DNA of 64,000 nucleotides. It comes from a virus. The number at the start of each line of letters is the position of its first letter. Position 1 is the stretch's first letter. The translations under genes and the position numbers were made by a program. Shown one piece after another: positions 1 to 64,000 of this stretch. The notes below the pieces were generated by a model that saw only the letters and a list, made by a program, of their open reading frames with translations, was not told the origin of the DNA and searched no databases. Location: positions 1-64,000 of the IMG/VR virus record IMGVR_UViG_3300043446_003193; one strand, given 5' to 3'.

Positions 1-357
1 TACCATCCAATTTAGGTTGTGAGAATATTGGGTAACTAATCTTATCCTTACTATCTTCCCACTTACTCGCCAACATTGGTTCAAAGTATTGTGTTTTGTT
101 TATGTGTTTGATATTCTCAAAGTAACCACTCTCTAACTTCTTTGTTCGCTTTGCAACTGCTTCTTTCATACATTGTTCGTTATCGGTAGTTGCGTTTGCT
201 TTACCTTCATTCTTACCATACACGATCGTCCATTCATTTGTAGTTATGATACCACCAACTTGCCCACTATGTGTTCGGTATTTGTTACCCACTACTTCAA
301 TTGTCCACTCTTGTGTTGCACCTGTCTTTGTCTTTTTGTATATTGTTTCTAATTTCA
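1..357 (-). CDS. ATP-dependent DNA ligase, N-terminal ~119 aa; start codon at 357, gene continues past window edge
   Basis: Own translation of rc(1..357): MKLETIYKKTKTGATQEW...EPMLASKWEDSKDKISYPIFSQPKLDG. Contains the PMLA motif followed by the KxDG adenylation motif I of ATP-dependent ligases. Not in the ORF track because it is open at the edge. Confidence 0.6.
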
Positions 358-359
358 TA

Positions 360-569
360 TTAAAAGTATATTTTTCTTATTGTAAAAAAATCGTTTGGAT
401 TGTTTTTGTAATTATAGTTAGTTAATATATCACTTTCTGCTTCACTTAGTGTTGCAAAACATTTTATATTTTGATAATTTTTTGTAGTATCACTGTCCTC
501 AATCCAATGACCACTCCAATTAAACCAACAATTCGTTCTATGATTGTATATTGCGTAATACCCTTTCAT
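360..569 (-). CDS. hypothetical small protein (69 aa)
   Basis: ORF track; fits minus-strand gene packing. Confidence 0.35.
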   Translation of the reverse strand: MKGYYAIYNHRTNCWFNWSGHWIEDSDTTKNYQNIKCFATLSEAESDILTNYNYKNNPNDFFTIRKIYF

Positions 570-575
570 ATTATA

Positions 576-986
576 TTATTTTACTAATTCAATTCTAATA
601 CTACCATCTTCGTTAATCCAACCTTTCAACTTGAATTTTGGGTCACTTGGATGGCCACTTGCTAAGTAACCTTCTAAGTGTGGTCTAACCCCATCCCTAT
701 CACTATGTTGATATGATTGAAATTCTAAAGTATGTCTCATTACAATATTATTACCCATACCCAATGCGTTTCCCAATGGGGTAGTATCGTTTGTAATATC
801 AGTTTGCATTTTTCTAAATCCCATTAACTTCAAATGGCCTGCTCCAATTAAATCACCTAAACAATGTTGGTATGTATCATTAGTTACACCATCAACTTTT
901 GATTTTTTGAGTTTTCTTTCACTACGCATAATACGAACTTTATTTTTCGTATATTCGTTTCGTTTAGTTCCTATAAATCTTGCCAT
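576..986 (-). CDS. hypothetical protein (136 aa)
   Basis: ORF track; no recognisable motif. Confidence 0.5.
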   Translation of the reverse strand: MARFIGTKRNEYTKNKVRIMRSERKLKKSKVDGVTNDTYQHCLGDLIGAGHLKLMGFRKMQTDITNDTTPLGNALGMGNNIVMRHTLEFQSYQHSDRDGVRPHLEGYLASGHPSDPKFKLKGWINEDGSIRIELVK

Positions 987-992
987 ATTGTT

Positions 993-1310
993 TTATTTAT
1001 TTGTTATTATATCCCAATCATGTATCACATCATTCAAATATGCTAATAAACAAAATGGGTCTTTTACATTATACAATTCAAAATTATATTCCAATGGTGT
1101 ACTATTTATATTATCCCATAATTTCATTTTGTATGAATTGTTGTCACTTTTATTTGGATGTCTATTCATATGAACTTTGAAAGTTGTTGAATGAATATTA
1201 TCATGCTCAAATATAAACTCGTAAAAATCAGGTTCATAATCAAATCCCATCACATTAACTTTTTGTGAAGTGATTGATAATATCTTATCTATATTTTCTA
1301 TCTTTAGCAT
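993..1310 (-). CDS. hypothetical protein, member 1 of a tandem paralog triplet (N-term MLKIENIDK)
   Basis: ORF track; shares the N-terminal MLKI(E/K)NIDK motif with the next two genes. Confidence 0.5.
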   Translation of the reverse strand: MLKIENIDKILSITSQKVNVMGFDYEPDFYEFIFEHDNIHSTTFKVHMNRHPNKSDNNSYKMKLWDNINSTPLEYNFELYNVKDPFCLLAYLNDVIHDWDIITNK

Positions 1311-1311
1311 A

Positions 1312-1659
1312 TTATACTTTGTTTTTTAAATTTGAATTATCCCACCAGTATTTTGTCTTTCGTAAAACTTCTGATATTTCAACTAACAATGATGTCACGC
1401 ATTTTATTTCTGATATATCAACTTTACTTTCCGTTGCCATTTGTAATCCCATAGTAAATAATCGGTATGTTCCATTTTTTTCATTACGAATTAAATGAAC
1501 TTCTTGTGGTTTATTATAAAAGTTTGCATCACCTATTGCGTCAAATTCAAATACATACGAATGTTCACCTAGTTTATTTGTGTGACGACTTACATGATAA
1601 ATGTTTCTACCAAAACAAGTCATATTTATTACTTTATCTATATTTTTAATAGTCAACAT
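1312..1659 (-). CDS. hypothetical protein, paralog 2 (N-term MLTIKNIDK)
   Basis: ORF track; N-terminal motif shared with 993..1310. Confidence 0.5.
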   Translation of the reverse strand: MLTIKNIDKVINMTCFGRNIYHVSRHTNKLGEHSYVFEFDAIGDANFYNKPQEVHLIRNEKNGTYRLFTMGLQMATESKVDISEIKCVTSLLVEISEVLRKTKYWWDNSNLKNKV

Positions 1660-1660
1660 A

Positions 1661-1954
1661 CTATAAATCTTTTAATGCTTCATTAAATGTCCATTGAACA
1701 TTCTTAATTTTACTAAAAAAATCAACCGATATCCAATGATCGGTAAATCTACCATTATCAACTCTATATATATTTTTACCCATTTCATCATCCCATTTTG
1801 GTTGTCTAAAAATATCAATGATTGCCCAATTTGAATTGGTATCTACAAATGCAAAGGTATATCTATCACTATGTTCTTCTGCTTCCTTTAATTTATATTT
1901 ACCATCTACAAAATTCATTTCCAATATATCCGTTGGGTTTTTAATCTTTAACAT
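1661..1954 (-). CDS. hypothetical protein, paralog 3 (likely start at internal MLKIKNPTD)
   Basis: ORF 1661..1999 contains an internal Met followed by the same MLKIKN motif; start trimmed to avoid overlapping 1956..2324. Confidence 0.45.
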   Translation of the reverse strand: MLKIKNPTDILEMNFVDGKYKLKEAEEHSDRYTFAFVDTNSNWAIIDIFRQPKWDDEMGKNIYRVDNGRFTDHWISVDFFSKIKNVQWTFNEALKDL

Positions 1955-1955
1955 A

Positions 1956-2324
1956 TTACATCTTTTTTCCCATTTTATAAAATATTTGTTTAAGACCACC
2001 TAATGAACTTATATTTTGTTTTTTAGTAATTATTTTTGCCAAAGGCAAAGGACCACTATCCGCAACTTCAACCATATTTAGATTTGCAAGTTCACCATTA
2101 GCATCAGTAGTTGGTACAAATAAAGTCACTTCAATTTTTTCTGGAACATTATAACCATGTTCTTTAACTTCACTTAATGAAATAAAATAGGTTTTACCTC
2201 CGGATGCGGCTTCTAATTCATCCACATTAGTACATACATACATTTGTTTTTCTGCATTGAATACCGGAATATTAAAATTCATATTCACTAATACTTTTGG
2301 ACCTAATTTTGTTATCTTTTTCAT
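1956..2324 (-). CDS. hypothetical protein (122 aa)
   Basis: ORF track. Confidence 0.5.
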   Translation of the reverse strand: MKKITKLGPKVLVNMNFNIPVFNAEKQMYVCTNVDELEAASGGKTYFISLSEVKEHGYNVPEKIEVTLFVPTTDANGELANLNMVEVADSGPLPLAKIITKKQNISSLGGLKQIFYKMGKKM

Positions 2325-2845
2325 TATCTATTCAATTTTGTTATACATTCATCAATTTTATCTCTTAATCTACCACCCTGTCCAAAATCGCCATCAACTT
2401 GCACATGTCTCCATTGTGGAATACCCATCCATTTGAATTCTCTTTTAAGATTCAAATCATCAATAGCAATCCAATTGGAAATCTTATTATCTTTAACCCA
2501 CTTCTTAATTTCAGCAGCACGTTCCCAATCAATTGAAGGTCTACTCATCTTCATCCATAAGTCCTGATGTGTAGTTATATCAACCAAATTGTGTCCTGCA
2601 ATTCCGTAGTATTCAAATATTCTTTTCATTTGAATAAAACTAAAATGTTTTCTCCAATCCGAACTCAATACCATCTTAGCATTACTCTCATCCAAAATCT
2701 TTTTAAGAGCTTGGCAATCTTCTTCTACCCAAGGGTATGGCATTTTGAATGTGGATGAACCCGAACTTAGTTCAACTCTACCATCACCCCACGTTCCCCA
2801 TGCTAACGGGCCATCTACATCTATGAATATTATTTTCTTTCTCAT
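2324..2845 (-). CDS. HAD-superfamily phosphatase (nucleotidase/PNK-phosphatase-like)
   Basis: Start taken at the internal MRKKIIFIDVDGPL. HAD motif I DxDGxL, motif II-like VLSSDWR, motif IV IAIDD. Confidence 0.6.
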   Translation of the reverse strand: MRKKIIFIDVDGPLAWGTWGDGRVELSSGSSTFKMPYPWVEEDCQALKKILDESNAKMVLSSDWRKHFSFIQMKRIFEYYGIAGHNLVDITTHQDLWMKMSRPSIDWERAAEIKKWVKDNKISNWIAIDDLNLKREFKWMGIPQWRHVQVDGDFGQGGRLRDKIDECITKLNR

Positions 2846-2855
2846 AATTTTATTT

Positions 2856-3110
2856 TTATTCTTCAAATAAATGCCAAACAAACGGGCCATCCTGATAAGT
2901 TCCAATATATTTCATATTAGTATCATCAAAACTATGACCTGTTCCAATTATTACAAATTTTCTTTTTTCTAATTCATTTTCCGGATTTACTTTTACCCAA
3001 ATACACGCATTGAACATCTGTCCATTTTGAATTTGAACGGATAGTATTTCTGCTCCTTTCGGCATTTCAATTATGTTTTCTACTTTGTATTTCCAAATTT
3101 GCTTTATCAT
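2856..3110 (-). CDS. hypothetical protein (84 aa)
   Basis: ORF track. Confidence 0.4.
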   Translation of the reverse strand: MIKQIWKYKVENIIEMPKGAEILSVQIQNGQMFNACIWVKVNPENELEKRKFVIIGTGHSFDDTNMKYIGTYQDGPFVWHLFEE

Positions 3111-3113
3111 AAC

Positions 3114-3380
3114 TTAAAATTTTTGTATTACTAACATTGCATCGGTAACATCTTCTTCTCTTAAGTAACCAACTACGTCACCTTGTGCAACTGGGTTATC
3201 ATAATGGATTTCACCATTACTATCTAATACTGCCAATTCATATAATCCATTCTTTCCACCATACGAAAATTCATGCTTCACTACCGAAGCACCAAATCCG
3301 TTATCAAACATAATACGAGAAACAATTCCATCAACGTGGAATGGATGTTTTTTAAATTCTAAATCTTTAAATGTTTTCAT
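3114..3380 (-). CDS. hypothetical protein (88 aa)
   Basis: ORF track. Confidence 0.45.
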   Translation of the reverse strand: MKTFKDLEFKKHPFHVDGIVSRIMFDNGFGASVVKHEFSYGGKNGLYELAVLDSNGEIHYDNPVAQGDVVGYLREEDVTDAMLVIQKF

Positions 3381-3391
3381 TTTATTTTAAT

Positions 3392-3436
3392 TTTAATGAG
3401 AAGATAGCAGGGGAATTGAACCCCTGTATATTCCAA
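3392..3436 (-). ncRNA. tRNA-like minihelix: acceptor-like stem AGATAG/CTATCT plus T-arm CAGGGG-TTCAATT-CCCCTG, no D or anticodon arm
   Basis: Intergenic 3381..3442. rc reads AGATAGTTTGGAATATACAGGGGTTCAATTCCCCTGCTATCT. The T-loop matches the T(psi)CRANY-type consensus. Confidence 0.4.
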
Positions 3437-3442
3437 ACTATC

Positions 3443-4366
3443 TTATTGAATGTTCTTAAACAATGTAGGTATTTGACCATACACCGGTAACTTACCATCC
3501 CACTTATTAACATATTCCATTTGAATAAGTAATGGTGTCAATGTTTGTTGTTTCATTCTATTTGCTTCTGCTTCAGCTTTAGCAGATGTAAGTAAAGCCT
3601 GCGCGTTACCCTCTGCAGTTGCAATCTTAATCTTAGCTTGTGCTTCTGCTGTTTTCACTTCGTTCTCTGCTCTTAATGCCGCTTGAACTGCGTTGTTCTT
3701 AGCTTCAATAGATTTCTTAAAAGTTTCAGGATAAACTAAGTTAGATGTAAACTGATTGATTACAAATCCTTCTTTCAATAATGAGTTATCCAATAATCTA
3801 CGAACTTCCACTTCAAATACAGCACGATTACTAATCAATTCATCAGCCGTATATTTGTTAGTTGCTAATCTAAATGCGTCATATACTGCTGTTTTTAAGA
3901 AACCTTCTTCAATATCTTCTAACGGTCTACGATACTTGCTAAATATTGCAGGTACTTTCTCTCTTTGAACAGAGTAGTTCATAATAGGTGAAACTGCAAA
4001 TTCCGAACCATCTTTTGAGTTTACAATAAATGAATTTTCATCCTTGTACTCTTTGTGTTGAATAAAGGTAGGGAACTCATAAATCTTTGTAGTAAACGGA
4101 TTAAAGAATACCATACCCGTAACTGCTACTACATTATCAACACCTTTGTTATCACCATATTGGTTTACTTTAACACCAACATGTCCTGCGTCAATTCTTT
4201 CACAAGACATAAATAAGAAAATTAAAGTAATAAATCCTAACACCCCAGCCGTAATTGTTTTTGCCATTTTTTTAAATTTTAAATCTTGTTCTAATTTTAA
4301 TTGTTTTCTTTCTTCTTCCATTTCAGCTTGTCTTCTTTGCCAAGCATCTAAATTGTCATATGCCAT
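3443..4366 (-). CDS. SPFH/band-7 (stomatin/prohibitin-like) membrane protein
   Basis: N-terminal coiled coil plus TM helix, then an SPFH-like core (GHVGVKVNQYGDNKGV...) and a C-terminal Ala/Glu-rich coiled coil. Confidence 0.7.
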   Translation of the reverse strand: MAYDNLDAWQRRQAEMEEERKQLKLEQDLKFKKMAKTITAGVLGFITLIFLFMSCERIDAGHVGVKVNQYGDNKGVDNVVAVTGMVFFNPFTTKIYEFPTFIQHKEYKDENSFIVNSKDGSEFAVSPIMNYSVQREKVPAIFSKYRRPLEDIEEGFLKTAVYDAFRLATNKYTADELISNRAVFEVEVRRLLDNSLLKEGFVINQFTSNLVYPETFKKSIEAKNNAVQAALRAENEVKTAEAQAKIKIATAEGNAQALLTSAKAEAEANRMKQQTLTPLLIQMEYVNKWDGKLPVYGQIPTLFKNIQ

Positions 4367-4367
4367 A

Positions 4368-4682
4368 TTATTTTGTTTTATTTGTTTTCTTTCTTGTTTT
4401 TACAAAAGGTTTATCACTTTCAACACCATCCATTTGTTTAGGATTTGATTTCTTCATATTTTTTAAATCTTCTATAACTGCTTCTTCAATTCGGGAAGGT
4501 TGTTTAACCAATTCATATAATTCTATTCCTAACCATAGGAGTAAAACTCCCAACCCAATACCACCTACAATATTTGCAAATGTATTAGCCATTGTTAAAC
4601 ACGGAAATATTCCAAATTGTAACAATAATAAAATTGTAATAAATGTGAATATTTGTTTTTGATACTTTTTTATTTTTTGCAT
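4368..4682 (-). CDS. small membrane protein (104 aa)
   Basis: Hydrophobic helices (ILLLLQFGIFPCL, GIGLGVLLLWLGI). Confidence 0.45.
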   Translation of the reverse strand: MQKIKKYQKQIFTFITILLLLQFGIFPCLTMANTFANIVGGIGLGVLLLWLGIELYELVKQPSRIEEAVIEDLKNMKKSNPKQMDGVESDKPFVKTRKKTNKTK

Positions 4683-4797
4683 TTCATTTCATTTTGAATT
4701 TTTCTTAATTTTATTTGCCACCTTCTTTCCATTCTCTTTTCCATTGGAGACATTGGGTCAAAAAGGTTTATTAAACATTCTATAAATTTTCCCATAA

Positions 4798-5391
4798 TTA
4801 AATGTTTTGTTCTTTATATAATTTCAACAATCGTTCACTCATTTCTTTATATCTCATATTGAATTTGTTACTCATCTTTGATATAATGTTTGGATTGCTG
4901 TATGGTGAATTGTCAGGTGAACTCCATTTACGACTGTGATACAAATAATTGTAAAACATTACATACGCATTTGCTTTTCTAATGTATTCATCTATGTCAA
5001 TCTTTAATCCCCACTTCTTCATTAATTGAACTGATCTCTTCTCATTATCCAATTCTAAGTCTCTAGATTTGGCAAGTGCCGATTTAATACCTCTTACATT
5101 TTTACCTTCTAACCATTCTTCTACTTTTATTAAACCATCACATCCATCTGTCCAAACTTTAACACTATCTAACCATTGAGTCATATGACAATATTCATGT
5201 ACCAATATACCCAACCAATCAGGTCTATTCATAGCTACTACCAATTCTTTACTTTCTTCATCAAAGTAACCACTACATTTAATATTACCACTTAATCTTA
5301 AATACGTCACTTTACGCAAATCACATTTAACACCATTCTCTTTACATTGTTTTTTAACCCATTGTATAAATCTTTTTTCTTTTGCTCTCAT
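4798..5391 (-). CDS. putative zinc metallopeptidase (HExxH; SprT/WLM-like?)
   Basis: VHEYCHM matches an HExxH zinc site; no further support. Confidence 0.35.
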   Translation of the reverse strand: MRAKEKRFIQWVKKQCKENGVKCDLRKVTYLRLSGNIKCSGYFDEESKELVVAMNRPDWLGILVHEYCHMTQWLDSVKVWTDGCDGLIKVEEWLEGKNVRGIKSALAKSRDLELDNEKRSVQLMKKWGLKIDIDEYIRKANAYVMFYNYLYHSRKWSSPDNSPYSNPNIISKMSNKFNMRYKEMSERLLKLYKEQNI

Positions 5392-5476
5392 ATAATTTTT
5401 TTTGTTAGAAAATCCATATAATACGATAGGGGATAGAAATTAATCTACCCCCTTTTCGTACTCACCATTAAAACTA

Positions 5477-6751
5477 CTACCAAACGATAGTTTCTTCATC
5501 AGTTACATTGTCCTCAACCTCATTGAAAAGTTGAGTTTCTTCATCTGATTTAATATATTTTTGTAGCAATTGAGTCATAAATACTCTCTCACTATCCAAC
5601 CCACCATCATTACTGAAATAAGGTAAGATTGCGATTTGTGCAGCTTCAAACAAACTGAAACCGTCGTAAACCAATCCAGCAGCTTCTACATTCACACGAG
5701 TAGAAACGATAGTTGAAATCTTACTTGCATCAGTTTTGATTAACTGGCGAGTCGTATCGGCAATCTCTGCCAATGCGTTTAATGAATACTCATCAGCTTC
5801 AGGGAACTTAAACTTCAATAACGCAAGTTCGTTTTCCTTATCTAGCAAGTCCATTTCAATTTGAACAAAACGGTCCATCAATGCTCTATCCATTACACGA
5901 GTTGCAGTGTACTCACCACCGATATTCGCGGTTGCGATAAATGTAACACCACTTGCTACTTTAACGATTGGTGAACCTTCGGCCTCATCTAATCGTAAAT
6001 ATCTTTGACCCTGATCTAACACAGTCATTAAGATATTAGCGGCTTCTGGGTGAGCTCTACTCAATTCATCCAATAGGATAATTGCGTTTGGAGTTTTGAT
6101 TGCTTTAACGAATGCCGATTCACTAAAGAAAGTACCATTCTCTTTGTTAAAGTGAGTGTTACCGATTAAGGTTGCTCTAGCATCTTGCGTAGCACCTAAG
6201 TTAAAGTAGAAATCAGGTCGTTTCAATGATTTAACCAACGATTGAGCGGCTAATGTTTTACCACAACCGGTCGGTCCTGTCATTAAGATATTCTTACCTC
6301 TAACTGCTGAACGGAGTAAATACTTCCACTTCAATTCTTCAATGAACAATCCATTAGGTTTTAATTCTTTACCTTTTGTATGGATAAATTCTTTTAAAGC
6401 ATCGTGAGTTTCAAATGATTCACTTACACTATCACATGCTTCATCCGATATTGTAGCAGAATGTTTTTTGAACTCATCAATTTCAACTAACTTATAAGAT
6501 AGTTTACCATTTTTACTTATGTACGCTTGGATAGCTTTGTTTTCAGCTTCTGCTTGTTTCATCTTAGCTGAACTAATACCCGCAACTTTTGTTACAGGTT
6601 GATTTTGTGTTGTCAACATACCGAATGTACGTCCCAACTTAATTACTTTATAGATTTCATTTGTGAAACCTACATTAAAGTCCTTGACTTTAGTTGATTT
6701 TCTTTTTACCATAGTAGTAGTTTTACTTTTGTTACTTTGATTTCTACGCAT
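5477..6751 (-). CDS. AAA+ ATPase, MoxR/CobS-like
   Basis: Walker A GPTGCGKT, Walker B ILLDE, sensor region; about 150 aa basic N-terminal extension; sits immediately downstream of the vWA gene. Confidence 0.8.
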   Translation of the reverse strand: MRRNQSNKSKTTTMVKRKSTKVKDFNVGFTNEIYKVIKLGRTFGMLTTQNQPVTKVAGISSAKMKQAEAENKAIQAYISKNGKLSYKLVEIDEFKKHSATISDEACDSVSESFETHDALKEFIHTKGKELKPNGLFIEELKWKYLLRSAVRGKNILMTGPTGCGKTLAAQSLVKSLKRPDFYFNLGATQDARATLIGNTHFNKENGTFFSESAFVKAIKTPNAIILLDELSRAHPEAANILMTVLDQGQRYLRLDEAEGSPIVKVASGVTFIATANIGGEYTATRVMDRALMDRFVQIEMDLLDKENELALLKFKFPEADEYSLNALAEIADTTRQLIKTDASKISTIVSTRVNVEAAGLVYDGFSLFEAAQIAILPYFSNDGGLDSERVFMTQLLQKYIKSDEETQLFNEVEDNVTDEETIVW

Positions 6752-6780
6752 AACTTTATTGTTTATTTATTGGTGATTTG

Positions 6781-6822
6781 ATACTCAAATATACGACTTT
6801 TTTTTGATACTACCAAATCTAT
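6781..6822 (-). promoter_or_regulatory. promoter upstream of AAA+ gene: -33 TTTG, 20 nt spacer, -7 TATATTTG (minus orientation)
   Basis: rc reads TTTGGTAGTATCAAAAAAAAGTCGTATATTTG, matching the Bacteroidota sigma-A consensus TTTG-N19-21-TAnnTTTG; part of a repeated cassette. Confidence 0.6.
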
Positions 6823-6855
6823 TTATAATTGATTGATTTCTAATGACTTATAGGC

Positions 6856-6884
6856 ATAAAAAAAGGGTAATATATAACCCTTTG
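6856..6884 (-). terminator. intrinsic terminator hairpin AAAGGGTTATATATTACCCTTT plus T-run after the vWA gene
   Basis: Minus-strand reading: GC-stem hairpin followed by TTTTTTTATGCC. Confidence 0.55.
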
Positions 6885-6944
6885 ATTATCAATAAGTTAT
6901 GAAAGGGGACCAGAAAGTCCCCATTTCATTGGGGCTTTCCGAGC

Positions 6945-9236
6945 CTATTTTTTGTTTTTTGATAGGAATAACTCGTTCATAGTTTTGGCAACTTCAAACA
7001 TATTTTCCACATTCACGTACTTAGCATCATTTCCATACATTTTTTTGAAAATTTGCCAATCGGATGAATGTTCAAAATTACTACCATAATCAGTAATAAA
7101 GTAAGAAAGTACATCTATACCATTATCTTTGATTTTGGTCACTTGCTTTTTTGTGTGAACTGCTGCAGGTTCACCCGAATAATGCATATCATCACTACCT
7201 CTACTGATTGAGTAAGAAGGTTGTCCGTCAGAAAAGTTTAAGAAATAACTTTGACTATCATTTGTTGATGGAACTAAGTTTTTCAATATTGCTTCAAAAC
7301 ACAAACCTTCTGGTGTAGTATTACTTGCTTGCAATATACCCATATATTTTGCGAATTGTTTAAATGAGTCTCTACGAGAATCGTGGATAATTGCAACATA
7401 TGGTAAACAATTACCACCACTATCGGTAGAACGAATTGAAACTTGTACATTGATATTACGAGCCATTTCACATGCTTTTACAATAGCGACGGTTGATACA
7501 ATACACTTTCTTAACTTATCACCTTGCATTGAACCGGAATAGTCAATTGATATGTGTAAGTTTGCTTTCTTAAACTGGTCAACTTCATTTGTATAAAACA
7601 CGTTCTCATTATCATAACCTAATGAAGCAACCATTCTACCGTCAATCTTACCACGTTTCAATCTACTGAATATCGTTTCACGACTTTCACTACGAACTTG
7701 CAGTTTCTTACCCAATAGAGTACCTAACATTGTACCCTTACGAACTTCCTCTTCTGCCCATATCTTTGGCTCACCTGTTCTCCAATCGTTATTAGAGAAC
7801 GGAAAGTCTTCGGATTTTAATAGATTTTCTGTCAATCGTTTTACTACGATACAGTCTACACCTTTCATTTGTGTACCATATCTATCCATACCATTACCTA
7901 CACGAACCAATTCGGTATCTGATTCTTGAATGTCTTTTAGTTTTTCCAACTCGCTCTTTTGAACATTCTTCTTTTTGATATTACCATTGATGAAGTCCTT
8001 TTGCTTTTGGATTTTCTTATCCAATTGTTTTTTAGCAGTATCGGATAACTTCACTTTAGTATTACCTTGCTGACCCTGTCCATCATCAGTATTACCCAAT
8101 TTAGCAGTCGCTTGTCCACTAACATTTCCATTTCCACCGCCCATTTCACTGCCATTATCTTCACTATCACCATCTTCAATTTCAGTAATCTCTACTTCGT
8201 TCTCATCTCCATCACCACTTTGTCCTTTACCCAATCCTTTACCTTTCATCATCTCTGCGTTTTCGTAAGGAACGGTTTTAAGTATCTCAGCAAGAATGTC
8301 AATAGATAATTGGAAACTATCTTTGGTTGATGTCAAACGGCTAATATCTTTTAGGTTTACCATACGATATATGGCTCTCAAACCTTTTAACTTAGATAGG
8401 TCAGTTTTTTCGTTCATCAAGTTGATAATACGGAACATATAGGCTTCAAACGTCTCATCCGTATATTCATCACTTGCGATACCTTTGGTAACGATTTTAT
8501 CATTGAAATAGTTATCATACATTTGAGTATAATAATCTCTATAACCAGGTGCTGATTTGAAAATATACATATCAATACGTCTATCTTCTACCCAATTAGT
8601 AAGAGAACTGATGATACCGAATATTTCTTCATTCATTGAACCTTTACTACCAATCACACCGGTAGACAAATACATCTCATTGAATAGATTTTCGTATTTT
8701 GGGTATTGTTTAGTATATCCTTTGATAGTATCATCTATTTTATCAATAGTCCAACTCGGTGTTGTGATACCATTTGCAATTTCATTTGCAGTATCACTCA
8801 TAATCTTTCGTTGTAATCTTTGATAGTTACTAAACATTTCGTTCATATTAGATAACAGATCAAAGTCAGATAATAGAATGTGTGAACCTTCGTGCAATGC
8901 TAAACCAACTGAAACGTCAAATTTATCATCTACATCTGCAGAAAGGATAACTTTTTTACCATCCGTTTTACTATCACTTTTTGTAGCGAATGTAACAGGT
9001 ATATTCTTTTGTGTAACGATTTGAACGAAATTGGCAATAGCTCGTCTTACGGATGCCAACTTATAAAGGTTATTAGTTTTTTTGAAAAGGTCTAAATCCT
9101 TCTTTTGGAAACCACCATAGGTTTCTAATACATCATACGAAGTATCGTAATCATCATACCAAAATGATGATACTTTACTTTTCGCGTTGACTAGGTAATC
9201 TTTTGTACCCGTCTTAAAATTCTCATACCAACTCAT
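6945..9236 (-). CDS. von Willebrand factor A domain protein, CobT-like partner of the AAA+ ATPase
   Basis: C-terminal vWA domain with MIDAS DxSxS (IDYSGSM); Gly/Asp/Glu-rich acidic linker; 763 aa. Confidence 0.75.
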   Translation of the reverse strand: MSWYENFKTGTKDYLVNAKSKVSSFWYDDYDTSYDVLETYGGFQKKDLDLFKKTNNLYKLASVRRAIANFVQIVTQKNIPVTFATKSDSKTDGKKVILSADVDDKFDVSVGLALHEGSHILLSDFDLLSNMNEMFSNYQRLQRKIMSDTANEIANGITTPSWTIDKIDDTIKGYTKQYPKYENLFNEMYLSTGVIGSKGSMNEEIFGIISSLTNWVEDRRIDMYIFKSAPGYRDYYTQMYDNYFNDKIVTKGIASDEYTDETFEAYMFRIINLMNEKTDLSKLKGLRAIYRMVNLKDISRLTSTKDSFQLSIDILAEILKTVPYENAEMMKGKGLGKGQSGDGDENEVEITEIEDGDSEDNGSEMGGGNGNVSGQATAKLGNTDDGQGQQGNTKVKLSDTAKKQLDKKIQKQKDFINGNIKKKNVQKSELEKLKDIQESDTELVRVGNGMDRYGTQMKGVDCIVVKRLTENLLKSEDFPFSNNDWRTGEPKIWAEEEVRKGTMLGTLLGKKLQVRSESRETIFSRLKRGKIDGRMVASLGYDNENVFYTNEVDQFKKANLHISIDYSGSMQGDKLRKCIVSTVAIVKACEMARNINVQVSIRSTDSGGNCLPYVAIIHDSRRDSFKQFAKYMGILQASNTTPEGLCFEAILKNLVPSTNDSQSYFLNFSDGQPSYSISRGSDDMHYSGEPAAVHTKKQVTKIKDNGIDVLSYFITDYGSNFEHSSDWQIFKKMYGNDAKYVNVENMFEVAKTMNELFLSKNKK

Positions 9237-9280
9237 AGCTCGGAAATTTATGTGTTTTGTTAATTAATTTTGTGAATATA

Positions 9281-9325
9281 CCACAATATACGACTTTTTT
9301 TTGATACTACCAAATATTTATTAAA
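9281..9325 (-). promoter_or_regulatory. promoter upstream of vWA gene (same motif as 6781..6822)
   Basis: rc reads TTTGGTAGTATCAAAAAAAAAGTCGTATATTGTGG. Confidence 0.55.
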
Positions 9326-9360
9326 ATTTTTTATAATATGTTGATAGTCAATGATTTAGG

Positions 9361-9391
9361 CATAAAAAAAGACCTATATACATAAGTCTTT
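9361..9391 (-). terminator. intrinsic terminator hairpin AAAGACTTATGTATATAGGTCTTT plus T-run
   Basis: Minus orientation; paralogous to the hairpin at 6856..6884. Confidence 0.5.
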
Positions 9392-9580
9392 GATTATCAA
9401 TCAGTTGTAAAAATACTATATTATAGGGTAAAATCGTCAGTATTTTGTAAACCTTTTGGATTTGTTTTCGGTTTGCTACCAACGACTGTAATTTTTGTAC
9501 TACTTTGTTGGTTTTCTTTTAAGAGTTCTTTTATTTCTTCTAAAAGATTCTTGATAATTGTAAATTGTTCTACGTCCATA

Positions 9581-9898
9581 TTATTCAGTTTCATTTGAAA
9601 TTATATCACCATATTGTTTTGCACCTTTTGGATTTCTTTCCAAGAAAATTTCATAAGCAATCTCATGTCTATTTAACTCAACTTTCAAAGGCCACATTTC
9701 TGTTTCCAACGAGTCAATCTTATGTTGTAATGAGTCAATCGTTTGAGCTTTAGAAATGTCACCACTACCTAAAACTTCAATCTTTTGTTCAGATCTTAAC
9801 TTACTTAATTCCTTTTGCTGTAAATAGCAAATTAACAATACGGATACTGCACCAGTTCCTACAATTGCTTTCTGATATTTTGCGATAAATTCTTTCAT
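9581..9898 (-). CDS. hypothetical membrane-anchored coiled-coil protein (start at internal MKEFIAKYQ)
   Basis: ORF 9581..10006 trimmed to avoid overlap with 9921..10127; TM AIVGTGAVSVLLICYL. Confidence 0.45.
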   Translation of the reverse strand: MKEFIAKYQKAIVGTGAVSVLLICYLQQKELSKLRSEQKIEVLGSGDISKAQTIDSLQHKIDSLETEMWPLKVELNRHEIAYEIFLERNPKGAKQYGDIISNETE

Positions 9899-9920
9899 AA
9901 CTTTTTCTTTTATATAAATA

Positions 9921-10127
9921 TTAAAAATCTCCTTCGTAATGAGCATTTTCTTCATCATACTCATCCCATAAATCCCTACCCGAAGCAGTGTGAACAAAAT
10001 CGTCACCTAAAAAATCTTCACCCTTATAATTTGGGTGATTTTCTTTCATATAATCAATTCCTCTTACCCACGACCAAGAGATAAGAGCGGTAACAATAAA
10101 CATAACTAAAAAAACAACAAACAACAT
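9921..10127 (-). CDS. small membrane protein (68 aa)
   Basis: N-terminal TM helix MLFVVFLVMFIVTALISW. Confidence 0.4.
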   Translation of the reverse strand: MLFVVFLVMFIVTALISWSWVRGIDYMKENHPNYKGEDFLGDDFVHTASGRDLWDEYDEENAHYEGDF

Positions 10128-10158
10128 AAAAATATATAATAAAGGGTTAATAATCCTT

Positions 10159-10671
10159 TTAATCCCACCAGCCTCTCATTCCACGATTTTTGTTACCTTT
10201 GAAAATCTTCCACAATTCTTTCCAATTGGACTCTTCTATTTCATGTGCCCTTTTGAATACTTTTGCATTGTGTTCTCTTTCTTCTGGCGTATCATCTCTA
10301 TCCCAGTCAGTATTTTTTAACTCACCTAACTCTAATTCTGCTTGGTTTATATAATCCGCTTCTCTAAGGTTATCAATCAATTGAATTGCTCGTTTGATAT
10401 CATTTACCTTTTTCATTCTACTATCCTCAACTTCCCAACCATAAAATTCTAGAGTGTGAGCAAGTTTAGTCAAAGAACGTCTTAACATCGCCAACGAGTA
10501 TGAATAATCCCAACTACGATGCTCCCATAATTCTTTTCTAAAATACCAAATGTTCTCAAAGAAATAAGGTATTTTATATCTAAACAATTCGTAAGTTTTA
10601 TACCACCAAGTTTGGTGTCTACTCATTGTTTTTAAACTTTCCCAGAAACTATCTGCAAATTCTACTTTCAT
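10159..10671 (-). CDS. hypothetical protein (170 aa)
   Basis: ORF track. Confidence 0.5.
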   Translation of the reverse strand: MKVEFADSFWESLKTMSRHQTWWYKTYELFRYKIPYFFENIWYFRKELWEHRSWDYSYSLAMLRRSLTKLAHTLEFYGWEVEDSRMKKVNDIKRAIQLIDNLREADYINQAELELGELKNTDWDRDDTPEEREHNAKVFKRAHEIEESNWKELWKIFKGNKNRGMRGWWD

Positions 10672-10853
10672 AACTATTGAGTTTTATTTTTTTTCTTAAA
10701 TAAGTCCGAAAATTTCTTCTCTTTTTTAATCGTGACCCAGCTGCCATCAGGTTTTTGTTCTAAAAGTGGAGCTTTCCAGATTTCAAAGCACATCCATAAT
10801 GTGCTTAATGTGATTATAATTCCTATAATTGTTGTTGCTGTATACATAAAATT

Positions 10854-11333
10854 TTATTTATACTTTTTCATTAAATTCCATCTATTGTGTCTTTCTTCTT
10901 CACTTAACTCCTGTGTAAAAGTGTGTTCAATATCTACTTTGACACATACTTCTGGTAATTTACAATTTTTAAGGTAATTGTTTATATATCCAATAATATT
11001 TGCCGCTCCTATCGGATTTGCAGAATGAACATATATTGTTGGTAGTGGTATTCCACTATTCATTGATTCTGCTACTAAAAATCTTGCACAATCCATTCCT
11101 GTTTTTTCAGGTATACGATTGTAGTCCAATTCGTAGTTTTGTTTTGTGTGAGTATAGTATTCAATCAATGCTCCCTCACCCAAATCATGATCCAAACTGA
11201 TTACTTCATATGCACCCAATCCTTTTAATTTGATATGTGATACAAACTCATCATAGTTTCTTACTACTTCCCAATTATCAGTTTTTGGTATTCGGACATC
11301 ATCTAAATATAACCATATTTTATCTTTTCTCAT
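10854..11333 (-). CDS. hypothetical protein, possibly a receiver-like alpha/beta domain
   Basis: LYLDDVR ... SLDHDLG ... VHSANP pattern resembles the acidic pocket of REC/Toprim-like folds; speculative. Confidence 0.45.
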   Translation of the reverse strand: MRKDKIWLYLDDVRIPKTDNWEVVRNYDEFVSHIKLKGLGAYEVISLDHDLGEGALIEYYTHTKQNYELDYNRIPEKTGMDCARFLVAESMNSGIPLPTIYVHSANPIGAANIIGYINNYLKNCKLPEVCVKVDIEHTFTQELSEEERHNRWNLMKKYK

Positions 11334-12108
11334 TATCTATAAATTCTAATTGTCTACTAATAAAATCATAATCAAAGGTAATTGGTTCATTATATACTTC
11401 ATATCTTAAATTACAAGAGCATCCATTAAACGCATAACAATCTCCCCAACTATCTTTATAAGGTATAGTTCCATACCCATACGCTTCGTGAATATGTCCG
11501 CTGAAATGTAAGTGTGGTTTTATTTCATGTATTCTATGATACAAGTCAGCACAACCTACATTTTGGTTTGTATTTGCAGCTCTATCACAATATCCATAAA
11601 TAGGTCCGTGTGTAATTACAATATCAGTATCATCTGGTATACCATTCCACACTTCGTTTATAGCATGCCCTCTATCTTTATTGAAAGCCCAACCATACCC
11701 AAATGAAGGTGTAATTGGAGACCCCCAAATTTTAATGTTATCTAAAGTAACAAAACTATTTTCTAAATAAAAAACATTTGGATTTAAACCACTTTCTAAT
11801 AAAAGACACAACCATTCTGGTTTACCTATAACAGGTGGTTCAAAATATTGTTTTCTATCAAAGTGGACAGATTTATCTCTATACAAAACTTCGGAATCAA
11901 ATATCGTATCGTGATTTCCTGCTATGAATATTTTGTACATGTAATTATCAATATCATTAAACCATTTAATGAAATCCTTAACTTCATGTTCTCTACCTAT
12001 TGATGAAATATCTCCACTATGAATGAGAATATCACCACCTGGCAACTTTCCATTTAGTTGCTTATGTTTATTGTGTGTATCGCTAATGTGCGTTATTCTC
12101 ATTTTCAT
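11320..12108 (-). CDS. calcineurin-like metallophosphoesterase
   Basis: Motifs HISDTH, GD (ILIHSGDIS), GNHD, GHIH. Confidence 0.75.
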   Translation of the reverse strand: MKMRITHISDTHNKHKQLNGKLPGGDILIHSGDISSIGREHEVKDFIKWFNDIDNYMYKIFIAGNHDTIFDSEVLYRDKSVHFDRKQYFEPPVIGKPEWLCLLLESGLNPNVFYLENSFVTLDNIKIWGSPITPSFGYGWAFNKDRGHAINEVWNGIPDDTDIVITHGPIYGYCDRAANTNQNVGCADLYHRIHEIKPHLHFSGHIHEAYGYGTIPYKDSWGDCYAFNGCSCNLRYEVYNEPITFDYDFISRQLEFIDNEKR

Positions 12109-12111
12109 AAC

Positions 12112-12432
12112 TTATTTTTTTAAATAATGTATTATATCTTTAATCTTATTTATATCTTTTGGATTAATAATAAACTCATCAAATGCACCATACATGCATT
12201 GATAACCAAAAATGTATTTAATTCCATATTTCAATCTTTGCCAAAATGGTCTTTTATTCAAATGAGTATGAATATAAACCATAGGGTATTTTGTACCATC
12301 TGGATATTCATCTTCGGAATAGTGAACAACCATTTGGTGTTCGGTTGAATGACAATCACATATTAAGATATCATGTGATTCATAAGGGGTTTTCTTTTCT
12401 CTAAAATTCTTTTTTTGTTTCTCTGATGACAT
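12112..12432 (-). CDS. hypothetical protein (106 aa)
   Basis: ORF track. Confidence 0.5.
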   Translation of the reverse strand: MSSEKQKKNFREKKTPYESHDILICDCHSTEHQMVVHYSEDEYPDGTKYPMVYIHTHLNKRPFWQRLKYGIKYIFGYQCMYGAFDEFIINPKDINKIKDIIHYLKK

Positions 12433-12675
12433 CCGATACTGATTTTTCTGGGCTTTCTTTCATATGTCTAATAGCCCTGATTATAAACTCTGCTAATTTA
12501 TCTTTCTTTTCCAATTTTTTAATCAACTCATTTAATGTGATTAAATCTTCATAGAATTTTCCCATATAGTTGTTTTCTATTAGATATTAAAGATACGAAA
12601 AAAACCCCAAATTACCAAAACTATTTTTAGTAACATTGGGGTCAATGACTTACATATATTATTTTTTTATATATG

Positions 12676-13305
12676 TTATGCTATCTTTGGAAATAAGATA
12701 TTTTCCATAAAGTATTTAGCTCTTTCTTCGCCTAATTTTGCCTTCAATACATTATAAGTTCTTTCGTTCTTTTGTTGGTTTTCACAATATCGGTTTTGAG
12801 CTGCTATAATATATTCAGTTCTACTTGCTTTTGGTTCTGCGTTTACTAAAATATCCATATATGCTGTAAAATTCTCAATAACTACTTCACTTAATTTATC
12901 CATTTCACTATCATTTGGTATAATTGCTAATGGTGTTGGTGAAAATATAATCTTTGCCCAATCAGGTAATGGATATTCTTTTTCAAATTTATGTGTTATT
13001 CTCATACCCAAAGAATTATCAACAGGCGACCAATCTAAAAATGCTGCCAATGGTTTCTTATCGGTAGTAATAATATCAAATCCAAAAATAGGAGTTTGGT
13101 ATATTGCATCTGGGAAACATGTAAAGTGTAATACTTCTAAATTATTATCACTATATCTTTCAATATGCGCAACTCTAAATTTATTACCTACATATCTTTT
13201 ATTCTTCCACCCAAAATCATCAGTATGTATTTCTATGCCATCATTTTCTTGTATCAAGACATGTAATTGACTTGCTATATTATCCAGTATTTTTTTGTAA
13301 CTCAT
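12676..13305 (-). CDS. hypothetical protein (209 aa)
   Basis: ORF track. Confidence 0.5.
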   Translation of the reverse strand: MSYKKILDNIASQLHVLIQENDGIEIHTDDFGWKNKRYVGNKFRVAHIERYSDNNLEVLHFTCFPDAIYQTPIFGFDIITTDKKPLAAFLDWSPVDNSLGMRITHKFEKEYPLPDWAKIIFSPTPLAIIPNDSEMDKLSEVVIENFTAYMDILVNAEPKASRTEYIIAAQNRYCENQQKNERTYNVLKAKLGEERAKYFMENILFPKIA

Positions 13306-13789
13306 CTAATATGTTTATAATGTAATTAAATCCCTTATTAACTTCATCAGCCCATTCATCTTTTTGAATACTTCTTATACTACCAATCAATTCCATCATA
13401 TCACCATCAAACTCATACATCTTACCACTACCTGGAACTTTTGATTTCATCATTTGTCCACCAAACATAATTGCTAAATAGTTTAAGTAGATATGCGCAT
13501 TTAATTCATTTTGATTTAAATCACCTAAATAAACAAAATAATCTGTTGTTGATTTTAATATTGGAAATTTATATCCACCCAATTCGTTTATATCTTCCTG
13601 AATTTTAGATAGTCTTTTCAAACTATCATGTGGTAAATTTCTATTTTCTATTTCTTGGAAAATGTAAGATTGTTGAATTAGATAGTTTAAGTATTCATCA
13701 TTACTCAATTTACCCGCAAACATTCTTTGATTAAAATCCATCTTTTCTGCCTTACTATGTAATTCGGCAGTTGCTTCTCTTAAATTCAT
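13280..13789 (-). CDS. hypothetical protein (169 aa)
   Basis: ORF track. Confidence 0.5.
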   Translation of the reverse strand: MNLREATAELHSKAEKMDFNQRMFAGKLSNDEYLNYLIQQSYIFQEIENRNLPHDSLKRLSKIQEDINELGGYKFPILKSTTDYFVYLGDLNQNELNAHIYLNYLAIMFGGQMMKSKVPGSGKMYEFDGDMMELIGSIRSIQKDEWADEVNKGFNYIINILDELQKNTG

Positions 13790-13802
13790 ATTTTTAATTT
13801 TG

Positions 13803-13959
13803 CTGAAAGGGAAGGAGTTGAACCTTCAAAGGGAGATTCGGAAAGTAACACAATGCTTGCAAGCTGGTGGTCAACCCCATATTACTTTTCTATTTCTTTA
13901 TCCCCGCCCACGAGACGAGTGGGTGTGTCTGCCGTGCTTAAGCTTTTCACCACCTTTCA
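13803..13959 (-). ncRNA. aberrant ~157 nt tRNA-like element: acceptor pairing TGAAAGG/CCTTTCA and T-arm GAAGG-TTCAACT-CCTTC, oversized body
   Basis: rc ends ...GAAGGTTCAACTCCTTCCCTTTCAGCA with matching TGAAAGG at the 5' side; internal hairpin CCCACTCGTCTCGTGGG; no canonical anticodon arm found by eye. Confidence 0.3.
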
Positions 13960-13965
13960 ATTTTG

Positions 13966-14053
13966 CGGAGAGTCAGGGATTTGAACCCCAGATACCTTTC
14001 GGGTATGCCAATTTTCAAGATTGGTGCGATAAACCAGACTCTGCCAACTCTCC
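13966..14053 (-). tRNA. tRNA-Ser(TGA), class II with long variable arm
   Basis: rc: GGAGAGT...CACCAATCTTGAAAATTGG...GGGGTTCAAATCCCTGACTCTCCG; anticodon loop CTTGAAA. Confidence 0.8.
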
Positions 14054-14058
14054 TAATA

Positions 14059-14328
14059 CTAATAGATATGTGTTTCTTCGTTTCTGAAGTCTTTCGTATC
14101 TATTTCCATTTTATTTTGTCTTATTCTAGCTTCTTCTGCTCTTTTGACCATTCTTATCCAAGTTATAGATGCGTCAACAGGTGCCAAAACCCATGCCATC
14201 ATTAATACCATAATGGCATCTAATTCAGGAGATTGCCCAGTTGGATCAGGAGAATATCGTTTCTTATAAGTTTTAAATAACTGATAAAAACAATAAATAA
14301 CACAAAGTACATAATAAGTAACTAACAT
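14059..14328 (-). CDS. small membrane protein (89 aa)
   Basis: ORF track; hydrophobic N-terminus. Confidence 0.4.
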   Translation of the reverse strand: MLVTYYVLCVIYCFYQLFKTYKKRYSPDPTGQSPELDAIMVLMMAWVLAPVDASITWIRMVKRAEEARIRQNKMEIDTKDFRNEETHIY

Positions 14329-14560
14329 AACTTTTATTTTTATTTTTAAAATGAGTTTGTGAGGAATGAATCCAATTAAAAAAGGTTATCCAAATTTCAA
14401 AGAGGTTTGAGTTTATTGAAATAGCTGACAAGAGACCCTAATATTATTGAAGTTTGTTAATAATTCATTTATCTTATTCGTTCATCCGCTTGGTTGCTCA
14501 CAAGTAGTATTGCAAGAATAAACTAATCAATCAGTTTCAAACCCCACTCACTCAATATTT

Positions 14561-14989
14561 TTATATTTGTGTGTTTGCATTGTGAATATCCAATTCGTTT
14601 TGCAACTCTTCAATTCTTTCACTTAACACATCCACTTTGTTTTGAATATCCACCACATTCAATTCCACTTCTTTTACCGAAATAACACTTCCATATCTTT
14701 CAGCCACTTTACCTTCTTCGGTTGGAACTTTCTTTAATTCCTTTACCAATCCTTTCAATTCTGCTAATTCAAATATTTTAGCATATACCGGTTGATTTGC
14801 TTTATGGATTTTTGCTTTCAACTCAACTAACTCCAATTGAATCGTTTCAATTACCGTCAATGTAACGGACATTGAATATCTACGTGGGTTTCCTTCTTCA
14901 ATTGAGTTATACTTTTTCAAAATCTCATATTGAGCTTTCAAATCAGTAACCAATTTGTTTTTTTGTTTTAATGCTTGTTTTACATTCAT
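14561..14989 (-). CDS. coiled-coil protein (142 aa)
   Basis: Heptad-rich K/E/L sequence; promoter motif at 15011..15055 upstream. Confidence 0.5.
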   Translation of the reverse strand: MNVKQALKQKNKLVTDLKAQYEILKKYNSIEEGNPRRYSMSVTLTVIETIQLELVELKAKIHKANQPVYAKIFELAELKGLVKELKKVPTEEGKVAERYGSVISVKEVELNVVDIQNKVDVLSERIEELQNELDIHNANTQI

Positions 14990-15010
14990 TTTTTTAGGTT
15001 TTAATATTTT

Positions 15011-15055
15011 AAATATACAAATAATTTTTCAAATTACCAAATAAAAATAAGCAGG
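15011..15055 (-). promoter_or_regulatory. promoter: TTTG, 20 nt spacer, TATATTTA
   Basis: rc reads TTTGGTAATTTGAAAAATTATTTGTATATTTA about 25 nt upstream of the ATG at 14989. Confidence 0.5.
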
Positions 15056-15132
15056 TGTGGAGTCACCTACTTATTTTAGTGAATGAGAAACATCTGAATC
15101 TCTTTGTGGCTGTATCACCAAAGCCCATTCGG

Positions 15133-15239
15133 TGCCAGAGGAGGGTCTGGTTACCCACACGGTGTCCATTTCGGATTCACCACCCACCTAGGAAGGGAAC
15201 GTCTAATAGTTGTACACACTATCATTCCGCCACTCTGGC
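15133..15239 (-). ncRNA. degenerate tRNA-like element: 5' GCCAGAGTGGCGGAATGATAG..., 3' ...CCTCTGGCA, aberrant interior
   Basis: The 5' end resembles a class II tRNA acceptor/D-arm and the 3' CTCTGGC pairs with it, but no canonical anticodon or T arm is found. Confidence 0.3.
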
Positions 15240-15243
15240 ATAT

Positions 15244-15331
15244 GTGCCCCGAGCAGGATTTGAACCTGCACCCGTATTTTCGCCGGACAGCATTTTAAGT
15301 GCTGCGAGTCTACCAATTTCTCCATCGGGGC
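15244..15331 (-). tRNA. tRNA-Leu(TAA), class II
   Basis: rc: GCCCCGATGGAGAAATTGGTAGACTCGCAGCACTTAAAATGCTGTCCGGCGAAAATACGGGTGCAGGTTCAAATCCTGCTCGGGGCA. Confidence 0.85.
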
Positions 15332-15336
15332 AAACT

Positions 15337-15777
15337 CTATTTTATATTTCTCGCTCTATATGTGTTAGTTTGCGAATGACAATTAGGACAAATTATTCTT
15401 AAATTTTCTAATCTATGATTTGTTCTATCACCATCAATATGGTCTAATTCAAATGAAACTGGTTTATTGTTCCATTTTAGTATACCACACACTTCACATT
15501 TTTCCTGTTTAATACTTTCTTTAATCAATCTAATTCTTAATTTATTAGTTTGATATTGTGGATGTTTTCCATCTAGTATTTCAGAAAGAGCTATTTTATC
15601 AAATCCATCTTTTTTTGGTTTTTTTATTCCTTTTCCAGATTGATTTATTTTATAACATCCCAATTTAACAGCTCTATTTTTTAGAGTATTAAAATGAATA
15701 CCAAGTTCAGCTGCAGCTTTTGCCATTGAAATTGATTTTTTACACATTTTAATTATTTCATCATCATTTACTTTCAT
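15337..15777 (-). CDS. HNH homing-type endonuclease with N-terminal HTH
   Basis: HNH core ELDHIDGDRTNHRLENLRIICPNCH; HTH AAAELGIHFNTLKNRAVKLG; start trimmed to MKVNDDEII. Confidence 0.75.
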   Translation of the reverse strand: MKVNDDEIIKMCKKSISMAKAAAELGIHFNTLKNRAVKLGCYKINQSGKGIKKPKKDGFDKIALSEILDGKHPQYQTNKLRIRLIKESIKQEKCEVCGILKWNNKPVSFELDHIDGDRTNHRLENLRIICPNCHSQTNTYRARNIK

Positions 15778-15818
15778 ATTGATTTTAATAATAAGTATAT
15801 GACATGATAGAAAAACAA

Positions 15819-16383
15819 TCAATTGTGTATAACTATCTCAATTGGTTTTCCCAAATAATCAATATCACATTCAGTCCAAAGTTGTTCTGACATAGATATT
15901 GAAATTTTTGCAGAATATGGTAGATTATTATTCTTACCTACCCAACCGGTTAGTTTTCCTTTTTTAGAAAATGTTTCAATCCAATTTAATTTTGAATAAT
16001 CAATTAGTGACGAATCAAACTGAATTAAATAGTATTTTCTAATTCCTTTTTTCCACTCTCCTTTATTCCTACCCAACATTATATATGTATCACAATGTTT
16101 TTTAGAAATAAAATTTATTTTATCTTTTATAGTTTCATGTGAAGTAGTTCTATGACCACTCCAAGTTATACTACCTTTCTTATGATTTATATCCCCACTT
16201 TTGTTTTGATAATTCGTTCCATCTGCTTCCGATACAACATCCGTTCCAACATCATGTCCACCTACATTCCAATTTGAATCCATCCCATTTATACATTGGT
16301 CAAAAATATCTTCCCACAATTCCGCTTTGACAGGAAATCGGTATAACTGATGATGTAACTTTATCTTTTCTTCTATCTTCTTA
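15819..16383 (-). CDS. hypothetical protein (188 aa; start trimmed to MIKKDIV to clear tRNA-Arg)
   Basis: ORF 15819..16436 would overlap tRNA-Arg at 16398; the internal ATG at 16383 avoids this. Confidence 0.5.
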
Positions 16384-16397
16384 ACAATATCTTTCTT

Positions 16398-16471
16398 TAT
16401 CATATATAAACCGTTTGTGATTCGGAATGGATTCAAACCATTGACCCACAGCTTAGAAGGCTGTTGCTCTA
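16398..16471 (-). tRNA. tRNA-Arg(TCT)
   Basis: rc: GGTTCGGTAGCTCAGTTGAATAGAGCAACAGCCTTCTAAGCTGTGGGTCAATGGTTTGAATCCATTCCGAATCA. Confidence 0.8.
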
Positions 16472-16571
16472 TTCAACTGAGCTACCGAACCTAATAAAAC
16501 ACAATCATCTCACAATCTTCAGATGCTAGCGGTTGCCGAGCTAATTGCATATACAACCGAATTGTGTTTTG

Positions 16572-16645
16572 CGGAACGTAGGGGACTTGAACCCCTGGCC
16601 TCTGCCGTGACAGGGCAGCGTTATAACCAACTTAACTAACGTTCC
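16572..16645 (-). tRNA. tRNA-Asp(GTC)
   Basis: rc: GGAACGTTAGTTAAGTTGGTTATAACGCTGCCCTGTCACGGCAGAGGCCAGGGGTTCAAGTCCCCTACGTTCCG. Confidence 0.85.
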
Positions 16646-16704
16646 AATTTGTAGGTGGGACTAACCTACTTCGGTTTTGTACTTCAACCATTTAAGTCCT
16701 TTTG

Positions 16705-16777
16705 AGCCTCCGGTCAGACTTGAACTGACGACCTGCTGATTACAAATCAGCTGCTCTACCAACTGAGCTACAAAGGC
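16705..16777 (-). tRNA. tRNA-Thr(TGT)
   Basis: rc: GCCTTTGTAGCTCAGTTGGTAGAGCAGCTGATTTGTAATCAGCAGGTCGTCAGTTCAAGTCTGACCGGAGGCT. Confidence 0.8.
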
Positions 16778-17001
16778 ATTTAGGAAAGTAGAGGATGGGT
16801 GCGTGGACAACTACTTTTATGATTGGCTTTACTAACCGATAGTAGCGTATTAGATTTTCACTAACTCGTTTTAGCGGGCTACTTTTGTTCCCAATCAACC
16901 TATATGGTCGGTAAGAGGTAGTCACGGCTACTTCTATTCCCTCTTACCTATTCATACACTAACGGCTAAATGTAGCACGACCGAGTGTGATGTATGATGT
17001 G

Positions 17002-17073
17002 TACTCCCAACGGGATTTGAACCCGTGCTACCACTGTGAAAGAGTGGTGACCTAACCCCTAGTCCATGGGAGC
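17002..17073 (-). tRNA. tRNA-Glu(TTC)
   Basis: rc: GCTCCCATGGACTAGGGGTTAGGTCACCACTCTTTCACAGTGGTAGCACGGGTTCAAATCCCGTTGGGAGTA; G1:U72 wobble. Confidence 0.75.
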
Positions 17074-17122
17074 GACTGATAAATCAAATATACAACTAAT
17101 ATTTTACTTTACCAAATATTTG

Positions 17123-17204
17123 TACCCAAAGAGAGATTTGAACTCTCAAGCCTTTCGGCACTGGTTTCTAAGACCAGCGTGTCTGCCAGTTCCACCATTC
17201 GGGT
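17123..17204 (-). tRNA. tRNA-Leu(TAG), class II
   Basis: rc: ACCCGAATGGTGGAACTGGCAGACACGCTGGTCTTAGAAACCAGTGCCGAAAGGCTTGAGAGTTCAAATCTCTCTTTGGGTA. Confidence 0.8.
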
Positions 17205-17209
17205 TGATG

Positions 17210-17298
17210 CGGAAAGTGTAAGATTTGAACTTACGATACAATTTGATTCGTATGGCAGTTTAGCAAACTGCTGGTTTCAGCCACTCACCCAACTTTCC
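17210..17298 (-). tRNA. tRNA-Ser(GCT), class II
   Basis: rc: GGAAAGTTGGGTGAGTGGCTGAAACCAGCAGTTTGCTAAACTGCCATACGAATCAAATTGTATCGTAAGTTCAAATCTTACACTTTCCG. Confidence 0.8.
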
Positions 17299-17381
17299 GA
17301 TTGGGGTGTTAGAACGGTACTGCCCCGTCTTATCTAGCTCCACAAACTAGCGCATCACTTTAATGCTTCAAACACCATTTG

Positions 17382-17451
17382 AGGTTAGTGTTAGAATTGA
17401 ACTAACTCCGTGAGATTTGCAGTTTCACCGGCCGCCACGACCTAACTAACC
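17382..17451 (-). tRNA. tRNA-Cys(GCA) (short D-loop, one A-C mismatch in anticodon stem)
   Basis: rc: GGTTAGTTAGGTCGTGGCGGCCGGTGAAACTGCAAATCTCACGGAGTTAGTTCAATTCTAACACTAACCT; anticodon loop CTGCAAA. Confidence 0.55.
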
Positions 17452-17457
17452 ATTTTG

Positions 17458-17529
17458 TAGCCCCTAAAGGATTTGAACCCTTACTAAAACATCCGTAGTG
17501 TTTCGTGCTGTCCGTTACACCAAAGAGCT
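17458..17529 (-). tRNA. tRNA-Arg(ACG)
   Basis: rc: AGCTCTTTGGTGTAACGGACAGCACGAAACACTACGGATGTTTTAGTAAGGGTTCAAATCCTTTAGGGGCTA. Confidence 0.75.
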
Positions 17530-17534
17530 ATTTG

Positions 17535-17605
17535 CACCCATCGTAGGATTTGAACCCACATCAACGGTTTTGGAGACCGGTATGCTACCATTGCACCAGA
17601 CGGAT
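17535..17605 (-). tRNA. tRNA-Trp(CCA)
   Basis: rc: ATCCGTCTGGTGCAATGGTAGCATACCGGTCTCCAAAACCGTTGATGTGGGTTCAAATCCTACGATGGGTG; two G-U pairs in the acceptor stem. Confidence 0.7.
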
Positions 17606-17666
17606 GTATTATATTTTATAGTTTCTATGTCAGTTTTAACCTTACATCATTACTATAAAACATGTG

Positions 17667-17739
17667 TAGGAATAATAGGACTTGAACCTATGACTTTTGA
17701 CGTATCAGATCAACGCTCTACCAACTGAGCTATATTCCT
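17667..17739 (-). tRNA. tRNA-Ile(GAT)
   Basis: rc: AGGAATATAGCTCAGTTGGTAGAGCGTTGATCTGATACGTCAAAAGTCATAGGTTCAAGTCCTATTATTCCTA. Confidence 0.85.
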
Positions 17740-17744
17740 ATTTG

Positions 17745-17818
17745 TTGGGAATGCAGGATTTGAACCTACGGCCTCTTGCTCCCAAAGCAAGCGCGATACC
17801 TGACTACGCTAATTCCCA
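17745..17818 (-). tRNA. tRNA-Pro(TGG)
   Basis: rc: TGGGAATTAGCGTAGTCAGGTATCGCGCTTGCTTTGGGAGCAAGAGGCCGTAGGTTCAAATCCTGCATTCCCAA. Confidence 0.8.
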
Positions 17819-17823
17819 ATATG

Positions 17824-17894
17824 TTGCTCCTCATGGATTTGAACCACAACTAGATGCTCCAAAAACACCTGTGCTACCGTTACACCAAAGAGCA
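17824..17894 (-). tRNA. tRNA-Gln(TTG) (weak T-stem; 5' half paralogous to tRNA-Arg(ACG))
   Basis: rc: TGCTCTTTGGTGTAACGGTAGCACAGGTGTTTTTGGAGCATCTAGTTGTGGTTCAAATCCATGAGGAGCAA; anticodon loop TTTTGGA. Confidence 0.6.
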
Positions 17895-17900
17895 ATTTTG

Positions 17901-17972
17901 AGCGGGTGAGAGGAATCAAACCTCCGTCTCCTACTTGGAAGGAAGGAGTAATAATCATTATACGACACCCGC
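17901..17972 (-). tRNA. tRNA-Gly(TCC) (one mismatch in anticodon stem; T-loop TTTGATT)
   Basis: rc: GCGGGTGTCGTATAATGATTATTACTCCTTCCTTCCAAGTAGGAGACGGAGGTTTGATTCCTCTCACCCGCT; perfect 7 bp acceptor stem; loop CTTCCAA. Confidence 0.6.
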
Positions 17973-17982
17973 TTATGTTTTG

Positions 17983-18054
17983 CGCTTTCCGAGAATTACG
18001 ATATCTCGCCCCCATCGTTAACAGCGATGTGCTCTGCCTCTGAGCTAGGAAAGC
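17983..18054 (-). tRNA. tRNA-Asn(GTT) with atypical 9 nt T-loop
   Basis: rc: GCTTTCCTAGCTCAGAGGCAGAGCACATCGCTGTTAACGATGGGGGCGAGATATCGTAATTCTCGGAAAGCG; the 5' acceptor overlaps the last 3 codons of the HNH gene at 18045..18401. Confidence 0.7.
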
Positions 18055-18401
18055 TTTTGTTTTTCTATTTCATCATGTATTTCCATGTGACAATTACAAC
18101 ATACTAAAATACATTTATCTAATTCTTTTTTCATTTTTTCCCAACTTATACTAGGTCTTGATAAAGAATATTCTTTTTCACTTGGTTCTAAATGATGGAA
18201 TGCTAATGCTCTATTACATTTATCATATCCACATTTTTCACATTTACCACCTTTGTATTCAATCGCTTTGATTTTCATTTTATCTCTACGATTAGATACT
18301 GAAATAGATGCACATTTTTTACATCTATACGCACCATCTACTCTTAATACAAATTCAGTTTTTCCATGTGTTTTACATTCTTTAATTTCTGTCTTATTCA
18401 T
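18045..18401 (-). CDS. HNH endonuclease (Cys-rich, CCNCH)
   Basis: Multiple CxxC pairs and the HNH signature LVCCNCHMEIH; embedded in the tRNA array, 3' end overlapping tRNA-Asn by about 7 nt. Confidence 0.65.
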   Translation of the reverse strand: MNKTEIKECKTHGKTEFVLRVDGAYRCKKCASISVSNRRDKMKIKAIEYKGGKCEKCGYDKCNRALAFHHLEPSEKEYSLSRPSISWEKMKKELDKCILVCCNCHMEIHDEIEKQKLS

Positions 18402-18461
18402 AATATTCTTTATTATAAATATATTTGATTAACATTTTAAGTTAATCATTTATAGTTTTTG

Positions 18462-18542
18462 TGGGAGCAGAAGGACTTGAACCTACGAACTCAATGAGGG
18501 CGGATTTACAGTCCGCTGCAATTGCCACTATGCGATGCTCCC
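18462..18542 (-). tRNA. tRNA-Tyr(GTA), class II
   Basis: rc: GGGAGCATCGCATAGTGGCAATTGCAGCGGACTGTAAATCCGCCCTCATTGAGTTCGTAGGTTCAAGTCCTTCTGCTCCCA. Confidence 0.85.
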
Positions 18543-18974
18543 AAAACAAAAAACCCCAACTTAATTAAAAGTCAGGGTTTTCCATAAATTATTTAAAATA
18601 GACGTTCCTAACTTTACATACGAATACCACCCCAAATCTGATTCGGTGTACTACAAAGTGTATGTAATGTTAAGTTTTTCATTTTTATTTTTTTTTAAGT
18701 AATTCAATTTCAAAATACGCCATCCAAGTCATGCTCTGGTTATTATCAGCCTCATCAAATTACTTTGTACACAAGCAGAGTTTAGAGGGAGGCGGTAACT
18801 CTTTGTAGTGTACTGCTACTAATCCGGCAATCTTTTATCGTCTCTGATTGCATTTTTATTGTGAAAATCCTCCCTAAAACACTTATTACCAATTTTATTA
18901 TATCGTTCTATCTTTTAGGTCATTTAAACGAACCGACTGTTGAATAAGAAACAGCCAAAAGGTTGACCACGAAA

Positions 18975-19047
18975 GAGCGAATGTGGGAATTGAACCCTAT
19001 CTTCCACCCCGTTAAGAGTGGTGTGCTTCCGTTACACTATATTCACT
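18975..19047 (-). ncRNA. tRNA-like gene with probable 8 nt anticodon loop (CTTAACGG) and weak T-stem: candidate suppressor/frameshift tRNA or pseudogene
   Basis: rc: AGTGAATATAGTGTAACGGAAGCACACCACTCTTAACGGGGTGGAAGATAGGGTTCAATTCCCACATTCGCTC. Acceptor AGTGAAT/ATTCGCT pairs 7/7 (one G-U); D-arm paralogous to the Arg(ACG)/Gln tRNAs. Confidence 0.4.
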
Positions 19048-19954
19048 TAAAATGAGTGAGATTACCTCATTGGGAGTACCAACTTTAGAAAGATTATTTG
19101 TTTCCTTTCCTATCCACTACCTTTTGAGTAGTACCGATACAATGTGGATGATTTGAGACTATCAGTCTTTGAGTTACGTCTTACTCTCTTTATACTCCGC
19201 TTCTTCAAATCTGCCGACCTGATTAAACCTTGCGGGTTTAGAAGTTTTTCCAAAGAATCACAGACCTCTTGCGGAGGTATCGTGGCAAGGAACAGCTCCC
19301 TACTATGTACACACCTTTCGTCCGTAACTGGCAAACACTTATGCTTTTATTTAAATTGAATAATCAAATCCGCATTTGATAAAAGGGTTGGTTTGTAGAT
19401 GGGTTCAGGTAGCGGTTTGCCAACCAGCTCCCTCAACTTTTGGCCGAGAGAATACTGAACTACCCGATGTGTTATCGTCAACACCATTTTTCAAGTCATC
19501 TTCATTAATAGGGATTGGTGTCCCACATTAAAGGTTAGTAACAACACCACTTGTACACCAACATACCTTACGTCCTTTCGGATAGCTTGGTTTTAAGACC
19601 ACTCTTAAATTGAATACCGCAATAGTGTAAAGTGATTAGCCTTACATTTCTTACAGGTATTCTATGGGTTATTCTTATTGTTCTTCCGAACTCAACCGAA
19701 GTATCTACTTACCCCGGTTATTCAAACTCTTCCGATATAGTGTTACCCTTTCGTACAAAGCTCAAATAATATCCCACTTGCATACTTAAGTTATTCTCTC
19801 CTTACGGGGAGAGTAACCGCAGATTGTGTAAACCTAACAATCCACTTTATCCTACTTTCGTAGTTTATTTGACGACCATATGCGGCCGTTGTTTACTATG
19901 TAGAAAAATCTACTATGTAAAATATTTTCAATCTTTTAAAGAACTATTCGTTTT

Positions 19955-19995
19955 AATAAATATAACAATAATTTTTTTTATTACCAAATATTTTT
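19955..19995 (-). promoter_or_regulatory. promoter (copy 1 of 4 in tandem): TTTG, 20 nt spacer, TATATTTA
   Basis: rc reads TTTGGTAATAAAAAAAATTATTGTTATATTTATT. Confidence 0.45.
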
Positions 19996-20060
19996 AAAAC
20001 TTTTTTTGTAAACTTGATAACGAGTATCTTTCATCACCTATTGTTTCTCATTTACTTATG

Positions 20061-20092
20061 TAATATACGATAATTTTTTTAAACTACCAAAT
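20061..20092 (-). promoter_or_regulatory. promoter (tandem copy 2)
   Basis: rc reads TTTGGTAGTTTAAAAAAATTATCGTATATTAC. Confidence 0.5.
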
Positions 20093-20202
20093 ATATTTTC
20101 AAAAAACTTTTAAGATGTTTGGTATCCGGCTTTCTTCCCTATTGGATAGGTCACTCAATCGGTTTTATTATTTGATGGCTTCAACCAATCATCTTAAATG
20201 TA

Positions 20203-20232
20203 AGATACGATAATTTTTTCAAACTACCAAAT
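20203..20232 (-). promoter_or_regulatory. promoter (tandem copy 3)
   Basis: rc reads TTTGGTAGTTTGAAAAAATTATCGTATCTTAC. Confidence 0.5.
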
Positions 20233-20313
20233 CTTTTTTATTTTTTTGTTGAACATTTTCGGCTGTGTTTACTTACACCATTTAATACTTCCTACTTCTG
20301 AACAACTTTGTAA

Positions 20314-20343
20314 AGATACGAAAACTTTTTCAAATTTCCAAAT
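20314..20343 (-). promoter_or_regulatory. promoter (tandem copy 4), immediately downstream of initiator tRNA
   Basis: rc reads TTTGGAAATTTGAAAAAGTTTTCGTATCTTT. Confidence 0.5.
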
Positions 20344-20350
20344 CTTTTTT

Positions 20351-20424
<74 letters not shown>

Positions 20425-20432
20425 ATATTATG

Positions 20433-20832
20433 TGGAGATGAGGGGATTTGAACCCCTGTCTTACAAAGAACTAATAATACCAGCATATCACACGTTTATT
20501 TCAGTTTCTACTGAAAAAATATTTAATTTAGTTAAAGTGAGTTTAAGGGTTCAAATTAAAAAATAACTCTTCATAACGGAGTCTCACTGTCCTATACTTT
20601 TAGGTGTATTAAACCTTTGTAGACACTTCTGTTACTAGGCGTATGTGTACCGGCCCTATTGTTGTGATTAGGCTGCTACAGCGTAATCAGCACCTACAAA
20701 CGCCATTAAATCGTTGTAAGTCATTGTTGACATTTCGTCATTTATTGTTTTGTACATAGTTTAAAGAGGTATAGTACATATCTCTACGTGTGGTACTACT
20801 ATTTGCATTGCAATCAATTCCATAGCATCCCC
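20433..20832 (-). ncRNA. ssrA: tmRNA (ssrA-like), about 400 nt; candidate tag ORF ...G-A-D-Y-A-V-A-A-stop
   Basis: 3' end rc AGACAGGGGTTCAAATCCCCTCATCTCCACA resembles the tmRNA 3' consensus GGACGGGGGTTCAAATCCCCCCGGCTCCACCA. A 5' GGGGATG about 400 nt upstream (rc of 20826..20832) pairs with 3' CATCTCC. Internal frame GGT GCT GAT TAC GCT GTA GCA GCC TAA encodes an ssrA-like tag. Promoter motif at 20881..20912 gives a ~35 nt leader. Confidence 0.6.
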
Positions 20833-20880
20833 ATTCAAAGAACTACACAATAATTATATATTTTTGTGATTTGAATATCA

Positions 20881-20912
20881 AATATACGACAAATATTCCA
20901 AATTACCAAATA
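20881..20912 (-). promoter_or_regulatory. promoter upstream of tmRNA: TTTG, spacer, TATATTTG
   Basis: rc reads TTTGGTAATTTGGAATATTTGTCGTATATTTGA. Confidence 0.5.
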
Positions 20913-20947
20913 ATTTTTAAAAAAAGTTATAAATAATTGAAAATCAA

Positions 20948-21379
20948 TCACTTATATATTAACTTAAATCCTAATGCTTTTGCTACTTTTTGTGATTTTA
21001 TGTTCCAATCATCTATTTCAATCTGTATTTTACCCCTTGTATGTTCCTTTATAACCAAATACAACAAATCTATAACTCCCAGTTTTCTTAAAGATGTAGG
21101 TTTTTTAGAAAATACATTATATAGGTAATATTCAGTATTACTATCTTCCCTTAACCAACAATAACAAAATGGATTTTCGTTTTTATATCCAACAAACATT
21201 TTTTCACCTTTTTGGATTCTATTCATAGCTTCTCCAACATCAAACATCCCATCCCAAACTATTTCTGAATTAAACAAATCTATACATTTTTGTATTTCGT
21301 TTTGATCAGTTGTTTCCTTTATTTGTATATCCGTTTTTCTATCAACCAATTCCGAATGATTTAATAAAAACTCTTTCAT
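20948..21379 (-). CDS. hypothetical protein (143 aa), possibly GNAT-like
   Basis: ORF track; weak resemblance only. Confidence 0.4.
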   Translation of the reverse strand: MKEFLLNHSELVDRKTDIQIKETTDQNEIQKCIDLFNSEIVWDGMFDVGEAMNRIQKGEKMFVGYKNENPFCYCWLREDSNTEYYLYNVFSKKPTSLRKLGVIDLLYLVIKEHTRGKIQIEIDDWNIKSQKVAKALGFKLIYK

Positions 21380-22110
21380 TATAAAAATGTTTTTACTGAT
21401 TTTGTAATATCAAACCTGTCGTAAATTTTATTGTATTTTTCAATAAAATTATCGGTTAGTTTTAAATTACATTCAAAGTGTTGACTTGAATTTATCTTTT
21501 CCAATTTAAAATCTATTCCCAATTTATCACTCACCCATTCTTCCATTTCGGACATCTTATTAAAATCAAACCATTTTATTTTAGGATTATGATTGTGATA
21601 TGCAGAATGTGGTAACAATAATACACCAAGTATTCTTTTCAAATAATCATTATCGGCTGTAAGTCCGAATCGGTTTATAAACTCCGTTACAGTTTTATCT
21701 ATTTCATCTCTATCATTAATACTATATACATCATTTGAATTATAAAATAAAATATCATTTTCATTCAATTCTTTCATAATATGGAAAGAATGTATATCAC
21801 CCGACATATACACTTCATCTAAACAATGTTTCCACATAGAAATAAATCTTTCATGTCTATTCCTGTTTACTGCAATTATATCATAGTTGTAACCAAATTT
21901 TTCTTCTAAAAATACTATGGATTCATGTCCATGCACTAACATATCGGCAATATCTTCATTATTTATATTTGGATCGTAAACAAATTCCTTATTATCCAAT
22001 CTAGGTGTTATATGGTTTATAGAAATTCCTCTTTTGATACAAGAAATTACAAATGATGTTGAAGCACATCGCGGTAAATTAATATAAATAAATTTATTAC
22101 CAACTAACAT
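21379..22110 (-). CDS. putative sulfotransferase-family protein
   Basis: N-terminal INLPRCASTSF resembles the PAPS-binding 5'-PSB loop of sulfotransferase families; moderate. Confidence 0.4.
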   Translation of the reverse strand: MLVGNKFIYINLPRCASTSFVISCIKRGISINHITPRLDNKEFVYDPNINNEDIADMLVHGHESIVFLEEKFGYNYDIIAVNRNRHERFISMWKHCLDEVYMSGDIHSFHIMKELNENDILFYNSNDVYSINDRDEIDKTVTEFINRFGLTADNDYLKRILGVLLLPHSAYHNHNPKIKWFDFNKMSEMEEWVSDKLGIDFKLEKINSSQHFECNLKLTDNFIEKYNKIYDRFDITKSVKTFL

Positions 22111-22218
22111 ATAACCTTTTTTTAACTATTAAGAATTTGCAGAAACTATCAAAGCTCCAATGTTTGCCATTGTTTGATTAATTAAATTCTTTTCATTTAT
22201 TTCTATCATAAAATAATT

Positions 22219-23742
22219 TTAACGAAGTGGACATTGTGGACCACATCCTGATTTACAAAGTCCTTCTGGTTCGCAACAATATGGGTATGATTTTGTGCAA
22301 GAGAAGCTTGAATAACAACTTCCATAATAACTATACGCACATCCAGGTAGGACGTTATGTTCAATTGCTACAAAAGAGGTACTATCTTCTGCAGAACCTC
22401 TGGTTAAAAATAAGTGTTCTCTTTCCACCGTTATTTCCCATCCACCAAAAAATTCTTGTACATTTTCTATACTTTGAACCTCTTTTTGAATAAAGGACGG
22501 AGTTTCGGAATTTGATGTGTCTAATAGGATAACACTATCACCCACTTTTAATCCCGTTTCTTCTGGTGATGGTGATTTAATTGTTAAAAATCTAACCTCT
22601 CCATTTTTAATACAAAGATATTTTGAATTTTCAGTATCTAACCAATCCGTACCATCTGTAAAAATTATCTTTGTAACATTACACCACATATCAACTCTTT
22701 CTTTATTCAAAACCGTGTTTGTTGAATATGTAGTACCCGCTTCTAACTCAGAAAAATTTATTTTATAATTTGCAAGTTCTACATCATTGTTTACTTCAAA
22801 TGGATTTGGTATATCAATCGTTTTAATAACATCACCCACTTCTAATTCTTGAGCAGTTTTTAAACTACCATCCCCCATTACCACATAATCACTATCCTGT
22901 AATTTAGGAATTTTTATGGAATCATCAGATGTTAGATATTTTCTTCTACCTTCAATCAATTCAAAAGTGGTTGGGTCATAAGTTGGAAGCGTTTCTAGGG
23001 AATCATTACAAAAAACCGTATAACCTCCTATTGATATTGATTCTAAATTTGGTGGAAATAATATATTTAGACTTCTTTTTAATTGTAAGTGTCCATTATA
23101 TAACTTATCTGGATTATACAAAAACTCCATTAAAAAATAATCTTCTGTTACATTTTGTAAAATAGTATCCAGTTCATCGCGAGTTGTTACTTTATAAAAT
23201 TTTGGATACTCCGCTTTGTTATAATCAGGGTATCTATATTTTAGAATAAAGTTTGGATGTCCACCATTATCATTGATATTTGTAATATTGTGTAATAGGA
23301 CACCAACTTGGTTTCTATAAGCAAATTGACACGCATATTCCTGATTTTGTATCAATTTCATATATCCAACCTTATCTCTACAATATTCATCATCCACCAC
23401 TGCACTCATATCATAAGCACTTCTAATGATTAGGATATCATCACTATCTTCAATGAAAGGGATTGTTGTAGCACCTAAATCAATACGAACAAATTCATAT
23501 TCTAATCCTAAATCATCGGTCAATATTCTAAGTTCATTATCTAAATAAGTAAAAGAACCGAGATATGTGATTTTATTAAAACACTTTTGAATGACAAATT
23601 CTTTCAAATCCGTTAAATCCAAAGAAGAATCGTTACTTTCTAATTTATATCTATGCCACCCAATACCAGTGTTGATTTCAATGGGTCTTAATCCTCCATC
23701 TTTATCGTACATAAAATCCGATCCAACTAATACGGTTCTCAT
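22219..23742 (-). CDS. multidomain protein: N-terminal alpha/beta domain, Hint-like segment, C-terminal 42 aa tail with 11 Cys
   Basis: Middle VVMGDGSLKTAQELEVGDVIKT resembles Hint/intein block A but lacks Cys1; C-terminus PGCAYSYYGSCYSSFSCTKSYPYCCEPEGLCKSGCGPQCPLR. Confidence 0.5.
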   Translation of the reverse strand: MRTVLVGSDFMYDKDGGLRPIEINTGIGWHRYKLESNDSSLDLTDLKEFVIQKCFNKITYLGSFTYLDNELRILTDDLGLEYEFVRIDLGATTIPFIEDSDDILIIRSAYDMSAVVDDEYCRDKVGYMKLIQNQEYACQFAYRNQVGVLLHNITNINDNGGHPNFILKYRYPDYNKAEYPKFYKVTTRDELDTILQNVTEDYFLMEFLYNPDKLYNGHLQLKRSLNILFPPNLESISIGGYTVFCNDSLETLPTYDPTTFELIEGRRKYLTSDDSIKIPKLQDSDYVVMGDGSLKTAQELEVGDVIKTIDIPNPFEVNNDVELANYKINFSELEAGTTYSTNTVLNKERVDMWCNVTKIIFTDGTDWLDTENSKYLCIKNGEVRFLTIKSPSPEETGLKVGDSVILLDTSNSETPSFIQKEVQSIENVQEFFGGWEITVEREHLFLTRGSAEDSTSFVAIEHNVLPGCAYSYYGSCYSSFSCTKSYPYCCEPEGLCKSGCGPQCPLR

Positions 23743-23743
23743 C

Positions 23744-24007
23744 TTATATTAAAGATTTTTTCTTTTTTAAATTAAGGAACTTTTCATCTACCGAATCCCA
23801 TTTACCTTTAGGACATGCACCCGTTACTGGTGAAAACACTTTTGCCTTTAGAGCACATCCACAAACGGTACACTTATTAAATGGTTTTGATTCTTTAAAC
23901 TCACAACCATTACAAATTTGGATTCTTTCAGATGCAAGTTCGGCTTGAGAATCATTAGGGTTAAATGAAATTCCCCAAGCAGTAAATATTTCTACTATCT
24001 TATTCAT
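23744..24007 (-). CDS. zinc-ribbon protein (87 aa)
   Basis: CNGC...CTVCGC...C pattern. Confidence 0.5.
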   Translation of the reverse strand: MNKIVEIFTAWGISFNPNDSQAELASERIQICNGCEFKESKPFNKCTVCGCALKAKVFSPVTGACPKGKWDSVDEKFLNLKKKKSLI

Positions 24008-24030
24008 ATTATATAACTATTTGTATTTAT

Positions 24031-24060
24031 AAATATACGGAAAATAATTAAGATTTCCAA
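24031..24060 (-). promoter_or_regulatory. promoter-like motif
   Basis: rc reads CATTGGAAATCTTAATTATTTTCCGTATATTT. Confidence 0.35.
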
Positions 24061-24569
24061 TGTTTATTAGGTCGTTCCCACCAAAAGGTCAAGTCCTCAT
24101 TCGTAGCATCATAATAATCACCTACAAAATCAGATTTAAAACGAGAGTGGATGTTTTCGTATAGAGCAAGTGTAATCAACTTCTTAGATGGTTCTAATCT
24201 TTTTCTAACCCAATCTATAATGTGTGAATAGTTTCCACCTCTAATCACCCCAGCTTCAACAAATATAATGGATTTAAATTGAAAGTATTTTGCATGTAAT
24301 TTAAAATTCTCATACATTTCATCCATATACTTTTTATTCCAAACTTCATCCGGATATGGAACTTCAATACCAAATCCATCACATACTTCACCATCCCACG
24401 ATAAATGGTGTCTTAACCACATACCCACATGGGCAGAATAATCGGTAGATACGGTAACTATAACCGAATTAGATGCATTGAAGCCGGCAGCCAATAATTC
24501 ATCCCCTAACTTATTTGTTAGTGATATCTCATTCTCAATCGTAATTAATTTTTCTGGAAGCACTATCAA
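24048..24569 (-). CDS. hypothetical protein (173 aa)
   Basis: ORF track; faint PRTase-like FVEAGVIRGG segment. Confidence 0.45.
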   Translation of the reverse strand: MIVLPEKLITIENEISLTNKLGDELLAAGFNASNSVIVTVSTDYSAHVGMWLRHHLSWDGEVCDGFGIEVPYPDEVWNKKYMDEMYENFKLHAKYFQFKSIIFVEAGVIRGGNYSHIIDWVRKRLEPSKKLITLALYENIHSRFKSDFVGDYYDATNEDLTFWWERPNKHWKS

Positions 24570-24604
24570 AAATTTTTAGGTTTACGACTATTTTACCCCA
24601 GCCC

Positions 24605-25240
24605 CTATTTAAATTTTAATCCTGTAAGTTTTTCTATATCCTCTCTCAAAACTTCATGCGATTTCAATCCTGATGGTTTGTCTGCCACATTATCAAATGA
24701 AAAGAAAAACCATTCACCTGTTTTTTTAATATGTACAACTTTCCAACACTCTTTTGGAACTGCTACTTTACCTATTCTTTTAATCTCACCAACATTCCCC
24801 GCCCAAATGTGAACTGAATCATCTTTGACTGCCCATTCTCTTGTTGCAGTTTCCAATGATTTCCAATCTCCTGCATTTAATGAATGATATTGAGCTGCCA
24901 TATTACTCATATAGAAACATTCAATTTGAACGTCTGCAGTTTGACATTGATTAGATGCCGCAGGAGACATATGTCCTCTATCAAATCCACTTCCTACATA
25001 ATCTGCTTTAATATCAGTTAATTCAACCGCTTGTGGGTCTGGTTGGAATGCATCTTTTCTTGGTAATGGATTTGGACAACCAACTTTTGCTTTGGTTTCC
25101 CACCACTCTACCATTACTGGATATCTTTTTGATTTACTGAAATGTGATGTGTAGTTTGTATGTTTTAATACTACGATGTCTTGAGAGAATGTAACTACAA
25201 ATAAAAATAACAATGTAGTCAATAACAATAATTTTTTCAT
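24605..25240 (-). CDS. secreted DNA/RNA non-specific endonuclease (NucA/Serratia nuclease family)
   Basis: Signal peptide MKKLLLLTTLLFLFVVTFSQ; active-site DRGHMSPAA motif. Confidence 0.7.
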   Translation of the reverse strand: MKKLLLLTTLLFLFVVTFSQDIVVLKHTNYTSHFSKSKRYPVMVEWWETKAKVGCPNPLPRKDAFQPDPQAVELTDIKADYVGSGFDRGHMSPAASNQCQTADVQIECFYMSNMAAQYHSLNAGDWKSLETATREWAVKDDSVHIWAGNVGEIKRIGKVAVPKECWKVVHIKKTGEWFFFSFDNVADKPSGLKSHEVLREDIEKLTGLKFK

Positions 25241-25244
25241 AAAT

Positions 25245-25661
25245 TTAGAAGATTATAATTACACCCAATAGGATTGCAATTTTGATTAATAATGATGTAT
25301 ATTCGGGTTTAATATGTATAATTTTTGCCACTTTTCTAATAAATAAATCAGTACCTGCTGTCATTCCAACCGATAACCAATCTCTTTTCAATACAATTTT
25401 ATTTACAAACAAATCAAATGCAGCCCAAAATAAAACTGCAAATATCATCATCCATTTAAAACCAAATCCAAAATATAAAAACCCATAAACGGTTAAGTGA
25501 TTTATACCTTTCCATTTGTGCCATCCTTTATTGTGTATATGATATGCTGTTTGTGGATCAGAATTAACTAAATCTCTTTCTAAGAATTGATGTTTTTGAT
25601 AAACTACCCAAGATATTAAATGAACAATCATCAATACAACTAAAGCAATGGATGTTAGCAT
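25245..25661 (-). CDS. polytopic membrane protein (138 aa)
   Basis: About 4 hydrophobic helices. Confidence 0.5.
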   Translation of the reverse strand: MLTSIALVVLMIVHLISWVVYQKHQFLERDLVNSDPQTAYHIHNKGWHKWKGINHLTVYGFLYFGFGFKWMMIFAVLFWAAFDLFVNKIVLKRDWLSVGMTAGTDLFIRKVAKIIHIKPEYTSLLIKIAILLGVIIIF

Positions 25662-25697
25662 GGTAATTAATTTAAGAATAAATATATCAAAATTATA

Positions 25698-27182
25698 TTA
25701 TAATACCATTCTACTACCTATAAGGAAATTATGTAAAATTGGTGTACCAGGTTGTGTGTTTACACTTGCTCTATAATTGAAACTAAATCCAAATCTTTTA
25801 CTAATTTTATAATCAAACGAACTACCCAACATAAACCCATAATGTCGTGTAACTAATGTATTTCCAGTTTTTGCATTATATGATATTGGTGAGTTCATTC
25901 CAAATACCTGTGGTGATATTGTAAGTTTTCTACTATATTGATAAGGTTTAGTCCAAAACGCCACAACAGAAGTCATTAAGTTGTAATTATACTTACCATC
26001 TGCATCTTTCATCAATAGGTTTATTAATCCCACATTATAACCATAAGTTCCTCTTTTCATATCAGGTTTAATCCAAGTATAACCCAACATATTCATATAA
26101 GTTCCTTTGAGGTATGCAAATGTAGTTCCGTATGAATGTATTGCTTTTAATTGTCCTTCTTCAAATTCCATTTTAGTATATCCACCACTTAATGCGTATT
26201 GGTCCAAAGAACTCCATATCATTCCGTTTACTGATACACTACTTTCTCCGGTCATACTTGCTCTACTCCAACCCAATCCTAATATTGCGTTATATTTTCT
26301 ATCTGGTCCTTCCGATGTTGTTAAATCCGATGAAACTAATTGTGGGTTAAGATTGATTTTCTTTTCTTTTTTCTTTTCATCTTTTTTATCATCCTTCTTT
26401 TCTTCTTTTTTGTCCTCTTTCTTATCTTCCTTTTTTTCTTCTTTCTTTTCATCGGACTTTTTCTCTTCCTTTTTTTCCTCACTCTTACTTTCGGATTTCT
26501 TTTCTTCAGTTTTGCTCTCCGATTTACTCTCACTCTTTGACTCAGATGATGAAGAACTACCCTCACTCTTTGTTTCGGTTTTACTCTCCGAAGATGAAGA
26601 TGAAGAACTGCTTGAGCTTGAAGATGATGAACTACTACTGCTACTACTTCCAGATGATGATGAACTACTACTTGCAGGTGGTGTAGAAGATGTTGATGAT
26701 GTAGATGCGGTTGCTCCACTACTTGCCGCAGAACTACTTGCCGTAGATGCCGATGAACTTGCTGCCGAACTTGCACTACTACTTGCTGCGGTTGATGCCG
26801 ATGAACTCGCTGCGGAAGAAGCTGCTGAACTTGCCGCGGATGATGCAGCTGCTGCGGCTGCTGTTGATGCTGCTTGATTTACTGTCGTTTGGACTGTTTG
26901 TGTTACTACTTGATTTGTAGGACACCCCATTGTTTGATACTTTGTATAAGTTGCGTTTAACCACAACTGGGTTGCGCCTGATTGAACTTCAAATGGTGTG
27001 AATGTCTTTACCTCATTGTAGAAAGAAACGGTGGCATTTCCGTTTATAATCGTTGTAGTCGCTATTTTTGCTTCACCGGTACACTTATCTATAAAAGTTT
27101 GAGTATAAATCTGCCCTTCGGCTTTATTTGCCGTTAGGATTGTAACAATTAATATCGTAAGAGTAACAATCCATTTTTTCAT
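25698..27182 (-). CDS. secreted outer-membrane beta-barrel-like protein with long low-complexity Ala/Ser, poly-Ser and (K/E)-rich charged repeats
   Basis: Signal peptide; about 190 aa low complexity; C-terminal roughly 230 aa with alternating-hydrophobic strands typical of OM beta-barrels. Confidence 0.6.
   Translation of the reverse strand: MKKWIVTLTILIVTILTANKAEGQIYTQTFIDKCTGEAKIATTTIINGNATVSFYNEVKTFTPFEVQSGATQLWLNATYTKYQTMGCPTNQVVTQTVQTTVNQAASTAAAAAASSAASSAASSAASSSASTAASSSASSAASSSASTASSSAASSGATASTSSTSSTPPASSSSSSSGSSSSSSSSSSSSSSSSSSSSESKTETKSEGSSSSSESKSESKSESKTEEKKSESKSEEKKEEKKSDEKKEEKKEDKKEDKKEEKKDDKKDEKKKEKKINLNPQLVSSDLTTSEGPDRKYNAILGLGWSRASMTGESSVSVNGMIWSSLDQYALSGGYTKMEFEEGQLKAIHSYGTTFAYLKGTYMNMLGYTWIKPDMKRGTYGYNVGLINLLMKDADGKYNYNLMTSVVAFWTKPYQYSRKLTISPQVFGMNSPISYNAKTGNTLVTRHYGFMLGSSFDYKISKRFGFSFNYRASVNTQPGTPILHNFLIGSRMVL
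26340..26900. repeat. low-complexity DNA: GCTGC/AGAAG-type triplet repeats encoding the A/S and KE-rich tracts
   Basis: Visible simple-sequence periodicity; generates long spurious ORFs on both strands. Confidence 0.7.
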
Positions 27183-27184
27183 TT

Positions 27185-27481
27185 TTAACGTCTGCCTCCT
27201 CTTGGCATGTATTTAGGCATTGGTCTTGGTGATGGTTGAATACGAACAGGAGGTGTAGGTCTAATAGGAACTACAATTCTAGGTGAATAGTTAAATCTAT
27301 AATATGGAGAACCCCAATAGTTAAAATATAAAGGTGTGTGTAAATATGTATCATCATAAATTACTCTCTTTCTAATTTCTACTAATTTTGTAGAGTCTTT
27401 AGGGTCAATCATTACATATCTAACTGGAGTACAACTTGCTATTCCCAATAACAACATTGCTGCTAATAATAAATTTTTCAT
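27185..27481 (-). CDS. small secreted protein with Pro/Arg-rich C-terminus
   Basis: Signal peptide with lipobox-like LLLGIASC. Confidence 0.45.
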   Translation of the reverse strand: MKNLLLAAMLLLGIASCTPVRYVMIDPKDSTKLVEIRKRVIYDDTYLHTPLYFNYWGSPYYRFNYSPRIVVPIRPTPPVRIQPSPRPMPKYMPRGGRR

Positions 27482-27483
27482 AA

Positions 27484-27843
27484 TTACTTTAATTCGTTAT
27501 GTTTAATAATTAATTCACCTAAAACTTCAATTAAACCAACAAGTTCTTGAAATCCTATTTGGTCCATTTTTACTTTTCCTCCACATAATTCTTCCATATA
27601 TCCTCTTAATTCTTTTTTTGCAGAGTCTATATCAAACTCACCATTTTTTGCCTTTTCGTAATATGGTAATTTAACTTTAAAATGATGATATGTAAGAATT
27701 GCATCACCACCTTTTTCTTTTGCATCTTTTGTAATTTTAGTTGCACCTTCCCATCTATTTCCTGCAAAATCTAAAAATGGATCAAACTCACCACCATCAC
27801 TTTCTTCTTCTTTTAATAAATCTTTTAACTTTAACATTGGCAC
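27484..27843 (-). CDS. hypothetical protein (119 aa)
   Basis: ORF track. Confidence 0.45.
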   Translation of the reverse strand: MPMLKLKDLLKEEESDGGEFDPFLDFAGNRWEGATKITKDAKEKGGDAILTYHHFKVKLPYYEKAKNGEFDIDSAKKELRGYMEELCGGKVKMDQIGFQELVGLIEVLGELIIKHNELK

Positions 27844-28034
27844 ATTTTTAAAAATTCATCTTTATCAAATATAACATCTTCATTTCTGAATTTTGCCATC
27901 ATTGCAACTGCTATATCTTTTCTATTGTCTAAATCTTTTACCATTTTAATTATTTCCGCAACACCTACTACCATATCTCTATCGTTTGAATGGTCTGGAC
28001 TTGCTTCCTTAATTAACTTACTTAACTTTACCAC
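27831..28034 (-). CDS. hypothetical small protein (67 aa)
   Basis: ORF track; possible GTG start. Confidence 0.35.
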   Translation of the reverse strand: MVKLSKLIKEASPDHSNDRDMVVGVAEIIKMVKDLDNRKDIAVAMMAKFRNEDVIFDKDEFLKMCQC

Positions 28035-28143
28035 TTTCTAATTTTTTTAAGATTGCTAAATTTGCATCTACTAATTTTTTCTTCTTTACGCCACTTCTTC
28101 TACTTCTCATTGCTCTTGGTTTTTTTGCTGCACTTCCCATAAT

Positions 28144-28866
28144 CTATTTAGTGAATACACCTTTTTTAATCATTTTATCTAATATATTTGCACATGCAAT
28201 ATCTAATGCCTTTTTAGTTGAGATACTAATTGTAGATTGATTGAATTTAATCGGGTCTATTGATGCATCAGAAACTAATGTTAATTGTCTATTTGTTTTA
28301 GCTTCACCTAAACCAGATGCTGCGATAATAGTTCCGTTCTCTGCATTTGTGAATCTAACTTGTAAACCTAAACGAGTTACTAAGTTATCTTTGATACCAT
28401 CTTTTAAATTAATTGTTTCATCTTCTGATACTGAATAATCATATACTTCAATTTCAACAAAGTAATGTGCTAATTTAATCTTTCCTCTACCATCTAATTT
28501 GTTTTCGGAAATTCCAGCTGCTGATGCCTGATATTGCTTTACCATTCTATTCTTAATCTCAGTCTTATCTTCGGTAAATTCAAATCTATTAAGGTTGTCC
28601 AAATATTCTAATACGATATTTGCAACACCCAATCCAACTCTCTTTTCTTTTAATTCAGGGTACATTTCGTACACTTCCTCACCAATACCACATTTTAAGA
28701 TTTGGATGTTCTTTTTAGGTCCATCATAATCCATAAAAGCGGATATATCTTTTTTCTTTTCAAAATCTGCTTTAAACTCTTCTGTTTTTGTTACTCCTAT
28801 TGTTTGTGCAACACCCACAACACTGCTTAACAAAAAGAAACCTAATAATACTAATAAATTTTTCAT
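28144..28866 (-). CDS. secreted protein (240 aa)
   Basis: Signal peptide MKNLLVLLGFFLLSSVVGVAQ. Confidence 0.5.
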   Translation of the reverse strand: MKNLLVLLGFFLLSSVVGVAQTIGVTKTEEFKADFEKKKDISAFMDYDGPKKNIQILKCGIGEEVYEMYPELKEKRVGLGVANIVLEYLDNLNRFEFTEDKTEIKNRMVKQYQASAAGISENKLDGRGKIKLAHYFVEIEVYDYSVSEDETINLKDGIKDNLVTRLGLQVRFTNAENGTIIAASGLGEAKTNRQLTLVSDASIDPIKFNQSTISISTKKALDIACANILDKMIKKGVFTK

Positions 28867-28890
28867 ACATAAATGTTTTCTTATAAATAT

Positions 28891-28922
28891 AAAAAAAGGG
28901 AGTAAAACTCCCTTTCTTTTTT
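28891..28922 (-). terminator. bidirectional-type terminator hairpin AAGGGAGT-AAAA-CTCCCTT flanked by A/T runs
   Basis: Read directly from sequence; near-identical hairpin recurs at 39712..39745. Confidence 0.55.
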
Positions 28923-30123
28923 AATTACCTTTTGATGGAAATCTAGTCCATCCATTAGACCATATTGGTTTGGATAGTGTTTCCATTTCAGCTTTTGTAT
29001 AAGATACCTCTTTGTTACCTTGTGATAAAGCTTTTGTTTTCATATCTGCTGCAGTAAATACAGTAGAAGTAGATTTGAAGTTTAACAATGGGTCAAATGC
29101 CTGAATTTCATTGTTTTCAAATTTAGAAACCCCATCTTTGTAAGCTTGTGCAGTTTCGTTACTTTCAATTGAAAACCCACCTTTTTGATAACCAATGATT
29201 TTTGAGTTAGTCATTGTAAATTGAGTTGCACGTCTCCATCTTAAACCTAAATTATGGTTTGCTAAAGAAGCTGCATCAAATGGTCCAACTAAAATCATAT
29301 TATCCAATTTAGGATGTGTGAATGGCTGTGCGGTTGTACCTGTTCCATCATTATCACACTCCACACCATTTCCAGCATCACCAGCATCTACGAATTGTGG
29401 GTCTCTCTTTGATACTGAATAAGATACCGAACCTCTATATCCAAAATCAAAATCGTAATCATCATCAGCAGTTGCGTATGCGTATAAGTTTTTAGCGTTT
29501 ACAGTTCCACCAAAGAATTCAAATGCATCATCGTTAGCGTAAACAGTTTGGATATACTCTAAAGTTGTTCCACTACCTACACCACCTAATGTTAATCCAT
29601 TGATTTCAGAGTTTGGCATTGCTGCAATTCCTGCATATTCAATTCTAACATATTTTAGGATACCACTATTATCCAAATCGTTAGTTCCACCATAAGGTCT
29701 ACCAATACCACCTTCAATTGTTGGTTCAGAAGTTCTATTGGTAGTTGCTCTACCTAATATAACTACACCACCCCAATCACCAGGCAATCTTTCACCAACA
29801 GCTTTACCAGATGTAAATACGATTGGTTTTGCTGCAGTTCCTTCTGCGATTATTTGTGCACCTCTTTCAATAATTAATGCACCTTTCTCAGCGATATCGG
29901 ATACGATTGTTGTACCTGGCTGAATGATAAGTTTTGCACCATCAATTACATAAACATATCCTTTTAAGGTCCATGTTTTATCTGATGTTAAAGTTGTTGT
30001 TGTGTTAATGTTACCACTCAAAATTGTTGATGATGGTACATTTACAGGAATATCAGTTCCACCTAATTCTTTTTTGCAACTGAATAATCCCAATACTAAA
30101 ATAATTCCTAATAGTTTTTTCAT
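28921..30123 (-). CDS. lipoprotein (400 aa), beta-rich; possible right-handed beta-helix
   Basis: Lipobox LGLFSC; immediately downstream of the TonB-dependent-receptor-like gene with a 4 nt overlap. Confidence 0.55.
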   Translation of the reverse strand: MKKLLGIILVLGLFSCKKELGGTDIPVNVPSSTILSGNINTTTTLTSDKTWTLKGYVYVIDGAKLIIQPGTTIVSDIAEKGALIIERGAQIIAEGTAAKPIVFTSGKAVGERLPGDWGGVVILGRATTNRTSEPTIEGGIGRPYGGTNDLDNSGILKYVRIEYAGIAAMPNSEINGLTLGGVGSGTTLEYIQTVYANDDAFEFFGGTVNAKNLYAYATADDDYDFDFGYRGSVSYSVSKRDPQFVDAGDAGNGVECDNDGTGTTAQPFTHPKLDNMILVGPFDAASLANHNLGLRWRRATQFTMTNSKIIGYQKGGFSIESNETAQAYKDGVSKFENNEIQAFDPLLNFKSTSTVFTAADMKTKALSQGNKEVSYTKAEMETLSKPIWSNGWTRFPSKGN

Positions 30124-32372
30124 AAATTCAAATTTAATGTTAATGAAATTGTTTGTTCGTTGTTTGTTTTTATAAGATTTCTCTTTGTTTGTAACTTTTG
30201 ATAATAGATTGATGGTTGCGCAAATACATCGCCTATTGCCAATTTTATTTCCCCTTTATTTAATTTATGTAAAAGAGTTATATCCAATACATCTCTGCTG
30301 TTTTCAAAAATGTCTGGATAACCCTGAAATCCTATTGCTGATATTCTATCACCTACTCTATTGTAAGTTATGTTAATTGTATTTTTCTTTTTGTGAATAT
30401 TAAATCCACTATTTAATACATAATTTGATTGTCCCTGTAATTGTCTTTTAACTCCTTTAACATTTACTTCAGAATTCATCACAGAAGCGTTTGTGTAAAC
30501 ATCAAACCAATCATTTAATTTTTTACGAAATTCCAATTCAACACCATAAAGATATGCGTTATTGGGATTTGAATAAGTTAATAATAGATTAGATGGAACT
30601 GAACCATCTGCTACTATTTGCTCAATTGGTTTTATAAAGTTTTTACCAAAAAAAGATACTGAAATATTTTCTCCCGCGTTTGGATATAATTCCCATTTCA
30701 AATCTAAATTGTATATGTCAGATTTTTCCAATTTAGGATTACCCAATAATTGTGCATTTCTTACAAAATCATAATAAGCAAAATTAGCTACTTCTCTAAA
30801 CTCAGGTCTTGCTAATGTTTTACTTAATGAAAATCTATATTTTGTTTTTTCTAAATTGTAAGAAAGATTTAGTGATGGTAATACATCCAAATATTCTCTA
30901 TTAACTTTAACTTTACTTCCACTAAAATCTGCAGTAGATACATCAAATAGATTATATTCAGTTCTAACGCCTGTATTTAATTTCCATAAACCAAATTCTT
31001 TGTCCAACATTACATACCCACTACCTAAATCAAAATCAGCAGTATATTTGTCTGTGTTGTTTGTTATCTCATCTAACATATCAGTTGAAAGATAACGAAA
31101 TATTCTTGCATTAAATCCTCTAATCTTTTTTAAGTATCCACCACCAATCTTAATATCACCAAACGATTTATTAACATTACCATTAAAACTATTTTCATCC
31201 ATTACACTCCAAAAACGATATGTATCTCTCCATGCAGTTGTATATGGTTCGTTTACTCCTAATGATTTTGTAATTGGATTAACTCTATAATCAGGTTGTT
31301 CTCTGAATATAAAATTGTATCCTAAATTAAAATCCCAAGTTTTAAGTTTACCATCAAATTGAGAATTAACTACAACATTGTTTATATGGTTAGATGAATT
31401 ACTATGAACATTTTGAACATTATCATAGTTTTCACCATTTCTATTCATATAAGAATCATCGGCTTGATAGTTCACCAATGTTTTCCAACTATATCGGTTC
31501 TCACCTAAATAAGTTAAATTCAATAAACCATTTGCGGAAAATCTTTTTGAGAATAAAGTATCTCTATAATCGTATGCTAATTCAGTTGAAGATTGATAAT
31601 CTATTCTATCTATATAATTCAGTCCATAAGAATTTCTAATTGTTGAACTGAATAAAGCGTTGAATTTGTTTTTCTTTACACCAAATGATAGGCCACCATT
31701 TAAGTTTGGAGATGATGTAAACCCTTCTATGATTGGATTACTTAATTGTTTTGTGTATAACCTCTTATCACCATTACTACTAATACGATATCCGTAAGTA
31801 GATGGGAATGTGGAAGGGAATTCAGTAGCTTGAACTAACTTAAAATCTTTAAGAGATGAAACTGAGCCCCAACCACTTCCCAATGAGATATTAAAAAAGT
31901 TATCGGATACTTCTTTTGTTGAAACTTGCACCAATCCACCACTCCAATCGCCAGGTAGATTTGCCGATGCCGATTTAGATACTATAATATTATCAATTAA
32001 TGCCGTTGGAATTAAATCAAAAGAAAATGCTCTCTTATCAGGTTCAGTTGATGGTAGAAGGGTTTTGTTTAACATAGCAGAATTATAACGGTCTGCTAAT
32101 CCTCTTACTAATACAAACTTATCGTTTTGTATAGTAACACCACTTACTCTTTTAAGTGCATCCCCAACATTTCTATCAGGTGTTTTTTTAATAAAATCAA
32201 TGGATACACCATCCGAAACTACTGATGCGTTACGAATGGTTGATATTACAGCTACTTCAGTAGATTTTTTACCTGCTGAACGGACTGTAACCGTTGATAA
32301 TTGTTTGGAAAATAATGTGTCTTGGGAATATGTTACAAATGGAAGTAACAATAACAATAAAAAAATCCTCAT
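30120..32372 (-). CDS. TonB-dependent-receptor-like outer membrane protein (750 aa)
   Basis: Signal peptide; TonB-box-like STVTV; plug motifs DALKRVSGVTIQ...FVLVRGL...RYN; beta-rich C-terminus. Confidence 0.65.
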   Translation of the reverse strand: MRIFLLLLLLPFVTYSQDTLFSKQLSTVTVRSAGKKSTEVAVISTIRNASVVSDGVSIDFIKKTPDRNVGDALKRVSGVTIQNDKFVLVRGLADRYNSAMLNKTLLPSTEPDKRAFSFDLIPTALIDNIIVSKSASANLPGDWSGGLVQVSTKEVSDNFFNISLGSGWGSVSSLKDFKLVQATEFPSTFPSTYGYRISSNGDKRLYTKQLSNPIIEGFTSSPNLNGGLSFGVKKNKFNALFSSTIRNSYGLNYIDRIDYQSSTELAYDYRDTLFSKRFSANGLLNLTYLGENRYSWKTLVNYQADDSYMNRNGENYDNVQNVHSNSSNHINNVVVNSQFDGKLKTWDFNLGYNFIFREQPDYRVNPITKSLGVNEPYTTAWRDTYRFWSVMDENSFNGNVNKSFGDIKIGGGYLKKIRGFNARIFRYLSTDMLDEITNNTDKYTADFDLGSGYVMLDKEFGLWKLNTGVRTEYNLFDVSTADFSGSKVKVNREYLDVLPSLNLSYNLEKTKYRFSLSKTLARPEFREVANFAYYDFVRNAQLLGNPKLEKSDIYNLDLKWELYPNAGENISVSFFGKNFIKPIEQIVADGSVPSNLLLTYSNPNNAYLYGVELEFRKKLNDWFDVYTNASVMNSEVNVKGVKRQLQGQSNYVLNSGFNIHKKKNTINITYNRVGDRISAIGFQGYPDIFENSRDVLDITLLHKLNKGEIKLAIGDVFAQPSIYYQKLQTKRNLIKTNNEQTISLTLNLNL

Positions 32373-32453
32373 AAATTATTTAAGTTAGTTCCCAAATAAT
32401 TATGAGGATTTTTTACAATATTTACCGATTTAATATTATCAAATCGTTATCTA

Positions 32454-32723
32454 TTATCCTTCTTGTTCAGCGTCTAATTTAGCCGCATCATGTTCTGCTT
32501 TTCTATTGATGTACTTATCAACCGAAGCAATACCAAATGAACCCAAAGTGATTACCAAAAATCCGTTAAAGATATACTCATTAATCAATAATGGTTTACC
32601 CATCCAACCTGTGATAAGGTCAACTGCTAATGCAATTACCATACAACCGAATGATAAGAAACCAACTACTGATTTTTCGTTGATGTCGTTGTTGTCTTTA
32701 AATAATTCTTTAAAAAATCCCAT
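32454..32723 (-). CDS. small membrane protein (89 aa)
   Basis: Two TM helices. Confidence 0.45.
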   Translation of the reverse strand: MGFFKELFKDNNDINEKSVVGFLSFGCMVIALAVDLITGWMGKPLLINEYIFNGFLVITLGSFGIASVDKYINRKAEHDAAKLDAEQEG

Positions 32724-32762
32724 AGTTTTAAATTTTAAATGTGAATAACTATGTAACCGATT

Positions 32763-33335
32763 TTATCCTTTGTACTCTTCTTGTAAAAGTCCACAATTTT
32801 GACACTCCATATGTCCATCACCATCAGCATCTCCCCATACATGTTCACATTGTCTATGTGCATGGTGTTCAAATTCTAACTTCTCCATTTCTTGATCATG
32901 TTCTTGTTGGTCTTTTGCCAATTCAAAGTTTTGTAGGTTTTCTACTACTGCTAATTTGCTAGCTGCAGCAGCTCCTTGAACAAATGCATCTGGAATAATT
33001 GGAGTTGGAATTGCGTTAGTTTCCTTCATATCATTTGTATGTGAAAGTGTAACACCATCTTCTTCATCCATTTTCTGAACTAACATCTTATCCTTATCGG
33101 TATCACTAAACCAATAGTCAATGATTTTACCATAAGAACCAATGAAAGCACCTAACAACAACATTAATAATTCTTTCCATGCTGCCGCCATTGGGGTTTG
33201 TAAACTAATTGCAGTAAAGATACCTGCAATAATTACCATAAACCCACCTAATACCATAGCGGTAATATACCATCTACGGCTCATCATTTTATTTAACAGG
33301 TCTCTAAACCCGCTTGGTGGTTGTTGATTACTCAT
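32763..33335 (-). CDS. membrane protein with C-terminal Cys/His-rich metal-binding tail
   Basis: TM helices; EFEHHAHRQCEHVWGDADGDGHMECQNCG. Confidence 0.5.
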   Translation of the reverse strand: MSNQQPPSGFRDLLNKMMSRRWYITAMVLGGFMVIIAGIFTAISLQTPMAAAWKELLMLLLGAFIGSYGKIIDYWFSDTDKDKMLVQKMDEEDGVTLSHTNDMKETNAIPTPIIPDAFVQGAAAASKLAVVENLQNFELAKDQQEHDQEMEKLEFEHHAHRQCEHVWGDADGDGHMECQNCGLLQEEYKG

Positions 33336-33435
33336 TTTCTTTTTCTTTTTTAATTCTTTCGTTATTTGCGTGGTTCATAGCCCACAAAAAGAAAGCTATG
33401 AAAACTAATGTAACTCCTATTTTGTATCCCATATA

Positions 33436-33741
33436 TTACCAAGCTGCTGGCTTCTCTTTGAATTCATCACCTTCTTTTTTCTTAACTGGAGCTGCTGGTT
33501 TAGCTGCTTCACCACCTTTATTGATGATTACAGTTTTACCGCCACCTGCTTGTTGAGTTTGGTTGTTCTGAATGTTGATTACAGGAGCCGCTTGTTGAGT
33601 TGGTGTTGCTTCTTTTTCATCACCACCTGTTAATTTTGTTGTTACCCATCCACCTACACCTAAAGTGATTGTAGATACGAAACCGATGATTACATTCTTA
33701 ATAGATGAACCACCACCTTGTTGTTCTTGTTCTTCTGCCAT
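33436..33741 (-). CDS. small Gly-rich membrane protein
   Basis: ORF track. Confidence 0.45.
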   Translation of the reverse strand: MAEEQEQQGGGSSIKNVIIGFVSTITLGVGGWVTTKLTGGDEKEATPTQQAAPVINIQNNQTQQAGGGKTVIINKGGEAAKPAAPVKKKEGDEFKEKPAAW

Positions 33742-33752
33742 ATACTTAATTT

Positions 33753-34121
33753 TTATAATTTGTTAAAATCTGTTATACCTAATTGTTTTCCGTTTACGTC
33801 ATATAAACCAATTCTATATGCTGATGATGGAAGTGCTGATGTATATACTTTTAAGATATTATCACCACTATTTACCCATGCTGTTTCTTTTGATACTACT
33901 CTGTTTGCAATATCAAATATCTTTATTGTCACATTTTGCCCTGCTTCAACTTTTACATTCATTGCTACTTCTGTTGTCACAAATGGTGATTGTAATTTAA
34001 TACCAACGGATTGTGTAATTGTAAGACCGTTGTCAACCGCAACTGGTGGGGTTACAAATGGGTCTTTTCTACATCCTGCTATAACCATAATTCCGAATAA
34101 TACGAATAATAGTTTTTTCAT
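33753..34121 (-). CDS. small lipoprotein (paralog of 34123..34467)
   Basis: MKKLLFVLFGIMVIAGC lipobox. Confidence 0.5.
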   Translation of the reverse strand: MKKLLFVLFGIMVIAGCRKDPFVTPPVAVDNGLTITQSVGIKLQSPFVTTEVAMNVKVEAGQNVTIKIFDIANRVVSKETAWVNSGDNILKVYTSALPSSAYRIGLYDVNGKQLGITDFNKL

Positions 34122-34122
34122 C

Positions 34123-34467
34123 TTAATTTATTGTTATTTTAGTTTTTCCAATTTCTTTGTTACTCTCGTCCGTTAGGTATAAATATAAACTTTTTTGTGA
34201 TAATGATTTAGTATATATTTTTTTTGTGTTATCTCCCACAATTCCAGTAAATTTTTCCTTTGTTATTACCTGCGTTTGTGTTGAATCCATTAAAGTAAGT
34301 ATATATTTACCTGCTGATGTAAGTTTAATTTGTATATCTTGTCCGTCTTTAACCACTACTTCCGATTTTGAAAATATATCGGTTGTTGTTGGTTGTGGTG
34401 TTGGTATAACTTCTACTTTTCTACAAGCTACCAAACTTAAAAATAATATGAATAGTAATTTTTTCAT
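34123..34467 (-). CDS. small lipoprotein (paralog of 33753..34121)
   Basis: MKKLLFILFLSLVAC lipobox. Confidence 0.5.
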   Translation of the reverse strand: MKKLLFILFLSLVACRKVEVIPTPQPTTTDIFSKSEVVVKDGQDIQIKLTSAGKYILTLMDSTQTQVITKEKFTGIVGDNTKKIYTKSLSQKSLYLYLTDESNKEIGKTKITIN

Positions 34468-37127
34468 TATTGTATTTTTACTCCTAATGATTTTCCATCT
34501 TTATTAACTGCTTCCGAGTTACCCATGCTCACCAATCCCAATCCACCATTCAATTTTTGTGTAGTAGTGAATAGAACTTTATAAGTTGCTGATGTAATTT
34601 GTGAACCATCGGTATTTAAAGAACCCACATTAATAAAAGTTCCTTTGTTTGCGGAATAGTTAGTTGGTGAACCATTTACGATATATTCCGTTTTATTATA
34701 TTTTAACAAAGAGTTATCATAGTTTAATTGGAATTGAGTTCCTACTATGTTGTTATCTCCTGGGTTAAATACGATTTCTACATATACACTATCACCACTC
34801 AATTCAGTCATTATACTTGCATTCATTGGAATACTTACACTTGTGGATTTTATTCTTTCACCAAAGTTTGCTGACATATTTGTTATACCATTTGCCGGCG
34901 GTGTTGCTGAATGTGATAAGTTTACATCACCTTTCCAAGTTACTGCTAAATTGTATGAATAGTTTGTTTTTCCTTCTAATAAACTAAAACTATATTCCTT
35001 TCCTAAATAAGATGGGAATTGTTGCCAATTAGATTTTCCAATAGTTCCGTATGTAGAGTCCAACACAATTTTCATAGTGCTATCCAAAACATACTTATTT
35101 ACTAAATCTCTTGCACCAGTTAGATATTGTAACAATCTAAAGCAATCTCTTTCATCAAATACATTATTACCATCTACGTCTGCGTTTTTGAATTGAATAC
35201 CATATCCAAATTGTGTTCCACTTCCACCACCAAACAAACCACCTGCTTCTGAATATTCTTTGAATGCTAAATAAACATCCGATACAGTCACAATACTATT
35301 ATAAAGTGTTTTAAGTTGTGTAGAGTCATAGTCTTGGAATACAAATTTGTGTTGTTTGTATGTACCTTGTTGTGTAAGTGTAATTGTACTTTGGAAAGCG
35401 TAATCCGTATTCCAATTATTTACATTTCTAATGTATGAATTTGATGCTGAAGTTCCATCTGTTATTTTTGTTAGTGGTGATGGGACTGTGTATATTGCCC
35501 AACCATTTGCATCATGTGAAGTATATGTCATAGGGCCATCATATGCATCAAATATTTTTGTATGTGTGATTTTGGTAGGGTCAATACTACCAACTTGTCT
35601 CATATCAATTAATAATCTACTTTTACCACTACCCAACCAACTTGCGTTTGGATTTGTATAAGACCATTCAACTTGACCCGGTGTAATTGTTGCTTTATAT
35701 GCAGTTGGATTGGCAACAAATTGATAACTCAATCCCCACGCACCCCACACATCCGATGTTACTCCGTTTTGTGTTGTTGATGGATAATCGTTTTGCCCTT
35801 CAACTATTTTAATGTAAACTTCTTTTGTTTGTCCGGCAGTTACTATTCCTGCATGCACCGCTGCTTTTGGAATATATGAGTCGTTAGTGTATATGTTTGT
35901 TCCCCAAATTGCACCACCACCAGTGTTACCTGTTATGGTCATTTTATATATCTTACCAATATCACTTTCACTATATTGAGTCATATCATTTGCTGCTGCT
36001 ATTGATATTGCAGATGAAAATACCTTTGCCGTATCTAATTGAGTTGATAGAGTTACCCTTCCCACTCCATTTAATGCCACATTTGAATTTGCAGTCCAAG
36101 CTGATGTTGCATCATTTCTTTTATGTAATGCTGCTGAAAATTTAGTTTCATCAATATTACCACCAAAGTTAATTGTAAATTGTGATTTTAAATTATTGTT
36201 TACACCATTATAATGCACCACACTATTATTATAAAAATCAGTAAAAGTTTGGTCATCAGGATTACTCCAAGTTCCAAACTCAATTACATATCCACCCAAT
36301 CCACCAGGGAACGCCGTTGCTTCGGGTCCAAAATCATTCCATTGTGAACCATTCCATTTTGTTACAACATAATCCTCACCAGGTCCCCAGTTGTTTGGTT
36401 CACCACTTGCCCAGTTATTATATTGCCCTGTTTGATTTGTTGAATTTATTCTTACGACAGTTCCATTTTCAGGTCCTGCATCAATTACAAATCTACCTTC
36501 GGTTACATTATCCGTAAGTGCGAATATAATATTATTCCCAGGTACATTGTTTACAACAAAGTTATCTTCATCCGATGATGTGATTGTCATTAAATAACCC
36601 GTTTGTCCTTTGAATGATTGTTGAGTACAATAGGTTTTAAGATTATTATATGCAGTTACAGAAGTTCCACTAAATGCGGTTACCCCGGTAAACCCACTCA
36701 TAGGTCTATAAAAGTGTCCGTTTGTTGGTAAGTAATAATATCCCGTTGGGTTGACAGTTGCTGATACTGAAATACTAATATCACCCGCTGTTCCCGTTGT
36801 GTTTATTTTCATTGATGCTAATACATTGTTAATATTAGCCATTGTTCCGGTGAATGAAATACGAGTTTTATTACCACTCATTGTGTAACCGGTTGATGCA
36901 GTTACGCCGGATGTTGTTGAGAAATAAAATGTAGTTCCGCTTGGTGCTGTGGGTAAACCAATTGCACAAAGTAAAGTTGCAGTAGAGTTGAACCCACTCA
37001 ATGTAAATCCACTTGCATCTTGTCCTGATGTATTGACAGTAAATTCTTTAGGGTCTGGTGCATTTACCTGCTGACCAAACCCTAAAAATGATATAAATAA
37101 GAATAGTGTAACTAATAATTTTTTCAT
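34467..37127 (-). CDS. very large secreted beta-rich protein (886 aa); adhesin, lectin or receptor-binding candidate
   Basis: Signal peptide ending FGQ; Thr/Ser/Gly/Asn-rich beta composition. Confidence 0.55.
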   Translation of the reverse strand: MKKLLVTLFLFISFLGFGQQVNAPDPKEFTVNTSGQDASGFTLSGFNSTATLLCAIGLPTAPSGTTFYFSTTSGVTASTGYTMSGNKTRISFTGTMANINNVLASMKINTTGTAGDISISVSATVNPTGYYYLPTNGHFYRPMSGFTGVTAFSGTSVTAYNNLKTYCTQQSFKGQTGYLMTITSSDEDNFVVNNVPGNNIIFALTDNVTEGRFVIDAGPENGTVVRINSTNQTGQYNNWASGEPNNWGPGEDYVVTKWNGSQWNDFGPEATAFPGGLGGYVIEFGTWSNPDDQTFTDFYNNSVVHYNGVNNNLKSQFTINFGGNIDETKFSAALHKRNDATSAWTANSNVALNGVGRVTLSTQLDTAKVFSSAISIAAANDMTQYSESDIGKIYKMTITGNTGGGAIWGTNIYTNDSYIPKAAVHAGIVTAGQTKEVYIKIVEGQNDYPSTTQNGVTSDVWGAWGLSYQFVANPTAYKATITPGQVEWSYTNPNASWLGSGKSRLLIDMRQVGSIDPTKITHTKIFDAYDGPMTYTSHDANGWAIYTVPSPLTKITDGTSASNSYIRNVNNWNTDYAFQSTITLTQQGTYKQHKFVFQDYDSTQLKTLYNSIVTVSDVYLAFKEYSEAGGLFGGGSGTQFGYGIQFKNADVDGNNVFDERDCFRLLQYLTGARDLVNKYVLDSTMKIVLDSTYGTIGKSNWQQFPSYLGKEYSFSLLEGKTNYSYNLAVTWKGDVNLSHSATPPANGITNMSANFGERIKSTSVSIPMNASIMTELSGDSVYVEIVFNPGDNNIVGTQFQLNYDNSLLKYNKTEYIVNGSPTNYSANKGTFINVGSLNTDGSQITSATYKVLFTTTQKLNGGLGLVSMGNSEAVNKDGKSLGVKIQ

Positions 37128-37130
37128 TTA

Positions 37131-38780
37131 TTATTCTATGTTTAGATTTAGTTTGTTTCCGTTTCCGTCAACTGCATCTGCTAATACGAAATAGAATAAA
37201 CCTGCTGTATTTTGTAATGTCTCTTTTGGAGTAAATATCAATTTGTATGGAGTTCCAACTTTTATTCTTGCAGTTTTTAATTGGTCAATAGAACCAAATG
37301 TTAATCTACCATCTGCTTTTGTTGAGAAGTTAGTCATTGTTGAACCCGTATTGAATATTACATTATCTAAAGTTAATTTTGTGCTATCGTATTGCATTAT
37401 CACTTGTAAACCTGCTAAACCTTCTTTTGTTAAGTTAGTATAAATTACAACTTTACCACCTTCCAATTTAGAAGTTACACCCAATGATATACTTTCAATT
37501 GTTGGTGCTGAATAAGCCATAGAACTTACTGCCATTGAACGGATGCCATCTACTTTTAATCCGTTTGTTGCATTTGTATAAACACCTGCAGTTATTCTTG
37601 CTGCGATTGTATCAGGGAAAGATGAATGTGACCAGTCTAAATCACCACCCCATGCAAATACTGCTTCTGCTGTTTGTTGAGGTGCGGTTACATACACTCT
37701 ATTTGTAGGTGTTCCGTTTAACCAACTTTGATTTAATAAACCACTATGCCATCTCCACGAAGTTGAAGTTTGTGTTGGAATATATGCATTTGCGGAAACA
37801 TCTTGTCCCATTACATAAGCAAATAAGTTATATGCATCTGCTTCTGTAAAGTCCATATCGTTTTTAGTTACATTACCAATTCTTTTTTCTAATGCAGGTC
37901 TTTGAAAATATGTTGGAGTTCCTGCTAAATCAGTTTGAGTAATACCCAAAAATGCTTTATATGCATCAGAGACTGTTATTACATTATTCATCCAAGCTTT
38001 TGATGATGCGTTTGAAACAAATACACCAATACTATCACCGACTTTGATACCAGATGTGAATAGAGCTTCACCACTTGCATCTAATGCTTTTTGTGCTATT
38101 GGTTGTTTTGTCCAATCTATACCACCACTACCATCAGTTTTTAAATACATTAATTGAACATTGTGGTCAGTAATTGAATATCCTGATGGATATAATACTC
38201 TTACTTTAAAATAAGATGTGTTACCCGTTACACCAGTTATTGATAAAGGACCTGATGTTGTTTTGATGTATGGGATGTATGCACCACTTGCACTATCCGT
38301 TGCGTATGAAAGGTCTAATTTGTGGAAGTTTTCGTATGCGTTTTGGTCTTTGATAACATACTTTTGAGTTGCTAATACGCCATCTATACTTTTATCTGCT
38401 CTTTGAACTGCTAATTGTCCAACATTCCAATCCGCATTCGCTGCATATCCCCAAGGTGTAGAACCATATTGTGCATATAAAGAAGTATCTGCTATATTTG
38501 CGTTTGGAGTGAATTTATAGCTTGACCAACCTGTATAGTATGTTTGTGATGAACTACCTTGTGAGAATGTAGTTGAAAGATAAGTTAACGCCTTATTGTT
38601 ATATTGATATCTTAACCAAAAATAACGAGGTTTGGTTTCACCTTTATTGACAGTATATGTTATTGTTATTGTATCGCCAACCTTGTATGGTCCAGATGAT
38701 ACCGATTGATTAACAACAATTTGTCCAAATGATAATATAGTTACAAACAAAGCTGCAACTAACAAAGATAGTTTTTTCAT
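37131..38780 (-). CDS. large secreted beta-rich protein (549 aa)
   Basis: Signal peptide MKKLSLLVAALFVTILSFGQ. Confidence 0.55.
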   Translation of the reverse strand: MKKLSLLVAALFVTILSFGQIVVNQSVSSGPYKVGDTITITYTVNKGETKPRYFWLRYQYNNKALTYLSTTFSQGSSSQTYYTGWSSYKFTPNANIADTSLYAQYGSTPWGYAANADWNVGQLAVQRADKSIDGVLATQKYVIKDQNAYENFHKLDLSYATDSASGAYIPYIKTTSGPLSITGVTGNTSYFKVRVLYPSGYSITDHNVQLMYLKTDGSGGIDWTKQPIAQKALDASGEALFTSGIKVGDSIGVFVSNASSKAWMNNVITVSDAYKAFLGITQTDLAGTPTYFQRPALEKRIGNVTKNDMDFTEADAYNLFAYVMGQDVSANAYIPTQTSTSWRWHSGLLNQSWLNGTPTNRVYVTAPQQTAEAVFAWGGDLDWSHSSFPDTIAARITAGVYTNATNGLKVDGIRSMAVSSMAYSAPTIESISLGVTSKLEGGKVVIYTNLTKEGLAGLQVIMQYDSTKLTLDNVIFNTGSTMTNFSTKADGRLTFGSIDQLKTARIKVGTPYKLIFTPKETLQNTAGLFYFVLADAVDGNGNKLNLNIE

Positions 38781-38782
38781 AT

Positions 38783-39430
38783 TTACTCAAATAGTTTGGT
38801 GATAAGTTTAATAGAACCTTTCTTCAATGCATTACTCAATGAAGTTTGGTTAAACTTACCACCCTCATCTACTATGAGAGTTGACATTGAGATTTCTGCT
38901 GAACTTTCTTCTACAATAACCTCTTTGTCTTTTTTGCCATCTTTGTAAAGTGTTCCTCTAAGGCGAATGACTACCTCTTCTTCTCCTTTGTGAAATACGG
39001 AGATATTTGATTTTGTTGTTAAAACATCTAAATAGATAATTTCAACTTTTAATTTTTGTGTTGCTGATGGTGCTAAATCCAATCCTTTTTCTTGTAATGC
39101 TTCTTCCAAAACATTTTTAACACCAAATGCTAAATTTCTGTTTCCAGCTAATTTACCAACTTTAACTTTATTTTCTACACTTTCTACCCAAATGTGTTCT
39201 TCGGCATTGTACCAAATATTTTCTGGTGAGTTTTTGAATGTACCATCAAATTTCCAACTAAACCAATTTGCAATGTTTGTTTCTAATTCAGTTTTACCTG
39301 CAAAATGTATACCAACCATTGTAAGTTGAAATAATAATGCAAATACAATCCATATACCTACTAAAGTTAAAAACCCTCTAAATAGATAATCTCCTAAATT
39401 TTGTTTTAAATGTAATAACTTTGCTTTCAT
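38783..39430 (-). CDS. membrane-anchored protein (215 aa)
   Basis: N-terminal TM helix pair. Confidence 0.45.
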   Translation of the reverse strand: MKAKLLHLKQNLGDYLFRGFLTLVGIWIVFALLFQLTMVGIHFAGKTELETNIANWFSWKFDGTFKNSPENIWYNAEEHIWVESVENKVKVGKLAGNRNLAFGVKNVLEEALQEKGLDLAPSATQKLKVEIIYLDVLTTKSNISVFHKGEEEVVIRLRGTLYKDGKKDKEVIVEESSAEISMSTLIVDEGGKFNQTSLSNALKKGSIKLITKLFE

Positions 39431-39485
39431 AATATATCCGTTTTACTTTACGGATATAAATATAATAAAATGATTATAACCATCT

Positions 39486-39674
39486 TTAATCTAAGTTATC
39501 TTTTTCAAAACTACCTAAAAAGTGATGAATAGGTGTCCAAAGGCAATATATACCAACTGCTTCTAAAAAAGATAGTTTTGGTAATACTGTTATTAATTGA
39601 GTTAAATACGATATTGCCAATCCTATAACACAAGTTACAACTATTACATTTAATGTTATTTTAATTTTTTCCAT
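39486..39674 (-). CDS. small two-TM membrane protein; holin candidate
   Basis: 62 aa, two hydrophobic helices, directly downstream of the endolysin gene. Confidence 0.4.
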   Translation of the reverse strand: MEKIKITLNVIVVTCVIGLAISYLTQLITVLPKLSFLEAVGIYCLWTPIHHFLGSFEKDNLD

Positions 39675-39711
39675 AAAACTAATATACGAATTAATTTTGA
39701 AAATACAAAAT

Positions 39712-39745
39712 AAAAAAGGGAGTATTTAACTCCCTTTCTTTTTAT
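39712..39745 (-). terminator. terminator hairpin AAGGGAGT-ATTTA-ACTCCCTT flanked by A/T runs
   Basis: Paralogous to the hairpin at 28891..28922. Confidence 0.5.
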
Positions 39746-40578
39746 GCTAATAAAGAATAATATTCTTTAAAATGCTTAATTCTATCTGGCAATCCAATTG
39801 TACCACCATTTACTCTTTTAGTAATTGATGTTACAACTGCATCGGTTGCACCACCATCTGCCATTTTGTGTAAACCATTCTTATTAAAGAACCATGCTGC
39901 TGATAATAATGCATATTTTTCAGCTACTACTTGTGGATTTGCTGTTACATCTTCACCAATTGATTTACCAAATGCAGTGTAGTTATCTCTACCTGTTAAT
40001 TGGATAAAACCACGACCACAAAACTTTGCACCATCACCACTACTTTCAGGTCCATTACCCATTCTACCACCATATACTTTGTTTGCAATCTTTTCAGGTT
40101 GTCTAGCATATTGATTTGCCAATGCTTCTGTTGGGAAATACTTTTTGAATATACCCATCAAACCTTTTGCTGAATAATTTAAGTTTTCTTTTGTAAGTCT
40201 AAATCCACCACTTTCATGTCCACATTGTGCTAAAAAGTGTGCTAATCTCAATGCAGAGTCAATTTGAAACTTTTGTGCTACTGCAGGAATCATTGCGATT
40301 ACTGAATCTGGAATATGTCCTTTTAATTTATCTAATTTTAAACCAGTTGAATTAGCTACTGCTACTGCTTGTTGTTTTACTTCTGGATGTTCTTCTTCAC
40401 CCATAATCATTGCCCAAGTCTTGTCACCTACAATGCCATCTGCGGTTAAACCATGAGCTGCTTGCCATAATTTTACTGCTTCTTCGGTTTTCGGTCCAAA
40501 GTTACCAACTGGCTCTAAGTGTAATTTCTTTTGTAATAATTTTACGTTTTCGTTATTATCGCCTTTTCTTAACAACAT
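39742..40578 (-). CDS. endolysin: N-terminal peptidoglycan-binding domain plus GH19 chitinase/lysozyme-like catalytic domain
   Basis: PG_binding_1-like LLQKKLHLEPVGNFGPKTEEAVKLWQAAHGLTADGIVGDKTW; GH19-like AHFLAQCGHESGGF. Confidence 0.75.
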   Translation of the reverse strand: MLLRKGDNNENVKLLQKKLHLEPVGNFGPKTEEAVKLWQAAHGLTADGIVGDKTWAMIMGEEEHPEVKQQAVAVANSTGLKLDKLKGHIPDSVIAMIPAVAQKFQIDSALRLAHFLAQCGHESGGFRLTKENLNYSAKGLMGIFKKYFPTEALANQYARQPEKIANKVYGGRMGNGPESSGDGAKFCGRGFIQLTGRDNYTAFGKSIGEDVTANPQVVAEKYALLSAAWFFNKNGLHKMADGGATDAVVTSITKRVNGGTIGLPDRIKHFKEYYSLLA

Positions 40579-40610
40579 AATTTATAGTTTTATTTTCTAT
40601 AAATATAAAA

Positions 40611-41729
40611 CTATTTAGTAATCGGTTGAGGACCACCCGATGCTCCTGTATCTGCTTTTTTAGCTTTAATACCCATTGCTTCAGCGAATGCGTTTGAACG
40701 TTTTACTAATGGAACAATTGGTTCATCAATTACTCTAACATTCATTGGGATTTGATTATTTGGATTTGCTGCATTATGTGCCACGATTGCGGCCCATCTA
40801 TGATGTCCATCCAACACATATCCATCATTTGAAACATATATAGGTGCAGTGATTTTTTCATATGCCGGATGATTTGGGTCATCTAATACTTTGCTCATTC
40901 CTGCAACTTTAACACCAACAAGTTCACTTTGTGTTGCTTTTAAACGATCCGCGGGAACTGCTGTTGGTTCTGAAACTTTGATACCTTGCTTATTCAGCAT
41001 TTCTTTAAAAAATTCTTCGGTATCTGCTTCACCATTTTCATCCTTTGGAAGTTTGTCTGCAGGTGATCCTGGTTCAGGTGTTCCTTTAAATTGTGGCATA
41101 TCTTCTCTTGGAATGCCTTTGTTTCCATCACAATATAAGTTGGTACCTGGAACAGTTACTTGACATAGATTAAAGTTAGGTGCTTTTTCACCTTTCTCTT
41201 TTGCTTGCTTACCTAATTCGGCAAGTTTATCTATAATTGTGGAAATCTGCTGTCTTTCAATTGGTTCAACAGCTGATAAAGGTTTTCTGTCAAAATTTGC
41301 ATTTGGCATCAAATCCTTTAATTTAGGAATATCTGATTTTGTATTTGTTGACTTTTCTGCTGATGATTTAAAATCAGTACCACCTAATTTTTGTCCTTTT
41401 TGTGGTTGTTCTTGTCCTCCTTGCGGTTGTGGTTGTGGTTTTGATGGTTGTTCACCTTTTGGAATCTGACCTCCGTTTGCTGCTTTAGTTTTTTCAATTT
41501 CAGCAGGGGTTGGTTTATCATGTTTAGAAGGGTCAAATTGTTTTACAACATAGACATTACCTGTCTTTTTGTTTTTAACAATATCTTCTTCTTTTAAAAG
41601 GTCTTTTAACTTTATCATATTATCTACCTTGTCCGCGGTATTTTTTTGGTCTTGGAGTATGTTTGTTATAACTCTTTGTACCAGAACCTGGGCCAGTTTT
41701 TCTCTTACCAAATGATACTTTGGCAGCAC
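40611..41729 (-). CDS. ParB-like nuclease domain protein with Gly/Gln/Pro-rich low-complexity N-region
   Basis: C-terminal VLDGHHRWAAI ParB/Srx DGHHR motif. Confidence 0.6.
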   Translation of the reverse strand: MLPKYHLVREKLAQVLVQRVITNILQDQKNTADKVDNMIKLKDLLKEEDIVKNKKTGNVYVVKQFDPSKHDKPTPAEIEKTKAANGGQIPKGEQPSKPQPQPQGGQEQPQKGQKLGGTDFKSSAEKSTNTKSDIPKLKDLMPNANFDRKPLSAVEPIERQQISTIIDKLAELGKQAKEKGEKAPNFNLCQVTVPGTNLYCDGNKGIPREDMPQFKGTPEPGSPADKLPKDENGEADTEEFFKEMLNKQGIKVSEPTAVPADRLKATQSELVGVKVAGMSKVLDDPNHPAYEKITAPIYVSNDGYVLDGHHRWAAIVAHNAANPNNQIPMNVRVIDEPIVPLVKRSNAFAEAMGIKAKKADTGASGGPQPITK

Positions 41730-41785
41730 TAGCTGATTTTCCTTTTGCCATTATTTTGGTTATTTTCCGATTTACTTTACTTTAC

Positions 41786-42055
41786 TTACTTTTTTGTTGC
41801 TTTAGTTGTTGCTTTTTTAGTTGCTGGTTTTTTTACTTTCTCAGCTACTTTTACAACATCTGCTACAACAGCTTTAGTTTTTTCAACTTTAGCCTTTGCT
41901 TTTTTAACTACAACTTTCACTTCTTCTACTTTCTCTTCAATAGCATCAGGAATGTTGTTGTTGTTTGCATCTTGGATTTTACCTTTTTTCATTAAAAGGA
42001 AAGTTACTCCACTAGCTACAGCCAATAAAATAACTACAATTGCGAATGTGCTCAT
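41786..42055 (-). CDS. histone H1-like Lys/Ala-rich DNA-binding protein with N-terminal TM helix
   Basis: KKAKAKVEKTKAVVADVVKVAEKVKKPATKKATTKATKK. Confidence 0.5.
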   Translation of the reverse strand: MSTFAIVVILLAVASGVTFLLMKKGKIQDANNNNIPDAIEEKVEEVKVVVKKAKAKVEKTKAVVADVVKVAEKVKKPATKKATTKATKK

Positions 42056-42108
42056 GTTTTTTGTTTTTGTTTAGAATTAAATATAAATATAAAAAATTTT
42101 TAGTTAAA

Positions 42109-42357
42109 TTAATCTTCTCCGTATAAAGAAAATCTTTTCACAGGCACTTCTACTTCTTCTTCTCTTATAATTTCAACTGTTCCTTTCCTAGCTTCAATAT
42201 AAAAATTAGTATCACCATTGTATTGATACCAAGCTTCTAAAGCATCCGTAAGAGATGGATAAATATTTTTTTGACTACCTTCTGCAAATACCCATCTATC
42301 TCCTGGCGGAACTCTTTTAAGGACAAGTTCTTTTTGTTCTTTTATTTCCTTTTCCAT
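42109..42357 (-). CDS. hypothetical small protein (82 aa)
   Basis: ORF track. Confidence 0.45.
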   Translation of the reverse strand: MEKEIKEQKELVLKRVPPGDRWVFAEGSQKNIYPSLTDALEAWYQYNGDTNFYIEARKGTVEIIREEEVEVPVKRFSLYGED

Positions 42358-42359
42358 AA

Positions 42360-42566
42360 TTAAAATACTTCAATAATATTTGTTTCTGATACTTTAATTA
42401 CTTCGTATTCTAACTTAACAGCTTCAGCGGTAAATTTGTTTACCAACTTTGTTTCTGCTTCCGTAACTGATAAAGCATCTACTAAATAATTCTCTTTTTG
42501 TTTTTTGATTTTACCTTTTGCATCTTCTACTTCAATTGCAACGGTTACTGAATAAAACTTTGCCAT
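42360..42566 (-). CDS. hypothetical small protein (68 aa)
   Basis: ORF track; promoter motif at 42595..42625 upstream. Confidence 0.45.
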   Translation of the reverse strand: MAKFYSVTVAIEVEDAKGKIKKQKENYLVDALSVTEAETKLVNKFTAEAVKLEYEVIKVSETNIIEVF

Positions 42567-42594
42567 AATTTTTGTTTTTTGTTTGTTAATACTC

Positions 42595-42625
42595 TAATAT
42601 ACGAAAAATATTTTAATCTACCAAA
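42595..42625 (-). promoter_or_regulatory. promoter motif
   Basis: rc reads TTTGGTAGATTAAAATATTTTTCGTATATT. Confidence 0.5.
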
Positions 42626-42626
42626 T

Positions 42627-42660
42627 AAAAAAATCCCCCACTTTTAAGGTGAGGGATTAA
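42627..42660 (-). terminator. terminator-like hairpin after TonB-dependent receptor gene
   Basis: AATCCCCCAC...GTGAGGGATT adjacent to an A-run. Confidence 0.4.
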
Positions 42661-42685
42661 ATTAGAGCTTATTTGACTGCGTATA

Positions 42686-45600
42686 TTATTTACCGAAAAT
42701 GTATCTGATACCAAATTGTGCTGTCCACACATCAAATACTGATGAGTTTTTGCTATAAGTATCTTTCAACAATACAGTTGAGCCATCTAACAATCTTTGT
42801 GTTGCAAATTTGTAAACTGGCTCGTTATTAACTACTGATGAATAAGTTAAAATTGCCGGATTTGTAAATCTTTGAGATACACCCCAATCTTCATTAACCA
42901 TATTACCAAAGTTAAGAATATCAAAACGTAATTGAATTGTGTTTCTATCGCCCTTAACATTTACATAGAAATCTTGAACTACTGAAAGGTCAAATCTATG
43001 TAACCAAGGTAAGAATGAACCATTACGTTCTGCGTACTGTCCTTTACGAGTTGATAGGTAATCATCTTGATTAATGTAATTCCAAAATGCTGCTTGTTGT
43101 TCAGCTTCGGTGTAAGTTTTTGTACCTACAACCAATGGTGCGAATTTAACTTCTGTCATTGATTTTGGAACATATATTAATTCATTATTATTAACTCTAT
43201 CTCCGTTCAAATCACCTGCAACAAAGTAAGATGTACTACCACTTCTTTGTCCAACATATCCTATTGTTACTGAAGTTGCTGCACCGTATCCTTTCTTACC
43301 ATATTCAATTCTATATCCCAATAAACCTACTGCTCTATCAGGAACTACGAAATCTGAATTTGAAAGAATTGGGTTGTTGTTACCATTGATACTTCTAATT
43401 GATTGCCATGTTCCACTTGCGATAGAACCTGCACTCATAAAGTCTTCAGCGTTTGATTTAGTGTAAGCAATACTACCGAAGAAACCTTTTGAATATGGTT
43501 TTTCTAATTTAACTGAAAGTGCATTGTAGAATGACTCATCGTTATTAGTTAAAACCGCACCCATAGATACATTATCGTTTACTCTTACACCAGCATCAGT
43601 TCTTGCATACAATGCTCTTTGGTCTGCTCCACTAAATTTACCAATTGGTGCATCCAAGTTTGCGTTGTAGTAATGAACTGCATTAAGTGTTTTGTTGTAT
43701 AAATACTCTACACTACCTACTAAACCTAATGGTAATTTTTGGTCTACTGCTAAATTAGTTTTCCAAACTTGTGGAAACTTATAGTTAGGGTCAGTAAATG
43801 CTAAATCAAATGTTGAAGGAAGGGTTGGAGTAGAAGGGATGAAATATTTTTCAGGGTTAGCAGTAAAACCATATTGAGATGCTGCTGCACCACTTACATC
43901 AATAAATCCTGTCAATACACCATTGTTACCAACTTGGTTAGATACGAATACATACGGAGGTCTACCGGTGAATACACCTGTACCACCTCTAACTTGTGTT
44001 TTCTTATCGTTCTTAACATCCCAGTTGAAACCAAATCTTGGTTCCCACAATAATTGTGTTTTAGGTAAAGTTGCTGTATTGAATTTCTCACCACCTGCAA
44101 ATGTCATAGCAGTTACTGCTTTATTTTCCAATGCTGTGTTTTCAAATCCAATAATAGCAGTTCTTAAACCAAATGTTAATTTTAAGTTTTGAAGTGCTTG
44201 GTATTCATCTTGTCCGTATAAATCCAATCTTTGAGTTTTCAACACTTGCATTGGGTCAACTGCCCCAGGTAATGCTGAATATCTGTATTGAAATCTATAT
44301 GGTGCCGTTGTAGATGGTTTACCACCATTTGCCAAACTCTCATTTGCTGCTTTATAGAAGTCAGCCAAAGAGTTGAAAATATAAACACCATTTGATGCAG
44401 GATAGAATAAGTTGTTAGATTGGTATTTCTCATAATTGAAACCTAATGTGAAAGTGTGCTTATCTGCATACTTTGTTAAGTTATCGGTAATGTGGAAAGT
44501 ATTGTAATCTAATTTATTTCCTGGAGTGAATGGGTCAAAACCTGTTGAAATATAGTTTACTCTTGCAGAAGTTCCATCAGCAATATCAATTGTTGGGAAC
44601 ACACCTGTCATATATGCTCTATCTTCAATTTGTTTATCATAACCAACGATTAAGTTGTTATGTAATGTGTTTGAAAATTTAGAGTTTAATTCAACAACTG
44701 CTGAACGAGTATTATCCATAATGATATAACCACTATTCTTATAACTCATAGAATTAAAGATAGTAGTTCTATTACCTGCACCTGCTGATTGAGAGTTAGA
44801 AATGTTAATCTCTGCATCAGAATTGTGGTGAACATAACGAGCAGTTAATTTATGCTTATCGTTGATGTTCCAGTCTACTCTTACTAAGAATTTCTTACTT
44901 GCATTTGTATTAGAATATCCTTCCCATGGGCCAGTTACATAATTGAATTTATCTTTCATAAAATCAGAAAGAGTTTTCAAATCATCATACTTAACTCTTG
45001 TTGGTTGAGCACCACCCAACGGAGAACCTGCAGATGTCCAAGTTGTACCTGGCTCTGTTTTCTCTAATTGTTCGTAGTTACCAAAAATGAATAATTTGTT
45101 TTTGATAATTGGTGCACCTAAACGGAAACCAGTAACTTTCTCATCAAATTTAGATGCGGTTACAGGAACTCCTGCTGCTGAATTACCAACATAACGAGAA
45201 CTATTATCTCTTTGTGTTTGATAATAAGAACCTTCAACTTTGTTTGTACCTGAACGTGTAACTGCATTGATACCTGCGCCAGTAAACCCACTCTGACGAA
45301 TATCAAATGGAGCAACATTCACTTGTAATTGTTCAATCGCATCTAATGATATTGCAGATGAACCTGTTCTACCACCAGCTTGTGCCGAACTACCCAATCC
45401 AAAATTGTTATTGAATTGAGAACCATCAATTGTGAAGTTATTCAAACGAGAGTCTTGTGCTCCGAATGAAGAACCATCACCCAATGGATTGTACTTTGTA
45501 ATTCCGTTGATTGTTCTTGCTCCTGTAATAGGAATAGAAGTCAATTCTCTTCTACTAAATACTTGTGCAGCACCAGTTCTATCCTTAGAGAATAGATTGT

Positions 45601-45967
45601 TTTTGGTTCCTGTCACAACTACATCTTTCAAAGAAGTTGCTTCACTTAATAACTTAAAGTCTACGTTTGATGTAACACCTAATTGAGTGTTTACATCTTT
45701 CTCTTCTCCTTTTCTAAATCCTACAAACGAAGCATGGATTGTATATGGTCCACCTACTCTTACGGCAGGTAAAACATAAACACCATTTTTGTTTGTAACC
45801 GATTTGTACTCTGTACCTGTCGGTGTATGTGTAGCGTGAATTGTTGCACCTACTAACACCTCATTTTTTTCGTTCTTAACAACACCAGAAATAGTAGAAG
45901 TGGTAACTTGACCAAATCCAATTAAAACTGATACTGAAAGGAACAACGATAGAATCGCTTTTTTCAT
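42686..45967 (-). CDS. TonB-dependent receptor with N-terminal carboxypeptidase-regulatory-like domain (SusC/RagA-type architecture, 1093 aa)
   Basis: Signal peptide ending FGQ; CarbD-like ISGVVKNEKNEVLVGATI; plug DVVVTG...RRELTSIPITGARTINGITKYNPLG; long beta-barrel. Confidence 0.75.
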   Translation of the reverse strand: MKKAILSLFLSVSVLIGFGQVTTSTISGVVKNEKNEVLVGATIHATHTPTGTEYKSVTNKNGVYVLPAVRVGGPYTIHASFVGFRKGEEKDVNTQLGVTSNVDFKLLSEATSLKDVVVTGTKNNLFSKDRTGAAQVFSRRELTSIPITGARTINGITKYNPLGDGSSFGAQDSRLNNFTIDGSQFNNNFGLGSSAQAGGRTGSSAISLDAIEQLQVNVAPFDIRQSGFTGAGINAVTRSGTNKVEGSYYQTQRDNSSRYVGNSAAGVPVTASKFDEKVTGFRLGAPIIKNKLFIFGNYEQLEKTEPGTTWTSAGSPLGGAQPTRVKYDDLKTLSDFMKDKFNYVTGPWEGYSNTNASKKFLVRVDWNINDKHKLTARYVHHNSDAEINISNSQSAGAGNRTTIFNSMSYKNSGYIIMDNTRSAVVELNSKFSNTLHNNLIVGYDKQIEDRAYMTGVFPTIDIADGTSARVNYISTGFDPFTPGNKLDYNTFHITDNLTKYADKHTFTLGFNYEKYQSNNLFYPASNGVYIFNSLADFYKAANESLANGGKPSTTAPYRFQYRYSALPGAVDPMQVLKTQRLDLYGQDEYQALQNLKLTFGLRTAIIGFENTALENKAVTAMTFAGGEKFNTATLPKTQLLWEPRFGFNWDVKNDKKTQVRGGTGVFTGRPPYVFVSNQVGNNGVLTGFIDVSGAAASQYGFTANPEKYFIPSTPTLPSTFDLAFTDPNYKFPQVWKTNLAVDQKLPLGLVGSVEYLYNKTLNAVHYYNANLDAPIGKFSGADQRALYARTDAGVRVNDNVSMGAVLTNNDESFYNALSVKLEKPYSKGFFGSIAYTKSNAEDFMSAGSIASGTWQSIRSINGNNNPILSNSDFVVPDRAVGLLGYRIEYGKKGYGAATSVTIGYVGQRSGSTSYFVAGDLNGDRVNNNELIYVPKSMTEVKFAPLVVGTKTYTEAEQQAAFWNYINQDDYLSTRKGQYAERNGSFLPWLHRFDLSVVQDFYVNVKGDRNTIQLRFDILNFGNMVNEDWGVSQRFTNPAILTYSSVVNNEPVYKFATQRLLDGSTVLLKDTYSKNSSVFDVWTAQFGIRYIFGK

Positions 45968-45991
45968 GTTTGTTTGTTTTTGTTAAAAAAT

Positions 45992-46024
45992 AAAAGGGGT
46001 GGAGATATTACTTTCCACCCCATT
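45992..46024 (-). terminator. terminator hairpin GGGGTGGA...TCCACCCC
   Basis: Read from sequence between 46029..46211 and the TonB-dependent receptor gene start. Confidence 0.5.
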
Positions 46025-46028
46025 GGGT

Positions 46029-46211
46029 TTATTGACTGCTTTTAGTTTCTTCTACTGAGGCCTGGCGATAATCCGTCACAACTTTTTTCAAGTCGCCGAT
46101 TAAAGTACGGGCGTTTTTTTGTGATACTTTTGTTGTCTTGTTGTGTTCTACTTCAAATTGTTCCCACAATTGTTTCATTGTTTGGAATAATTGTTCTTTT
46201 TTACTAGCCAT
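46029..46211 (-). CDS. hypothetical small protein (60 aa)
   Basis: ORF track. Confidence 0.35.
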   Translation of the reverse strand: MASKKEQLFQTMKQLWEQFEVEHNKTTKVSQKNARTLIGDLKKVVTDYRQASVEETKSSQ

Positions 46212-46236
46212 AATTGCTGTTTTTTGTTTGTTAACT

Positions 46237-46268
46237 AAATATACGGAAAATATTTGATATTACCAAAT
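46237..46268 (-). promoter_or_regulatory. promoter motif
   Basis: rc reads ATTTGGTAATATCAAATATTTTCCGTATATTTA. Confidence 0.45.
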
Positions 46269-46468
46269 TATCTTCCTCTTCTTCTACGAAGTTCTACTTC
46301 TTTTAGATATGATGATTTCCACTTATATTCAACCGAAACGGGCCCATTTGGGAATTTGTTTAAATCATATTTCCAAATTGAAGTACTTTCTTCATCTTCA
46401 AATATGTATTCAAATTTTGTTGGTTTTTCCGTTTTACTTAAGTTTTCTTTAGAAGGTTTTAGACCCAT
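46268..46468 (-). CDS. hypothetical small protein (66 aa)
   Basis: ORF track. Confidence 0.35.
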   Translation of the reverse strand: MGLKPSKENLSKTEKPTKFEYIFEDEESTSIWKYDLNKFPNGPVSVEYKWKSSYLKEVELRRRRGR

Positions 46469-46472
46469 AACT

Positions 46473-47033
46473 TTAACTTACTTTATAATCTTCTTTTAGT
46501 TTTTCTAAAAATAATTCAATTCCTTTATTATGATTTTCTGTCCAATCTTTATGATTACCACTATCACTTATATATTTGTATGCTGTAAAATCAAATCCGT
46601 AAATTTTACATACTTTTGCAATTGAGTATGCCTCCATATCACATATTCTATTTGGTGATTTTTCAAATTTGTCCTGTGTGTGACAAGTATAATATCCTAA
46701 TCCGTTAAAATCAATAGATTCATTTACTAAATTTAATTTATTCCAAACAATTTCATCAAATGGTGTAATTGTTTTTTTAGCAAATGGCCTTGCATCCATA
46801 TCTCTTTGAACAAAAGTCTTACACTTAAATAATTTATTAAACATAGTACTGTGCCCACCTGCCGAACCATAGTTAATAACGATTGTATCTGCTGGTGATA
46901 AATCTTTAAGAACCTCAGTAGCTTTTATAGCTGAATTAATTTTACCAACTCCCGTATAGATAATATCAACCCCTAAAGGTGCTTTTTCTTTTGGAAACTC
47001 ACTTGGTAATGCTACAAATAATTTTATTCTCAT
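46473..47033 (-). CDS. mtnN: 5'-methylthioadenosine/S-adenosylhomocysteine nucleosidase (MtnN/Pfs-like)
   Basis: Collinear with E. coli Pfs: YTGVGKINSAIKATEVL, INYGSAGG, DMEAYSIAKVC, YISDSG. Start trimmed to MRIKLF. Confidence 0.7.
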   Translation of the reverse strand: MRIKLFVALPSEFPKEKAPLGVDIIYTGVGKINSAIKATEVLKDLSPADTIVINYGSAGGHSTMFNKLFKCKTFVQRDMDARPFAKKTITPFDEIVWNKLNLVNESIDFNGLGYYTCHTQDKFEKSPNRICDMEAYSIAKVCKIYGFDFTAYKYISDSGNHKDWTENHNKGIELFLEKLKEDYKVS

Positions 47034-47362
47034 AATGCAAAACTTTCTCCACAACCACAAGTTCTACTTGCGTTGGGATTTACCCATTGAAAACCTTTAC
47101 CATTTAAACCATCCGAATATTGTAATTCAGTTCCATATAGGTACAACATTGATTTTCTATCTATTACCACTTTTAATCCACCTTCAAATTCAAACCAATC
47201 ATCCATTTCGGTAATCTTATCATCAAAGTCCATTGTATAAGTAAGACCGGAGCAACCACCACCTTTTACACCAACTCTTAAGTTATGAGTATCTGGTGTA
47301 ATATCACTTTCTACCATTAATTGTAGAATATGATTTAGTGCTTTTTCGTTTACTTCTATCAT
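47030..47362 (-). CDS. iscA: Fe-S cluster insertion protein IscA/HesB family
   Basis: GGGCSGLTY ... C-terminal CGCGESF motif. Confidence 0.7.
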   Translation of the reverse strand: MIEVNEKALNHILQLMVESDITPDTHNLRVGVKGGGCSGLTYTMDFDDKITEMDDWFEFEGGLKVVIDRKSMLYLYGTELQYSDGLNGKGFQWVNPNASRTCGCGESFAL

Positions 47363-47769
47363 ATGTGTGATTCTTCAAAAATTAATTCTTCTAATCCTTG
47401 TTTCTTTCTATAATCGTTGATTGCTGATTTGATTGCATCTTCTGCCAAAACTGAACAATGGATTTTTACTGGAGGTAAATTTAATTCCTCTACTAAATCC
47501 ATATTATCAATGGTAACGGCTTCATCCAAACTCTTTCCTTTTAACCATTCAGTTGCCAAAGAACTAGCTGCGATTGCCGAACCACATCCAAAGGTTTTGA
47601 ACTTAGCATCAGTTATGATACCATCGTTCACTTCAATTTGTAATCTCATTACATCACCACACTCTGGAGCACCTACTAATCCCGTTCCCACATTATTTTT
47701 AGATTTGTCCAAAGTTCCTACATTTTTAGGATTTGAATAGTGGTCTAAAACTTTATCACTATATGCCAT
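47359..47769 (-). CDS. iscU: Fe-S cluster scaffold IscU/NifU N-domain
   Basis: GAPECGDVMRLQIEV, GCGSAIAASS, HCSVLAEDAIKSAI conserved Cys motifs. Confidence 0.8.
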   Translation of the reverse strand: MAYSDKVLDHYSNPKNVGTLDKSKNNVGTGLVGAPECGDVMRLQIEVNDGIITDAKFKTFGCGSAIAASSLATEWLKGKSLDEAVTIDNMDLVEELNLPPVKIHCSVLAEDAIKSAINDYRKKQGLEELIFEESHI

Positions 47770-47820
47770 AATACTTCATTTACTCTTATAAATATAAATA
47801 AAAAACTTCAGTTTTCCAAA

Positions 47821-48366
47821 TTAATTTACATTCTTTCTTATAATCTTAAGTCTTACATCACCAACTAAAAGGAAATAACAATTATAACAAAGACTTCTGA
47901 TATTGTCTATTTTTCTATTTGTAGGGTCACCATCTATGAAATCAATTAATATAGGTGATTTGTTATCTGATATTCTTTTTTCTTCAAATCCACAACAAGA
48001 ACATGCTTCAGGAATTTGCCCACTATCAAATATTTTCTTTTTATATTTCCAAAGCGGATAATCAATATATTTGCCATCCAACAAATCTTCCAAATTGTAT
48101 TTACGATTGCGAATACCACCACCTTTATTAATACCAATTCCTTTTGGATTTTTTAGGTCTTCAAAAATACCATAAAGTTTTGCCCACTTTTTATAAGTGT
48201 TATATGATATACCTAATGTTCTCGCTGCTTCAAATGCAGAACGAGATGCAGCTTGAGCCGCTTTAATTTGTGATTCTAAAATAGGACGAGCTCCTAACCC
48301 TCTTTTTGTTATTTTCTCTCCAGCTTCTAAATTGGGAAAGAAACTTTCATTTTCTTCATTTTCCAT
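47821..48366 (-). CDS. HNH-family endonuclease paralog with substituted catalytic residues (His to Phe; terminal His to Tyr), N-terminal HTH
   Basis: LIDFIDGDPTNRKIDNIRSLCYNCY versus ELDHIDGDRTNHRLENLRIICPNCH in the 15337 HNH; HTH AARTLGISYNTYKKWAKLYG parallels the 15337 N-terminus. Confidence 0.55.
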   Translation of the reverse strand: MENEENESFFPNLEAGEKITKRGLGARPILESQIKAAQAASRSAFEAARTLGISYNTYKKWAKLYGIFEDLKNPKGIGINKGGGIRNRKYNLEDLLDGKYIDYPLWKYKKKIFDSGQIPEACSCCGFEEKRISDNKSPILIDFIDGDPTNRKIDNIRSLCYNCYFLLVGDVRLKIIRKNVN

Positions 48367-48399
48367 ATTAATAACTATTTTTTGTTACTAATAAGTATA

Positions 48400-48846
48400 T
48401 CAAATTAAAATTTTTATTAATTTTTTGAAAGTTTCATCTGGAGATTCTGATGTATCTAAATCTAAATAATATTTAACCGGTGGTTCATAATCTTCTACAA
48501 AAAATTGTTCTCTACCTCTCATTTTTTTAGTATGACAGTATATTTCTTGTACTTTACATTCTTCTTTAAACTTTTCTCTTAATTCTCTATAAGGTGATAC
48601 TAATGATACAACAACATCATGTCCAGTTGAATCCAAATATTTAGCAATATCCATTGCTTTTTGAATATTTTTTTCTCTACCTACTTTTGAATAATCTGTA
48701 TTTGGGAATAATTCTCTTAGTTGGTCACCGTCTATATGAAATACGGTTTTTCTCCAATTTTTTTTATCCGTTTGTAACCACATTTGTAACTTCTTAGCCA
48801 AAGTAGTTTTACCACTACCCGGTTGTCCAGTAAACCAATAAATCAT
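48400..48846 (-). CDS. P-loop kinase (polynucleotide kinase / dNMP kinase-like)
   Basis: Walker A GQPGSGKTTLAKKL; short 148 aa; adjacent to HAD phosphatase. Confidence 0.55.
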   Translation of the reverse strand: MIYWFTGQPGSGKTTLAKKLQMWLQTDKKNWRKTVFHIDGDQLRELFPNTDYSKVGREKNIQKAMDIAKYLDSTGHDVVVSLVSPYRELREKFKEECKVQEIYCHTKKMRGREQFFVEDYEPPVKYYLDLDTSESPDETFKKLIKILI

Positions 48847-48849
48847 AAC

Positions 48850-49695
48850 TTATTTATTTTTTAATGCGAACTGTGCCGCTTTATATGCTTTTGTATCTTT
48901 ATCGTATGCAAGTGCTGTTTTTATTTTAACCATATTACCTGTTTCTGGATTTTTAATTTTCTTATCCATATCTTTTGGTAACAATGATTTTAAACGCATA
49001 TCATTACCTTTTGGTGTTTCCTTTTTACTCACTTCTTTTTCTTTTTGAGTGTGATTGAATTTCTTTTCAGGAGCCTTTGGTATATCATGTTTTACATGAT
49101 TAACCTTCATTTTAATATTAGGATATTTTTCTTTTAATTTAGAAACTGCTGCTACATTTTTATGAGAATCGTCTATAAAAAATACATCATTGTATCCCTT
49201 CTTAATTTTATCTTCAATCCAATCTGCTTTCTTTTGTGGGTCAGAATCACCCAATGCAACTACATACATTCCTTCTAAACCAATATCGTGTAAATAATCT
49301 TTAACTGGTTTGTATGCACTTCTTGCTGTAAGAATTACAACCTTTCTTTCACCTTCTGCTCTTGCAATAGTTTTTAATAATTTTGTAACACCTTTAATTT
49401 CTTGTGGTTGATTTACTTTTTCAAAATCAGAGAAATCAAATTGATCATCTGATTTAGGTTCATATACTGCGTATTCACCAGGAGTTAATTTAGATTCTTT
49501 ACCATCACCATGCTTAACATAGATATGTGATTTTGTTTTAACTAATGTATCATCAAAATCAAATACTCTTAATTTTTTATTTGTATCCGCTTCATTCACA
49601 GGATTAAATGCAAATGCATTTAAATTTGAATATACTTTACCAAATTCAACCTTTAGGCCATTCCACATTCCTTCTATGAATCCGTTTTTACCCAT
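48850..49695 (-). CDS. HAD-superfamily phosphatase (PNK 3'-phosphatase-like)
   Basis: Motif I VFDFDDTLV; Lys-rich C-terminus. Confidence 0.55.
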   Translation of the reverse strand: MGKNGFIEGMWNGLKVEFGKVYSNLNAFAFNPVNEADTNKKLRVFDFDDTLVKTKSHIYVKHGDGKESKLTPGEYAVYEPKSDDQFDFSDFEKVNQPQEIKGVTKLLKTIARAEGERKVVILTARSAYKPVKDYLHDIGLEGMYVVALGDSDPQKKADWIEDKIKKGYNDVFFIDDSHKNVAAVSKLKEKYPNIKMKVNHVKHDIPKAPEKKFNHTQKEKEVSKKETPKGNDMRLKSLLPKDMDKKIKNPETGNMVKIKTALAYDKDTKAYKAAQFALKNK

Positions 49696-50002
49696 TCAAT
49701 AAAGTCTTTTTTGTTTTATTCTTTTTAGAAAGTTCTTCGTTTTCTTTTGTAAGATACTCTACCTTAACCGTCAATGCTGCTACTTGCTTTGTTAAATCTA
49801 AAATCATATTTCTCATTTCATCTTTTTCTTTAGATGACTGAGCCAATAAAGCTTCTAATTTTGCAATACGGTCTTTGCAATCGTGTCTGATAAATTCATC
49901 ATCTCTCTCCTTTCTCATTGCTCTCTTTTCATAGAAACGAAATGCAGTTGTACCACCTAATACTGTGATTGCTGTAATAATTACTGAATATATGTTTTCC
50001 AT
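49688..50002 (-). CDS. membrane-anchored coiled-coil protein (104 aa)
   Basis: N-terminal TM helix, then a heptad region. Confidence 0.45.
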   Translation of the reverse strand: MENIYSVIITAITVLGGTTAFRFYEKRAMRKERDDEFIRHDCKDRIAKLEALLAQSSKEKDEMRNMILDLTKQVAALTVKVEYLTKENEELSKKNKTKKTLLNG

Positions 50003-50382
50003 TATGCTTCTTTATCACCTAATTCATGATAGCCGGTGTTAGCTTGATTGATAAATTGCATTGCCTGTGAGATATGGTCTTGTATCCAACCTGGTAAATT
50101 CATTTCTTGTTCTCCGATTTTACCTTTAAGTTCGGTTGCATTTTTAATAATATCATCCAATTGACCTCCTGCCATAGATACTTCGTGATCATTGGTTTCT
50201 GGGCCTTCACTTATTTTATGTTTAAGTAATTCTGTCATTTTATTGAACACTTGTTCACCACCATTTTCACCTAAACGATATGCTCCACCTAATTTTTCGT
50301 AAATCTGAATTTTATTTTTCATTGGAATATCCTTTTCAGCAAGTTTATTCCAAATTTTTGGATGAGTTACTTCAAACTTCAT
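50002..50382 (-). CDS. hypothetical protein (126 aa)
   Basis: ORF track. Confidence 0.45.
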   Translation of the reverse strand: MKFEVTHPKIWNKLAEKDIPMKNKIQIYEKLGGAYRLGENGGEQVFNKMTELLKHKISEGPETNDHEVSMAGGQLDDIIKNATELKGKIGEQEMNLPGWIQDHISQAMQFINQANTGYHELGDKEA

Positions 50383-50419
50383 ATTATTTTGTTTTGTATA
50401 TACTCATATAAATATACTC

Positions 50420-51520
50420 TTATTTAAGTTTAATTAAATCCGATTGATATTCTTTCAAAGATTTTATGTTTATCTTAAAAATATCATATTCCATTTCACC
50501 AATTTCTCCACTTTCTTTTATTATTAACGGCAGTTGTAATAAAAAGTTTATATTTTGATTATTTAATTTATTGCAATCAAATTCTACAATTATATCATTA
50601 TTCAATTCAATACTATTATCAATTGAAATATCTGAACAATATGGCTCTAATATATTATAAACATCTTCTCTATTATTTATCAAATTAAATCCAATATTAT
50701 ATTTTGGTGCAGGTGTTGGTGTGTGGTTATAATCAAAAATTGGGTCTGTACCAAATTTCTTAACATAAATTCTTCTAGTCTTTTCCATCTGTTCTCTATA
50801 TCCATCATTTTCAATTCCAACTCCCTTTGTCCACTTATGTCCTCGTTGTGTAAAATGGTAAACCAATGCATCTCTACTCTGAATAAAGTTAAATCCAGCC
50901 AATGCCATTCTGGTAAACAAATCACTATCTTCATAACCATAAGGTGCGTATATAGGGTCGTGGCCACCAATCTTATCAAAGTATTCATCTTTCAATAAAA
51001 ACCAAGGTGCAAATATTCCATTGGTAGTTTTATCTTCAGATTGATATCTCATTTCGTATACAAAGTTATCAAATGAATCTTTTTTAAAATCTTCTGGATA
51101 CATTCCAAAATCTTCAATAATCTTTTCTCCACCTGGTGGGTGTAGTGGTGGCTCAATACATGTACCACATACTATATTTCCCATTCTAAGGTGTTTTAAG
51201 ATGTTTTCAAAGAAGTTTGAACCAACTACCATATCAGCATGTAAAATACCGATAATCTTCCCCGTTGCCTCTTTAAATCCCCTATCATAAAGAATAGTAT
51301 GCCCTACTCTTTCTTGTAAGATATGAATTATTAGATTTTTATCTTTTAAAGATAATAACCATTCTTTTGTACCATCATTACTACCATCTGAAAATATAAT
51401 TAATTCTACTTCATCCGATAAAACTCTTATTGAGGAGTATACCAATTTTAAGTATTCTAAATTATTATAGCTTGGTATTACTACTGATATATCTTTTAAT
51501 TCGTACATATTATTCTCCAT
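50420..51520 (-). CDS. glycosyltransferase family 2
   Basis: ISVVIPSYNNLEYLK...IIFSDGSNDGT GT-A N-terminal signature. Confidence 0.7.
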   Translation of the reverse strand: MENNMYELKDISVVIPSYNNLEYLKLVYSSIRVLSDEVELIIFSDGSNDGTKEWLLSLKDKNLIIHILQERVGHTILYDRGFKEATGKIIGILHADMVVGSNFFENILKHLRMGNIVCGTCIEPPLHPPGGEKIIEDFGMYPEDFKKDSFDNFVYEMRYQSEDKTTNGIFAPWFLLKDEYFDKIGGHDPIYAPYGYEDSDLFTRMALAGFNFIQSRDALVYHFTQRGHKWTKGVGIENDGYREQMEKTRRIYVKKFGTDPIFDYNHTPTPAPKYNIGFNLINNREDVYNILEPYCSDISIDNSIELNNDIIVEFDCNKLNNQNINFLLQLPLIIKESGEIGEMEYDIFKINIKSLKEYQSDLIKLK

Positions 51521-52199
51521 TTATTCCGTGAATGATGTGTCTATCCCAACCGATATGTTCAATGTATGAGTCTAGAAATCTCATAGCTATTCTACCTCTT
51601 TTTGCATATTCAACAGATATATCACATTCCAATGTAACACCACCACTTTTTTCTGCAGGAGTTATTCTTTCACACCCATCATATCCATTTGGTAATTCTT
51701 TCCAATCACTTAATCTTTTTAATCCAGGATTTAAACTAAATCCATTCCATATTCCAGTATATTTAACCAATACCATTTTTAAATTACCTAATTCATATAC
51801 ACCATCTTCCCAAGGGTGTGGTAATGTTTTATCATCTATGCCTCTCAACCATACCTGTAAAATATTGTCATCTGCTTCTAATACTTGAAGTGATGCTTCT
51901 ATGAATCCAGGTTTCAAAAATAACCAATCTTCTTCCATGTGAAAAATGTATTCAGTATCTACCATTGAATACGCTGCATCTATTGATTTTATTTGAAACA
52001 ATTTTGGGTCATTATATATTAATTCAATTGGAAATTCATATTTTGTTTTTACAAAATCATTGCACCCAAAATTCATACCATCATCTATGATAATAAATCT
52101 TTTAATTGGATATGTGTTCATTTCAAAAAAACTATCCAATGTTTTTTCTAATAAATCTGCTCTATTACAAGCCGTTAGTACTACCGTAACTTCTTTCAT
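51510..52199 (-). CDS. glycosyltransferase (GT2-like)
   Basis: VTVVLTACNRADLLEKTL...FIIIDDG. Confidence 0.55.
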   Translation of the reverse strand: MKEVTVVLTACNRADLLEKTLDSFFEMNTYPIKRFIIIDDGMNFGCNDFVKTKYEFPIELIYNDPKLFQIKSIDAAYSMVDTEYIFHMEEDWLFLKPGFIEASLQVLEADDNILQVWLRGIDDKTLPHPWEDGVYELGNLKMVLVKYTGIWNGFSLNPGLKRLSDWKELPNGYDGCERITPAEKSGGVTLECDISVEYAKRGRIAMRFLDSYIEHIGWDRHIIHGINGE

Positions 52200-53076
52200 A
52201 AAAATTTTTTAATTCGTTTGGAAAATTATCCGTTGCTATTTTTGTAAACTCTTGCTTTTTGCTTTTACTTGCTATGTATTTTTTAATAGTTTGGTTTGCT
52301 CTATTAATATAACTTTCTCCTATTATTAAATTTTCTAATACAAATTGAGAAACATTATCACCTTTTGATTTCATTATTTTAGAACATTCCGAAATAAAAG
52401 TATCCTCTAAACCATAATGACCTAAACTATCTGGTATACCCATTCTATCCAATAAAGTTTTTGGTAGTAATGTAAACCATCCTCCTGCAAATTTTATTGT
52501 TTCAATTTCTTTAACATTTACTTCCTGTATTTGTGGTAATCCATCTTTGTAAACATTTGATGATTCATGATAATTCAATGGATATGATAAATAATTTTCA
52601 TTTACTACAACATCCCAACTCGTATCCCATTGTTTTACAAATTGTGGAGTTACTATAAAATTATTTATTCCATTTTCGTTAATCATTTGATAAGCAGAAG
52701 TGATATAATATAAAGTTGTATCTTTGAATATAAAATCACAATCTAACCAAATAAAAAAATTGGCATCTGGATTATTATTTAAACTATATCTTCTTTGTGA
52801 TACACAACCTAATATTTCATTGGTATCATGTATTATTTCCCATTCACACCAATCTAAATATTTTTCACACAATTCAATTGAACGCTCTTTAATATATTCT
52901 TTTGGTAATTTAGAATTTTCCCAATCGGTTAATTCTTCTGATGTGCACAATGTAATTTCTACTTTGTACTTAACTGATGTATCAACAAATGCCGAATTTC
53001 TTTTCAACATATTTAAAGTTAATGCTAAATCTTCTAATTCTTGCGGCATTGCAAATATTGTTATAACTCCTTTCAT
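52165..53076 (-). CDS. putative glycosyltransferase / hypothetical
   Basis: DxD-like WLDCDF; weak. Confidence 0.35.
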   Translation of the reverse strand: MKGVITIFAMPQELEDLALTLNMLKRNSAFVDTSVKYKVEITLCTSEELTDWENSKLPKEYIKERSIELCEKYLDWCEWEIIHDTNEILGCVSQRRYSLNNNPDANFFIWLDCDFIFKDTTLYYITSAYQMINENGINNFIVTPQFVKQWDTSWDVVVNENYLSYPLNYHESSNVYKDGLPQIQEVNVKEIETIKFAGGWFTLLPKTLLDRMGIPDSLGHYGLEDTFISECSKIMKSKGDNVSQFVLENLIIGESYINRANQTIKKYIASKSKKQEFTKIATDNFPNELKNFYERSYGSTNGL

Positions 53077-53804
53077 TATCTTATAATTTGTCCGTCAGCA
53101 TGTTGCATTTCGGTGTTATGAATTTCTACATCTACATTAGATTGAGTTAAATGCCATCTTAACAAATATTCATTTCTCAAACCACTATCTTGTCCTGGCC
53201 AACCTCCACTTAAGAATTTTGGATAATCTCTATCGTAGTTTAGATACCAATCTATTTTTGAATAAACTGACGAATATATTCCCATATTAGTTTTGTTACC
53301 AATAGCAAATACATCATAGTACCCTCTATGCTTAACTCTTTCATCCGTATCCCAATTCCATACATGCAATTTATTTGGGTCTAATTTTTCCAAATCTAAA
53401 GTTGAATTTTCGTATCGTATATCAAAACGACTTCTAATATAAAAATCATATTCTCCATCTACTAGATTATATGCTTCTGAAATTGAATACCACATTGATT
53501 TAGAGTTTTGAAGTGGTTGCCTCCACATTGGGTCAACAATACCTTTATCATCAAATACAATTGGTTCTTCAAATTTATGTTGTGCAGGTTTAAACATCTG
53601 CTCAATATCGTTTAAATACGATTCACTATATTTGTAAATTTGTTTTGGCCTATCATAGAAAAATTGAGTGGCTTCAAAGTTACCACCTTTCCAAGTATGT
53701 AGATAAACATTGCAATCATATTTATCCAAATACGATTTTTTTAATTCATCATATCCTAAATAATAATTTCTAGGTTGTCCCGATAATAATATTGCTACTT
53801 TCAT
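53076..53804 (-). CDS. hypothetical polysaccharide-biosynthesis-associated protein
   Basis: N-terminal MKVAILLSGQPR resembles LPS/capsule modification enzymes; weak. Confidence 0.35.
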   Translation of the reverse strand: MKVAILLSGQPRNYYLGYDELKKSYLDKYDCNVYLHTWKGGNFEATQFFYDRPKQIYKYSESYLNDIEQMFKPAQHKFEEPIVFDDKGIVDPMWRQPLQNSKSMWYSISEAYNLVDGEYDFYIRSRFDIRYENSTLDLEKLDPNKLHVWNWDTDERVKHRGYYDVFAIGNKTNMGIYSSVYSKIDWYLNYDRDYPKFLSGGWPGQDSGLRNEYLLRWHLTQSNVDVEIHNTEMQHADGQIIR

Positions 53805-54232
53805 TTAAATCTTTTTATATAATCTGAACAAATACCTTTACATAGAAGTACATTATCGTTTTCCAATTCAGGCATAACTGCTATACTATCTTTTATTGGT
53901 TGTTTACCGGGATATGCCCAAACATAATTTTTAGATGTAAGAGTTACAGTGTCAGTTTCGTGCCAAAAATAATGCAATTTAGTTTCTCTAACCCAATACA
54001 ATGCTTCTATATTTTTACAATGTACCCATAATTTATCAACCTTATCTTTAAAATATTCCCAAGTTATTTCGTATTGAGGTTCATCATGACCTAAATACAA
54101 TTTATCATCTACAACCCACAAATCAATCTCAACTTCGTATCCCAACTCCAATGCGGCTTCTATATAATTTGGATTGTTTTCGTATTCAGGTATTTTACCA
54201 TCAATATTTCCTCTATGTGATATCAGTATCAT
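53801..54232 (-). CDS. glycerophosphodiester phosphodiesterase-like (short)
   Basis: ISHRGN...E.D GDPD-type HRG motif. Confidence 0.4.
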   Translation of the reverse strand: MILISHRGNIDGKIPEYENNPNYIEAALELGYEVEIDLWVVDDKLYLGHDEPQYEITWEYFKDKVDKLWVHCKNIEALYWVRETKLHYFWHETDTVTLTSKNYVWAYPGKQPIKDSIAVMPELENDNVLLCKGICSDYIKRFK

Positions 54233-54233
54233 A

Positions 54234-55103
54234 TTAATATTCTTCTCCTTCTATAATTTTTCTAGCATCGCCTCTTTCGTGATTATGATTTTTTGATTTA
54301 ATTGAATGGTACATATGTACACCAAATGCTCCTATTTCAGTTGATCTATTTACCTTTCCTTGATTAAAAGAAACATTAAATAAATCATGTGCACCTCCCC
54401 ATGTTGCATTTGGGTTTAATACCATACCAACTATCTGATTACAAAGAGTAAGTATGTCGTTTGTAAATACATGCAGATTATAATCATTTTGTATATTGTG
54501 TGATACAAACCTAATTGATGGGTCAGTATCTGGCTTTCCATTAAATGAAGATTCTATATATGGCTCTTCTAATGTACCAGGTGTTATTGGGTGATTGTTT
54601 CCACCTCTATAATATGTGTGTTCGGGTGTAACTTCAAATTTTTCCATTTTACACAATTCGTCTATTTCTGATTGCGGTACTTTTGATTTTGCATTATAAA
54701 TTGGTAAACTCCAAATGGTATTTACTTCTGTTTGTTTTTTAAATACTTTATTAAAGTTTATAGAAACACAATAATCAGATTTTAATAAAAGTGTTTTTCC
54801 AGGTTCATTCAATCCGTTTTCAATTAACATTGAAAATTGATTAATTAAGTCCTGTGTTAATGTTTTTGGACACTCAATTTCATCATATGGGAATATTGCC
54901 AAATTTTTAATATACCCATTTATATCCAATTCTCTTATTTTTGCATCTAACCAATCATTATCAATTGTTTCCGAATGAGTATTATAAATTATAAACCAAT
55001 CCCATATAATATCTTCCGATTGATTTATTAATAAAGAACGAAGTGAGTTTTCAGCATGTTCTTTTGTAAGTGTTGCATGTGTTGTAAATATACAATTATT
55101 CAT
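54234..55103 (-). CDS. hypothetical protein (289 aa)
   Basis: ORF track. Confidence 0.45.
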   Translation of the reverse strand: MNNCIFTTHATLTKEHAENSLRSLLINQSEDIIWDWFIIYNTHSETIDNDWLDAKIRELDINGYIKNLAIFPYDEIECPKTLTQDLINQFSMLIENGLNEPGKTLLLKSDYCVSINFNKVFKKQTEVNTIWSLPIYNAKSKVPQSEIDELCKMEKFEVTPEHTYYRGGNNHPITPGTLEEPYIESSFNGKPDTDPSIRFVSHNIQNDYNLHVFTNDILTLCNQIVGMVLNPNATWGGAHDLFNVSFNQGKVNRSTEIGAFGVHMYHSIKSKNHNHERGDARKIIEGEEY

Positions 55104-55704
55104 ATAAATAAAATTCGTTAGTAGTTAATATGTTTAATAATTCTTTTCTATTTTTTTCCAAAAACTCATATTCTAAATTATCTGGAATTTCTAACTTTAA
55201 TTCTTTTCCTTTTTCATTTTTTATTACACCCAATCCTTCATCCGCATCTATAACAAATATTTTGTATTTTAAATAAGAATTGTTTTTTCTAAATTTTACA
55301 ACTGATTTCCAAACATCTCCATTCCATCCATGTTCCCATATATCAAAATCAGCAGGTACTCTCTGTCTCATTTCGTTAATTGGATTGCAATCGTGTAGGA
55401 TAATAACACCATCGTCTTCCAAATATTTTAGAGAGTTTTGAATATCCTTATCTACTTGTTCGGTATGATGTAAACCATCTATAAAAATAACATCATATTT
55501 GTAATCTAAATTTGGTGCTATATTTTCAAAAAAGTCATCAGATGTTAAATGATATGTTGCCGGTGTTTTCTCATCCGGGTCTACCGAATCTTTTATAGCA
55601 GCCTTTACACCATCGTAACTATGACCCTTATAAACACCTATTTCAAGATATTTTTTAAAATCTTTCTTAGAAAGATAATGATTTATTAGTTCTATTCTAT
55701 TCAT
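55096..55704 (-). CDS. class I SAM-dependent methyltransferase (TylF/FkbM-like)
   Basis: LEIGVYKGHS glycine-rich SAM motif; IFIDGLH. Confidence 0.6.
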   Translation of the reverse strand: MNRIELINHYLSKKDFKKYLEIGVYKGHSYDGVKAAIKDSVDPDEKTPATYHLTSDDFFENIAPNLDYKYDVIFIDGLHHTEQVDKDIQNSLKYLEDDGVIILHDCNPINEMRQRVPADFDIWEHGWNGDVWKSVVKFRKNNSYLKYKIFVIDADEGLGVIKNEKGKELKLEIPDNLEYEFLEKNRKELLNILTTNEFYLYE

Positions 55705-56482
55705 TTAAGTAAATTTTTGAAAAATATTCTTTAATAGAACCTTTCATTTTTTCATTTAAATCATGCGGTTTACTATCTACAAAGTGAAATATTTTTACAT
55801 TGGAAACATTTTCTAATTTTAAATTATTAACCGCATCTACATCAAATAGTAAATAGTTATAATCTGAACTTAAATAGGTAACTATAATTGTGTTAGAACC
55901 AACAAAGTAATCTAATGCAGGTGTATCACTATTAAACCTTTTAATTTGCTTAGATGCTTCTCTAAAAAGAGAACTAATATTTTGGTCAAGATATTCGGAT
56001 ATATTGATTATTTGAAATCCTGCATTTGGAGAATGTTTATCAAATGGTTCATACCATTCAGGAGCTTCTGCTATTGATATAGCTAAATCACTCTCCAATT
56101 CTAATAAATCAAAATGAGAATTACATAATATATCCCCATCACACTTTATTGCGTAATCGTAATTTGATTTTAAATATTCCGGACCATCACAATACCAATA
56201 CATAGCATCTGGCCATCTACCTTTTTCTCCTTTTTCAGTAAATTGTATATCAGTATATTGGTTATAATTTTTTTTACAATCTCCTGTAATTAATTTAATT
56301 CCATTATCTTTACAAAGTTTTTCAACTTCTTTTAAATTTTGTTCATTTATATCAGTAAAATATACATAATCTAATTCATTACCAAAATGTTTTTGAAACG
56401 ATTTTAGCATTTTAATTGGTTCTCTATTTTCTGATAAAATGTATTCCGAATTACCTGCACAATATACTACCCACTTACCCAT
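55697..56482 (-). CDS. putative nucleotide-diphospho-sugar transferase
   Basis: GT-A-like pattern; weak. Confidence 0.35.
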   Translation of the reverse strand: MGKWVVYCAGNSEYILSENREPIKMLKSFQKHFGNELDYVYFTDINEQNLKEVEKLCKDNGIKLITGDCKKNYNQYTDIQFTEKGEKGRWPDAMYWYCDGPEYLKSNYDYAIKCDGDILCNSHFDLLELESDLAISIAEAPEWYEPFDKHSPNAGFQIINISEYLDQNISSLFREASKQIKRFNSDTPALDYFVGSNTIIVTYLSSDYNYLLFDVDAVNNLKLENVSNVKIFHFVDSKPHDLNEKMKGSIKEYFSKIYLNE

Positions 56483-57852
56483 TATTTCTTATAATTTTCT
56501 AAATAATGTTTTAAATCCTCAGGCGTACCTAATCCCCACATATTTTCAGCAGGTATATGATAGTTGTATATTTTTTTACCATTTAATATCGCTTCATTGT
56601 ATACAGGACAAACATAAAATTCATTATTTGTTCTAATATTTTTTTCAATCATTTGTTCAGCAGATGCTACAAAATCAGAACCATGTTTAAAATAATAAAC
56701 ACCAGCAGTAGCTTGATTTGAAATTGGATTTTTTTCTGCAACTTCGGTAATTAACCCATCTTCATTTGTTTTAGCAAATGACCATTTTGGATGAGTTGAT
56801 TCAAAACACATTATTGCACCATCAAAATCTTTTTCATTCATTTGATACATAAATTCAGTAGAATCCCATTGAATAAATTGGTCAGAATTTGTTAATATTA
56901 ATTGATTTTCATTATTAATATGTTCCTTTGCCAATAAGACCGTACATGCTGCTCCCTGCGTCATTCCATCAACTTCTACAATTTTACAATTAGGAGTGAT
57001 TAAGTTTAATAGAGTATCTAAATTGTATTTTTCTCTATGAGATTTTTGAACAATATAAATAAATGTAGCCTCAATGTTCATACTTTCAACTACAACCTGT
57101 ATCATAGGTTTACCATTAACATCAATTAGTGGTTTAGGAAATGTATATCCTGCTTTTTCAAATCGGCTTCCGGCTCCTGCCATTGGGATAACTACATTTA
57201 ATTTTTCATCATGCCATTTATTCATAATATTTTGTTTTGTGTTATGTAACTTACTAAAAATTTTTGAATATTCCAAATCTTTTGAATTTTTAACTCTAAG
57301 TACGATTGCCTTAGAACGATGTGCCGATAACAAACCTTGTGGAGAATCTTCTATAATTAAAGTTTCTTCTGGTAAACAACTCATCATTGACATTGCTTTC
57401 CAATAAATTTCAGGATGCGGCTTTGGGTTTTTAATATCATCATTTGTAACTATCACATCCAAATATTCAATTACACCCGTTTTTGCTAATGCAACTAATG
57501 CTGTTCTTCGTATACAATTTGTACAACATCCAAGCATATAACCCTCTTGTTTTAATTTTTTAAATATACTTAAAATATTATCATCCGGTGTTATATGTGC
57601 AAACTCTTCTAATGTTAGTTTTTGTTTTTTATCATATATTTGTTTATGGGATGTGGTTGGAAGTCCTTTATCTTGCGTAAGCATATTTAATTTTGTAATG
57701 GTTTTTAATCCATCATATCTAGTAACATGCTCATGCTCTGTAATTATGTACTTAGGGTCTATTTCTGAAATAGCATTATTTAATGTTCTATAATGTATTT
57801 CTTTCGTATCGGTTATTACACCATCTAAATCAAATAGTATTAATTTCGTCAT
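56482..57852 (-). CDS. bifunctional HAD phosphatase / sugar-phosphate nucleotidyltransferase
   Basis: N-terminal ILFDLDGVITDT (HAD motif I); central VVIPMAGAGSRFEKAGYTFPKPLIDVNGKPMI (NTP-transferase G-x-G-x-R loop). Confidence 0.65.
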   Translation of the reverse strand: MTKLILFDLDGVITDTKEIHYRTLNNAISEIDPKYIITEHEHVTRYDGLKTITKLNMLTQDKGLPTTSHKQIYDKKQKLTLEEFAHITPDDNILSIFKKLKQEGYMLGCCTNCIRRTALVALAKTGVIEYLDVIVTNDDIKNPKPHPEIYWKAMSMMSCLPEETLIIEDSPQGLLSAHRSKAIVLRVKNSKDLEYSKIFSKLHNTKQNIMNKWHDEKLNVVIPMAGAGSRFEKAGYTFPKPLIDVNGKPMIQVVVESMNIEATFIYIVQKSHREKYNLDTLLNLITPNCKIVEVDGMTQGAACTVLLAKEHINNENQLILTNSDQFIQWDSTEFMYQMNEKDFDGAIMCFESTHPKWSFAKTNEDGLITEVAEKNPISNQATAGVYYFKHGSDFVASAEQMIEKNIRTNNEFYVCPVYNEAILNGKKIYNYHIPAENMWGLGTPEDLKHYLENYKK

Positions 57853-58462
57853 AGTAACTGTTTTGTTTTTCTTGTCTTTGAATTGTTTTAGGATGTTTTA
57901 TGCAGTATACTTCTTCAAATGGAAAATTTGTATAAGATTCAAATCCACCTATTCTTTCATGAACTTTACCAGCCCACCCTATTGTTTCTTTATTTTTATA
58001 TATTCTAGTTTGAACATCTGGAAAATTTACCCAACCTTTTTCATCTACTTTCCAACCCCACTTTTGTATGTGTGCTTCTGTTAATCCTTCAACCGTATTT
58101 ATACGAGGAACTAATATAAGGTCTTTACCATCATTATTTGATAATATATCTTCTAAATTATAAATTAAATCATTTTCTAAAAATTCGTCTGCATCTAATT
58201 GAAAAATCCATTCACCATTACAATGTGAATTTAAAAAGTTTTTCCATTGTGCAAAATCTCCTGCAAATTCGGATTCTATAAGATGTATGTAATCTTCCTT
58301 TGCTTGAATTTCTAAATATTCAATTAATTCGGTTGGTGCTTTTGGAGTATCTAAAAGAACTACAATTTCAGAATTTTCTCCTTTATAGTTTAATAGTTGT
58401 GTAACCAATCTTATTGTTTCTTCTACCTCATTACAGGCAGTAATTGCGTAACTTATTTTCAT
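57830..58462 (-). CDS. glycosyltransferase family 2
   Basis: MKISYAITACNEVEE...LDAD. Confidence 0.6.
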   Translation of the reverse strand: MKISYAITACNEVEETIRLVTQLLNYKGENSEIVVLLDTPKAPTELIEYLEIQAKEDYIHLIESEFAGDFAQWKNFLNSHCNGEWIFQLDADEFLENDLIYNLEDILSNNDGKDLILVPRINTVEGLTEAHIQKWGWKVDEKGWVNFPDVQTRIYKNKETIGWAGKVHERIGGFESYTNFPFEEVYCIKHPKTIQRQEKQNSYYDEINTI

Positions 58463-58875
58463 TATAATATTTTATCGTTAGATGTTGTATAACTCCAAGC
58501 AGAACCACTTGGGTATCCGTATGTAGTTGATGATGGATTATACGAACCACTACTAAATGATACTATATTTGGATTGGCAATTGTAATAAATCCGGTAGTT
58601 CCAGGTGTTGTTGTAACTTGAAATCCAGGTGATGTTGTTCCTGGTGTGCAAGTTATTTTGTATGGATTATATGGGTCTGTCGGTGGTGGTGTAATATGTG
58701 GTGAACCATTTGGTATTCCCCATCCACCTACCCCAATTGGAGTTCCTATCGTTGGTTCATCACTAACTTCTGCCAATTTTTCTTTTAAGTAATCCCATTG
58801 TTTTGGAGTTACATTAAATTCATGTACTCCATCTGTAAATCCTTTTAACCAAATAACAAATTCTTTTGATGTCAT
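58462..58875 (-). CDS. Thr/Pro/Gly-rich protein (137 aa)
   Basis: Low-complexity TPGTT repeats. Confidence 0.4.
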   Translation of the reverse strand: MTSKEFVIWLKGFTDGVHEFNVTPKQWDYLKEKLAEVSDEPTIGTPIGVGGWGIPNGSPHITPPPTDPYNPYKITCTPGTTSPGFQVTTTPGTTGFITIANPNIVSFSSGSYNPSSTTYGYPSGSAWSYTTSNDKIL

Positions 58876-58877
58876 AA

Positions 58878-59348
58878 TTATCTATTTTTTAATTGAGACC
58901 TTTTATCTATACCAGTTACAGTTACACTTTTTGGAGTAATTTCATTTACATCCATTGTTAATTCAATCACTTGTTGTAATCCGCTCATTTTATAAGTTCT
59001 ATATGCTTCATTTGTAATTATTGGTACTTTTGAAACAACTTTTGAATAAAAATTCTTTGCAGAACCTCTCATTTGTAAGCTCTCAGTATCTTCATTTACA
59101 AATTTTCCAAAAAATCTTTTAATAAGATTTGGATTTACATCTGATACTTTTACACAATGTATTATATCTTTTGCTTTAGATACAAATAGTGTAAATATAA
59201 TTGGTGCAGTTGTTTCTGTAAATCTTCCTTTTGTACCATCAATATATTCGTATTTTTTTATTAGATAAAAATTTCCTCTTGTCATTTTTGCAGGAGTTAT
59301 TTGATTTCTATCATCAATAAATTTACGATATATTGGATTGTAATTCAT
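58878..59348 (-). CDS. hypothetical protein (156 aa)
   Basis: ORF track. Confidence 0.45.
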   Translation of the reverse strand: MNYNPIYRKFIDDRNQITPAKMTRGNFYLIKKYEYIDGTKGRFTETTAPIIFTLFVSKAKDIIHCVKVSDVNPNLIKRFFGKFVNEDTESLQMRGSAKNFYSKVVSKVPIITNEAYRTYKMSGLQQVIELTMDVNEITPKSVTVTGIDKRSQLKNR

Positions 59349-59349
59349 A

Positions 59350-60621
59350 TTATTTACTTACCATTTTTAATTTAGGTAATTGCATTGGTTGAAACTTAGG
59401 TTGTTTCTTATTATAAATACCATATTGGTTTAAAATAACATCAAACAATTTAGTCATTTTTTGTAATCCAAAATTTTGTTTATTTTGTTTTCCTAATTGA
59501 AATGCAGATGTTTTGTATTTGTTGTAATTTTTATAAACATCTTTTATTATACCTAATGCTTTTGAAATATTTACATTAAACCATTTTGCTTCTTTTAGTA
59601 AGAAATCATCAGCTGCTGATTCATGTACTTCTTTCAATTCACCTTCTAATAATACTGCTCCTTCTTTTAAGAAATCTAAATGTCCTGACCAATTAGATAC
59701 AATTACAGGTTTTCCTGTCAAACTAAATTCTAATAATGGTCTACCATAACCTTCACCTTTCGTAAAGTTCAACATTGCTTTTACTTTTGGATGTTCGTAT
59801 AACCCATTCATTTGAGCAGGTGTTAAATCACCATGCAATAAGTAAACAGGAACTTTGCCATAATCCTTACCTAATGCTGATTTAATTTTTTTAACAATCG
59901 CTTCTCTATCTCTTACAGAAAATCCTGCAGATGATGTTTTTAGAATCAATGCTGGTTTTACTTTTTCTCCTTTGAATGCCATTCCAAAAGTTTTAATCAT
60001 CATTCCTACATTCTTTCTATCCTCACCTAAATCACCTTTTAACCAATGTCCTACAAATAAGAATGCGAAATCTTCTTTGATTTGGTCTAATTCAGTTATA
60101 TGTGCAACATACTCTGTTCCAAAATCTTCTTCATTGAATCCTTCAAACAAAACTTCAACCGGTTTTTCAATTCTGATTTGCCTAATAACCTGTCCATTTT
60201 GTTTATTTGTTTCATTATAAACTGTACCAATTAAACTCAATTTTGAATGTTCAGATGGTGCTATAATTAAATCCATTCGGTTACACCCTTCAATCCAATT
60301 CATAGGACAAGCAGTTGTTTCAATCGCTGCAGTAATTCCAATATTATAATGTCCAATTGGTTGAAATTCATTTGGAACTGTTACCTGAATATACACATCT
60401 GGTTTTTCTGTAATTTGTGGTATGATACTATCTACAATCCATTTATGAAATTCATTATCATAATTCAATGCATCCATCGGAGTTGCTCCCCAACGGGTAC
60501 TAATTACTTTGATTTCAAACTTATCTAAATCGTATAAAGATTTTAAAAGGTCTCTTGCGTGGTCACCGTATCCACTTCTAGTTGATACAGGTGCCTGAAA
60601 TATTAATGTTGGTTTGCTCAT
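59350..60621 (-). CDS. GT-B glycosyltransferase (GT4-like)
   Basis: C-terminal TKGEGYGRPLLEFSLTGKPVIV EX7E motif. Confidence 0.6.
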   Translation of the reverse strand: MSKPTLIFQAPVSTRSGYGDHARDLLKSLYDLDKFEIKVISTRWGATPMDALNYDNEFHKWIVDSIIPQITEKPDVYIQVTVPNEFQPIGHYNIGITAAIETTACPMNWIEGCNRMDLIIAPSEHSKLSLIGTVYNETNKQNGQVIRQIRIEKPVEVLFEGFNEEDFGTEYVAHITELDQIKEDFAFLFVGHWLKGDLGEDRKNVGMMIKTFGMAFKGEKVKPALILKTSSAGFSVRDREAIVKKIKSALGKDYGKVPVYLLHGDLTPAQMNGLYEHPKVKAMLNFTKGEGYGRPLLEFSLTGKPVIVSNWSGHLDFLKEGAVLLEGELKEVHESAADDFLLKEAKWFNVNISKALGIIKDVYKNYNKYKTSAFQLGKQNKQNFGLQKMTKLFDVILNQYGIYNKKQPKFQPMQLPKLKMVSK

Positions 60622-60622
60622 A

Positions 60623-62005
60623 CTATAACTCTATTAATTTAAATTTTTGTCTTGGTTTCCAATTTTCAAATGCTCCTTCCATACCATCTACCAATGCTTC
60701 ACACATTGCTTCTCTACTTAACTTACCATCTCCTAAAAAGAATTTTCTACCTTTTAATCCTGCTGCTTCCCTATCTTCTTTTGGTGTTTTATACCAATCC
60801 ATAATCAAAGGTGTTACATCTTCAAAATCAACTCTATCATCAAAGATATATGGAGTAGGAACTGAACCCGTTGTTGAACGAACTGGCCAAATTGGTTTAA
60901 CCCAATCACCCCAAACTACACCTGCTTTTTTATGTCTATCATGTAAAGAACCAATCTCAACATAATCTTCTGCAGTTAATAATTTACCACTTCCTCTTTC
61001 TCTAAATCCACATTGGTCCTGTAAACCACCGGTAACTGTTACAATAATTGGTGTTCCCGCCATTACTGATTCTGCAGTTGCTAATCCAAATCCTTCATTA
61101 GATGCAATGTTGATTGTCACATCTGCCATATTATATAACCAATTCAATTGTTCTTCGGAATATCTATTTGAAGCAAACACTACATTTGTTTCTGGAGAAC
61201 AACAATGTTCAATAGTAGTATATAAATCAGTTCCATGTTCTTCAACAGGATTTGTATGCATTAATAAACAAACTTTTTCTCTTTCCTCTGGTCTCAATGC
61301 TTCTACAAATGCATTAAAAGCCAAAATAACATCTATTGGTTGTTTTCTACGAATGTTTCTATTATTCCAATAAAGAACAAAATCATATTCTTTATCACCG
61401 AATATACTTTGTTTAAAGTCTTCGGGTACATCAACTGGTTTGTACAATTCGGAATTGATACCATGCGGTACATAACTTATTTGCCAATCTTTTGCAGTGT
61501 TCCAATGTTTTTCTTTATCCCACCCATATACTCTTTTGGTAATACCATATGTTTGTTTTGAAATACATCCAATCCAATCACAACTTTCGTAATAATCTCT
61601 ATTGTATTTTGGGTCTGGCAAATCATCCCAAATATGATAAAAGAAAAGGGGTACTGATTGGCGAATTTCATGCTCAATATCATATAACCAAATCCAATAA
61701 CGAGGGTCGGTAAAGTGTAGAATTGCATCTGGTTTTTCAATCATTAATAATTGACGAATCACATCTGGATTACCATATCCATCATACGGATATATTTTTA
61801 CACATGCATCAGCAACACCTGTTCTTGATCTAACATCATCATTTAAATCAAATACTTTTCCAGCTTCTGGATGTTTGATTGCAGCTCCTAATTGTACCCA
61901 ATCATACTTATCAACTGTCCCTAGTACTAATTGTTTGGAAACATTGGCTATACCACTAGCCATTCGTAAGTCATCTGAAAGTAACAGAATCTTCTTTTTT
62001 GCCAT
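60623..62005 (-). CDS. GT-B glycosyltransferase (GT4-like)
   Basis: ASNEGFGLATAESVMAGTPII EX7E motif. Confidence 0.65.
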   Translation of the reverse strand: MAKKKILLLSDDLRMASGIANVSKQLVLGTVDKYDWVQLGAAIKHPEAGKVFDLNDDVRSRTGVADACVKIYPYDGYGNPDVIRQLLMIEKPDAILHFTDPRYWIWLYDIEHEIRQSVPLFFYHIWDDLPDPKYNRDYYESCDWIGCISKQTYGITKRVYGWDKEKHWNTAKDWQISYVPHGINSELYKPVDVPEDFKQSIFGDKEYDFVLYWNNRNIRRKQPIDVILAFNAFVEALRPEEREKVCLLMHTNPVEEHGTDLYTTIEHCCSPETNVVFASNRYSEEQLNWLYNMADVTINIASNEGFGLATAESVMAGTPIIVTVTGGLQDQCGFRERGSGKLLTAEDYVEIGSLHDRHKKAGVVWGDWVKPIWPVRSTTGSVPTPYIFDDRVDFEDVTPLIMDWYKTPKEDREAAGLKGRKFFLGDGKLSREAMCEALVDGMEGAFENWKPRQKFKLIEL

Positions 62006-62022
62006 AACTTATTATTCTTTTA

Positions 62023-62304
62023 TTAAAATTGTGAACCACTTACTTGTAGTACCGTGTATTCGTTTAATTGTTTTCTAAATTCTTTGTTTTTTGTGTAAAG
62101 GTCTAATGTTCTATTTACTAATTTTTGAAAATTTATACCACCCTGTATTGATGTTATTTTAAAATCTTCATCATATAACTTTTGTATAACCTTAACAGTT
62201 GTTAATTTTAATTCTGCCATAATTGTTGATAATTTATATATACATATATATGATATAAAATTATTTTCCATTACAATATTTTCCGTAGAACTCACACCAT
62301 CCAC
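62023..62304 (-). CDS. hypothetical protein (93 aa)
   Basis: ORF track. Confidence 0.4.
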   Translation of the reverse strand: MDGVSSTENIVMENNFISYICIYKLSTIMAELKLTTVKVIQKLYDEDFKITSIQGGINFQKLVNRTLDLYTKNKEFRKQLNEYTVLQVSGSQF

Positions 62305-63127
62305 ATAATTTTGACGGTTTTGTTATATATTCAATATCCGTTCTATAATTACCATCTTTATCAAACACAGTTTCTACAAATTCAGTAAATCCTTTCCATG
62401 CTTTGTTTATAGACGGTTTACCATTGGCAGGAACATGTCTACTCATTCTATGTGTTGGTATATCTTCAACTACTTCAACTTTTCTTTTTAAGATAATAAA
62501 TTCAACATCAATCATATCTTCAGAAATACCAATTAATTCTGCATAAAATTTCTTATACAAAAGTATTTGTGAATTTTTAACAGCATCCGATTTTTGATAT
62601 TTACTCCAACCTCTTGTAGATGTTTTAAAATCTATAATTTTATACTTTCCGGTAAATGTATCTCTAATAATTAAATCTATAAAACCCATAAAGTTTACAT
62701 TCTCTGCAATCTTTGTGTTTATAGGTTGTTCAATCGCTACTAATTCATCGTGCTTTAACGAAAAGAATTTATTAAAGTTTTTAGGTTTTTGAAACCAATC
62801 TAATAGAACATTTCCATCTTCTAAAAACTCTACCATTTCTTCTTTTGTACAAATTGTAGTGTTTCCAATTTCTCCGCCGGATTCTTTTAAGTATGCATCT
62901 CTCATTCTTTCTTTTAGATATACTTTTAAGTCAATCATTTTATCCGCTTGGGATTTTGATATTCTTAAACATTTCTCTAAATAGTTTTGTAGAGTTTCGT
63001 GCATTGCTGTTCCGAAAATACTATGGATGTTTGAACTAGATTCGGATAATCCATCTATATAACTTAATTTGTATTGTTGTGGACATGTATGCCACATACT
63101 ATATTGTGAAAATGATACTCTTGCCAT
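62261..63127 (-). CDS. PD-(D/E)xK nuclease, Cas4/RecB-like with C-terminal Cys cluster
   Basis: IDLIIRD...IIDFKTS core (D...D/E.K); C-terminal CGWCEFYGKYC plus an upstream Cys, consistent with a Cas4-type Fe-S site. Confidence 0.6.
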   Translation of the reverse strand: MARVSFSQYSMWHTCPQQYKLSYIDGLSESSSNIHSIFGTAMHETLQNYLEKCLRISKSQADKMIDLKVYLKERMRDAYLKESGGEIGNTTICTKEEMVEFLEDGNVLLDWFQKPKNFNKFFSLKHDELVAIEQPINTKIAENVNFMGFIDLIIRDTFTGKYKIIDFKTSTRGWSKYQKSDAVKNSQILLYKKFYAELIGISEDMIDVEFIILKRKVEVVEDIPTHRMSRHVPANGKPSINKAWKGFTEFVETVFDKDGNYRTDIEYITKPSKLCGWCEFYGKYCNGK

Positions 63128-63163
63128 AGATGTAATATAACTAAATTATTTGGATTTACCAAA

Positions 63164-63616
63164 TTATATCTTAAGTTTTAATTTAGTTACTTGCTTCTTA
63201 TCTACTGCATATTTTTCACAAACATATTTGATATATTCTCTACCTTCTCTGGTTGAATAAAGAATTTCTATATAATCGTTTGCTTGAACTTCCGAACAAT
63301 CGTATTCCTTTTTAATTAAATCAACTAAAAAAGATTCATACTTATCTTCTGATTTTCCTTTAATATATTTTAAATAATATTTACCTTTTGGTATGACACT
63401 AATATACAACTTATACATTTCCTTTGGTTGTAGTGTTTGCGTTAAAGGAAGTAAAGTTGCAATCAGTTCAACCCATTCAGGTTTCATAGAAAGAAAACGA
63501 TTAATCATAAAATTACTCCATGATTTTAAATCTTCTTCCGTTAGTTTATCAAAGTACTTTGGGTCTTGTTCGGTTGTTACTGCATTAATATGGTCAAATA
63601 ACTTTTTGGCTGCCAT
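63164..63616 (-). CDS. hypothetical protein (150 aa)
   Basis: ORF track. Confidence 0.45.
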   Translation of the reverse strand: MAAKKLFDHINAVTTEQDPKYFDKLTEEDLKSWSNFMINRFLSMKPEWVELIATLLPLTQTLQPKEMYKLYISVIPKGKYYLKYIKGKSEDKYESFLVDLIKKEYDCSEVQANDYIEILYSTREGREYIKYVCEKYAVDKKQVTKLKLKI

Positions 63617-63858
63617 TATTCAATGATTTTTGTTTCTTGTAATTCTTGTGGTAATAACTCATTTAAAGGTTTACCACAACTCGCACAAAGATATAATTCA
63701 ATTGGCATTACTGAATCTTTTGCTCCACCTGTCAATAGACGTGATATTTTTTTAAATCTATATCCTGGCATAAATACTTTTCCACCACAATCACATTCCA
63801 TGTCTCTTGCATCATTTAAGTTAAAATTAGGTGGTAATTGGTTCATTTGCTCTTGCAT
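63616..63858 (-). CDS. zinc-ribbon protein (80 aa)
   Basis: CDCGGK...CASCGKP. Confidence 0.45.
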   Translation of the reverse strand: MQEQMNQLPPNFNLNDARDMECDCGGKVFMPGYRFKKISRLLTGGAKDSVMPIELYLCASCGKPLNELLPQELQETKIIE

Positions 63859-64000
63859 AATTTTTTATTTTATAATGTTTAATATTTGTATAATTGTTGA
63901 AGTGAATACGATTTCTTTATCCACCACTAATGCATCTTTTGATAATCCTTCTGCAATTGTAACTATCACATTTGCTGTATTTCCACTTGCATAATCATCA

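Follow-up and report, generated by a model that had tools for sequence, protein, structure and literature searches.

The window, that is the whole 64-kb stretch of viral DNA that was analysed (IMG/VR record IMGVR_UViG_3300043446_003193), was examined together with about 10 kb of flanks, the full genome being at least 0.2 Mb in size. It had 13 copies of a two-box motif of 33 bases, whose consensus in gene orientation is aTTTGG(T/A)A-N15-(C)GTAT(A/C)TT. All 13 copies lay on the minus strand, which is the gene strand, and 12 of them were wholly intergenic in a window with a non-coding share of only 8.4%. The matrix scan of the window agreed with a preliminary description of this DNA that had placed the motif upstream of genes. 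That description had listed 12 sites and claimed at least 12 copies. All 12 were found on the minus strand at the given places, its coordinates being those of the low-coordinate 3' ends; a 13th copy (17085-17117) was absent from its list, and one listed copy (24030-24062) is marginal. Its consensus was correct overall, except that the final 'tg' is only weakly conserved.

Scored with a weight matrix derived from these sites, the 13 copies reached 26-46 bits, and no match on the plus strand of the window attained 14 bits. The maximum in 200 second-order Markov simulations averaged 7.4 bits and never exceeded 18.7 bits; no copy is expected by chance in the window. Leave-one-out scoring put ten sites in a very strong class (28-42 bits). 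Two sites were intermediate (19957-19989, 23.1 bits; 12588-12620, 22.5 bits), and both are kept at syntenic places in relatives. The site at 24030-24062 reached 10.5 bits, with a -33 box of CATTGG, not TTTGG, and is the single doubtful copy. The repeated motif is confirmed as real.

Several copies precede protein genes. The strong copy at 46236..46268 (40.7 bits, leave-one-out 36.1) lies before a 60-aa ORF followed by the gene of a 1093-aa outer-membrane protein; 24 nt separate the end of its -7 box from the ATG, and related locus L208 has a syntenic copy. Another strong copy, at 42594..42626 (41.6 bits, leave-one-out 37.8), precedes a 68-aa DUF4494 ORF and downstream genes, with a terminator-like hairpin (42632-42658) immediately upstream. 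The doubtful copy at 24030..24062 (26 bits) is 60% intergenic and overlaps the end of the upstream ORF; it precedes 87-aa and 507-aa genes, also bears a second motif, TATATTTAT, and has a counterpart upstream of one of seven homologues of the downstream gene. The copy at 15010..15042 (41.4 bits), abutted by a terminator-like hairpin at 15044-15077, precedes a 142-aa ORF. The intermediate copy at 12588..12620 (34.8 bits), which has a G-rich spacer, precedes a 54-aa ORF and Metallophos/cREC_REC genes, with syntenic copies in L116-L119 and L125. The copy at 9283..9315 (37.5 bits) precedes a 763-aa gene and has syntenic counterparts near 9923 in L116, L118, L119 and L125, and that at 6786..6818 (43.3 bits, leave-one-out 39.1) precedes a 424-aa AAA ATPase (CobS-like) gene, with a terminator-like hairpin upstream (6862-6883) and syntenic copies at about 12456 in relatives. 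Across 31 nt, the copies on either side of the 763-aa gene do not differ from each other in the window, and the same two copies in L116 share another spacer, differing from that of the window. The preliminary description had put the motif 20-60 nt upstream of start codons; the distance from the -7 box was 20-46 nt at the eight sites preceding coding genes, and the remaining main sites precede RNA genes.

The strongest copy (20879..20911; 45.6 bits, leave-one-out 42.5) precedes a tmRNA (20432-20832, detected by both ARAGORN and Rfam) and tRNA-Met. Locus L118 has the same order with no intervening gene, and in L119 a short ORF-like stretch separates promoter and tmRNA. The copy at 20311..20343 (40.2 bits, leave-one-out 31.5) heads unit A of ~70 nt, that at 20200..20232 (42.8 bits) heads unit B (~20100-20195), a small RNA that is conserved but unannotated, and that at 20060..20092 (42.0 bits) heads a short unit C, which is kept in L116, L118 and L119. 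The small RNA of unit B is conserved in L116, L118, L119, L122 and L127, has a closing stem with compensatory changes, and gave no match in Rfam. The intermediate copy at 19957..19989 (32.3 bits) heads a GOLLD RNA (~19952 to 19053), whose 3' domain was recognized by Rfam at 19053-19467 with 267 bits, and a tRNA follows at 18975-19046. Promoter and GOLLD 3' domain are 520 nt apart in the window, compared with 521-528 nt in five relatives. The copy at 17085..17117 (38.8 bits, leave-one-out 32.4) lies directly before tRNA-Glu (17001-17073), its -7 box ending 11 nt before the mature 5' end. Because 10-11 nt separate the end of the -7 box from the mature 5' end of tRNAs, the predicted start is never inside the RNA. 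As copies precede tmRNA, tRNA, GOLLD and a conserved small RNA, the signal works in transcription, not translation.

Of the 56 box pairs in the window and 12 related loci, 55 had the identical spacing. Among 68 distinct sites, the information content is 1.3-2.3 bits per position in both boxes and falls to background in the flanks; of the spacer, nothing but an A-then-T composition is conserved. Relatives with 42-89% protein identity have syntenic copies before tmRNA, GOLLD, the AAA ATPase gene and the 763-aa gene, and the two-box motif is also present in relatives upstream of homologues of gp41 helicase, the RecA-operon head, PD-(D/E)XK nuclease and primase. In an exact-pattern scan of IMG/VR, 97 of 119 loci among the matches listed were confirmed by the matrix, with at least 175 hits; among these matches, hits on both strands were seen at one locus only, and an ORF started 0-120 nt downstream in 135 of 175 hits. 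When the spacer length in the pattern was changed by one, IMG/VR yielded 114 single matches, none of which (0/114) was confirmed by the matrix. Since 88 of the 119 motif-bearing loci among the matches listed share a protein with phage Mel-JY01, the motif mostly follows a single phage clade. It marks the whole clade, and it is predicted to drive the tRNA, tmRNA and GOLLD RNA genes of these phages.

Microcystis phage Mel-JY01 (PP395634.1) is the closest isolated relative, and its recorded host is a cyanobacterium. Its own related two-box motif, which shares the spacing and the proximal half (tCGTATATTTG), occupies orthologous positions upstream of the RecA-operon head, of the primase gene and of the counterpart of the 763-aa gene, and it follows gene orientation in a divergent region near 129.5-130.2 kb. 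Unlike the phage studied here, Mel-JY01 has the upstream box cTTGCATac in place of aTTTGGTAa, a conserved G-5 and a Shine-Dalgarno signal. The motif-dense region of the window is rich in accessory genes without a homologue in Mel-JY01.

The second motif, TATATTTAT, is intergenic and strand-specific, has no -33 box, and lies upstream of the lysin gene and other genes. Mel-JY01 has this same second motif, there ATATTTAT, before lysin and structural genes, among them that of the tail tube. Because the two-box motif precedes replication genes in relatives, we infer that an early/middle promoter class is plausible for it. The preliminary description had suggested an element-specific class. At the level of sequence, this is supported by the separate motif and by the replication genes in relatives, and also by the strong -33 box, the TCG and the fixed spacing, which exceed what is seen in the host promoters sampled.

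Genes of the window showed no Shine-Dalgarno signal. Their start regions had A at 0.67-0.74 at -13..-11 and at 0.57 at -3, and an A-peak at -13..-11 has been described as characteristic of Bacteroidetes. Over its full length, the 1093-aa outer-membrane protein shares 70-74% identity with proteins of Sediminibacterium and other Chitinophagaceae, and nearly all of its best 80 matches were labelled Bacteroidota. These features support a Bacteroidota host independently of the motif, and the host is probably a freshwater member of Chitinophagaceae such as Sediminibacterium. The same host phylum had been assigned before from the motif, which is insufficient for this: in a generic sigma-70 scan, TTGGTA-N17-TATATT matches TTGACA-N17-TATAAT at 9 of 12 positions, so the motif alone would not assign the host. 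One 'Cyanobium' match to the outer-membrane protein was rejected, as it is a misbinned fragment of a related motif-bearing phage.

Promoters of the sigma-ABfr type in Bacteroidota have the elements -33 TTTG and -7 TAnnTTTG (Bayley 2000), the latter refined to TAHHTTTG (Baez 2019, PMC6847099), and their consensus was also described by Ryan 2020 (PMC7366714). The two-box motif has this architecture, as had been proposed: with TA at -12/-11 the G of TTTG is at -33, T-12, A-11, T-8 and T-7 are essentially invariant (97-99%), G is essentially absent at -10 and -9 (0.00 at both among the 68 sites), the spacer is AT-rich, and the leaders have no Shine-Dalgarno sequence. The match is limited at the end of the box, where T-6 is conserved at 68% and G-5 at 28%, although G-5 is nearly invariant in Flavobacterium and present in sampled Sediminibacterium promoters. 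The motif further differs from sigma-ABfr promoters in its invariable spacing, in the TCG ahead of the -7 box, and in having an extended -33 box, aTTTGG(T/A)A, which is much better kept than in Flavobacterium johnsoniae, where this box is barely visible.

We consider it likely that the motif is a strong, early-type two-box promoter class of a large, T4-module-bearing phage of freshwater Bacteroidota, read by host sigma-A; both promoter activity and sigma-A recognition are what we infer from the sequence. As a Bacteroidota-type phage promoter, it would be a signal of a familiar kind. Each copy would consist of an A-rich tract, the -33 box aTTTGG(T/A)A with TTTG at -36 to -33, an AT-only spacer of fixed length, and the -7 box TCG-TAT(A/C)TTt, whose TA lies at -12/-11. 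Host RNA polymerase with the Bacteroidota primary sigma (sigma-ABfr type) would bind the boxes via sigma regions 4 and 2, and transcription would start ~4-5 nt past the -7 box. The complete -33 box, fixed spacing and extra TCG may allow these promoters to out-compete host promoters, like T4 early 'uber' promoters in E. coli. They would head short, often terminator-bounded units, either for RNA (tmRNA with tRNA-Met, GOLLD RNA with tRNA, tRNA-Glu and at least one new small RNA) or for proteins (AAA ATPase, the 763-aa protein, the host-derived outer-membrane protein and, in relatives, replication/recombination genes).

The T4 early 'uber' promoters combine UP, -35, TGn and -10 elements (Hinton 2010, PMC2988021). 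The proposed likeness is that many near-identical copies in one phage match the elements of the host primary sigma, add consensus positions and an upstream A/T-rich tract, and head early genes and tRNA genes, with a presumed role in out-competing host promoters. The two promoter classes differ in host sigma type and in box sequences. The examined sequence of this phage yielded neither an Alt-like ADP-ribosyltransferase nor another modifier.

Points against a promoter read by host sigma-A are the poorly kept G-5, the fit to the sigma-70 pattern at 9 of 12 positions, the TCG before the -7 box, which is outside any described Bacteroidota consensus, and the invariant spacing, which is tighter than usual for housekeeping promoters. 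Being common to Mel-JY01, the TCG could reflect a phage-lineage factor rather than host sigma-A. A promoter read by a phage-encoded factor (an own sigma-70-family sigma, or MotA/AsiA-like sigma appropriation), forming a phage-specific middle class, is in our view unlikely but deserves weighing. It would be consistent with a TCG-TATATT half common to the clade and Mel-JY01 despite their different upstream boxes and translation signals, with G-5 relaxed here and kept in host promoters, with a -33 box whose conservation greatly exceeds that of described host promoters, with the invariant box spacing, and with a motif largely following one phage clade. However, TTTG at -33 and TAHHTT at -12..-7 are described targets of the host sigma, so an extra factor is unneeded. 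The boxes sit where sigma regions 4 and 2 are expected, their hexamers 17 nt apart, while a MotA box lies 12+/-1 nt from -10, unlike the -33 box. Searches by phmmer with T4 gp55, gp45 and RpbA gave no match in Mel-JY01, the window or related loci, which is a weak test as other sigma-70-family proteins lie outside it.

An ordinary sigma-70 promoter (-35 TTGGTA, 17 nt, -10 TATATT) of a non-Bacteroidota host, for example a cyanobacterium, is very improbable, though the sites score 9/12 with the optimal 17-nt spacer and the closest isolated phage was recorded on Microcystis. The window also has a gene pair of heme oxygenase and bilin reductase, and such pairs are typical of cyanophages. But T precedes TTG in 96% of the 68 sites and T-8 is present in 99%, which fits TTTG/TAnnTTTG and not TTGACA/TATAAT; the window has the A-peak and no Shine-Dalgarno signal, whereas Mel-JY01 has a clear G-peak; and the outer-membrane protein resembles those of Sediminibacterium.

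Promoter-early stem-loop (PeSL) cassettes were described in T4-type phages RB49 and phi1 (Arbiol 2010, PMC2839356). As with PeSLs, repeated strong promoters occupy intergenic gaps of a region rich in accessory genes, some copies are paired with terminator hairpins, and neighbouring copies show signs of homogenisation. There is very little chance, we think, that the copies are mobile or recombinogenic cassettes of this kind, conserved via recombination and gene conversion and not by promoter selection alone. Terminator-like hairpins abut three strong copies and one weaker copy (upstream of 42594-42626, 15010-15042, 6786-6818 and 39679-39711), the copies flanking the 763-aa gene are homogenised in both the window and L116, and the motif-dense region has many accessory genes without a Mel-JY01 homologue. 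However, most copies have no stem-loop, an adjacent hairpin being present at only about a quarter of them, many precede RNA genes, unlike PeSLs, and copies are stably syntenic before core genes over deep divergence. PeSLs are themselves promoters, so a cassette reading is compatible with promoter function.

Least probable is a repressor or activator operator overlapping a weaker promoter, which would account for the ~30 nt of conservation, for a conserved stretch exceeding the two core boxes and for the A-run then T-run of the spacer, but dyad symmetry is absent, AT-rich tracts near -18 and -28 also occur in ordinary Flavobacterium promoters, and orthologous spacers vary freely, e.g. GTATCAAAAAAAAG vs ATTCGGGATATTTT, with boxes and length kept, which argues for two separately contacted boxes and not one operator. 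With no dyad symmetry and a variable spacer, the bound regulator offered earlier as an alternative finds no support.

Beside the 13 copies, weaker ones were recorded. That at 57246-57278 is intragenic, and the following three are intergenic and on the minus strand. At 39679..39711 (25.5 bits) TTTTG replaces TTTGG; this copy comes after a terminator-like hairpin (39712-39740), with 4 nt between the end of its -7 box and the ATG of a 62-aa ORF. The weak copy at 47789..47821 (17.5 bits) precedes a 136-aa ORF. The weak copy at 63132..63164 (16.6 bits) has the end of its -7 box 4 nt upstream of the start codon (ATG) of a PD-(D/E)XK exonuclease gene, and homologues of this nuclease have strong copies upstream in at least five IMG/VR loci.

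The two-box motif aTTTGG(T/A)A-N15-(C)GTAT(A/C)TT, whose boxes are named -33 and -7 with TA set at -12/-11, is a real, highly non-random and clade-wide promoter-like motif with Bacteroidota architecture. The preliminary description had proposed a repeated promoter motif at 12 places of the window, and a regular expression followed by a weight matrix recovered all of them, on the minus strand and as the same ungapped motif, so that the proposal is confirmed with copy 24030-24062 as the sole reservation. The matrix also gave a 13th copy at 17085-17117, immediately 5' of tRNA-Glu. Anchored on TTGG, the motif has a total length of 33 nt. The 13 sites scored 26-46 bits, and the next-best matches were 39679-39711 (minus strand, 25.5 bits), 57246-57278 (19.7 bits), 47789-47821 (17.5 bits) and 63132-63164 (minus strand, 16.6 bits). 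No position on the plus strand of the window reached 14 bits, and in 200 second-order Markov simulations the maximum averaged 7.4 bits with a top value of 18.7. Genes and RNA genes occupy 91.6% of the window; nevertheless, 12 of 13 copies were wholly intergenic (24030-24062 was 60% intergenic), and among all matches of at least 14 bits 57246-57278 alone sits fully within a gene.

In leave-one-out scoring ten sites stayed at 28-42 bits, while 19957-19989 and 12588-12620 fell to about 23 bits; both of these are syntenically kept in relatives. Copy 24030-24062 gave 10.5 bits, reads CATTGG, and the motif was found before the homologous gene in one of seven relatives, and it is doubtful as a true member. 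The copies 6786-6818 and 9283-9315, which flank the gene of a 763-aa protein, are identical across 31 nt including the spacer. The related IMG/VR locus L116 has one common spacer in its copies at about 9923 and 12456, differing from that of the window, which suggests that neighbouring copies may undergo gene conversion or recombination. At 39679-39711 and 63132-63164 the -7 box ends exactly 4 nt 5' of an ATG, and therefore the predicted transcripts would be leaderless or nearly leaderless.

The profile over 68 distinct sites showed an A-rich tract directly 5', then aTTTGGtAat with T, T, T, G and G each at 0.96-0.99, a spacer nearly without C which is first A-rich and then T-rich, and T-C-G-T-A-T-a-T-T-t, beyond which conservation was at background. 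With 20 nt from TTTG (0.96-0.99 conserved) to TA, TTTG is placed at -36..-33. In the proximal box of these 68 sites, T-12 was 0.97, A-11 0.99 and T at -10 0.97, position -9 had A 0.83 and C 0.16, G was 0.00 at both -10 and -9, and T-8 and T-7 were 0.99 each, followed by T-6 at 0.68 and G-5 at 0.28, with A 0.50 at -5. Only 3 of 13 sites in the window end in G. When the matrix was split into the two boxes and any gap from 8 to 17 was allowed, 55 of 56 gene-strand pairs of the window and 12 related loci had the canonical spacing and one pair was at +4; the opposite strand gave one pair. The spacer varies freely between orthologous sites, for example GTATCAAAAAAAAG in the window and ATTCGGGATATTTT in L116, and the upstream box ends 15-17 nt 5' of TA, which is the position of sigma region 4. 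Recognition by a sigma-70-family factor would be expected to leave such a footprint, with two boxes that are conserved separately, stand a fixed distance apart and are strictly oriented with the genes.

The copies in the window precede tmRNA with tRNA-Met, three short units, GOLLD RNA and tRNA-Glu, as well as the AAA ATPase (CobS-like) gene, the 763-aa gene, a DUF4494 gene and small ORFs running into a host-derived outer-membrane protein gene. Mature tRNA 5' ends lie 10-11 nt past the -7 box and never 5' of the predicted start, which is consistent with a start 4-5 nt past that box, and in relatives a motif copy ends 10 nt 5' of tRNA-Met. Since RNA genes are served by copies too, the signal works in transcription. 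In the wider clade, among the matches listed, copies precede homologues of the head of a RecA/exonuclease/gp41-helicase operon (12 loci), the helicase itself (six loci), a PD-(D/E)XK nuclease (five) and a primase (one). RecA/exonuclease/helicase, nuclease and primase are classical early or middle functions of T4-type phages. The two-box motif most likely represents a strong class of early/middle promoters, recognised by the primary sigma factor of the host.

The preliminary description had matched the motif to the Bacteroidota promoter architecture, and this was borne out at T-12, A-11, T-8 and T-7, with essentially no G at -10/-9 and TTTG ending at -33; the consensus of the -7 element is TAHHTTTG (Baez 2019, PMC6847099). 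The phage motif departs from the Bacteroidota sigma-ABfr consensus mainly at G-5 (28%) and, in part, at T-6 (68%). Sediminibacterium promoters 5' of the host outer-membrane protein gene read TAGTTTTG or TACCTTTG without TTTG at -33, and thus, compared with host promoters, the phage class depends to a greater degree on the -33 box and to a lesser degree on the end of the -7 box. A TCG at -15..-13 is a further addition of the phage class. An ordinary sigma-70 promoter would be another reading, since TTGGTA-N17-TATATT matches TTGACA-N17-TATAAT at 9 of 12 positions, but the invariant T-8, the conserved T before TTG and the host evidence favour the Bacteroidota reading.

The host evidence did not depend on the motif. 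Upstream of 93 start codons, G was at most 0.19 at every position from -20 to -4 without enrichment, and A rose to 0.67-0.74 at -13..-11 and was 0.57 at -3. The same upstream A enrichment was reported in Flavobacterium johnsoniae and is characteristic of Bacteroidetes, without Shine-Dalgarno sequence (Baez 2019, PMC6847099). The 1093-aa protein (42686-45967, minus strand), with a carboxypeptidase-regulatory-like domain (CarboxypepD_reg) and an outer-membrane barrel, showed 70-74% identity over its full length with proteins of Sediminibacterium and other Chitinophagaceae, and was recently acquired from the host lineage as judged from this identity. Its best 80 hits were nearly all labelled Bacteroidota, the exceptions being a few metagenome bins with other labels. 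A second outer-membrane barrel protein of 750 aa, with a TonB-dependent receptor plug, is encoded at 30120-32372 (minus strand). The A-peak without Shine-Dalgarno and the identity of the outer-membrane protein thus uphold the Bacteroidota host that had been assigned from the motif, and the host probably belongs to Chitinophagaceae. The 1093-aa gene is preceded by a strong promoter copy, by a 60-aa ORF and by a hairpin (45996-46021) that could act as an attenuator.

Every gene of the window is on the minus strand and the GC content is about 31%. By exact protein matches, the window belongs to JGI contigs of sample 3300046804 (which holds Ga0485268_000005 and _000099) and to a contig of 0.2-1 Mb. 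Beyond one window end there are genes for family-B DNA polymerase, clamp-loader subunits and dUTPase, and beyond the other a DNA ligase gene. The closest isolated phage was the Microcystis phage Mel-JY01 (PP395634.1, 190 kb), with 48.7% identity in the polymerase and 55.6% in the AAA ATPase. Mel-JY01 carries T4-like capsid, sheath, tube, gp41 helicase and clamp loader, and therefore the source of the window is a large phage equipped with T4-type modules. No isolated phage was matched when 24 kb of the window was compared by megablast. Among the large proteins at 22-46 kb, the seven largest had no PHROGs match at E <= 1e-5 and five of those tested had no Pfam match; a 372-aa protein matched one PHROGs family, of unknown function.

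The motif was present on the gene strand only, and at syntenic places, in 12 IMG/VR loci found via the 763-aa protein (42-89% identity): 5' of the 763-aa gene, 5' of the AAA ATPase gene, and as a tandem array by tmRNA/GOLLD. A scan of IMG/VR with TTTGGTA-N15-CGTATATT, with matches then checked by the matrix, confirmed 97 of 119 loci among the matches listed, that is at least 97 loci, with 175 hits. Among the same matches at least 53 loci carried more than one hit, a single locus had them on both strands, and an ORF of at least 50 aa began within 120 nt downstream of 135 of 175 hits. The negative control TTTGGTA-N16-CGTATATT, one base longer, gave 114 single IMG/VR matches, none of which was confirmed by the matrix. 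Among the matches listed of the N15 scan, 48 loci had a protein in common with the window and 88 with Mel-JY01; therefore the motif is a hallmark of one broad clade. In host-lineage loci of about 409 kb, with approximately two intergenic regions per genome, there was no copy of the extended motif except in one misbinned phage fragment. One of the differently labelled hits of the outer-membrane protein is a 10-kb contig from a cyanobacterial bin (CAYNGR010000116.1, 'uncultured Cyanobium sp.'). It has that gene in its phage version together with two motif copies syntenic with the window, and because of these two copies it is recognised as a piece of a related phage that was misbinned. We found no description of the two-box motif in the literature on the motif strings, Mel-JY01 and Bacteroidota phage promoters, and promoters are not discussed in the bS21-phage paper. 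The motif offers a model of the promoters of uncultivated large phages of freshwater Bacteroidota, which form a large and apparently widespread clade. It could be used to delimit transcription units, to spot misbinned phage contigs, to support the assignment of host phylum and to predict 5' ends of non-coding RNAs, and could double as a strong synthetic promoter for Bacteroidota.

The matrix of the window found no site in Mel-JY01; a related motif surfaced through a dyad-enrichment search, with about 20 two-box sites of the form cTTGCATac-N12-tCGTATATTTGTA, for example at record positions 53695, 71886, 83372 and 143674. The spacing and the proximal half are the same as in the window, but the upstream box cTTGCATac is different. 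These sites precede replication genes and the homologue of the 763-aa gene, and in the divergent region near 130 kb they are oriented with the genes. They fit the Bacteroidota TTG/TAnnTTTG consensus including G-5, and Mel-JY01 encodes ribosomal protein S21; unlike the window, it has a Shine-Dalgarno G-peak of 0.42 at -9. Its recorded host Microcystis and its promoter type seem to be in conflict. The weak G-5, the extra TCG, the rigid spacing and the half in common with Mel-JY01 raise the question of how these phages capture the unusual Bacteroidota sigma factor. It is possible that the promoters of Mel-JY01 simply have a Bacteroidota-like form and that the host on record is questionable; it is also possible that the TCG and the proximal half common to both reflect a lineage-specific factor. 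In its specific form, the latter would be a phage sigma or sigma-remodelling protein, kept in the Bacteroidota-type members and in Mel-JY01, which would read the TCG-TATATT half, while the upstream box would have been swapped (TTTGGTA versus CTTGCAT) when the lineage moved to other hosts or when the factor diverged. We consider this unlikely. In a weak test, phmmer with T4 gp55, gp45 and RpbA gave no hit at E <= 10 among the complete ORF sets of Mel-JY01, the window and the related loci. If such a factor is real, large Bacteroidota phages would here have their first described transcription-takeover system, and it would exemplify the re-targeting of promoters from one phylum to another. A scan with the Mel-type pattern CTTGCAT-N15-CGTATATT revealed no Mel-like clade and gave single matches only, mostly one orthologous site in contigs with GC of about 0.45 or chance.

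Viral contigs of 47-89 kb (L345-L392, many from IMG/VR sample 3300045988; GC about 0.45) form a family that has one conserved site in common, CTTGCAT-N15-CGTATATTTGCA. Judging from this site, the proximal half of the motif may be used also outside the clade.

The closest functional analogue of the two-box motif is the early promoter class of T4, which matches every host element and has extra consensus positions (Hinton 2010, PMC2988021). The T4 middle promoter has a box centred at -30, 12+/-1 nt from the -10 element, and works with MotA and AsiA (Hinton 2010, PMC2988021); the upstream box of the two-box motif, 15-17 nt from TA, does not fit a MotA-type middle promoter in its position. [quoted passage not shown] The phage copies recall it in hairpin pairing and in the homogenisation of neighbours, but most copies have no hairpin: terminator-like hairpins adjoin, just upstream, only the copies 42594-42626, 15010-15042, 6786-6818 and 39679-39711. 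An operator was rejected as the motif has no dyad symmetry, and an element acting on RNA or translation was rejected since copies precede tRNA, tmRNA and GOLLD and conservation lies in two DNA boxes with a variable spacer.

A second motif, TATATTTAT, had 11 copies on the gene strand of the window and none on the opposite strand. Eight of the 11 have no -33 box and lie within or at the edge of intergenic gaps (18415-18423, 25678-25686, 28883-28891, 34179-34187, 39456-39464, 40599-40607, 42083-42091 and 50408-50416, all on the minus strand), 14-58 nt 5' of start codons, including that of a peptidoglycan-binding/GH19 lysin. The same second motif, ATATTTAT(A/G)T, is found in Mel-JY01 before the tail tube gene, several genes of the structural region and the homologous lysin gene. 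We regard TATATTTAT as a candidate late-promoter class. The two motifs precede different gene sets, and therefore the lineage has at least two predicted promoter classes which are functionally partitioned. This partition, which may be likened to early/middle versus late promoters of T4, supports the earlier idea of an element-specific class.

With the motif, GOLLD, tmRNA and a new small RNA are assigned to defined predicted units, and expression of GOLLD in a Bacteroidota phage becomes directly testable. GOLLD RNA is at 19053-19952 (minus strand), with the Rfam RF02032 3' domain at 19053-19467 (267 bits). Its promoter copy lies 520 nt upstream of the 3' domain, and 521-528 nt upstream in five relatives, which places GOLLD in a putative unit of its own beginning about 490 nt 5' of that domain. 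Directly 3' of GOLLD there is an odd tRNA at 18975-19046 (minus strand; anticodon 'aa' by ARAGORN), and the implied transcript of about 900 nt would include it by co-transcription. The phage-encoded tmRNA (20432-20832, minus strand) has its own promoter copy, and 19 tRNA genes lie at 13965-20424 (minus strand), most of them forming a single array (16417-18542). Relatives keep the same order of tmRNA, small RNAs, GOLLD and tRNA array.

Downstream of copy 20200-20232 we found a conserved, unannotated small RNA at about 20100-20195 (minus strand). Its core consists of GGTTGAAGCC..TAATAAAACCGAnTGnGTG, a variable hairpin and then AAAGCCGG, with a T-run after it, and the closing stem shows compensatory changes in two related loci (L122 and L127); it had no Rfam match at E <= 5. 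Two further units, both very short and both headed by a strong copy, are at 20000-20055 and 20245-20305 (minus strand), and the former is near-identical in close relatives and contains a 5-codon mini-ORF.

Amid the Bacteroidota-type signals, adjoining genes for heme oxygenase and ferredoxin-dependent bilin reductase were identified by Pfam at 12676-13789 (minus strand); such gene pairs are typical of cyanophages.

What the first reader, a model, noticed from the sequence alone, without database searches (positions are those of the whole stretch)
18543..19954. About 1.4 kb of GC-elevated, ORF-free sequence with long-range complementary segments: candidate structured ncRNA(s)
This region between tRNA-Tyr and the tandem promoters has no ORF over 75 aa on either strand and is visibly more GC-rich than the surroundings. 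Complementary blocks include GTGTACTACAAAG (18646) with CTTTGTAGTGTAC (18801); AGAGGGAGG (18785) with CCTCCCT (18868); hairpin TCTCTCC-TTAC-GGGGAGAGT (19792..19814); and GGTTGG...CCAACC (19387..19425). I searched by eye for RNase P RNA P4/CR motifs and found none; the identity remains open (leader/spacer RNA, novel ribozyme, sRNAs, or replication origin).
Basis: seen in the sequence. Interest (0 to 1): 0.55.

Follow-up and report, generated by a model that had tools for sequence, protein, structure and literature searches.

The report
GOLLD RNA plus unclassified companion RNA
The gene-free stretch is a full-length copy of GOLLD, a known giant phage RNA that builds RNA-only cages, followed by a broken tRNA and a roughly 430-base structured RNA that matches no Rfam family.

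Summary
All features lie on the minus strand. Window 19890->19053 is a complete GOLLD RNA. It scores 267 bits against Rfam RF02032 (threshold 150). It aligns end to end, at 69% identity, with env-38, the GOLLD whose 14-mer nanocage was solved by cryo-EM. A Bacteroidota-type promoter precedes it. A degenerate tRNA with a 6-nt anticodon loop (19046->18975) follows it.

The remaining ~430 nt (18974->18545) is not GOLLD and matches no Rfam family. It is about 95% identical to the closest relative, where GOLLD itself is about 80%. Its helices covary. It ends in a terminator-like hairpin.

Its centre is a 67-nt hairpin (18764->18698) with a near-invariant apical loop, AUAACCAGAGCAUGACUUGGAUGGCG. I found this hairpin once in each of about 90 freshwater viral and metagenome contigs. 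It is always co-oriented with tRNAs, often directly abuts one, and is usually near GOLLD or tmRNA. Its stems covary strongly.

Its by-eye complementary blocks are no more frequent than chance, although two coincide with real helices.

Verdict: a new member of a known family, plus a candidate new companion motif.

The parts
19957..19988 (-). Promoter-like element for GOLLD. It has a Bacteroidota-type -33 TTTG (19988->19985), a 20-nt spacer, and a -7 TATATTTA (19964->19957). It is the last of four 42-nt tandem copies.
   Evidence: Four direct repeats. The element is nearly identical in L004 (2 substitutions in the spacer). The match to the Bacteroidota -33/-7 consensus comes from my own knowledge. 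Transcription start at ~19950 is inferred.
19892..19950 (-). Leader between the inferred transcription start and the first GOLLD nucleotide, with a small hairpin GUAGA-UUUU-UCUAC (19913->19900).
   Evidence: Read from the sequence. L004 has GUGAGU-UUCG-ACUCAC at the same place, a compensatory replacement.
19468..19890 (-). GOLLD 5' domain (the variable domain, not covered by the Rfam model).
   Evidence: Aligns with env-38 nt 5-~420. Colinear blastn matches to L001 and L002. RNAalifold on 11 sequences gives 124 pairs, 82 with compensatory changes, and a covariation term of -24 kcal/mol.
19053..19467 (-). GOLLD junction hairpin, A/U-rich linker and conserved 3' domain (the part modelled by Rfam RF02032).
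   Evidence: cmscan: 267.3 bits against a gathering score of 150, E 4e-75, model positions 1-416 of 416. Aligned to env-38 through nt 810.
18975..19046 (-). Degenerate tRNA (tRNA-like element) starting 6 nt after the GOLLD 3' end. It derives from tRNA-Gly(UCC) and has a 6-nt anticodon loop and a 3-bp T stem.
   Evidence: ARAGORN calls it 'tRNA-???', anticodon (aa). Rfam tRNA score is 31.6 bits against a gathering score of 29. The same slot holds an intact tRNA-Gly(UCC) in L006 and L008, tRNA-Glu in L012, another tRNA with a 6-nt loop in L001, and an uncallable version with an insertion in L004 and L015.
18771..18974 (-). 3' module, part U. It contains:
- UCGUGGUC (18972->18965), whose GGUC pairs with GACC (18921->18918)
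- hairpin 1 (18956->18935)
- AGGGAGG (18875->18869), pairing with CCUCCCU (18792->18786) in the loop of hairpin 4
- hairpin 2, GCAAUC/GAUUGC (18851->18827)
- hairpin 3, GUAG/CUAC (18819->18805)
- hairpin 4, AGAGUU/AACUCU (18802->18777)
   Evidence: Alignments A6, A8 and A10. Covariation at GGUC/GACC (G-C<->A-U in 4 sequences), at the AGGGAGG/CCUCCCU pairing (GC 6, AU 5, GU 2), and in hairpins 1-4. The part is optional: it is absent in L006, L088, L053, L030 and L035. The 23-aa ORF inside it is not conserved (L008 lacks the ATG and has a stop).
18698..18764 (-). Invariant-loop hairpin 'H'. Its parts are:
- P1, AGUAAUUUGAU/AUUGAAUUACU
- an internal loop
- P2, AUA/UAU
- a 26-nt apical loop, AUAACCAGAGCAUGACUUGGAUGGCG (18743->18718)
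   Evidence: My covariance model R1 hits window 18768->18693 at 43.2 bits, E 3e-8, with one hit per locus in 84 of 84 sources. 93% of cells are paired, 16 of 16 pairs show changes on both sides, 0 of 500 shuffles reach this, and slid controls give 35-52%. No Rfam hit.
18586..18697 (-). 3' module, part D. It has an A-rich spacer, a conserved AUGA (18682->18679), and a domain closed by ACAUAC (18666->18661) / GUAUGU (18621->18616) that encloses a variable hairpin.
   Evidence: Present in all type-A relatives (A8). The closing sequences ACAUAC/GU(A/G)UGU are nearly invariant and the inner hairpin varies in length and sequence. The UCGU/AUGA long-range pairing predicted by RNAalifold is invariant, so it is uninformative.
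18543..18585 (-). Terminator-like hairpin AACCCUGACUU-UUAAUU-AAGUUGGGGUU followed by UUUUUUGUUUU. It abuts the first base of tRNA-Tyr (18542).
   Evidence: Read from the sequence. Hairpin plus U-run is conserved, with changes that keep the stem paired (for example CCUCUGAC/GUUAGGGG, CCCUAAC/GUUGGGG), in A6 and A8. The simple scan did not flag it.

Best explanation
The region is a non-coding RNA transcription unit on the minus strand of a large, AT-rich freshwater phage. The host is probably a member of the Bacteroidota.

A Bacteroidota-type promoter (~19988->19957) drives a full-length GOLLD RNA (19890->19053, ~840 nt). GOLLD is a known phage-associated RNA with a 5' domain, a linker and a 3' domain. 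In its close relative env-38 it assembles without protein into a 14-subunit hollow nanocage. What the cage does is unknown.

Six nucleotides after GOLLD sits a decayed tRNA that can no longer decode. I infer that it survives as a processing signal: RNase P cutting at its 5' side would set the GOLLD 3' end, much as tRNA-like structures define the ends of other long RNAs.

Downstream lies a second structured RNA of about 430 nt in three modules (U, H, D). It ends in a terminator-like hairpin just before the tRNA array. Its core, H, is a hairpin that displays a near-invariant 26-nt loop. I infer that H is released as a small stable RNA by the tRNA-processing enzymes, and that its loop is a sequence-specific docking site for a conserved partner.

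Shown: the GOLLD identity, its domain completeness, the covarying structures, the synteny and the absence of coding. Inferred: the promoter, co-transcription, RNase P processing, cage formation by this copy, and any function of H.
For: GOLLD identity:
- Rfam RF02032 scores 267.3 bits against 150, covering the full model.
- The env-38 cryo-EM construct aligns from nt 5-810 to window 19887->19059 at 68.8% identity.
- The 5' domain has 124 predicted pairs, 82 of them compensatory.
- Properties of the GOLLD family come from PMC12286853 and PMC5737381.

Phage context:
- About 80% identity to IMG/VR contig L004.
- Relatives lie on viral contigs of 25-237 kb with the same order: tmRNA, tRNA-Met, GOLLD, tRNA, module, tRNA array.
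- Window proteins include HNH endonucleases, MoxR and SusC-like barrels.

tRNA-like element: the cloverleaf has a 6-nt anticodon loop, and intact tRNA-Gly or tRNA-Glu occupies the same slot in relatives.

3' module:
- About 95% identical to L004.
- Covarying helices.
- Folding z-score is -2.25 on the minus strand and -1.25 on the plus strand.

Hairpin H:
- 87 loci held the exact core and were analysed for context; six further IMG/VR contigs carry a variant loop 3' end and one more is cut inside the loop.
- There is one copy per locus and all tRNAs in these loci are co-oriented with it.
- The core starts 25-27 nt after a tRNA 3' end in 36 loci. In L071 it sits exactly between two tRNAs.
Against: - There is no expression data, so the transcript ends, co-transcription and processing are all inferred.
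- The terminator-like hairpin directly abuts tRNA-Tyr. This is awkward if it really stops transcription, because the array would then need read-through.
- Some relatives carry a promoter-like AT-rich box between H and part D, so the module may not be a single RNA.
- The alignment used to count H pairs was fitted to the model, which biases the counts towards the proposed structure. The searches that collected the loci imposed 17-24 nt of the 'invariant' loop.
- Nanocage formation was shown only for env-38, not for this sequence.
Confidence: 0.9

Rival explanations
1. Only GOLLD is functional. The 430 nt downstream is a decaying spacer made of tRNA remnants and filler, with no role of its own.
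For: The slot after GOLLD does contain a decaying tRNA. Part U is missing in several relatives. The GC content of the module equals background. No known family matches it.
Against: The module is more conserved than GOLLD between the window and L004, ~95% against ~80%. Several of its helices covary. The H hairpin recurs in about 90 contigs of at least three different architectures, with covarying stems and a near-invariant loop.
Confidence: 0.07
2. Hairpin H acts at the DNA level rather than as RNA. It could be a single-stranded DNA hairpin or a recognition site for a nuclease, recombinase or replication initiator.
For: An invariant central sequence flanked by freely varying inverted arms is also the pattern of HUH-nuclease origins and some recombination sites. 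HNH homing-endonuclease genes sit in the same tRNA array. Covariation cannot distinguish RNA from ssDNA.
Against: H is always co-oriented with the surrounding tRNA, tmRNA and GOLLD genes, and there are 0 antisense tRNAs in the 87 loci. It often starts within a few nucleotides of a tRNA 3' end, or fills the gap between two tRNAs, as a co-processed RNA would. G-U wobble pairs are frequent in the stems (for example pairs 20-90 and 39-73), and on the complementary DNA strand these would be A-C mismatches. Cumulative GC skew shows no turning point here.
Confidence: 0.07
3. The conserved loop encodes a micro-peptide beginning MTWMA (AUG ACU UGG AUG GCG...).
For: An AUG-initiated frame runs through the invariant sequence in all types. 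It gives MTWMAYFEIELLKKK* in the window, MTWMAT* in type B and MTWMATKV* in L071.
Against: No synonymous variation occurs at any codon of the conserved part in 44 distinct sequences. The 10 invariant nucleotides upstream are non-coding. The C-terminus and length (6-16 aa) are not conserved. The start codon would be buried in a hairpin loop closed by covarying stems.
Confidence: 0.03
4. The region is a replication origin or a protein-coding stretch read with an alternative genetic code.
For: Huge phages related to those hit are known to recode stop codons (my own knowledge). The region is ORF-free under table 11.
Against: All three stop codons interrupt every frame, so no single reassignment opens an ORF. 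The rest of the window translates into long ORFs under table 11. There are no iterons inside the region and no skew inflection. The GOLLD match explains 60% of the region outright.
Confidence: 0.01

Closest known systems
GOLLD RNA (Rfam RF02032; Weinberg et al. 2009; env-38 cryo-EM structure PDB 9MEE, Kretsch et al. 2025, PMC12286853)
   Same: The covariance-model match covers the full model. There is 69% identity along the whole env-38 sequence, including the normally variable 5' domain. The length is ~840 nt. The setting is a phage, next to tRNAs and downstream of a tRNA-Met, in a lake-type metagenomic lineage.
   Different: Nothing essential differs. This copy has its own promoter-like element and a ~60-nt leader. 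It is separated from tRNA-Met by three further promoter-like repeats. It is followed by a non-decoding tRNA and an extra structured module that is not part of the described family.
ROOL RNA (RF03087)
   Same: It is another large, ornate, cage-forming phage RNA found near tRNA islands, with unknown function (PMC12286853, PMC5737381).
   Different: Its sequence and fold are unrelated, and no ROOL match was found anywhere in the window. The 3' module here is not ROOL.
tRNA-like 3'-end processing elements (MALAT1 mascRNA; the mitochondrial tRNA punctuation model)
   Same: A tRNA-shaped element that does not decode sits directly at the end of a long non-coding RNA, where RNase P cleavage would create the mature end (analogy from my own knowledge).
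   Different: Cleavage was not tested here. The element is a recently decayed tRNA-Gly rather than a dedicated structure. Relatives use intact tRNAs in the same slot.
Stable small RNAs of the phage T4 tRNA cluster (species 1 and 2, rnaC/rnaD)
   Same: They are small structured RNAs of unknown function, encoded inside a phage tRNA gene cluster and matured with the tRNAs (my own knowledge). This resembles what I propose for hairpin H.
   Different: No sequence relationship was tested or is expected. H is shorter and is defined by a 26-nt near-invariant loop.

Membership tests
GOLLD RNA (RF02032) | Covariance-model score at or above the curated gathering score (150 bits) over the conserved 3' region | tested here: met
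   267.3 bits, E 4e-75, model positions 1-416 of 416, window 19467->19053.
GOLLD RNA (RF02032) | Full architecture: a 5' domain of ~400 nt, an unstructured linker and a conserved 3' domain, more than 800 nt in total | tested here: met
   End-to-end alignment with env-38 (nt 5-810 to window 19887->19059, 68.8% identity). The A/U-rich linker lies at 19408->19330.
GOLLD RNA (RF02032) | Secondary structure supported by covariation | tested here: met
   In the 5' domain, 82 of 124 RNAalifold pairs have compensatory changes across 11 sequences. In the 3' domain, pairing is scored by the Rfam model.
GOLLD RNA (RF02032) | Phage or prophage context, adjacent to tRNA genes | tested here: met
   tmRNA and 19 tRNA or tRNA-like genes lie on the same strand. 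Close relatives are IMG/VR viral contigs. The same holds in the huge phages LR756502 and LR745206.
GOLLD RNA (RF02032) | Self-assembly into a D7 14-mer nanocage through kissing loops and A-minor contacts | not testable with these tools
   This is known only for env-38 (PMC12286853). I could not map the L21a/L21b loops reliably, because the env-38 sequence recovered from the PDF is 815 nt rather than 833 nt and contains text errors.
tRNA (RF00005) | Cloverleaf with a 7-nt anticodon loop, a 5-bp T stem and an assignable anticodon | tested here: not met
   ARAGORN reports a 6-nt loop, anticodon 'aa', identity '???', and a 3-bp T stem. The Rfam score of 31.6 bits barely exceeds the gathering score of 29. 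I therefore file it as tRNA-like, not as a tRNA.
Any Rfam 15 family, for the 3' module and hairpin H | A covariance-model match at the gathering score, or at least at E <= 1 | tested here: not met
   Nothing below E = 1 in window 18543-18974 (weakest-E match 1.4); best is ST7-OT4_1 at 19.5 bits, E 2.5. No match at the gathering score in 16 related loci. No match at E <= 1 on the H element in loci of types B and C.
Intrinsic (Rho-independent) terminator | A G+C-containing hairpin immediately followed by a U-run | tested here: inconclusive
   An 11-bp stem (2 G-U pairs) plus UUUUUUGUUUU lies at 18579->18543 and is conserved in relatives. The consensus scan did not list it, and a tRNA starts right after it.

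The most novel reading that the evidence does not exclude
The ~430 nt after GOLLD, and above all the hairpin with the near-invariant loop AUAACCAGAGCAUGACUUGGAUGGCG, may be a previously undescribed family of phage non-coding RNA. It travels with GOLLD, tmRNA and tRNA-Met in freshwater jumbo phages and may work together with GOLLD. It could be cage cargo, an assembly or opening factor, a docking site for a shared host partner such as the ribosome, or a small ribozyme or aptamer. If so, it would be the first sequence-defined companion of GOLLD and a handle on GOLLD's unknown function.
Probability: 0.3. Interest if true: 0.7.

Novelty: new member of a known kind. Interest (0 to 1): 0.42.

Why it matters
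GOLLD has been known since 2009 and its cage structure since 2025, but its function is still unknown. This copy is close to env-38, the one GOLLD with a solved structure. It sits in a well-populated clade of freshwater phage contigs with conserved synteny. That makes the clade a good comparative system.

The analysis adds two points. First, the tRNA directly after GOLLD can lose its decoding ability yet stay in place, which suggests an end-defining role. Second, a structured RNA with no Rfam match recurs beside GOLLD, including a hairpin with a 26-nt near-invariant loop found in about 90 contigs.

An invariant loop presented on a freely covarying stem implies a conserved binding partner. Identifying that partner could give a testable lead on what these phage RNA islands do. 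If the companion turns out to be an unrelated orphan motif, the finding is simply one more GOLLD locus.

Tried and rejected
1. RNase P RNA, introns, riboswitches, known ribozymes, ROOL, Y RNA: Rfam gave no match at the gathering score or at E <= 10.
2. Coding, including recoded stops: all frames are interrupted by all three stop codons. The 23-aa ORF with an SD-like AGGGAGG is not conserved. That AGGGAGG is instead one strand of a covarying long-range helix.
4. MAFFT plus RNAalifold on the H hairpins: this failed because stems of different types were not aligned in register. I solved it by building a covariance model from one type and realigning.
5. H loop pairing with GOLLD or tmRNA: RNAduplex energies were no better than for shuffled loops (the first attempt, timed out).
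6. A host copy or antisense target of the H loop: the exact 20-mer has 0 hits on either strand in 185,579 representative bacterial and archaeal genomes.
7. Homology of the 3' module in the distant GOLLD loci L001 and L002: none.
8. Identifying the source phage in GenBank phages: only tRNA-sized matches and two weak GOLLD matches.
9. A protein-anchored search for syntenic relatives gave one contig (L003) with no GOLLD nearby.
10. Mapping the env-38 kissing-loop residues by number: abandoned because the sequence extracted from the PDF is imperfect.
Full report
**Observation.** The window is AT-rich (GC 0.318). In this area everything is encoded on the minus strand, in this order:
- a tmRNA (20832->20432)
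- tRNA-Met (20424->20351)
- the finding (19954->18543)
- tRNA-Tyr (18542->18461)
- an HNH endonuclease ORF
- 16 more tRNAs

The finding contains no ORF longer than 74 aa. Its GC content is 0.370. The excess comes from 19053-19890 (0.399) and a tRNA-like element (0.472). The 3' 430 nt has 0.326, which is background.

However, perfect inverted 9-mers are no more frequent than in dinucleotide shuffles, 10 against 7.5 +/- 3.6. By-eye complementarity is therefore not evidence of structure here.

**Identity of the main element.** Rfam cmscan places GOLLD (RF02032) at 19467->19053 on the minus strand. The score is 267.3 bits against a gathering score of 150, the E-value is 4e-75, and all 416 model positions are covered.

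The Rfam model covers only the conserved 3' part of GOLLD. To test for the rest, I took the sequence of GOLLD env-38, the RNA solved by cryo-EM as a 14-mer nanocage. It comes from Supplementary Table 4 of Kretsch et al. 2025 (PMC12286853). env-38 nt 5-810 aligns with window 19887->19059 at 68.8% identity over 841 columns, including the 5' domain that is normally variable within the family.

An 11-sequence alignment of the 5' domain combined the window, seven IMG/VR relatives, two huge phages from GenBank and env-38. RNAalifold gives 124 consensus pairs on it, 82 with compensatory changes, and a covariation term of -24 kcal/mol. The window therefore carries a complete GOLLD of about 840 nt (19890->19053).

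In env-38 it is CAUCUU-GUAA-AGAUG.

**Context.** The closest relative held, IMG/VR contig L004, is about 80% identical over window 20242->18625. Further relatives on viral contigs of 25-237 kb share the same gene order: tmRNA, tRNA-Met, GOLLD, one tRNA, a non-coding module, then a tRNA array.

GOLLD also occurs in the 635- and 642-kb uncultured huge phages LR745206 and LR756502, with a tRNA next to GOLLD, after it in LR756502 and before its 5' domain in LR745206.

Window proteins include HNH endonucleases, a MoxR-type ATPase, glycosyltransferases and two SusC/TonB-like outer-membrane barrels.

Upstream of GOLLD lie four tandem 42-nt repeats. Each reads, on the minus strand, TTTGG-N19/20-TAnnTT(T/A). 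This fits the Bacteroidota -33/-7 promoter consensus as I know it. The last copy (19988->19957) would start transcription near 19950, about 60 nt before the first GOLLD nucleotide. Promoter function is inferred, not shown.

**The tRNA-like element.** Six nucleotides after GOLLD lies a 72-nt cloverleaf (19046->18975). ARAGORN cannot assign it: it has a 6-nt anticodon loop and a 3-bp T stem. Rfam scores it at 31.6 bits against a gathering score of 29.

In L006 and L008 the same slot holds an intact tRNA-Gly(UCC), and in L012 a tRNA-Glu. In L004 and L015 the element carries a ~25-nt insertion and cannot be called. In the distant huge phage L001 it is a well-formed cloverleaf, again with a 6-nt anticodon loop. 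An intact tRNA-Gly(UCC) exists elsewhere in the window's array.

So a tRNA-shaped element is kept at the GOLLD 3' end even after it stops being a decoder. I infer that it serves as an RNase P processing signal that defines the GOLLD 3' end. This is by analogy with tRNA-like end-processing elements and is not tested here.

One observation remains unexplained. This element carries four stretches of 9-11 nt that are perfectly complementary to the GOLLD 5' domain. That amounts to 11 complementary 8-mers against 0.8 expected, and 0 of 2000 shuffles reach it. The post-GOLLD tRNAs of L008, L001 and L012 have none, and another window tRNA has 7.

**The remaining 430 nt (18974->18545).** This part is not GOLLD. 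It has no similarity to L001 or L002 and no Rfam match below E = 1. Yet it is the best-conserved stretch between the window and L004, about 95% identical against about 80% for GOLLD. It folds better than shuffles on the minus strand (z -2.25) than on the plus strand (z -1.25).

It is non-coding. Every frame contains all three stop codons. The only plausible mini-ORF (23 aa, preceded by AGGGAGG) loses its start codon and gains a stop in the L008 clade.

Alignments of 7, 24 and 14 relatives show three modules.

*Part U (18974->18771).* This part is absent from some relatives. It contains four hairpins with compensatory changes and two longer-range pairings that covary:
- GGUC/GACC, which changes from G-C to A-U in four sequences.
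- AGGGAGG (18875->18869) with CCUCCCU (18792->18786) in the loop of hairpin 4. The pairs read GGGAGG/CCUCCC in the window, GGGGAA/UUCCCC in L008 and L017, and GGGAAA/UUUCCC in L021.

*Part H (18764->18698).* This is described below.

*Part D (18697->18586).* This is a domain closed by ACAUAC/GUAUGU. It is followed by a conserved hairpin plus U-run (18585->18543) that abuts tRNA-Tyr.

RNAalifold does not predict it and it is not maintained outside the closest relatives.

**Hairpin H.** An exact 17-mer from the module recurred in 21 IMG/VR contigs. In all of them the neighbouring AACCAGA, which the search did not impose, was also identical, while the flanking arms differed completely yet stayed complementary.

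I built a covariance model from one subtype. It finds exactly one copy in each of 84 sources, including window 18768->18693 at 43.2 bits and E 3e-8. It finds none in L001 or L002.

On the 44 distinct sequences, the pair counts are as follows:
- 93% of cells form standard pairs.
- All 16 pairs show changes on both sides.
- None of 500 shuffles reaches the observed values.
- Sliding the partners by 1-3 columns drops pairing to 35-52%.

One caveat applies: the alignment was fitted to the model.

The architecture has an outer stem (8-13 bp), an internal loop of variable size, a 3-4-bp inner stem and a 26-nt apical loop, WUAACCAGAGCAUGACUUGGAUGGCG.

I tested the invariance of the loop by freeing parts of the search pattern:
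- Freeing the central 5 nt recovered the same 21 contigs.
- One contig has a 1-nt insertion.
- Freeing the last 6 nt recovered seven further contigs, six of which carry a single substitution there (AUGGAG, AUGGCU, UUGGCG, AUGGUG); the seventh ends inside the loop.

The exact 20-mer is absent, on both strands, from 185,579 representative bacterial and archaeal genomes. H therefore has no host copy and no perfect antisense target.

**Context of H.** The context analysis covered 87 loci that hold the exact core. Every tRNA in them is co-oriented with H.
- Type A (42 loci, including the window): H lies 106-411 nt after a GOLLD 3' end in 38 loci. Three of the other four contigs end less than 300 nt upstream.
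- Type B (38 loci): the H core starts 25-27 nt after the 3' end of tRNA-Met or tRNA-Glu in 28 loci, so the stem begins almost at the tRNA end. A tmRNA is often just upstream. GOLLD is seen in only 4 loci within the DNA held.
- Type C (7 loci): H lies upstream of tRNA-Met plus GOLLD in 5 loci. In L071 a minimal H fills the gap between two tRNAs.

H is therefore an independent module of these phage RNA islands, not a part of GOLLD. Its position suggests that the tRNA-processing enzymes release it.

RNAduplex found no better pairing of its loop with GOLLD or tmRNA than shuffled loops give. The AUG-initiated frame through the loop (MTWMA...) shows no synonymous variation and has a variable tail, so a peptide is unlikely.

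What H does is unknown. My best guess is that it is a stable small RNA whose invariant loop docks a conserved protein or RNA partner. I hold this with low confidence.

**Comparison with known systems and novelty.** The main element is a bona fide GOLLD. Every defining feature that can be tested computationally is met. Cage formation and lysis-linked expression cannot be tested here.

The family, its phage and tRNA association, and the occasional physical linkage of tRNAs to GOLLD are already described (PMC12286853, PMC5737381). The finding is therefore a new member of a known kind.

Two things appear not to be described: the 3' module and the invariant-loop hairpin. Neither matches anything in Rfam 15, and my literature searches on GOLLD surfaced no description of such a companion element. 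Their recurrence beside GOLLD, and the persistence of a non-decoding tRNA at the GOLLD 3' end, are the parts worth following up.

**Verdict.** Interest is moderate: ordinary for GOLLD itself, raised by the candidate companion motif.

Noticed in passing
window 19955-20350 (minus strand): Four tandem 42-nt promoter-like repeats (TTTGG-N19/20-TAnnTT) lie between tRNA-Met and GOLLD, spaced 103, 140 and 111 nt apart. The ~60-100-nt segments between them may be small transcripts. One example is 20100-20197, whose ends AAGAUG...CAUCUU are complementary. No Rfam match was found.
   Followed up: partly
window 18975-19046 versus 19521-19529, 19598-19608, 19622-19630 and 19735-19746: The degenerate tRNA carries four stretches of 9-11 nt that are perfectly complementary to the GOLLD 5' domain (11 complementary 8-mers against 0.8 expected). 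The post-GOLLD tRNAs of L008, L001 and L012 show none. This may be chance or a lineage-specific pairing.
   Followed up: partly
type-B loci, e.g. L010 2432-2560; duplicated in L009, L011 and L014: A second conserved RNA-like module follows hairpin H: GGUUGAUUGGG...[variable hairpin]...GCCAAUCGUAAAAGCAGAUGUCCACGCACCCAUCUUCUGCUUUCCUAAA. It is sometimes present in two tandem copies and has no Rfam match at E <= 1.
   Followed up: partly
L001 2379-2452 (LR756502, a 642-kb uncultured phage): The tRNA directly after this distant GOLLD is a well-formed cloverleaf (52.8 bits) but also has a 6-nt anticodon loop (ARAGORN anticodon 'tt'). This is a second case of a non-decoding tRNA shape at a GOLLD 3' end.
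   Followed up: partly
window 42686-45967 and 30120-32372 (minus strand): Two large ORFs look like SusC/TonB-dependent outer-membrane barrels (CarboxypepD_reg plus OMP beta-barrel, and Plug plus beta-barrel). These are unusual cargo for a phage and hint at a Bacteroidota host.
   Followed up: no
window 18045-18401, 15337-15822 and 15819-16436 (minus strand): At least two HNH homing-endonuclease-like ORFs (18045-18401 and 15337-15822 match PHROG HNH families); a third adjacent ORF (15819-16436) has no family match, all interspersed in the tRNA array.
   Followed up: no
window 20432-20832 (minus strand) and relatives: A phage-encoded tmRNA has the tag DEMSTMTYNDLMAFVGADYAVAA. The tag is nearly identical in L008, L015, L017 and L021, and the tmRNA always lies just upstream of tRNA-Met and GOLLD.
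   Followed up: no
L028 (Ga0255274_1021034), 1-1718: This type-A contig has 1.5 kb upstream of H, yet my nhmmer and ARAGORN pass detected no GOLLD and no tRNA there, unlike its near-identical relatives. It may be an assembly chimera or a deletion.
   Followed up: no

Follow-up and report, generated by a model that had tools for sequence, protein, structure and literature searches.

The tRNA-like element that directly follows a GOLLD RNA in the viral DNA analysed here (64,000 nucleotides, referred to below as the window) belongs, in diverged form, to a family of genes resembling tRNA-Gly(UCC) that occupy the same place in other phage contigs. GOLLD is among the largest non-coding RNAs of bacteria and phages, and to our knowledge no function has been assigned to it since 2009. 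The explanation that we prefer, with moderate confidence, is that the element does not decode and would act as a co-transcribed, tRNA-shaped processing handle for GOLLD. In a preliminary description of the sequence, it had been presented as a candidate frameshift or nonsense suppressor or a pseudogene, on account of its anticodon loop.

The odd tRNA-like features on which that proposal was based were confirmed on the minus strand, at 19047..18975. The element has an acceptor stem of 6-7 bp, a D stem of 4 bp, an anticodon stem of 5 bp with a loop of 8 nt, and a T arm with a 3-bp stem and a canonical T loop, UUCAAUU. The acceptor pairing AGUGAAU/AUUCGCU does have seven paired positions, although it is not perfect as had been claimed, because one of the pairs is G.U; in the register shared with the homologues (G1 = 19046) there are six pairs and an A7.C mismatch. 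As proposed, the D arm GUGU-AACGGAA-GCAC is similar to those of tRNA-Arg(ACG) and tRNA-Gln of the window, the anticodon stem CCACU/GGUGG encloses the 8-nt loop CUUAACGG (19016..19009) with five pairs, one of them G.U, and the T stem is reduced to three G-C pairs, accompanied by U.C and A.A mismatches. All the residues of the elbow are present: U8, A14, G18-G19 within the D loop AACGGAA, a T loop of the UUCRANY type and the G53-C61 pair.

The minimum-energy fold of the element was a cloverleaf of -20.0 kcal/mol with a z-score of -2.3, in which the anticodon arm consisted of 7 bp and a UAAC tetraloop. ARAGORN drew the same arm with 6 bp and a loop of 6 nt, and the folding energies for the 8-nt, 6-nt and 4-nt forms were -16.6, -19.0 and -20.0 kcal/mol, respectively. 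The shorter loops are therefore 2.4-3.4 kcal/mol more stable than the 8-nt one, which is a weak point against decoding, as the canonical loops of the family are also predicted to be closed. For the same reason, loop closure at minimum energy was dropped as an argument against decoding.

The element was called by ARAGORN as 'tRNA-???', that is, of undetermined type, with a 2-nt 'anticodon' aa. The Rfam tRNA model (RF00005) matched it at 19046..18976 with 31.6 bits, just above the gathering score of 29 and the lowest value among the 19 tRNA matches of the window, and with an E-value of 0.012 in the whole window or 0.0002 in a 1.1-kb sub-region. In the alignment to this model, four bases occupied the three anticodon positions and the T stem was shortened and mismatched. 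In terms of what defines a canonical elongator tRNA, the four-arm cloverleaf is there and scores above the Rfam gathering threshold, but the anticodon loop, which should have 7 nt, U33 and a purine at 37, is replaced by one of 8 nt (or 6 or 4), and the 5-bp T stem on a 7-bp acceptor by three G-C pairs and a deletion at the junction. The ARAGORN call, the Rfam score, the z-score of the fold and the homologues at the same position in other phage contigs confirm that the element is more than a chance resemblance.

The decisive context, which the suppressor framing missed, is a GOLLD RNA directly upstream. Its last position is 19053, and after 6 nt the element begins on the same strand, at 19046/19047. 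The order on the minus strand is a promoter-like site, tmRNA, tRNA-Met, GOLLD, the tRNA-like element, about 430 nt of conserved non-coding sequence and an array of 17 tRNAs that includes an HNH endonuclease gene (Table 1). No promoter was found between GOLLD and the element when the locus was scanned for promoter signals. Alignments by blastn to four other contigs (L385, L005, L394 and L374) covered the window from about 20250 to 19020.

Table 1. Features of the GOLLD locus, in positions of the window.
Feature	Position	Strand	Basis and remarks
Promoter-like site TTGATA-17-TATAAT	20853..20881	-	11/12 matches, consensus match only; 21 nt upstream of tmRNA
Phage tmRNA	20432..20832	-	ARAGORN and Rfam RF00023; opens the putative operon of non-coding RNAs
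tRNA-Met(CAU)	20351..20424	-	Directly upstream of GOLLD; order kept in syntenic contigs
GOLLD variable 5' domain and linker	19468..20250	-	Extent from homology to GOLLD contigs
GOLLD conserved 3' domain	19053..19467	-	Rfam RF02032, 267.3 bits, model positions 1-416 of 416
A/U spacer AUUUUA[A]	19047..19052	-	From GOLLD terminal hairpin P27 to the element; UUUUAUAA or UUUAUAA in homologues
tRNA-like element	18975..19047	-	ARAGORN, Rfam tRNA, fold, homology to the GOLLD-linked Gly-like family
Non-canonical anticodon loop CUUAACGG	19009..19016	-	8 nt; closable to 6 or 4 nt
Hairpin	18933..18958	-	17 nt after the element; weak-terminator score; conserved structural block X1 in relatives
Canonical T4-type tRNA-Gly(UCC), loop CUUCCAA	17900..17972	-	ARAGORN

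When 2.5 kb surrounding the element were compared with the phages of GenBank, the matches were confined to scattered tRNAs and tmRNAs and to a GOLLD in an uncultured phage of 642 kb, with 67% identity. With a neighbouring protein as probe (243 aa, 21379-22110), the sole match was in contig L414 (49% identity), which holds neither a tRNA nor GOLLD within 12.7 kb. Among ten proteins of the window compared with PHROGs, only the HNH endonuclease and a weak cobalamin-type match were obtained.

Pattern searches revealed tRNA-Gly(UCC)-like genes in other phage contigs, 7-9 nt behind the GOLLD hairpin P27 and separated from it by a U/A-rich spacer; among the matches listed in the metagenome pattern scan, most were chance matches. 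The members share a body consisting of U8-A9, the D arm GUGU-AAYGRNA-GCAC, A26, a 4-nt variable loop ARGA and a discriminator U. In an alignment of 13 sequences, including the window element and leaving out L385, 94% of the cells of the cloverleaf were paired, and nine pairs were changed on both sides. None of 500 shuffles reached the observed pairing score, and controls with slid partners dropped to 35-54% paired. The tertiary 19-56 pair also covaries (G-C in nine sequences, A-U in four), with the D loop AACGAUA accompanying the T loop UUUAAUU and AAYGGUA accompanying UUCRAUU, so that some members have no G18-G19 and form an A19-U56 pair instead. Therefore, the RNAs of the family fold as L-shaped tRNAs, and the family has a real tRNA fold.

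Several traits of this family are unusual for a decoder. The anticodon loop is C-N-UCCA-G in 11 of the 12 other aligned members, the exception being AUUCCA in L410; its C32 can pair with G38, and position 33 may be U, C or G. An A5.C68 mismatch is kept in 10 of the 13 members. The Rfam tRNA scores of the members were 38-48 bits, compared with 50-74 bits for the tRNAs of the array. A canonical T4-type tRNA-Gly(UCC) with the loop CUUCCAA was present not only in the window but also in every genome whose locus extends far enough, and the GOLLD-linked copy is redundant for decoding because of the canonical gene at 17900-17972.

The window element scored 27 in alignments to the GOLLD-linked Gly-like tRNAs, at most 16 to other relatives and at most 13 to the tRNAs of its own array. 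Being closest to foreign GOLLD-linked genes, it is therefore a positional homologue of these and not a local paralogue. It lies within the distance found for the family (6-9 nt after P27, same strand) and has the shared body, but in place of the C-N-UCCA-G loop it carries CUUAACGG. Its identity to the genes of L394 and L406 was 74-77%, depending on the alignment, and no near-identical relative was found in sequence pattern searches.

In comparison with L394 and L406, a number of compensatory changes preserve pairing. In the acceptor, 4:69 changed from G-C to A-U and 6:67 from A-U to U-A, and the A.C mismatch at 5:68 became A-U; in the anticodon stem, 29:41 changed from C-G to A-U; and in the T stem, both 51:63 and 52:62 changed from A-U to G-C. 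The window copy has nevertheless lost the two outer pairs of the T stem and 1 nt at the T/acceptor junction, and its loop has changed from CUUCCAG to CUUAACGG. Of the bacterial glycine identity set (G1-C72, C2-G71 and G3-C70 together with U73), the window element retains the first and third pairs and the discriminator U, and its 2:71 pair is U.G, which is also the case in L222. The main identity elements for GlyRS are C35 and C36, and both are absent from the window element.

These losses bear out the preliminary description in so far as the element is a degenerate tRNA, with its UCC loop gone, two T-stem pairs broken and a 1-nt deletion, whereas its suppressor part found no support. A +1 frameshift suppressor had been proposed from the size of the loop, but several positions separate the latter from CUUCCAG, the loop of the family, and not the insertion of a single base. 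Nonsense suppression fares no better, as no 7-nt frame of CUUAACGG joins a stop-reading anticodon with U33: the two frames would present the anticodons UAA (Leu) and AAC (Val), and UUA would need C33. In a global check, ORFs of 100 codons or more, read with the standard code, covered 85.6% of the window, which holds about 7 kb of RNA genes, and no recoding signal was detected. At the level of single sites, GUUA and UUAA quadruplets in overlaps of genes would be too frequent at 32% GC to be informative unless homologous proteins are compared. Reassignment of a stop codon was also considered and rejected, as read-through of TAG or TGA added little and that of TAA fused genes (32% GC).

The structures found behind closely related GOLLD RNAs were then very different from each other. 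The GOLLD 3' domain of the window shares 96% identity with its counterpart in L086 and 95% with the one in L385, and the region from the tmRNA to the array is syntenic; despite this, the element behind GOLLD is entirely different in the three. The window version is a 71-nt cloverleaf. In L086, as in L143, there is a 48-nt minihelix formed by a 7-bp acceptor and a 6-bp T arm, which in L086 (UUUUUAC ... UAUUGG-UUCGAUU-CCAAUA-GUAAAAA) is also the minimum-energy fold. The L385 version has 95 nt, with a hairpin insert in the D loop (GGG-UUCU-CCC; UUCG-capped in L116 and L359) and a different 8-nt anticodon loop, CAUUCCAG. L009 and L055 have a paired acceptor and a stacked, covarying 5-bp/7-nt hairpin that lacks the T-loop sequence, and L108 has a clearly truncated tRNA remnant. 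In these sequences, the acceptor/T-arm half persists across versions, and the anticodon half is dispensable and free to vary.

When viral contigs were scanned with a motif for GOLLD alone, 119 loci were obtained, with 87 distinct 3' ends that had enough downstream sequence. In 16 of these 87, an ARAGORN tRNA started within 30 nt of the GOLLD terminal loop, compared with about 0.8 expected from the tRNA density of those loci. The majority of these tRNAs were tRNA-Met(CAU), the others being Thr, Asp and Cys, and in 10 of the 16 loci the GOLLD-adjacent tRNA was the only one. A terminator followed directly behind several of the GOLLD plus tRNA units, and tRNA-like folds missed by ARAGORN were present at further GOLLD loci. 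In place of a tRNA, a terminator was found at 45 of 101 GOLLD ends, a count that follows a strict rule in a set biased by locus retrieval. One GOLLD-adjacent tRNA, in L045, has a 6-nt loop. An enrichment of loops of other than 7 nt beside GOLLD (2/24 vs 3/388, Fisher p = 0.03) was set aside as too weak, since the window is among the cases counted and several variants are miscalled by ARAGORN.

In the explanation that we prefer, tmRNA, tRNA-Met, GOLLD and the element would be transcribed as one non-coding RNA unit, and RNase P would cut this transcript where the element begins, so that GOLLD is set free and its 3' end is defined. The anticodon loop would have been freed of constraint, and its 8-nt form would represent drift, with no adaptation for quadruplet decoding. 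The top half of a tRNA (acceptor stem, T arm and D/T elbow) is the part by which it is recognised by RNase P, by RNase Z and by the CCA-adding enzyme. This model is the most economical because the half that is retained is the target of these three enzymes and the alternative at this site is a terminator. Of this half, the window element has an acceptor of 6-7 bp and a canonical T loop, but only three pairs in the T stem. Co-transcription, cleavage by RNase P and the absence of aminoacylation and decoding are what we infer.

Some of the data speak against this processing handle. Most GOLLD RNAs have no tRNA at the 3' end, and the weak T stem and the junction deletion of the window copy could impair its recognition by RNase P. 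The compensatory changes may be older than the loss of function, and, given that most members keep UCCA, the function of the family may have been lost in the window copy. Simple decay does occur at the position behind GOLLD, L108 being an example.

Decay is the basis of the main rival explanation, a serious possibility that we still place on the unlikely side. According to it, the element is an inert pseudogene, a once functional GOLLD-linked tRNA-Gly(UCC) in the course of decay, and the 3' end of GOLLD is formed independently of it. This would fit with the three independent defects relative to the family (loop, T stem and junction deletion), with an Rfam score that is below those of the other tRNAs of the window and of the family (31.6 vs 38-48 bits), with the truncated remnants at the same position elsewhere, such as that of L108, and with a gene that is dispensable given the canonical tRNA-Gly(UCC). 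It is at odds with the maintenance of the acceptor, anticodon and inner T stems through compensatory changes and with the intact residues of the D/T elbow. In addition, the GOLLD-only sub-family pattern retrieved four other distinct GOLLD RNAs, and none of them has lost the module: each is followed by a tRNA, by a tRNA-like element or by a minihelix of acceptor and T arm with perfect pairing.

An improbable alternative is that the element remains as a permanent appendage of GOLLD, on or in its 14-mer cage, where it could attract factors that bind tRNAs, among them the CCA-adding enzyme, enzymes of tRNA modification, EF-Tu or the ribosome. The short and fixed spacing from P27 (6-9 nt) is in line with this, as are the traits of the family that are not those of a decoder (C32-G38, variable position 33, conserved UCCA, A5.C68 in 10 of 13 and the 4-nt variable loop), and the literature describes linker-embedded tRNAs and a cage model with a 'covalently linked tRNA' (PMC12286853, PMC12990946). 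However, the window copy lacks the conserved UCCA, and no complementarity was found between its loop and GOLLD. Moreover, the modules are interchangeable behind near-identical GOLLD RNAs, which argues against a tight structural partnership. A kissing loop was rejected on the same ground: no conserved complement to CGUUAA (window) or CUGGA(AG) (family) was found in GOLLD, up to 1.4 kb upstream.

Little credence is likewise given to a broader version, in which the family would be a dedicated tRNA-shaped 3' module of GOLLD that is not an ordinary decoder even when well formed, given the C32-G38 pair, the variable position 33, the conserved UCCA and A5.C68 and the second, canonical tRNA-Gly(UCC) of the genome. 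Either attached to the cage or released in step with it, such a module would link the cage to the tRNA-handling machinery or the ribosome, and the window would hold a variant in which only the top half matters.

Finally, a working decoder, either a +1 quadruplet suppressor (e.g. UAAC reading GUUA) or a triplet reader with UAA or AAC, is very improbable: the arm may legitimately be drawn with an 8-nt loop, the cloverleaf and elbow are intact, 8-nt loops can decode quadruplets and a one-base expansion of the loop can make quadruplet decoders from every isoacceptor class in E. coli (PMC9094753), but CUUAACGG is not a one-base insertion relative to the loops of the homologues, C35 and C36 are missing, the T stem and T/acceptor junction are defective, the sister element of L086 behind a near-identical GOLLD has no anticodon arm, that of L385 behind a 95% identical GOLLD has a different 8-nt loop, the coverage by ORFs under the standard code gives no sign of recoding and a canonical tRNA-Gly(UCC) is encoded nearby.

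A few nucleotides behind the 3' end of GOLLD there is thus regularly a tRNA, a module resembling tRNA-Gly or a bare minihelix, and where these are missing a terminator takes their place. This provides a concrete model for the maturation of GOLLD from tRNA-array transcripts, and natural variants are at hand with which a functional tie between a tRNA-shaped cargo and the cage could be approached. It also carries a warning for annotation, as odd anticodon loops beside GOLLD should not be read as suppressor tRNAs.

Among known systems, tRNA-like structures serve as processing signals in MALAT1, where RNase P cuts at the mascRNA of the 3' end, and in polycistronic mitochondrial transcripts, which are punctuated by tRNAs. 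As in these, a tRNA fold abuts the 3' end of a long structured RNA and the acceptor/T-arm half is conserved; unlike them, the present element is of bacterial or phage origin and derives from a tRNA-Gly gene family, and its cleavage is only inferred. Minihelices of acceptor and T arm are substrates of RNase P and of the CCA-adding enzyme. The elements of L086 and L143 are reduced to exactly such a minihelix, and the window copy keeps the same parts, although it still has its D and anticodon arms and its T stem has three Watson-Crick pairs.

Shapes of tRNA outside normal decoding are also known, as in the tRNA-like domain of bacterial Y RNAs (YrlA) and the non-proteinogenic tRNA-Gly(UCC) of Staphylococcus. 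The resemblance, which in the latter case includes a second tRNA-Gly(UCC), is a lead only: the element has no Ro-binding stem and no Rfam match to YrlA, and it has no link to cell-wall synthesis genes, unlike the staphylococcal tRNA.

The classical +1 frameshift suppressors with 8-nt loops (sufD, sufA6 and sufJ) are otherwise intact tRNAs in which one base has been inserted in or beside the anticodon and the identity elements are kept. The window element is like them in that one drawing of its arm consists of a 5-bp stem and an 8-nt loop, but it differs in the changes at several loop positions, the loss of the glycine anticodon and the defects of the T stem and junction. Quadruplet-decoding tRNAs have also been engineered (PMC9094753, PMC8481270).

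The closest comparison is with the tRNAs already associated with GOLLD. This RNA forms a 14-mer cage (PMC12286853, PMC12990946, PMC6582537, PMC9569102) and is found in phage tRNA arrays, where a tRNA or pseudo-tRNA can sit in its linker (PMC12286853, PMC12990946, PMC6582537, PMC5737381). The proximity of GOLLD to tRNAs and the linker-embedded tRNAs are thus already known; for a module of tRNA-Gly-like or minihelix form that is appended to GOLLD at a fixed 3' position and conserved in its top half, no description was found in the searchable literature, which covers the key GOLLD papers in part. The locus of the window is like those described in its nearby tRNA array with an HNH endonuclease, in the tRNA-Met adjoining GOLLD and in the low-scoring, linked pseudo-tRNA. 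Unlike the tRNAs embedded in the linker, the window element lies past the 3' terminal hairpin, at the 6-9 nt typical of its kind, and belongs to a distinct Gly(UCC)-like family.

In the window, the giant non-coding RNA GOLLD is flanked by tRNA-Met on one side and by the tRNA-like element, a degenerate cloverleaf, on the other, all within the phage tRNA array. The order tmRNA, tRNA-Met, GOLLD was kept in at least eight other contigs. Coordinates of these and the following features are collected in the table.

Features of the window and of compared GOLLD-containing contigs (L-numbers)
Feature	Position	Strand	Remarks
Promoter-like site, near-consensus	20853-20881	-	TTGATA-17-TATAAT; 21 nt upstream of tmRNA
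tmRNA, phage-encoded	20432-20832	-	tag DEMSTMTYNDLMAFVGADYAVAA
GOLLD RNA, full-length	19053-20250	-	3' domain 267 bits; 5' domain predicted by homology
Block X2, conserved, non-coding	18772-18885	-	~115 nt; three predicted helices
Block X3, very conserved	18697-18770	-	~75 nt; covarying 12-bp outer stem
Block X4, conserved stretch	18543-18690	-	
HNH endonuclease ORF	18045-18401	-	118 aa; PHROG 2255, E = 2e-28; within tRNA array
Large ORFs (examples)	42686-45967; 34467-37127; 30120-32372		
Tandem Gly-like pair	L401:528-676		directly 3' of GOLLD
Gly-like genes with D-loop insertion	L116:9863-9956; L359; L385:5385-5479		
Second tRNA-like gene	L045:~1010-1120		downstream of first tRNA-like

Between the tRNA-like element and the main tRNA array, the conserved blocks X2 and X3 gave no match to Rfam. 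Some covariation was detected in the helices of X2 (GGGAGG/CCUCCC vs GGGGAA/UUCCCC), and this block was found in the syntenic contigs L086, L143, L126, L374, L116 and L205. The outer stem of X3 encloses the core GAGGCU..UAUUAACCAGAGCAUGACUUGGAUGGCGUAUUUUGAA, and in L385 and L394 this block comes directly after the tRNA-like element. Block X4 could code for a peptide of ~22 aa (MKNLTLHTLCSTPNQIWGGIRM) or form an ACAUAC/GUAUGU hairpin, and is followed by a strong terminator (AAACCCUGAC...GUUGGGGUUUUUU) immediately ahead of tRNA-Tyr.

Variants were also present among the tRNA-Gly(UCC)-like genes linked to GOLLD in other phage contigs. Both tandem copies of L401 carry G33 (loop CGUCCAG), and a canonical tRNA-Gly(UCC) lies further downstream in the same array. 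In three other members, ~23 nt are inserted in the D loop and fold as a small hairpin, with the sequence GGG-UUCG-CCC in L116 and L359 vs GGG-UUCU-CCC in L385; these genes are misread by ARAGORN as tRNA-Val(CAC) or with a 4-nt anticodon.

Like L045, contigs L009 and L055 have a second tRNA-like gene downstream of the first, and in all three its D loop contains a long insertion. The anticodon arm is UCCAA-UUUUUCGA-UUGGA in L045 (8 nt, or 6 bp plus 6 nt) and reads CUUUUCA in L009 and L055. These genes are a further lineage of odd tRNA-shaped RNAs adjoining GOLLD.

Regarding the source of the window, ten proteins were compared with PHROG, and for eight of them, among these the largest (1093, 886 and 750 aa), no family was found at E <= 1e-5. 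This, together with a GC content of 32% and related contigs of 200-240 kb, suggests a poorly characterised jumbo phage. The HNH ORF inside the tRNA array agrees with the co-occurrence of HNH, GOLLD and tRNA clusters described in mycobacteria (PMC9569102).
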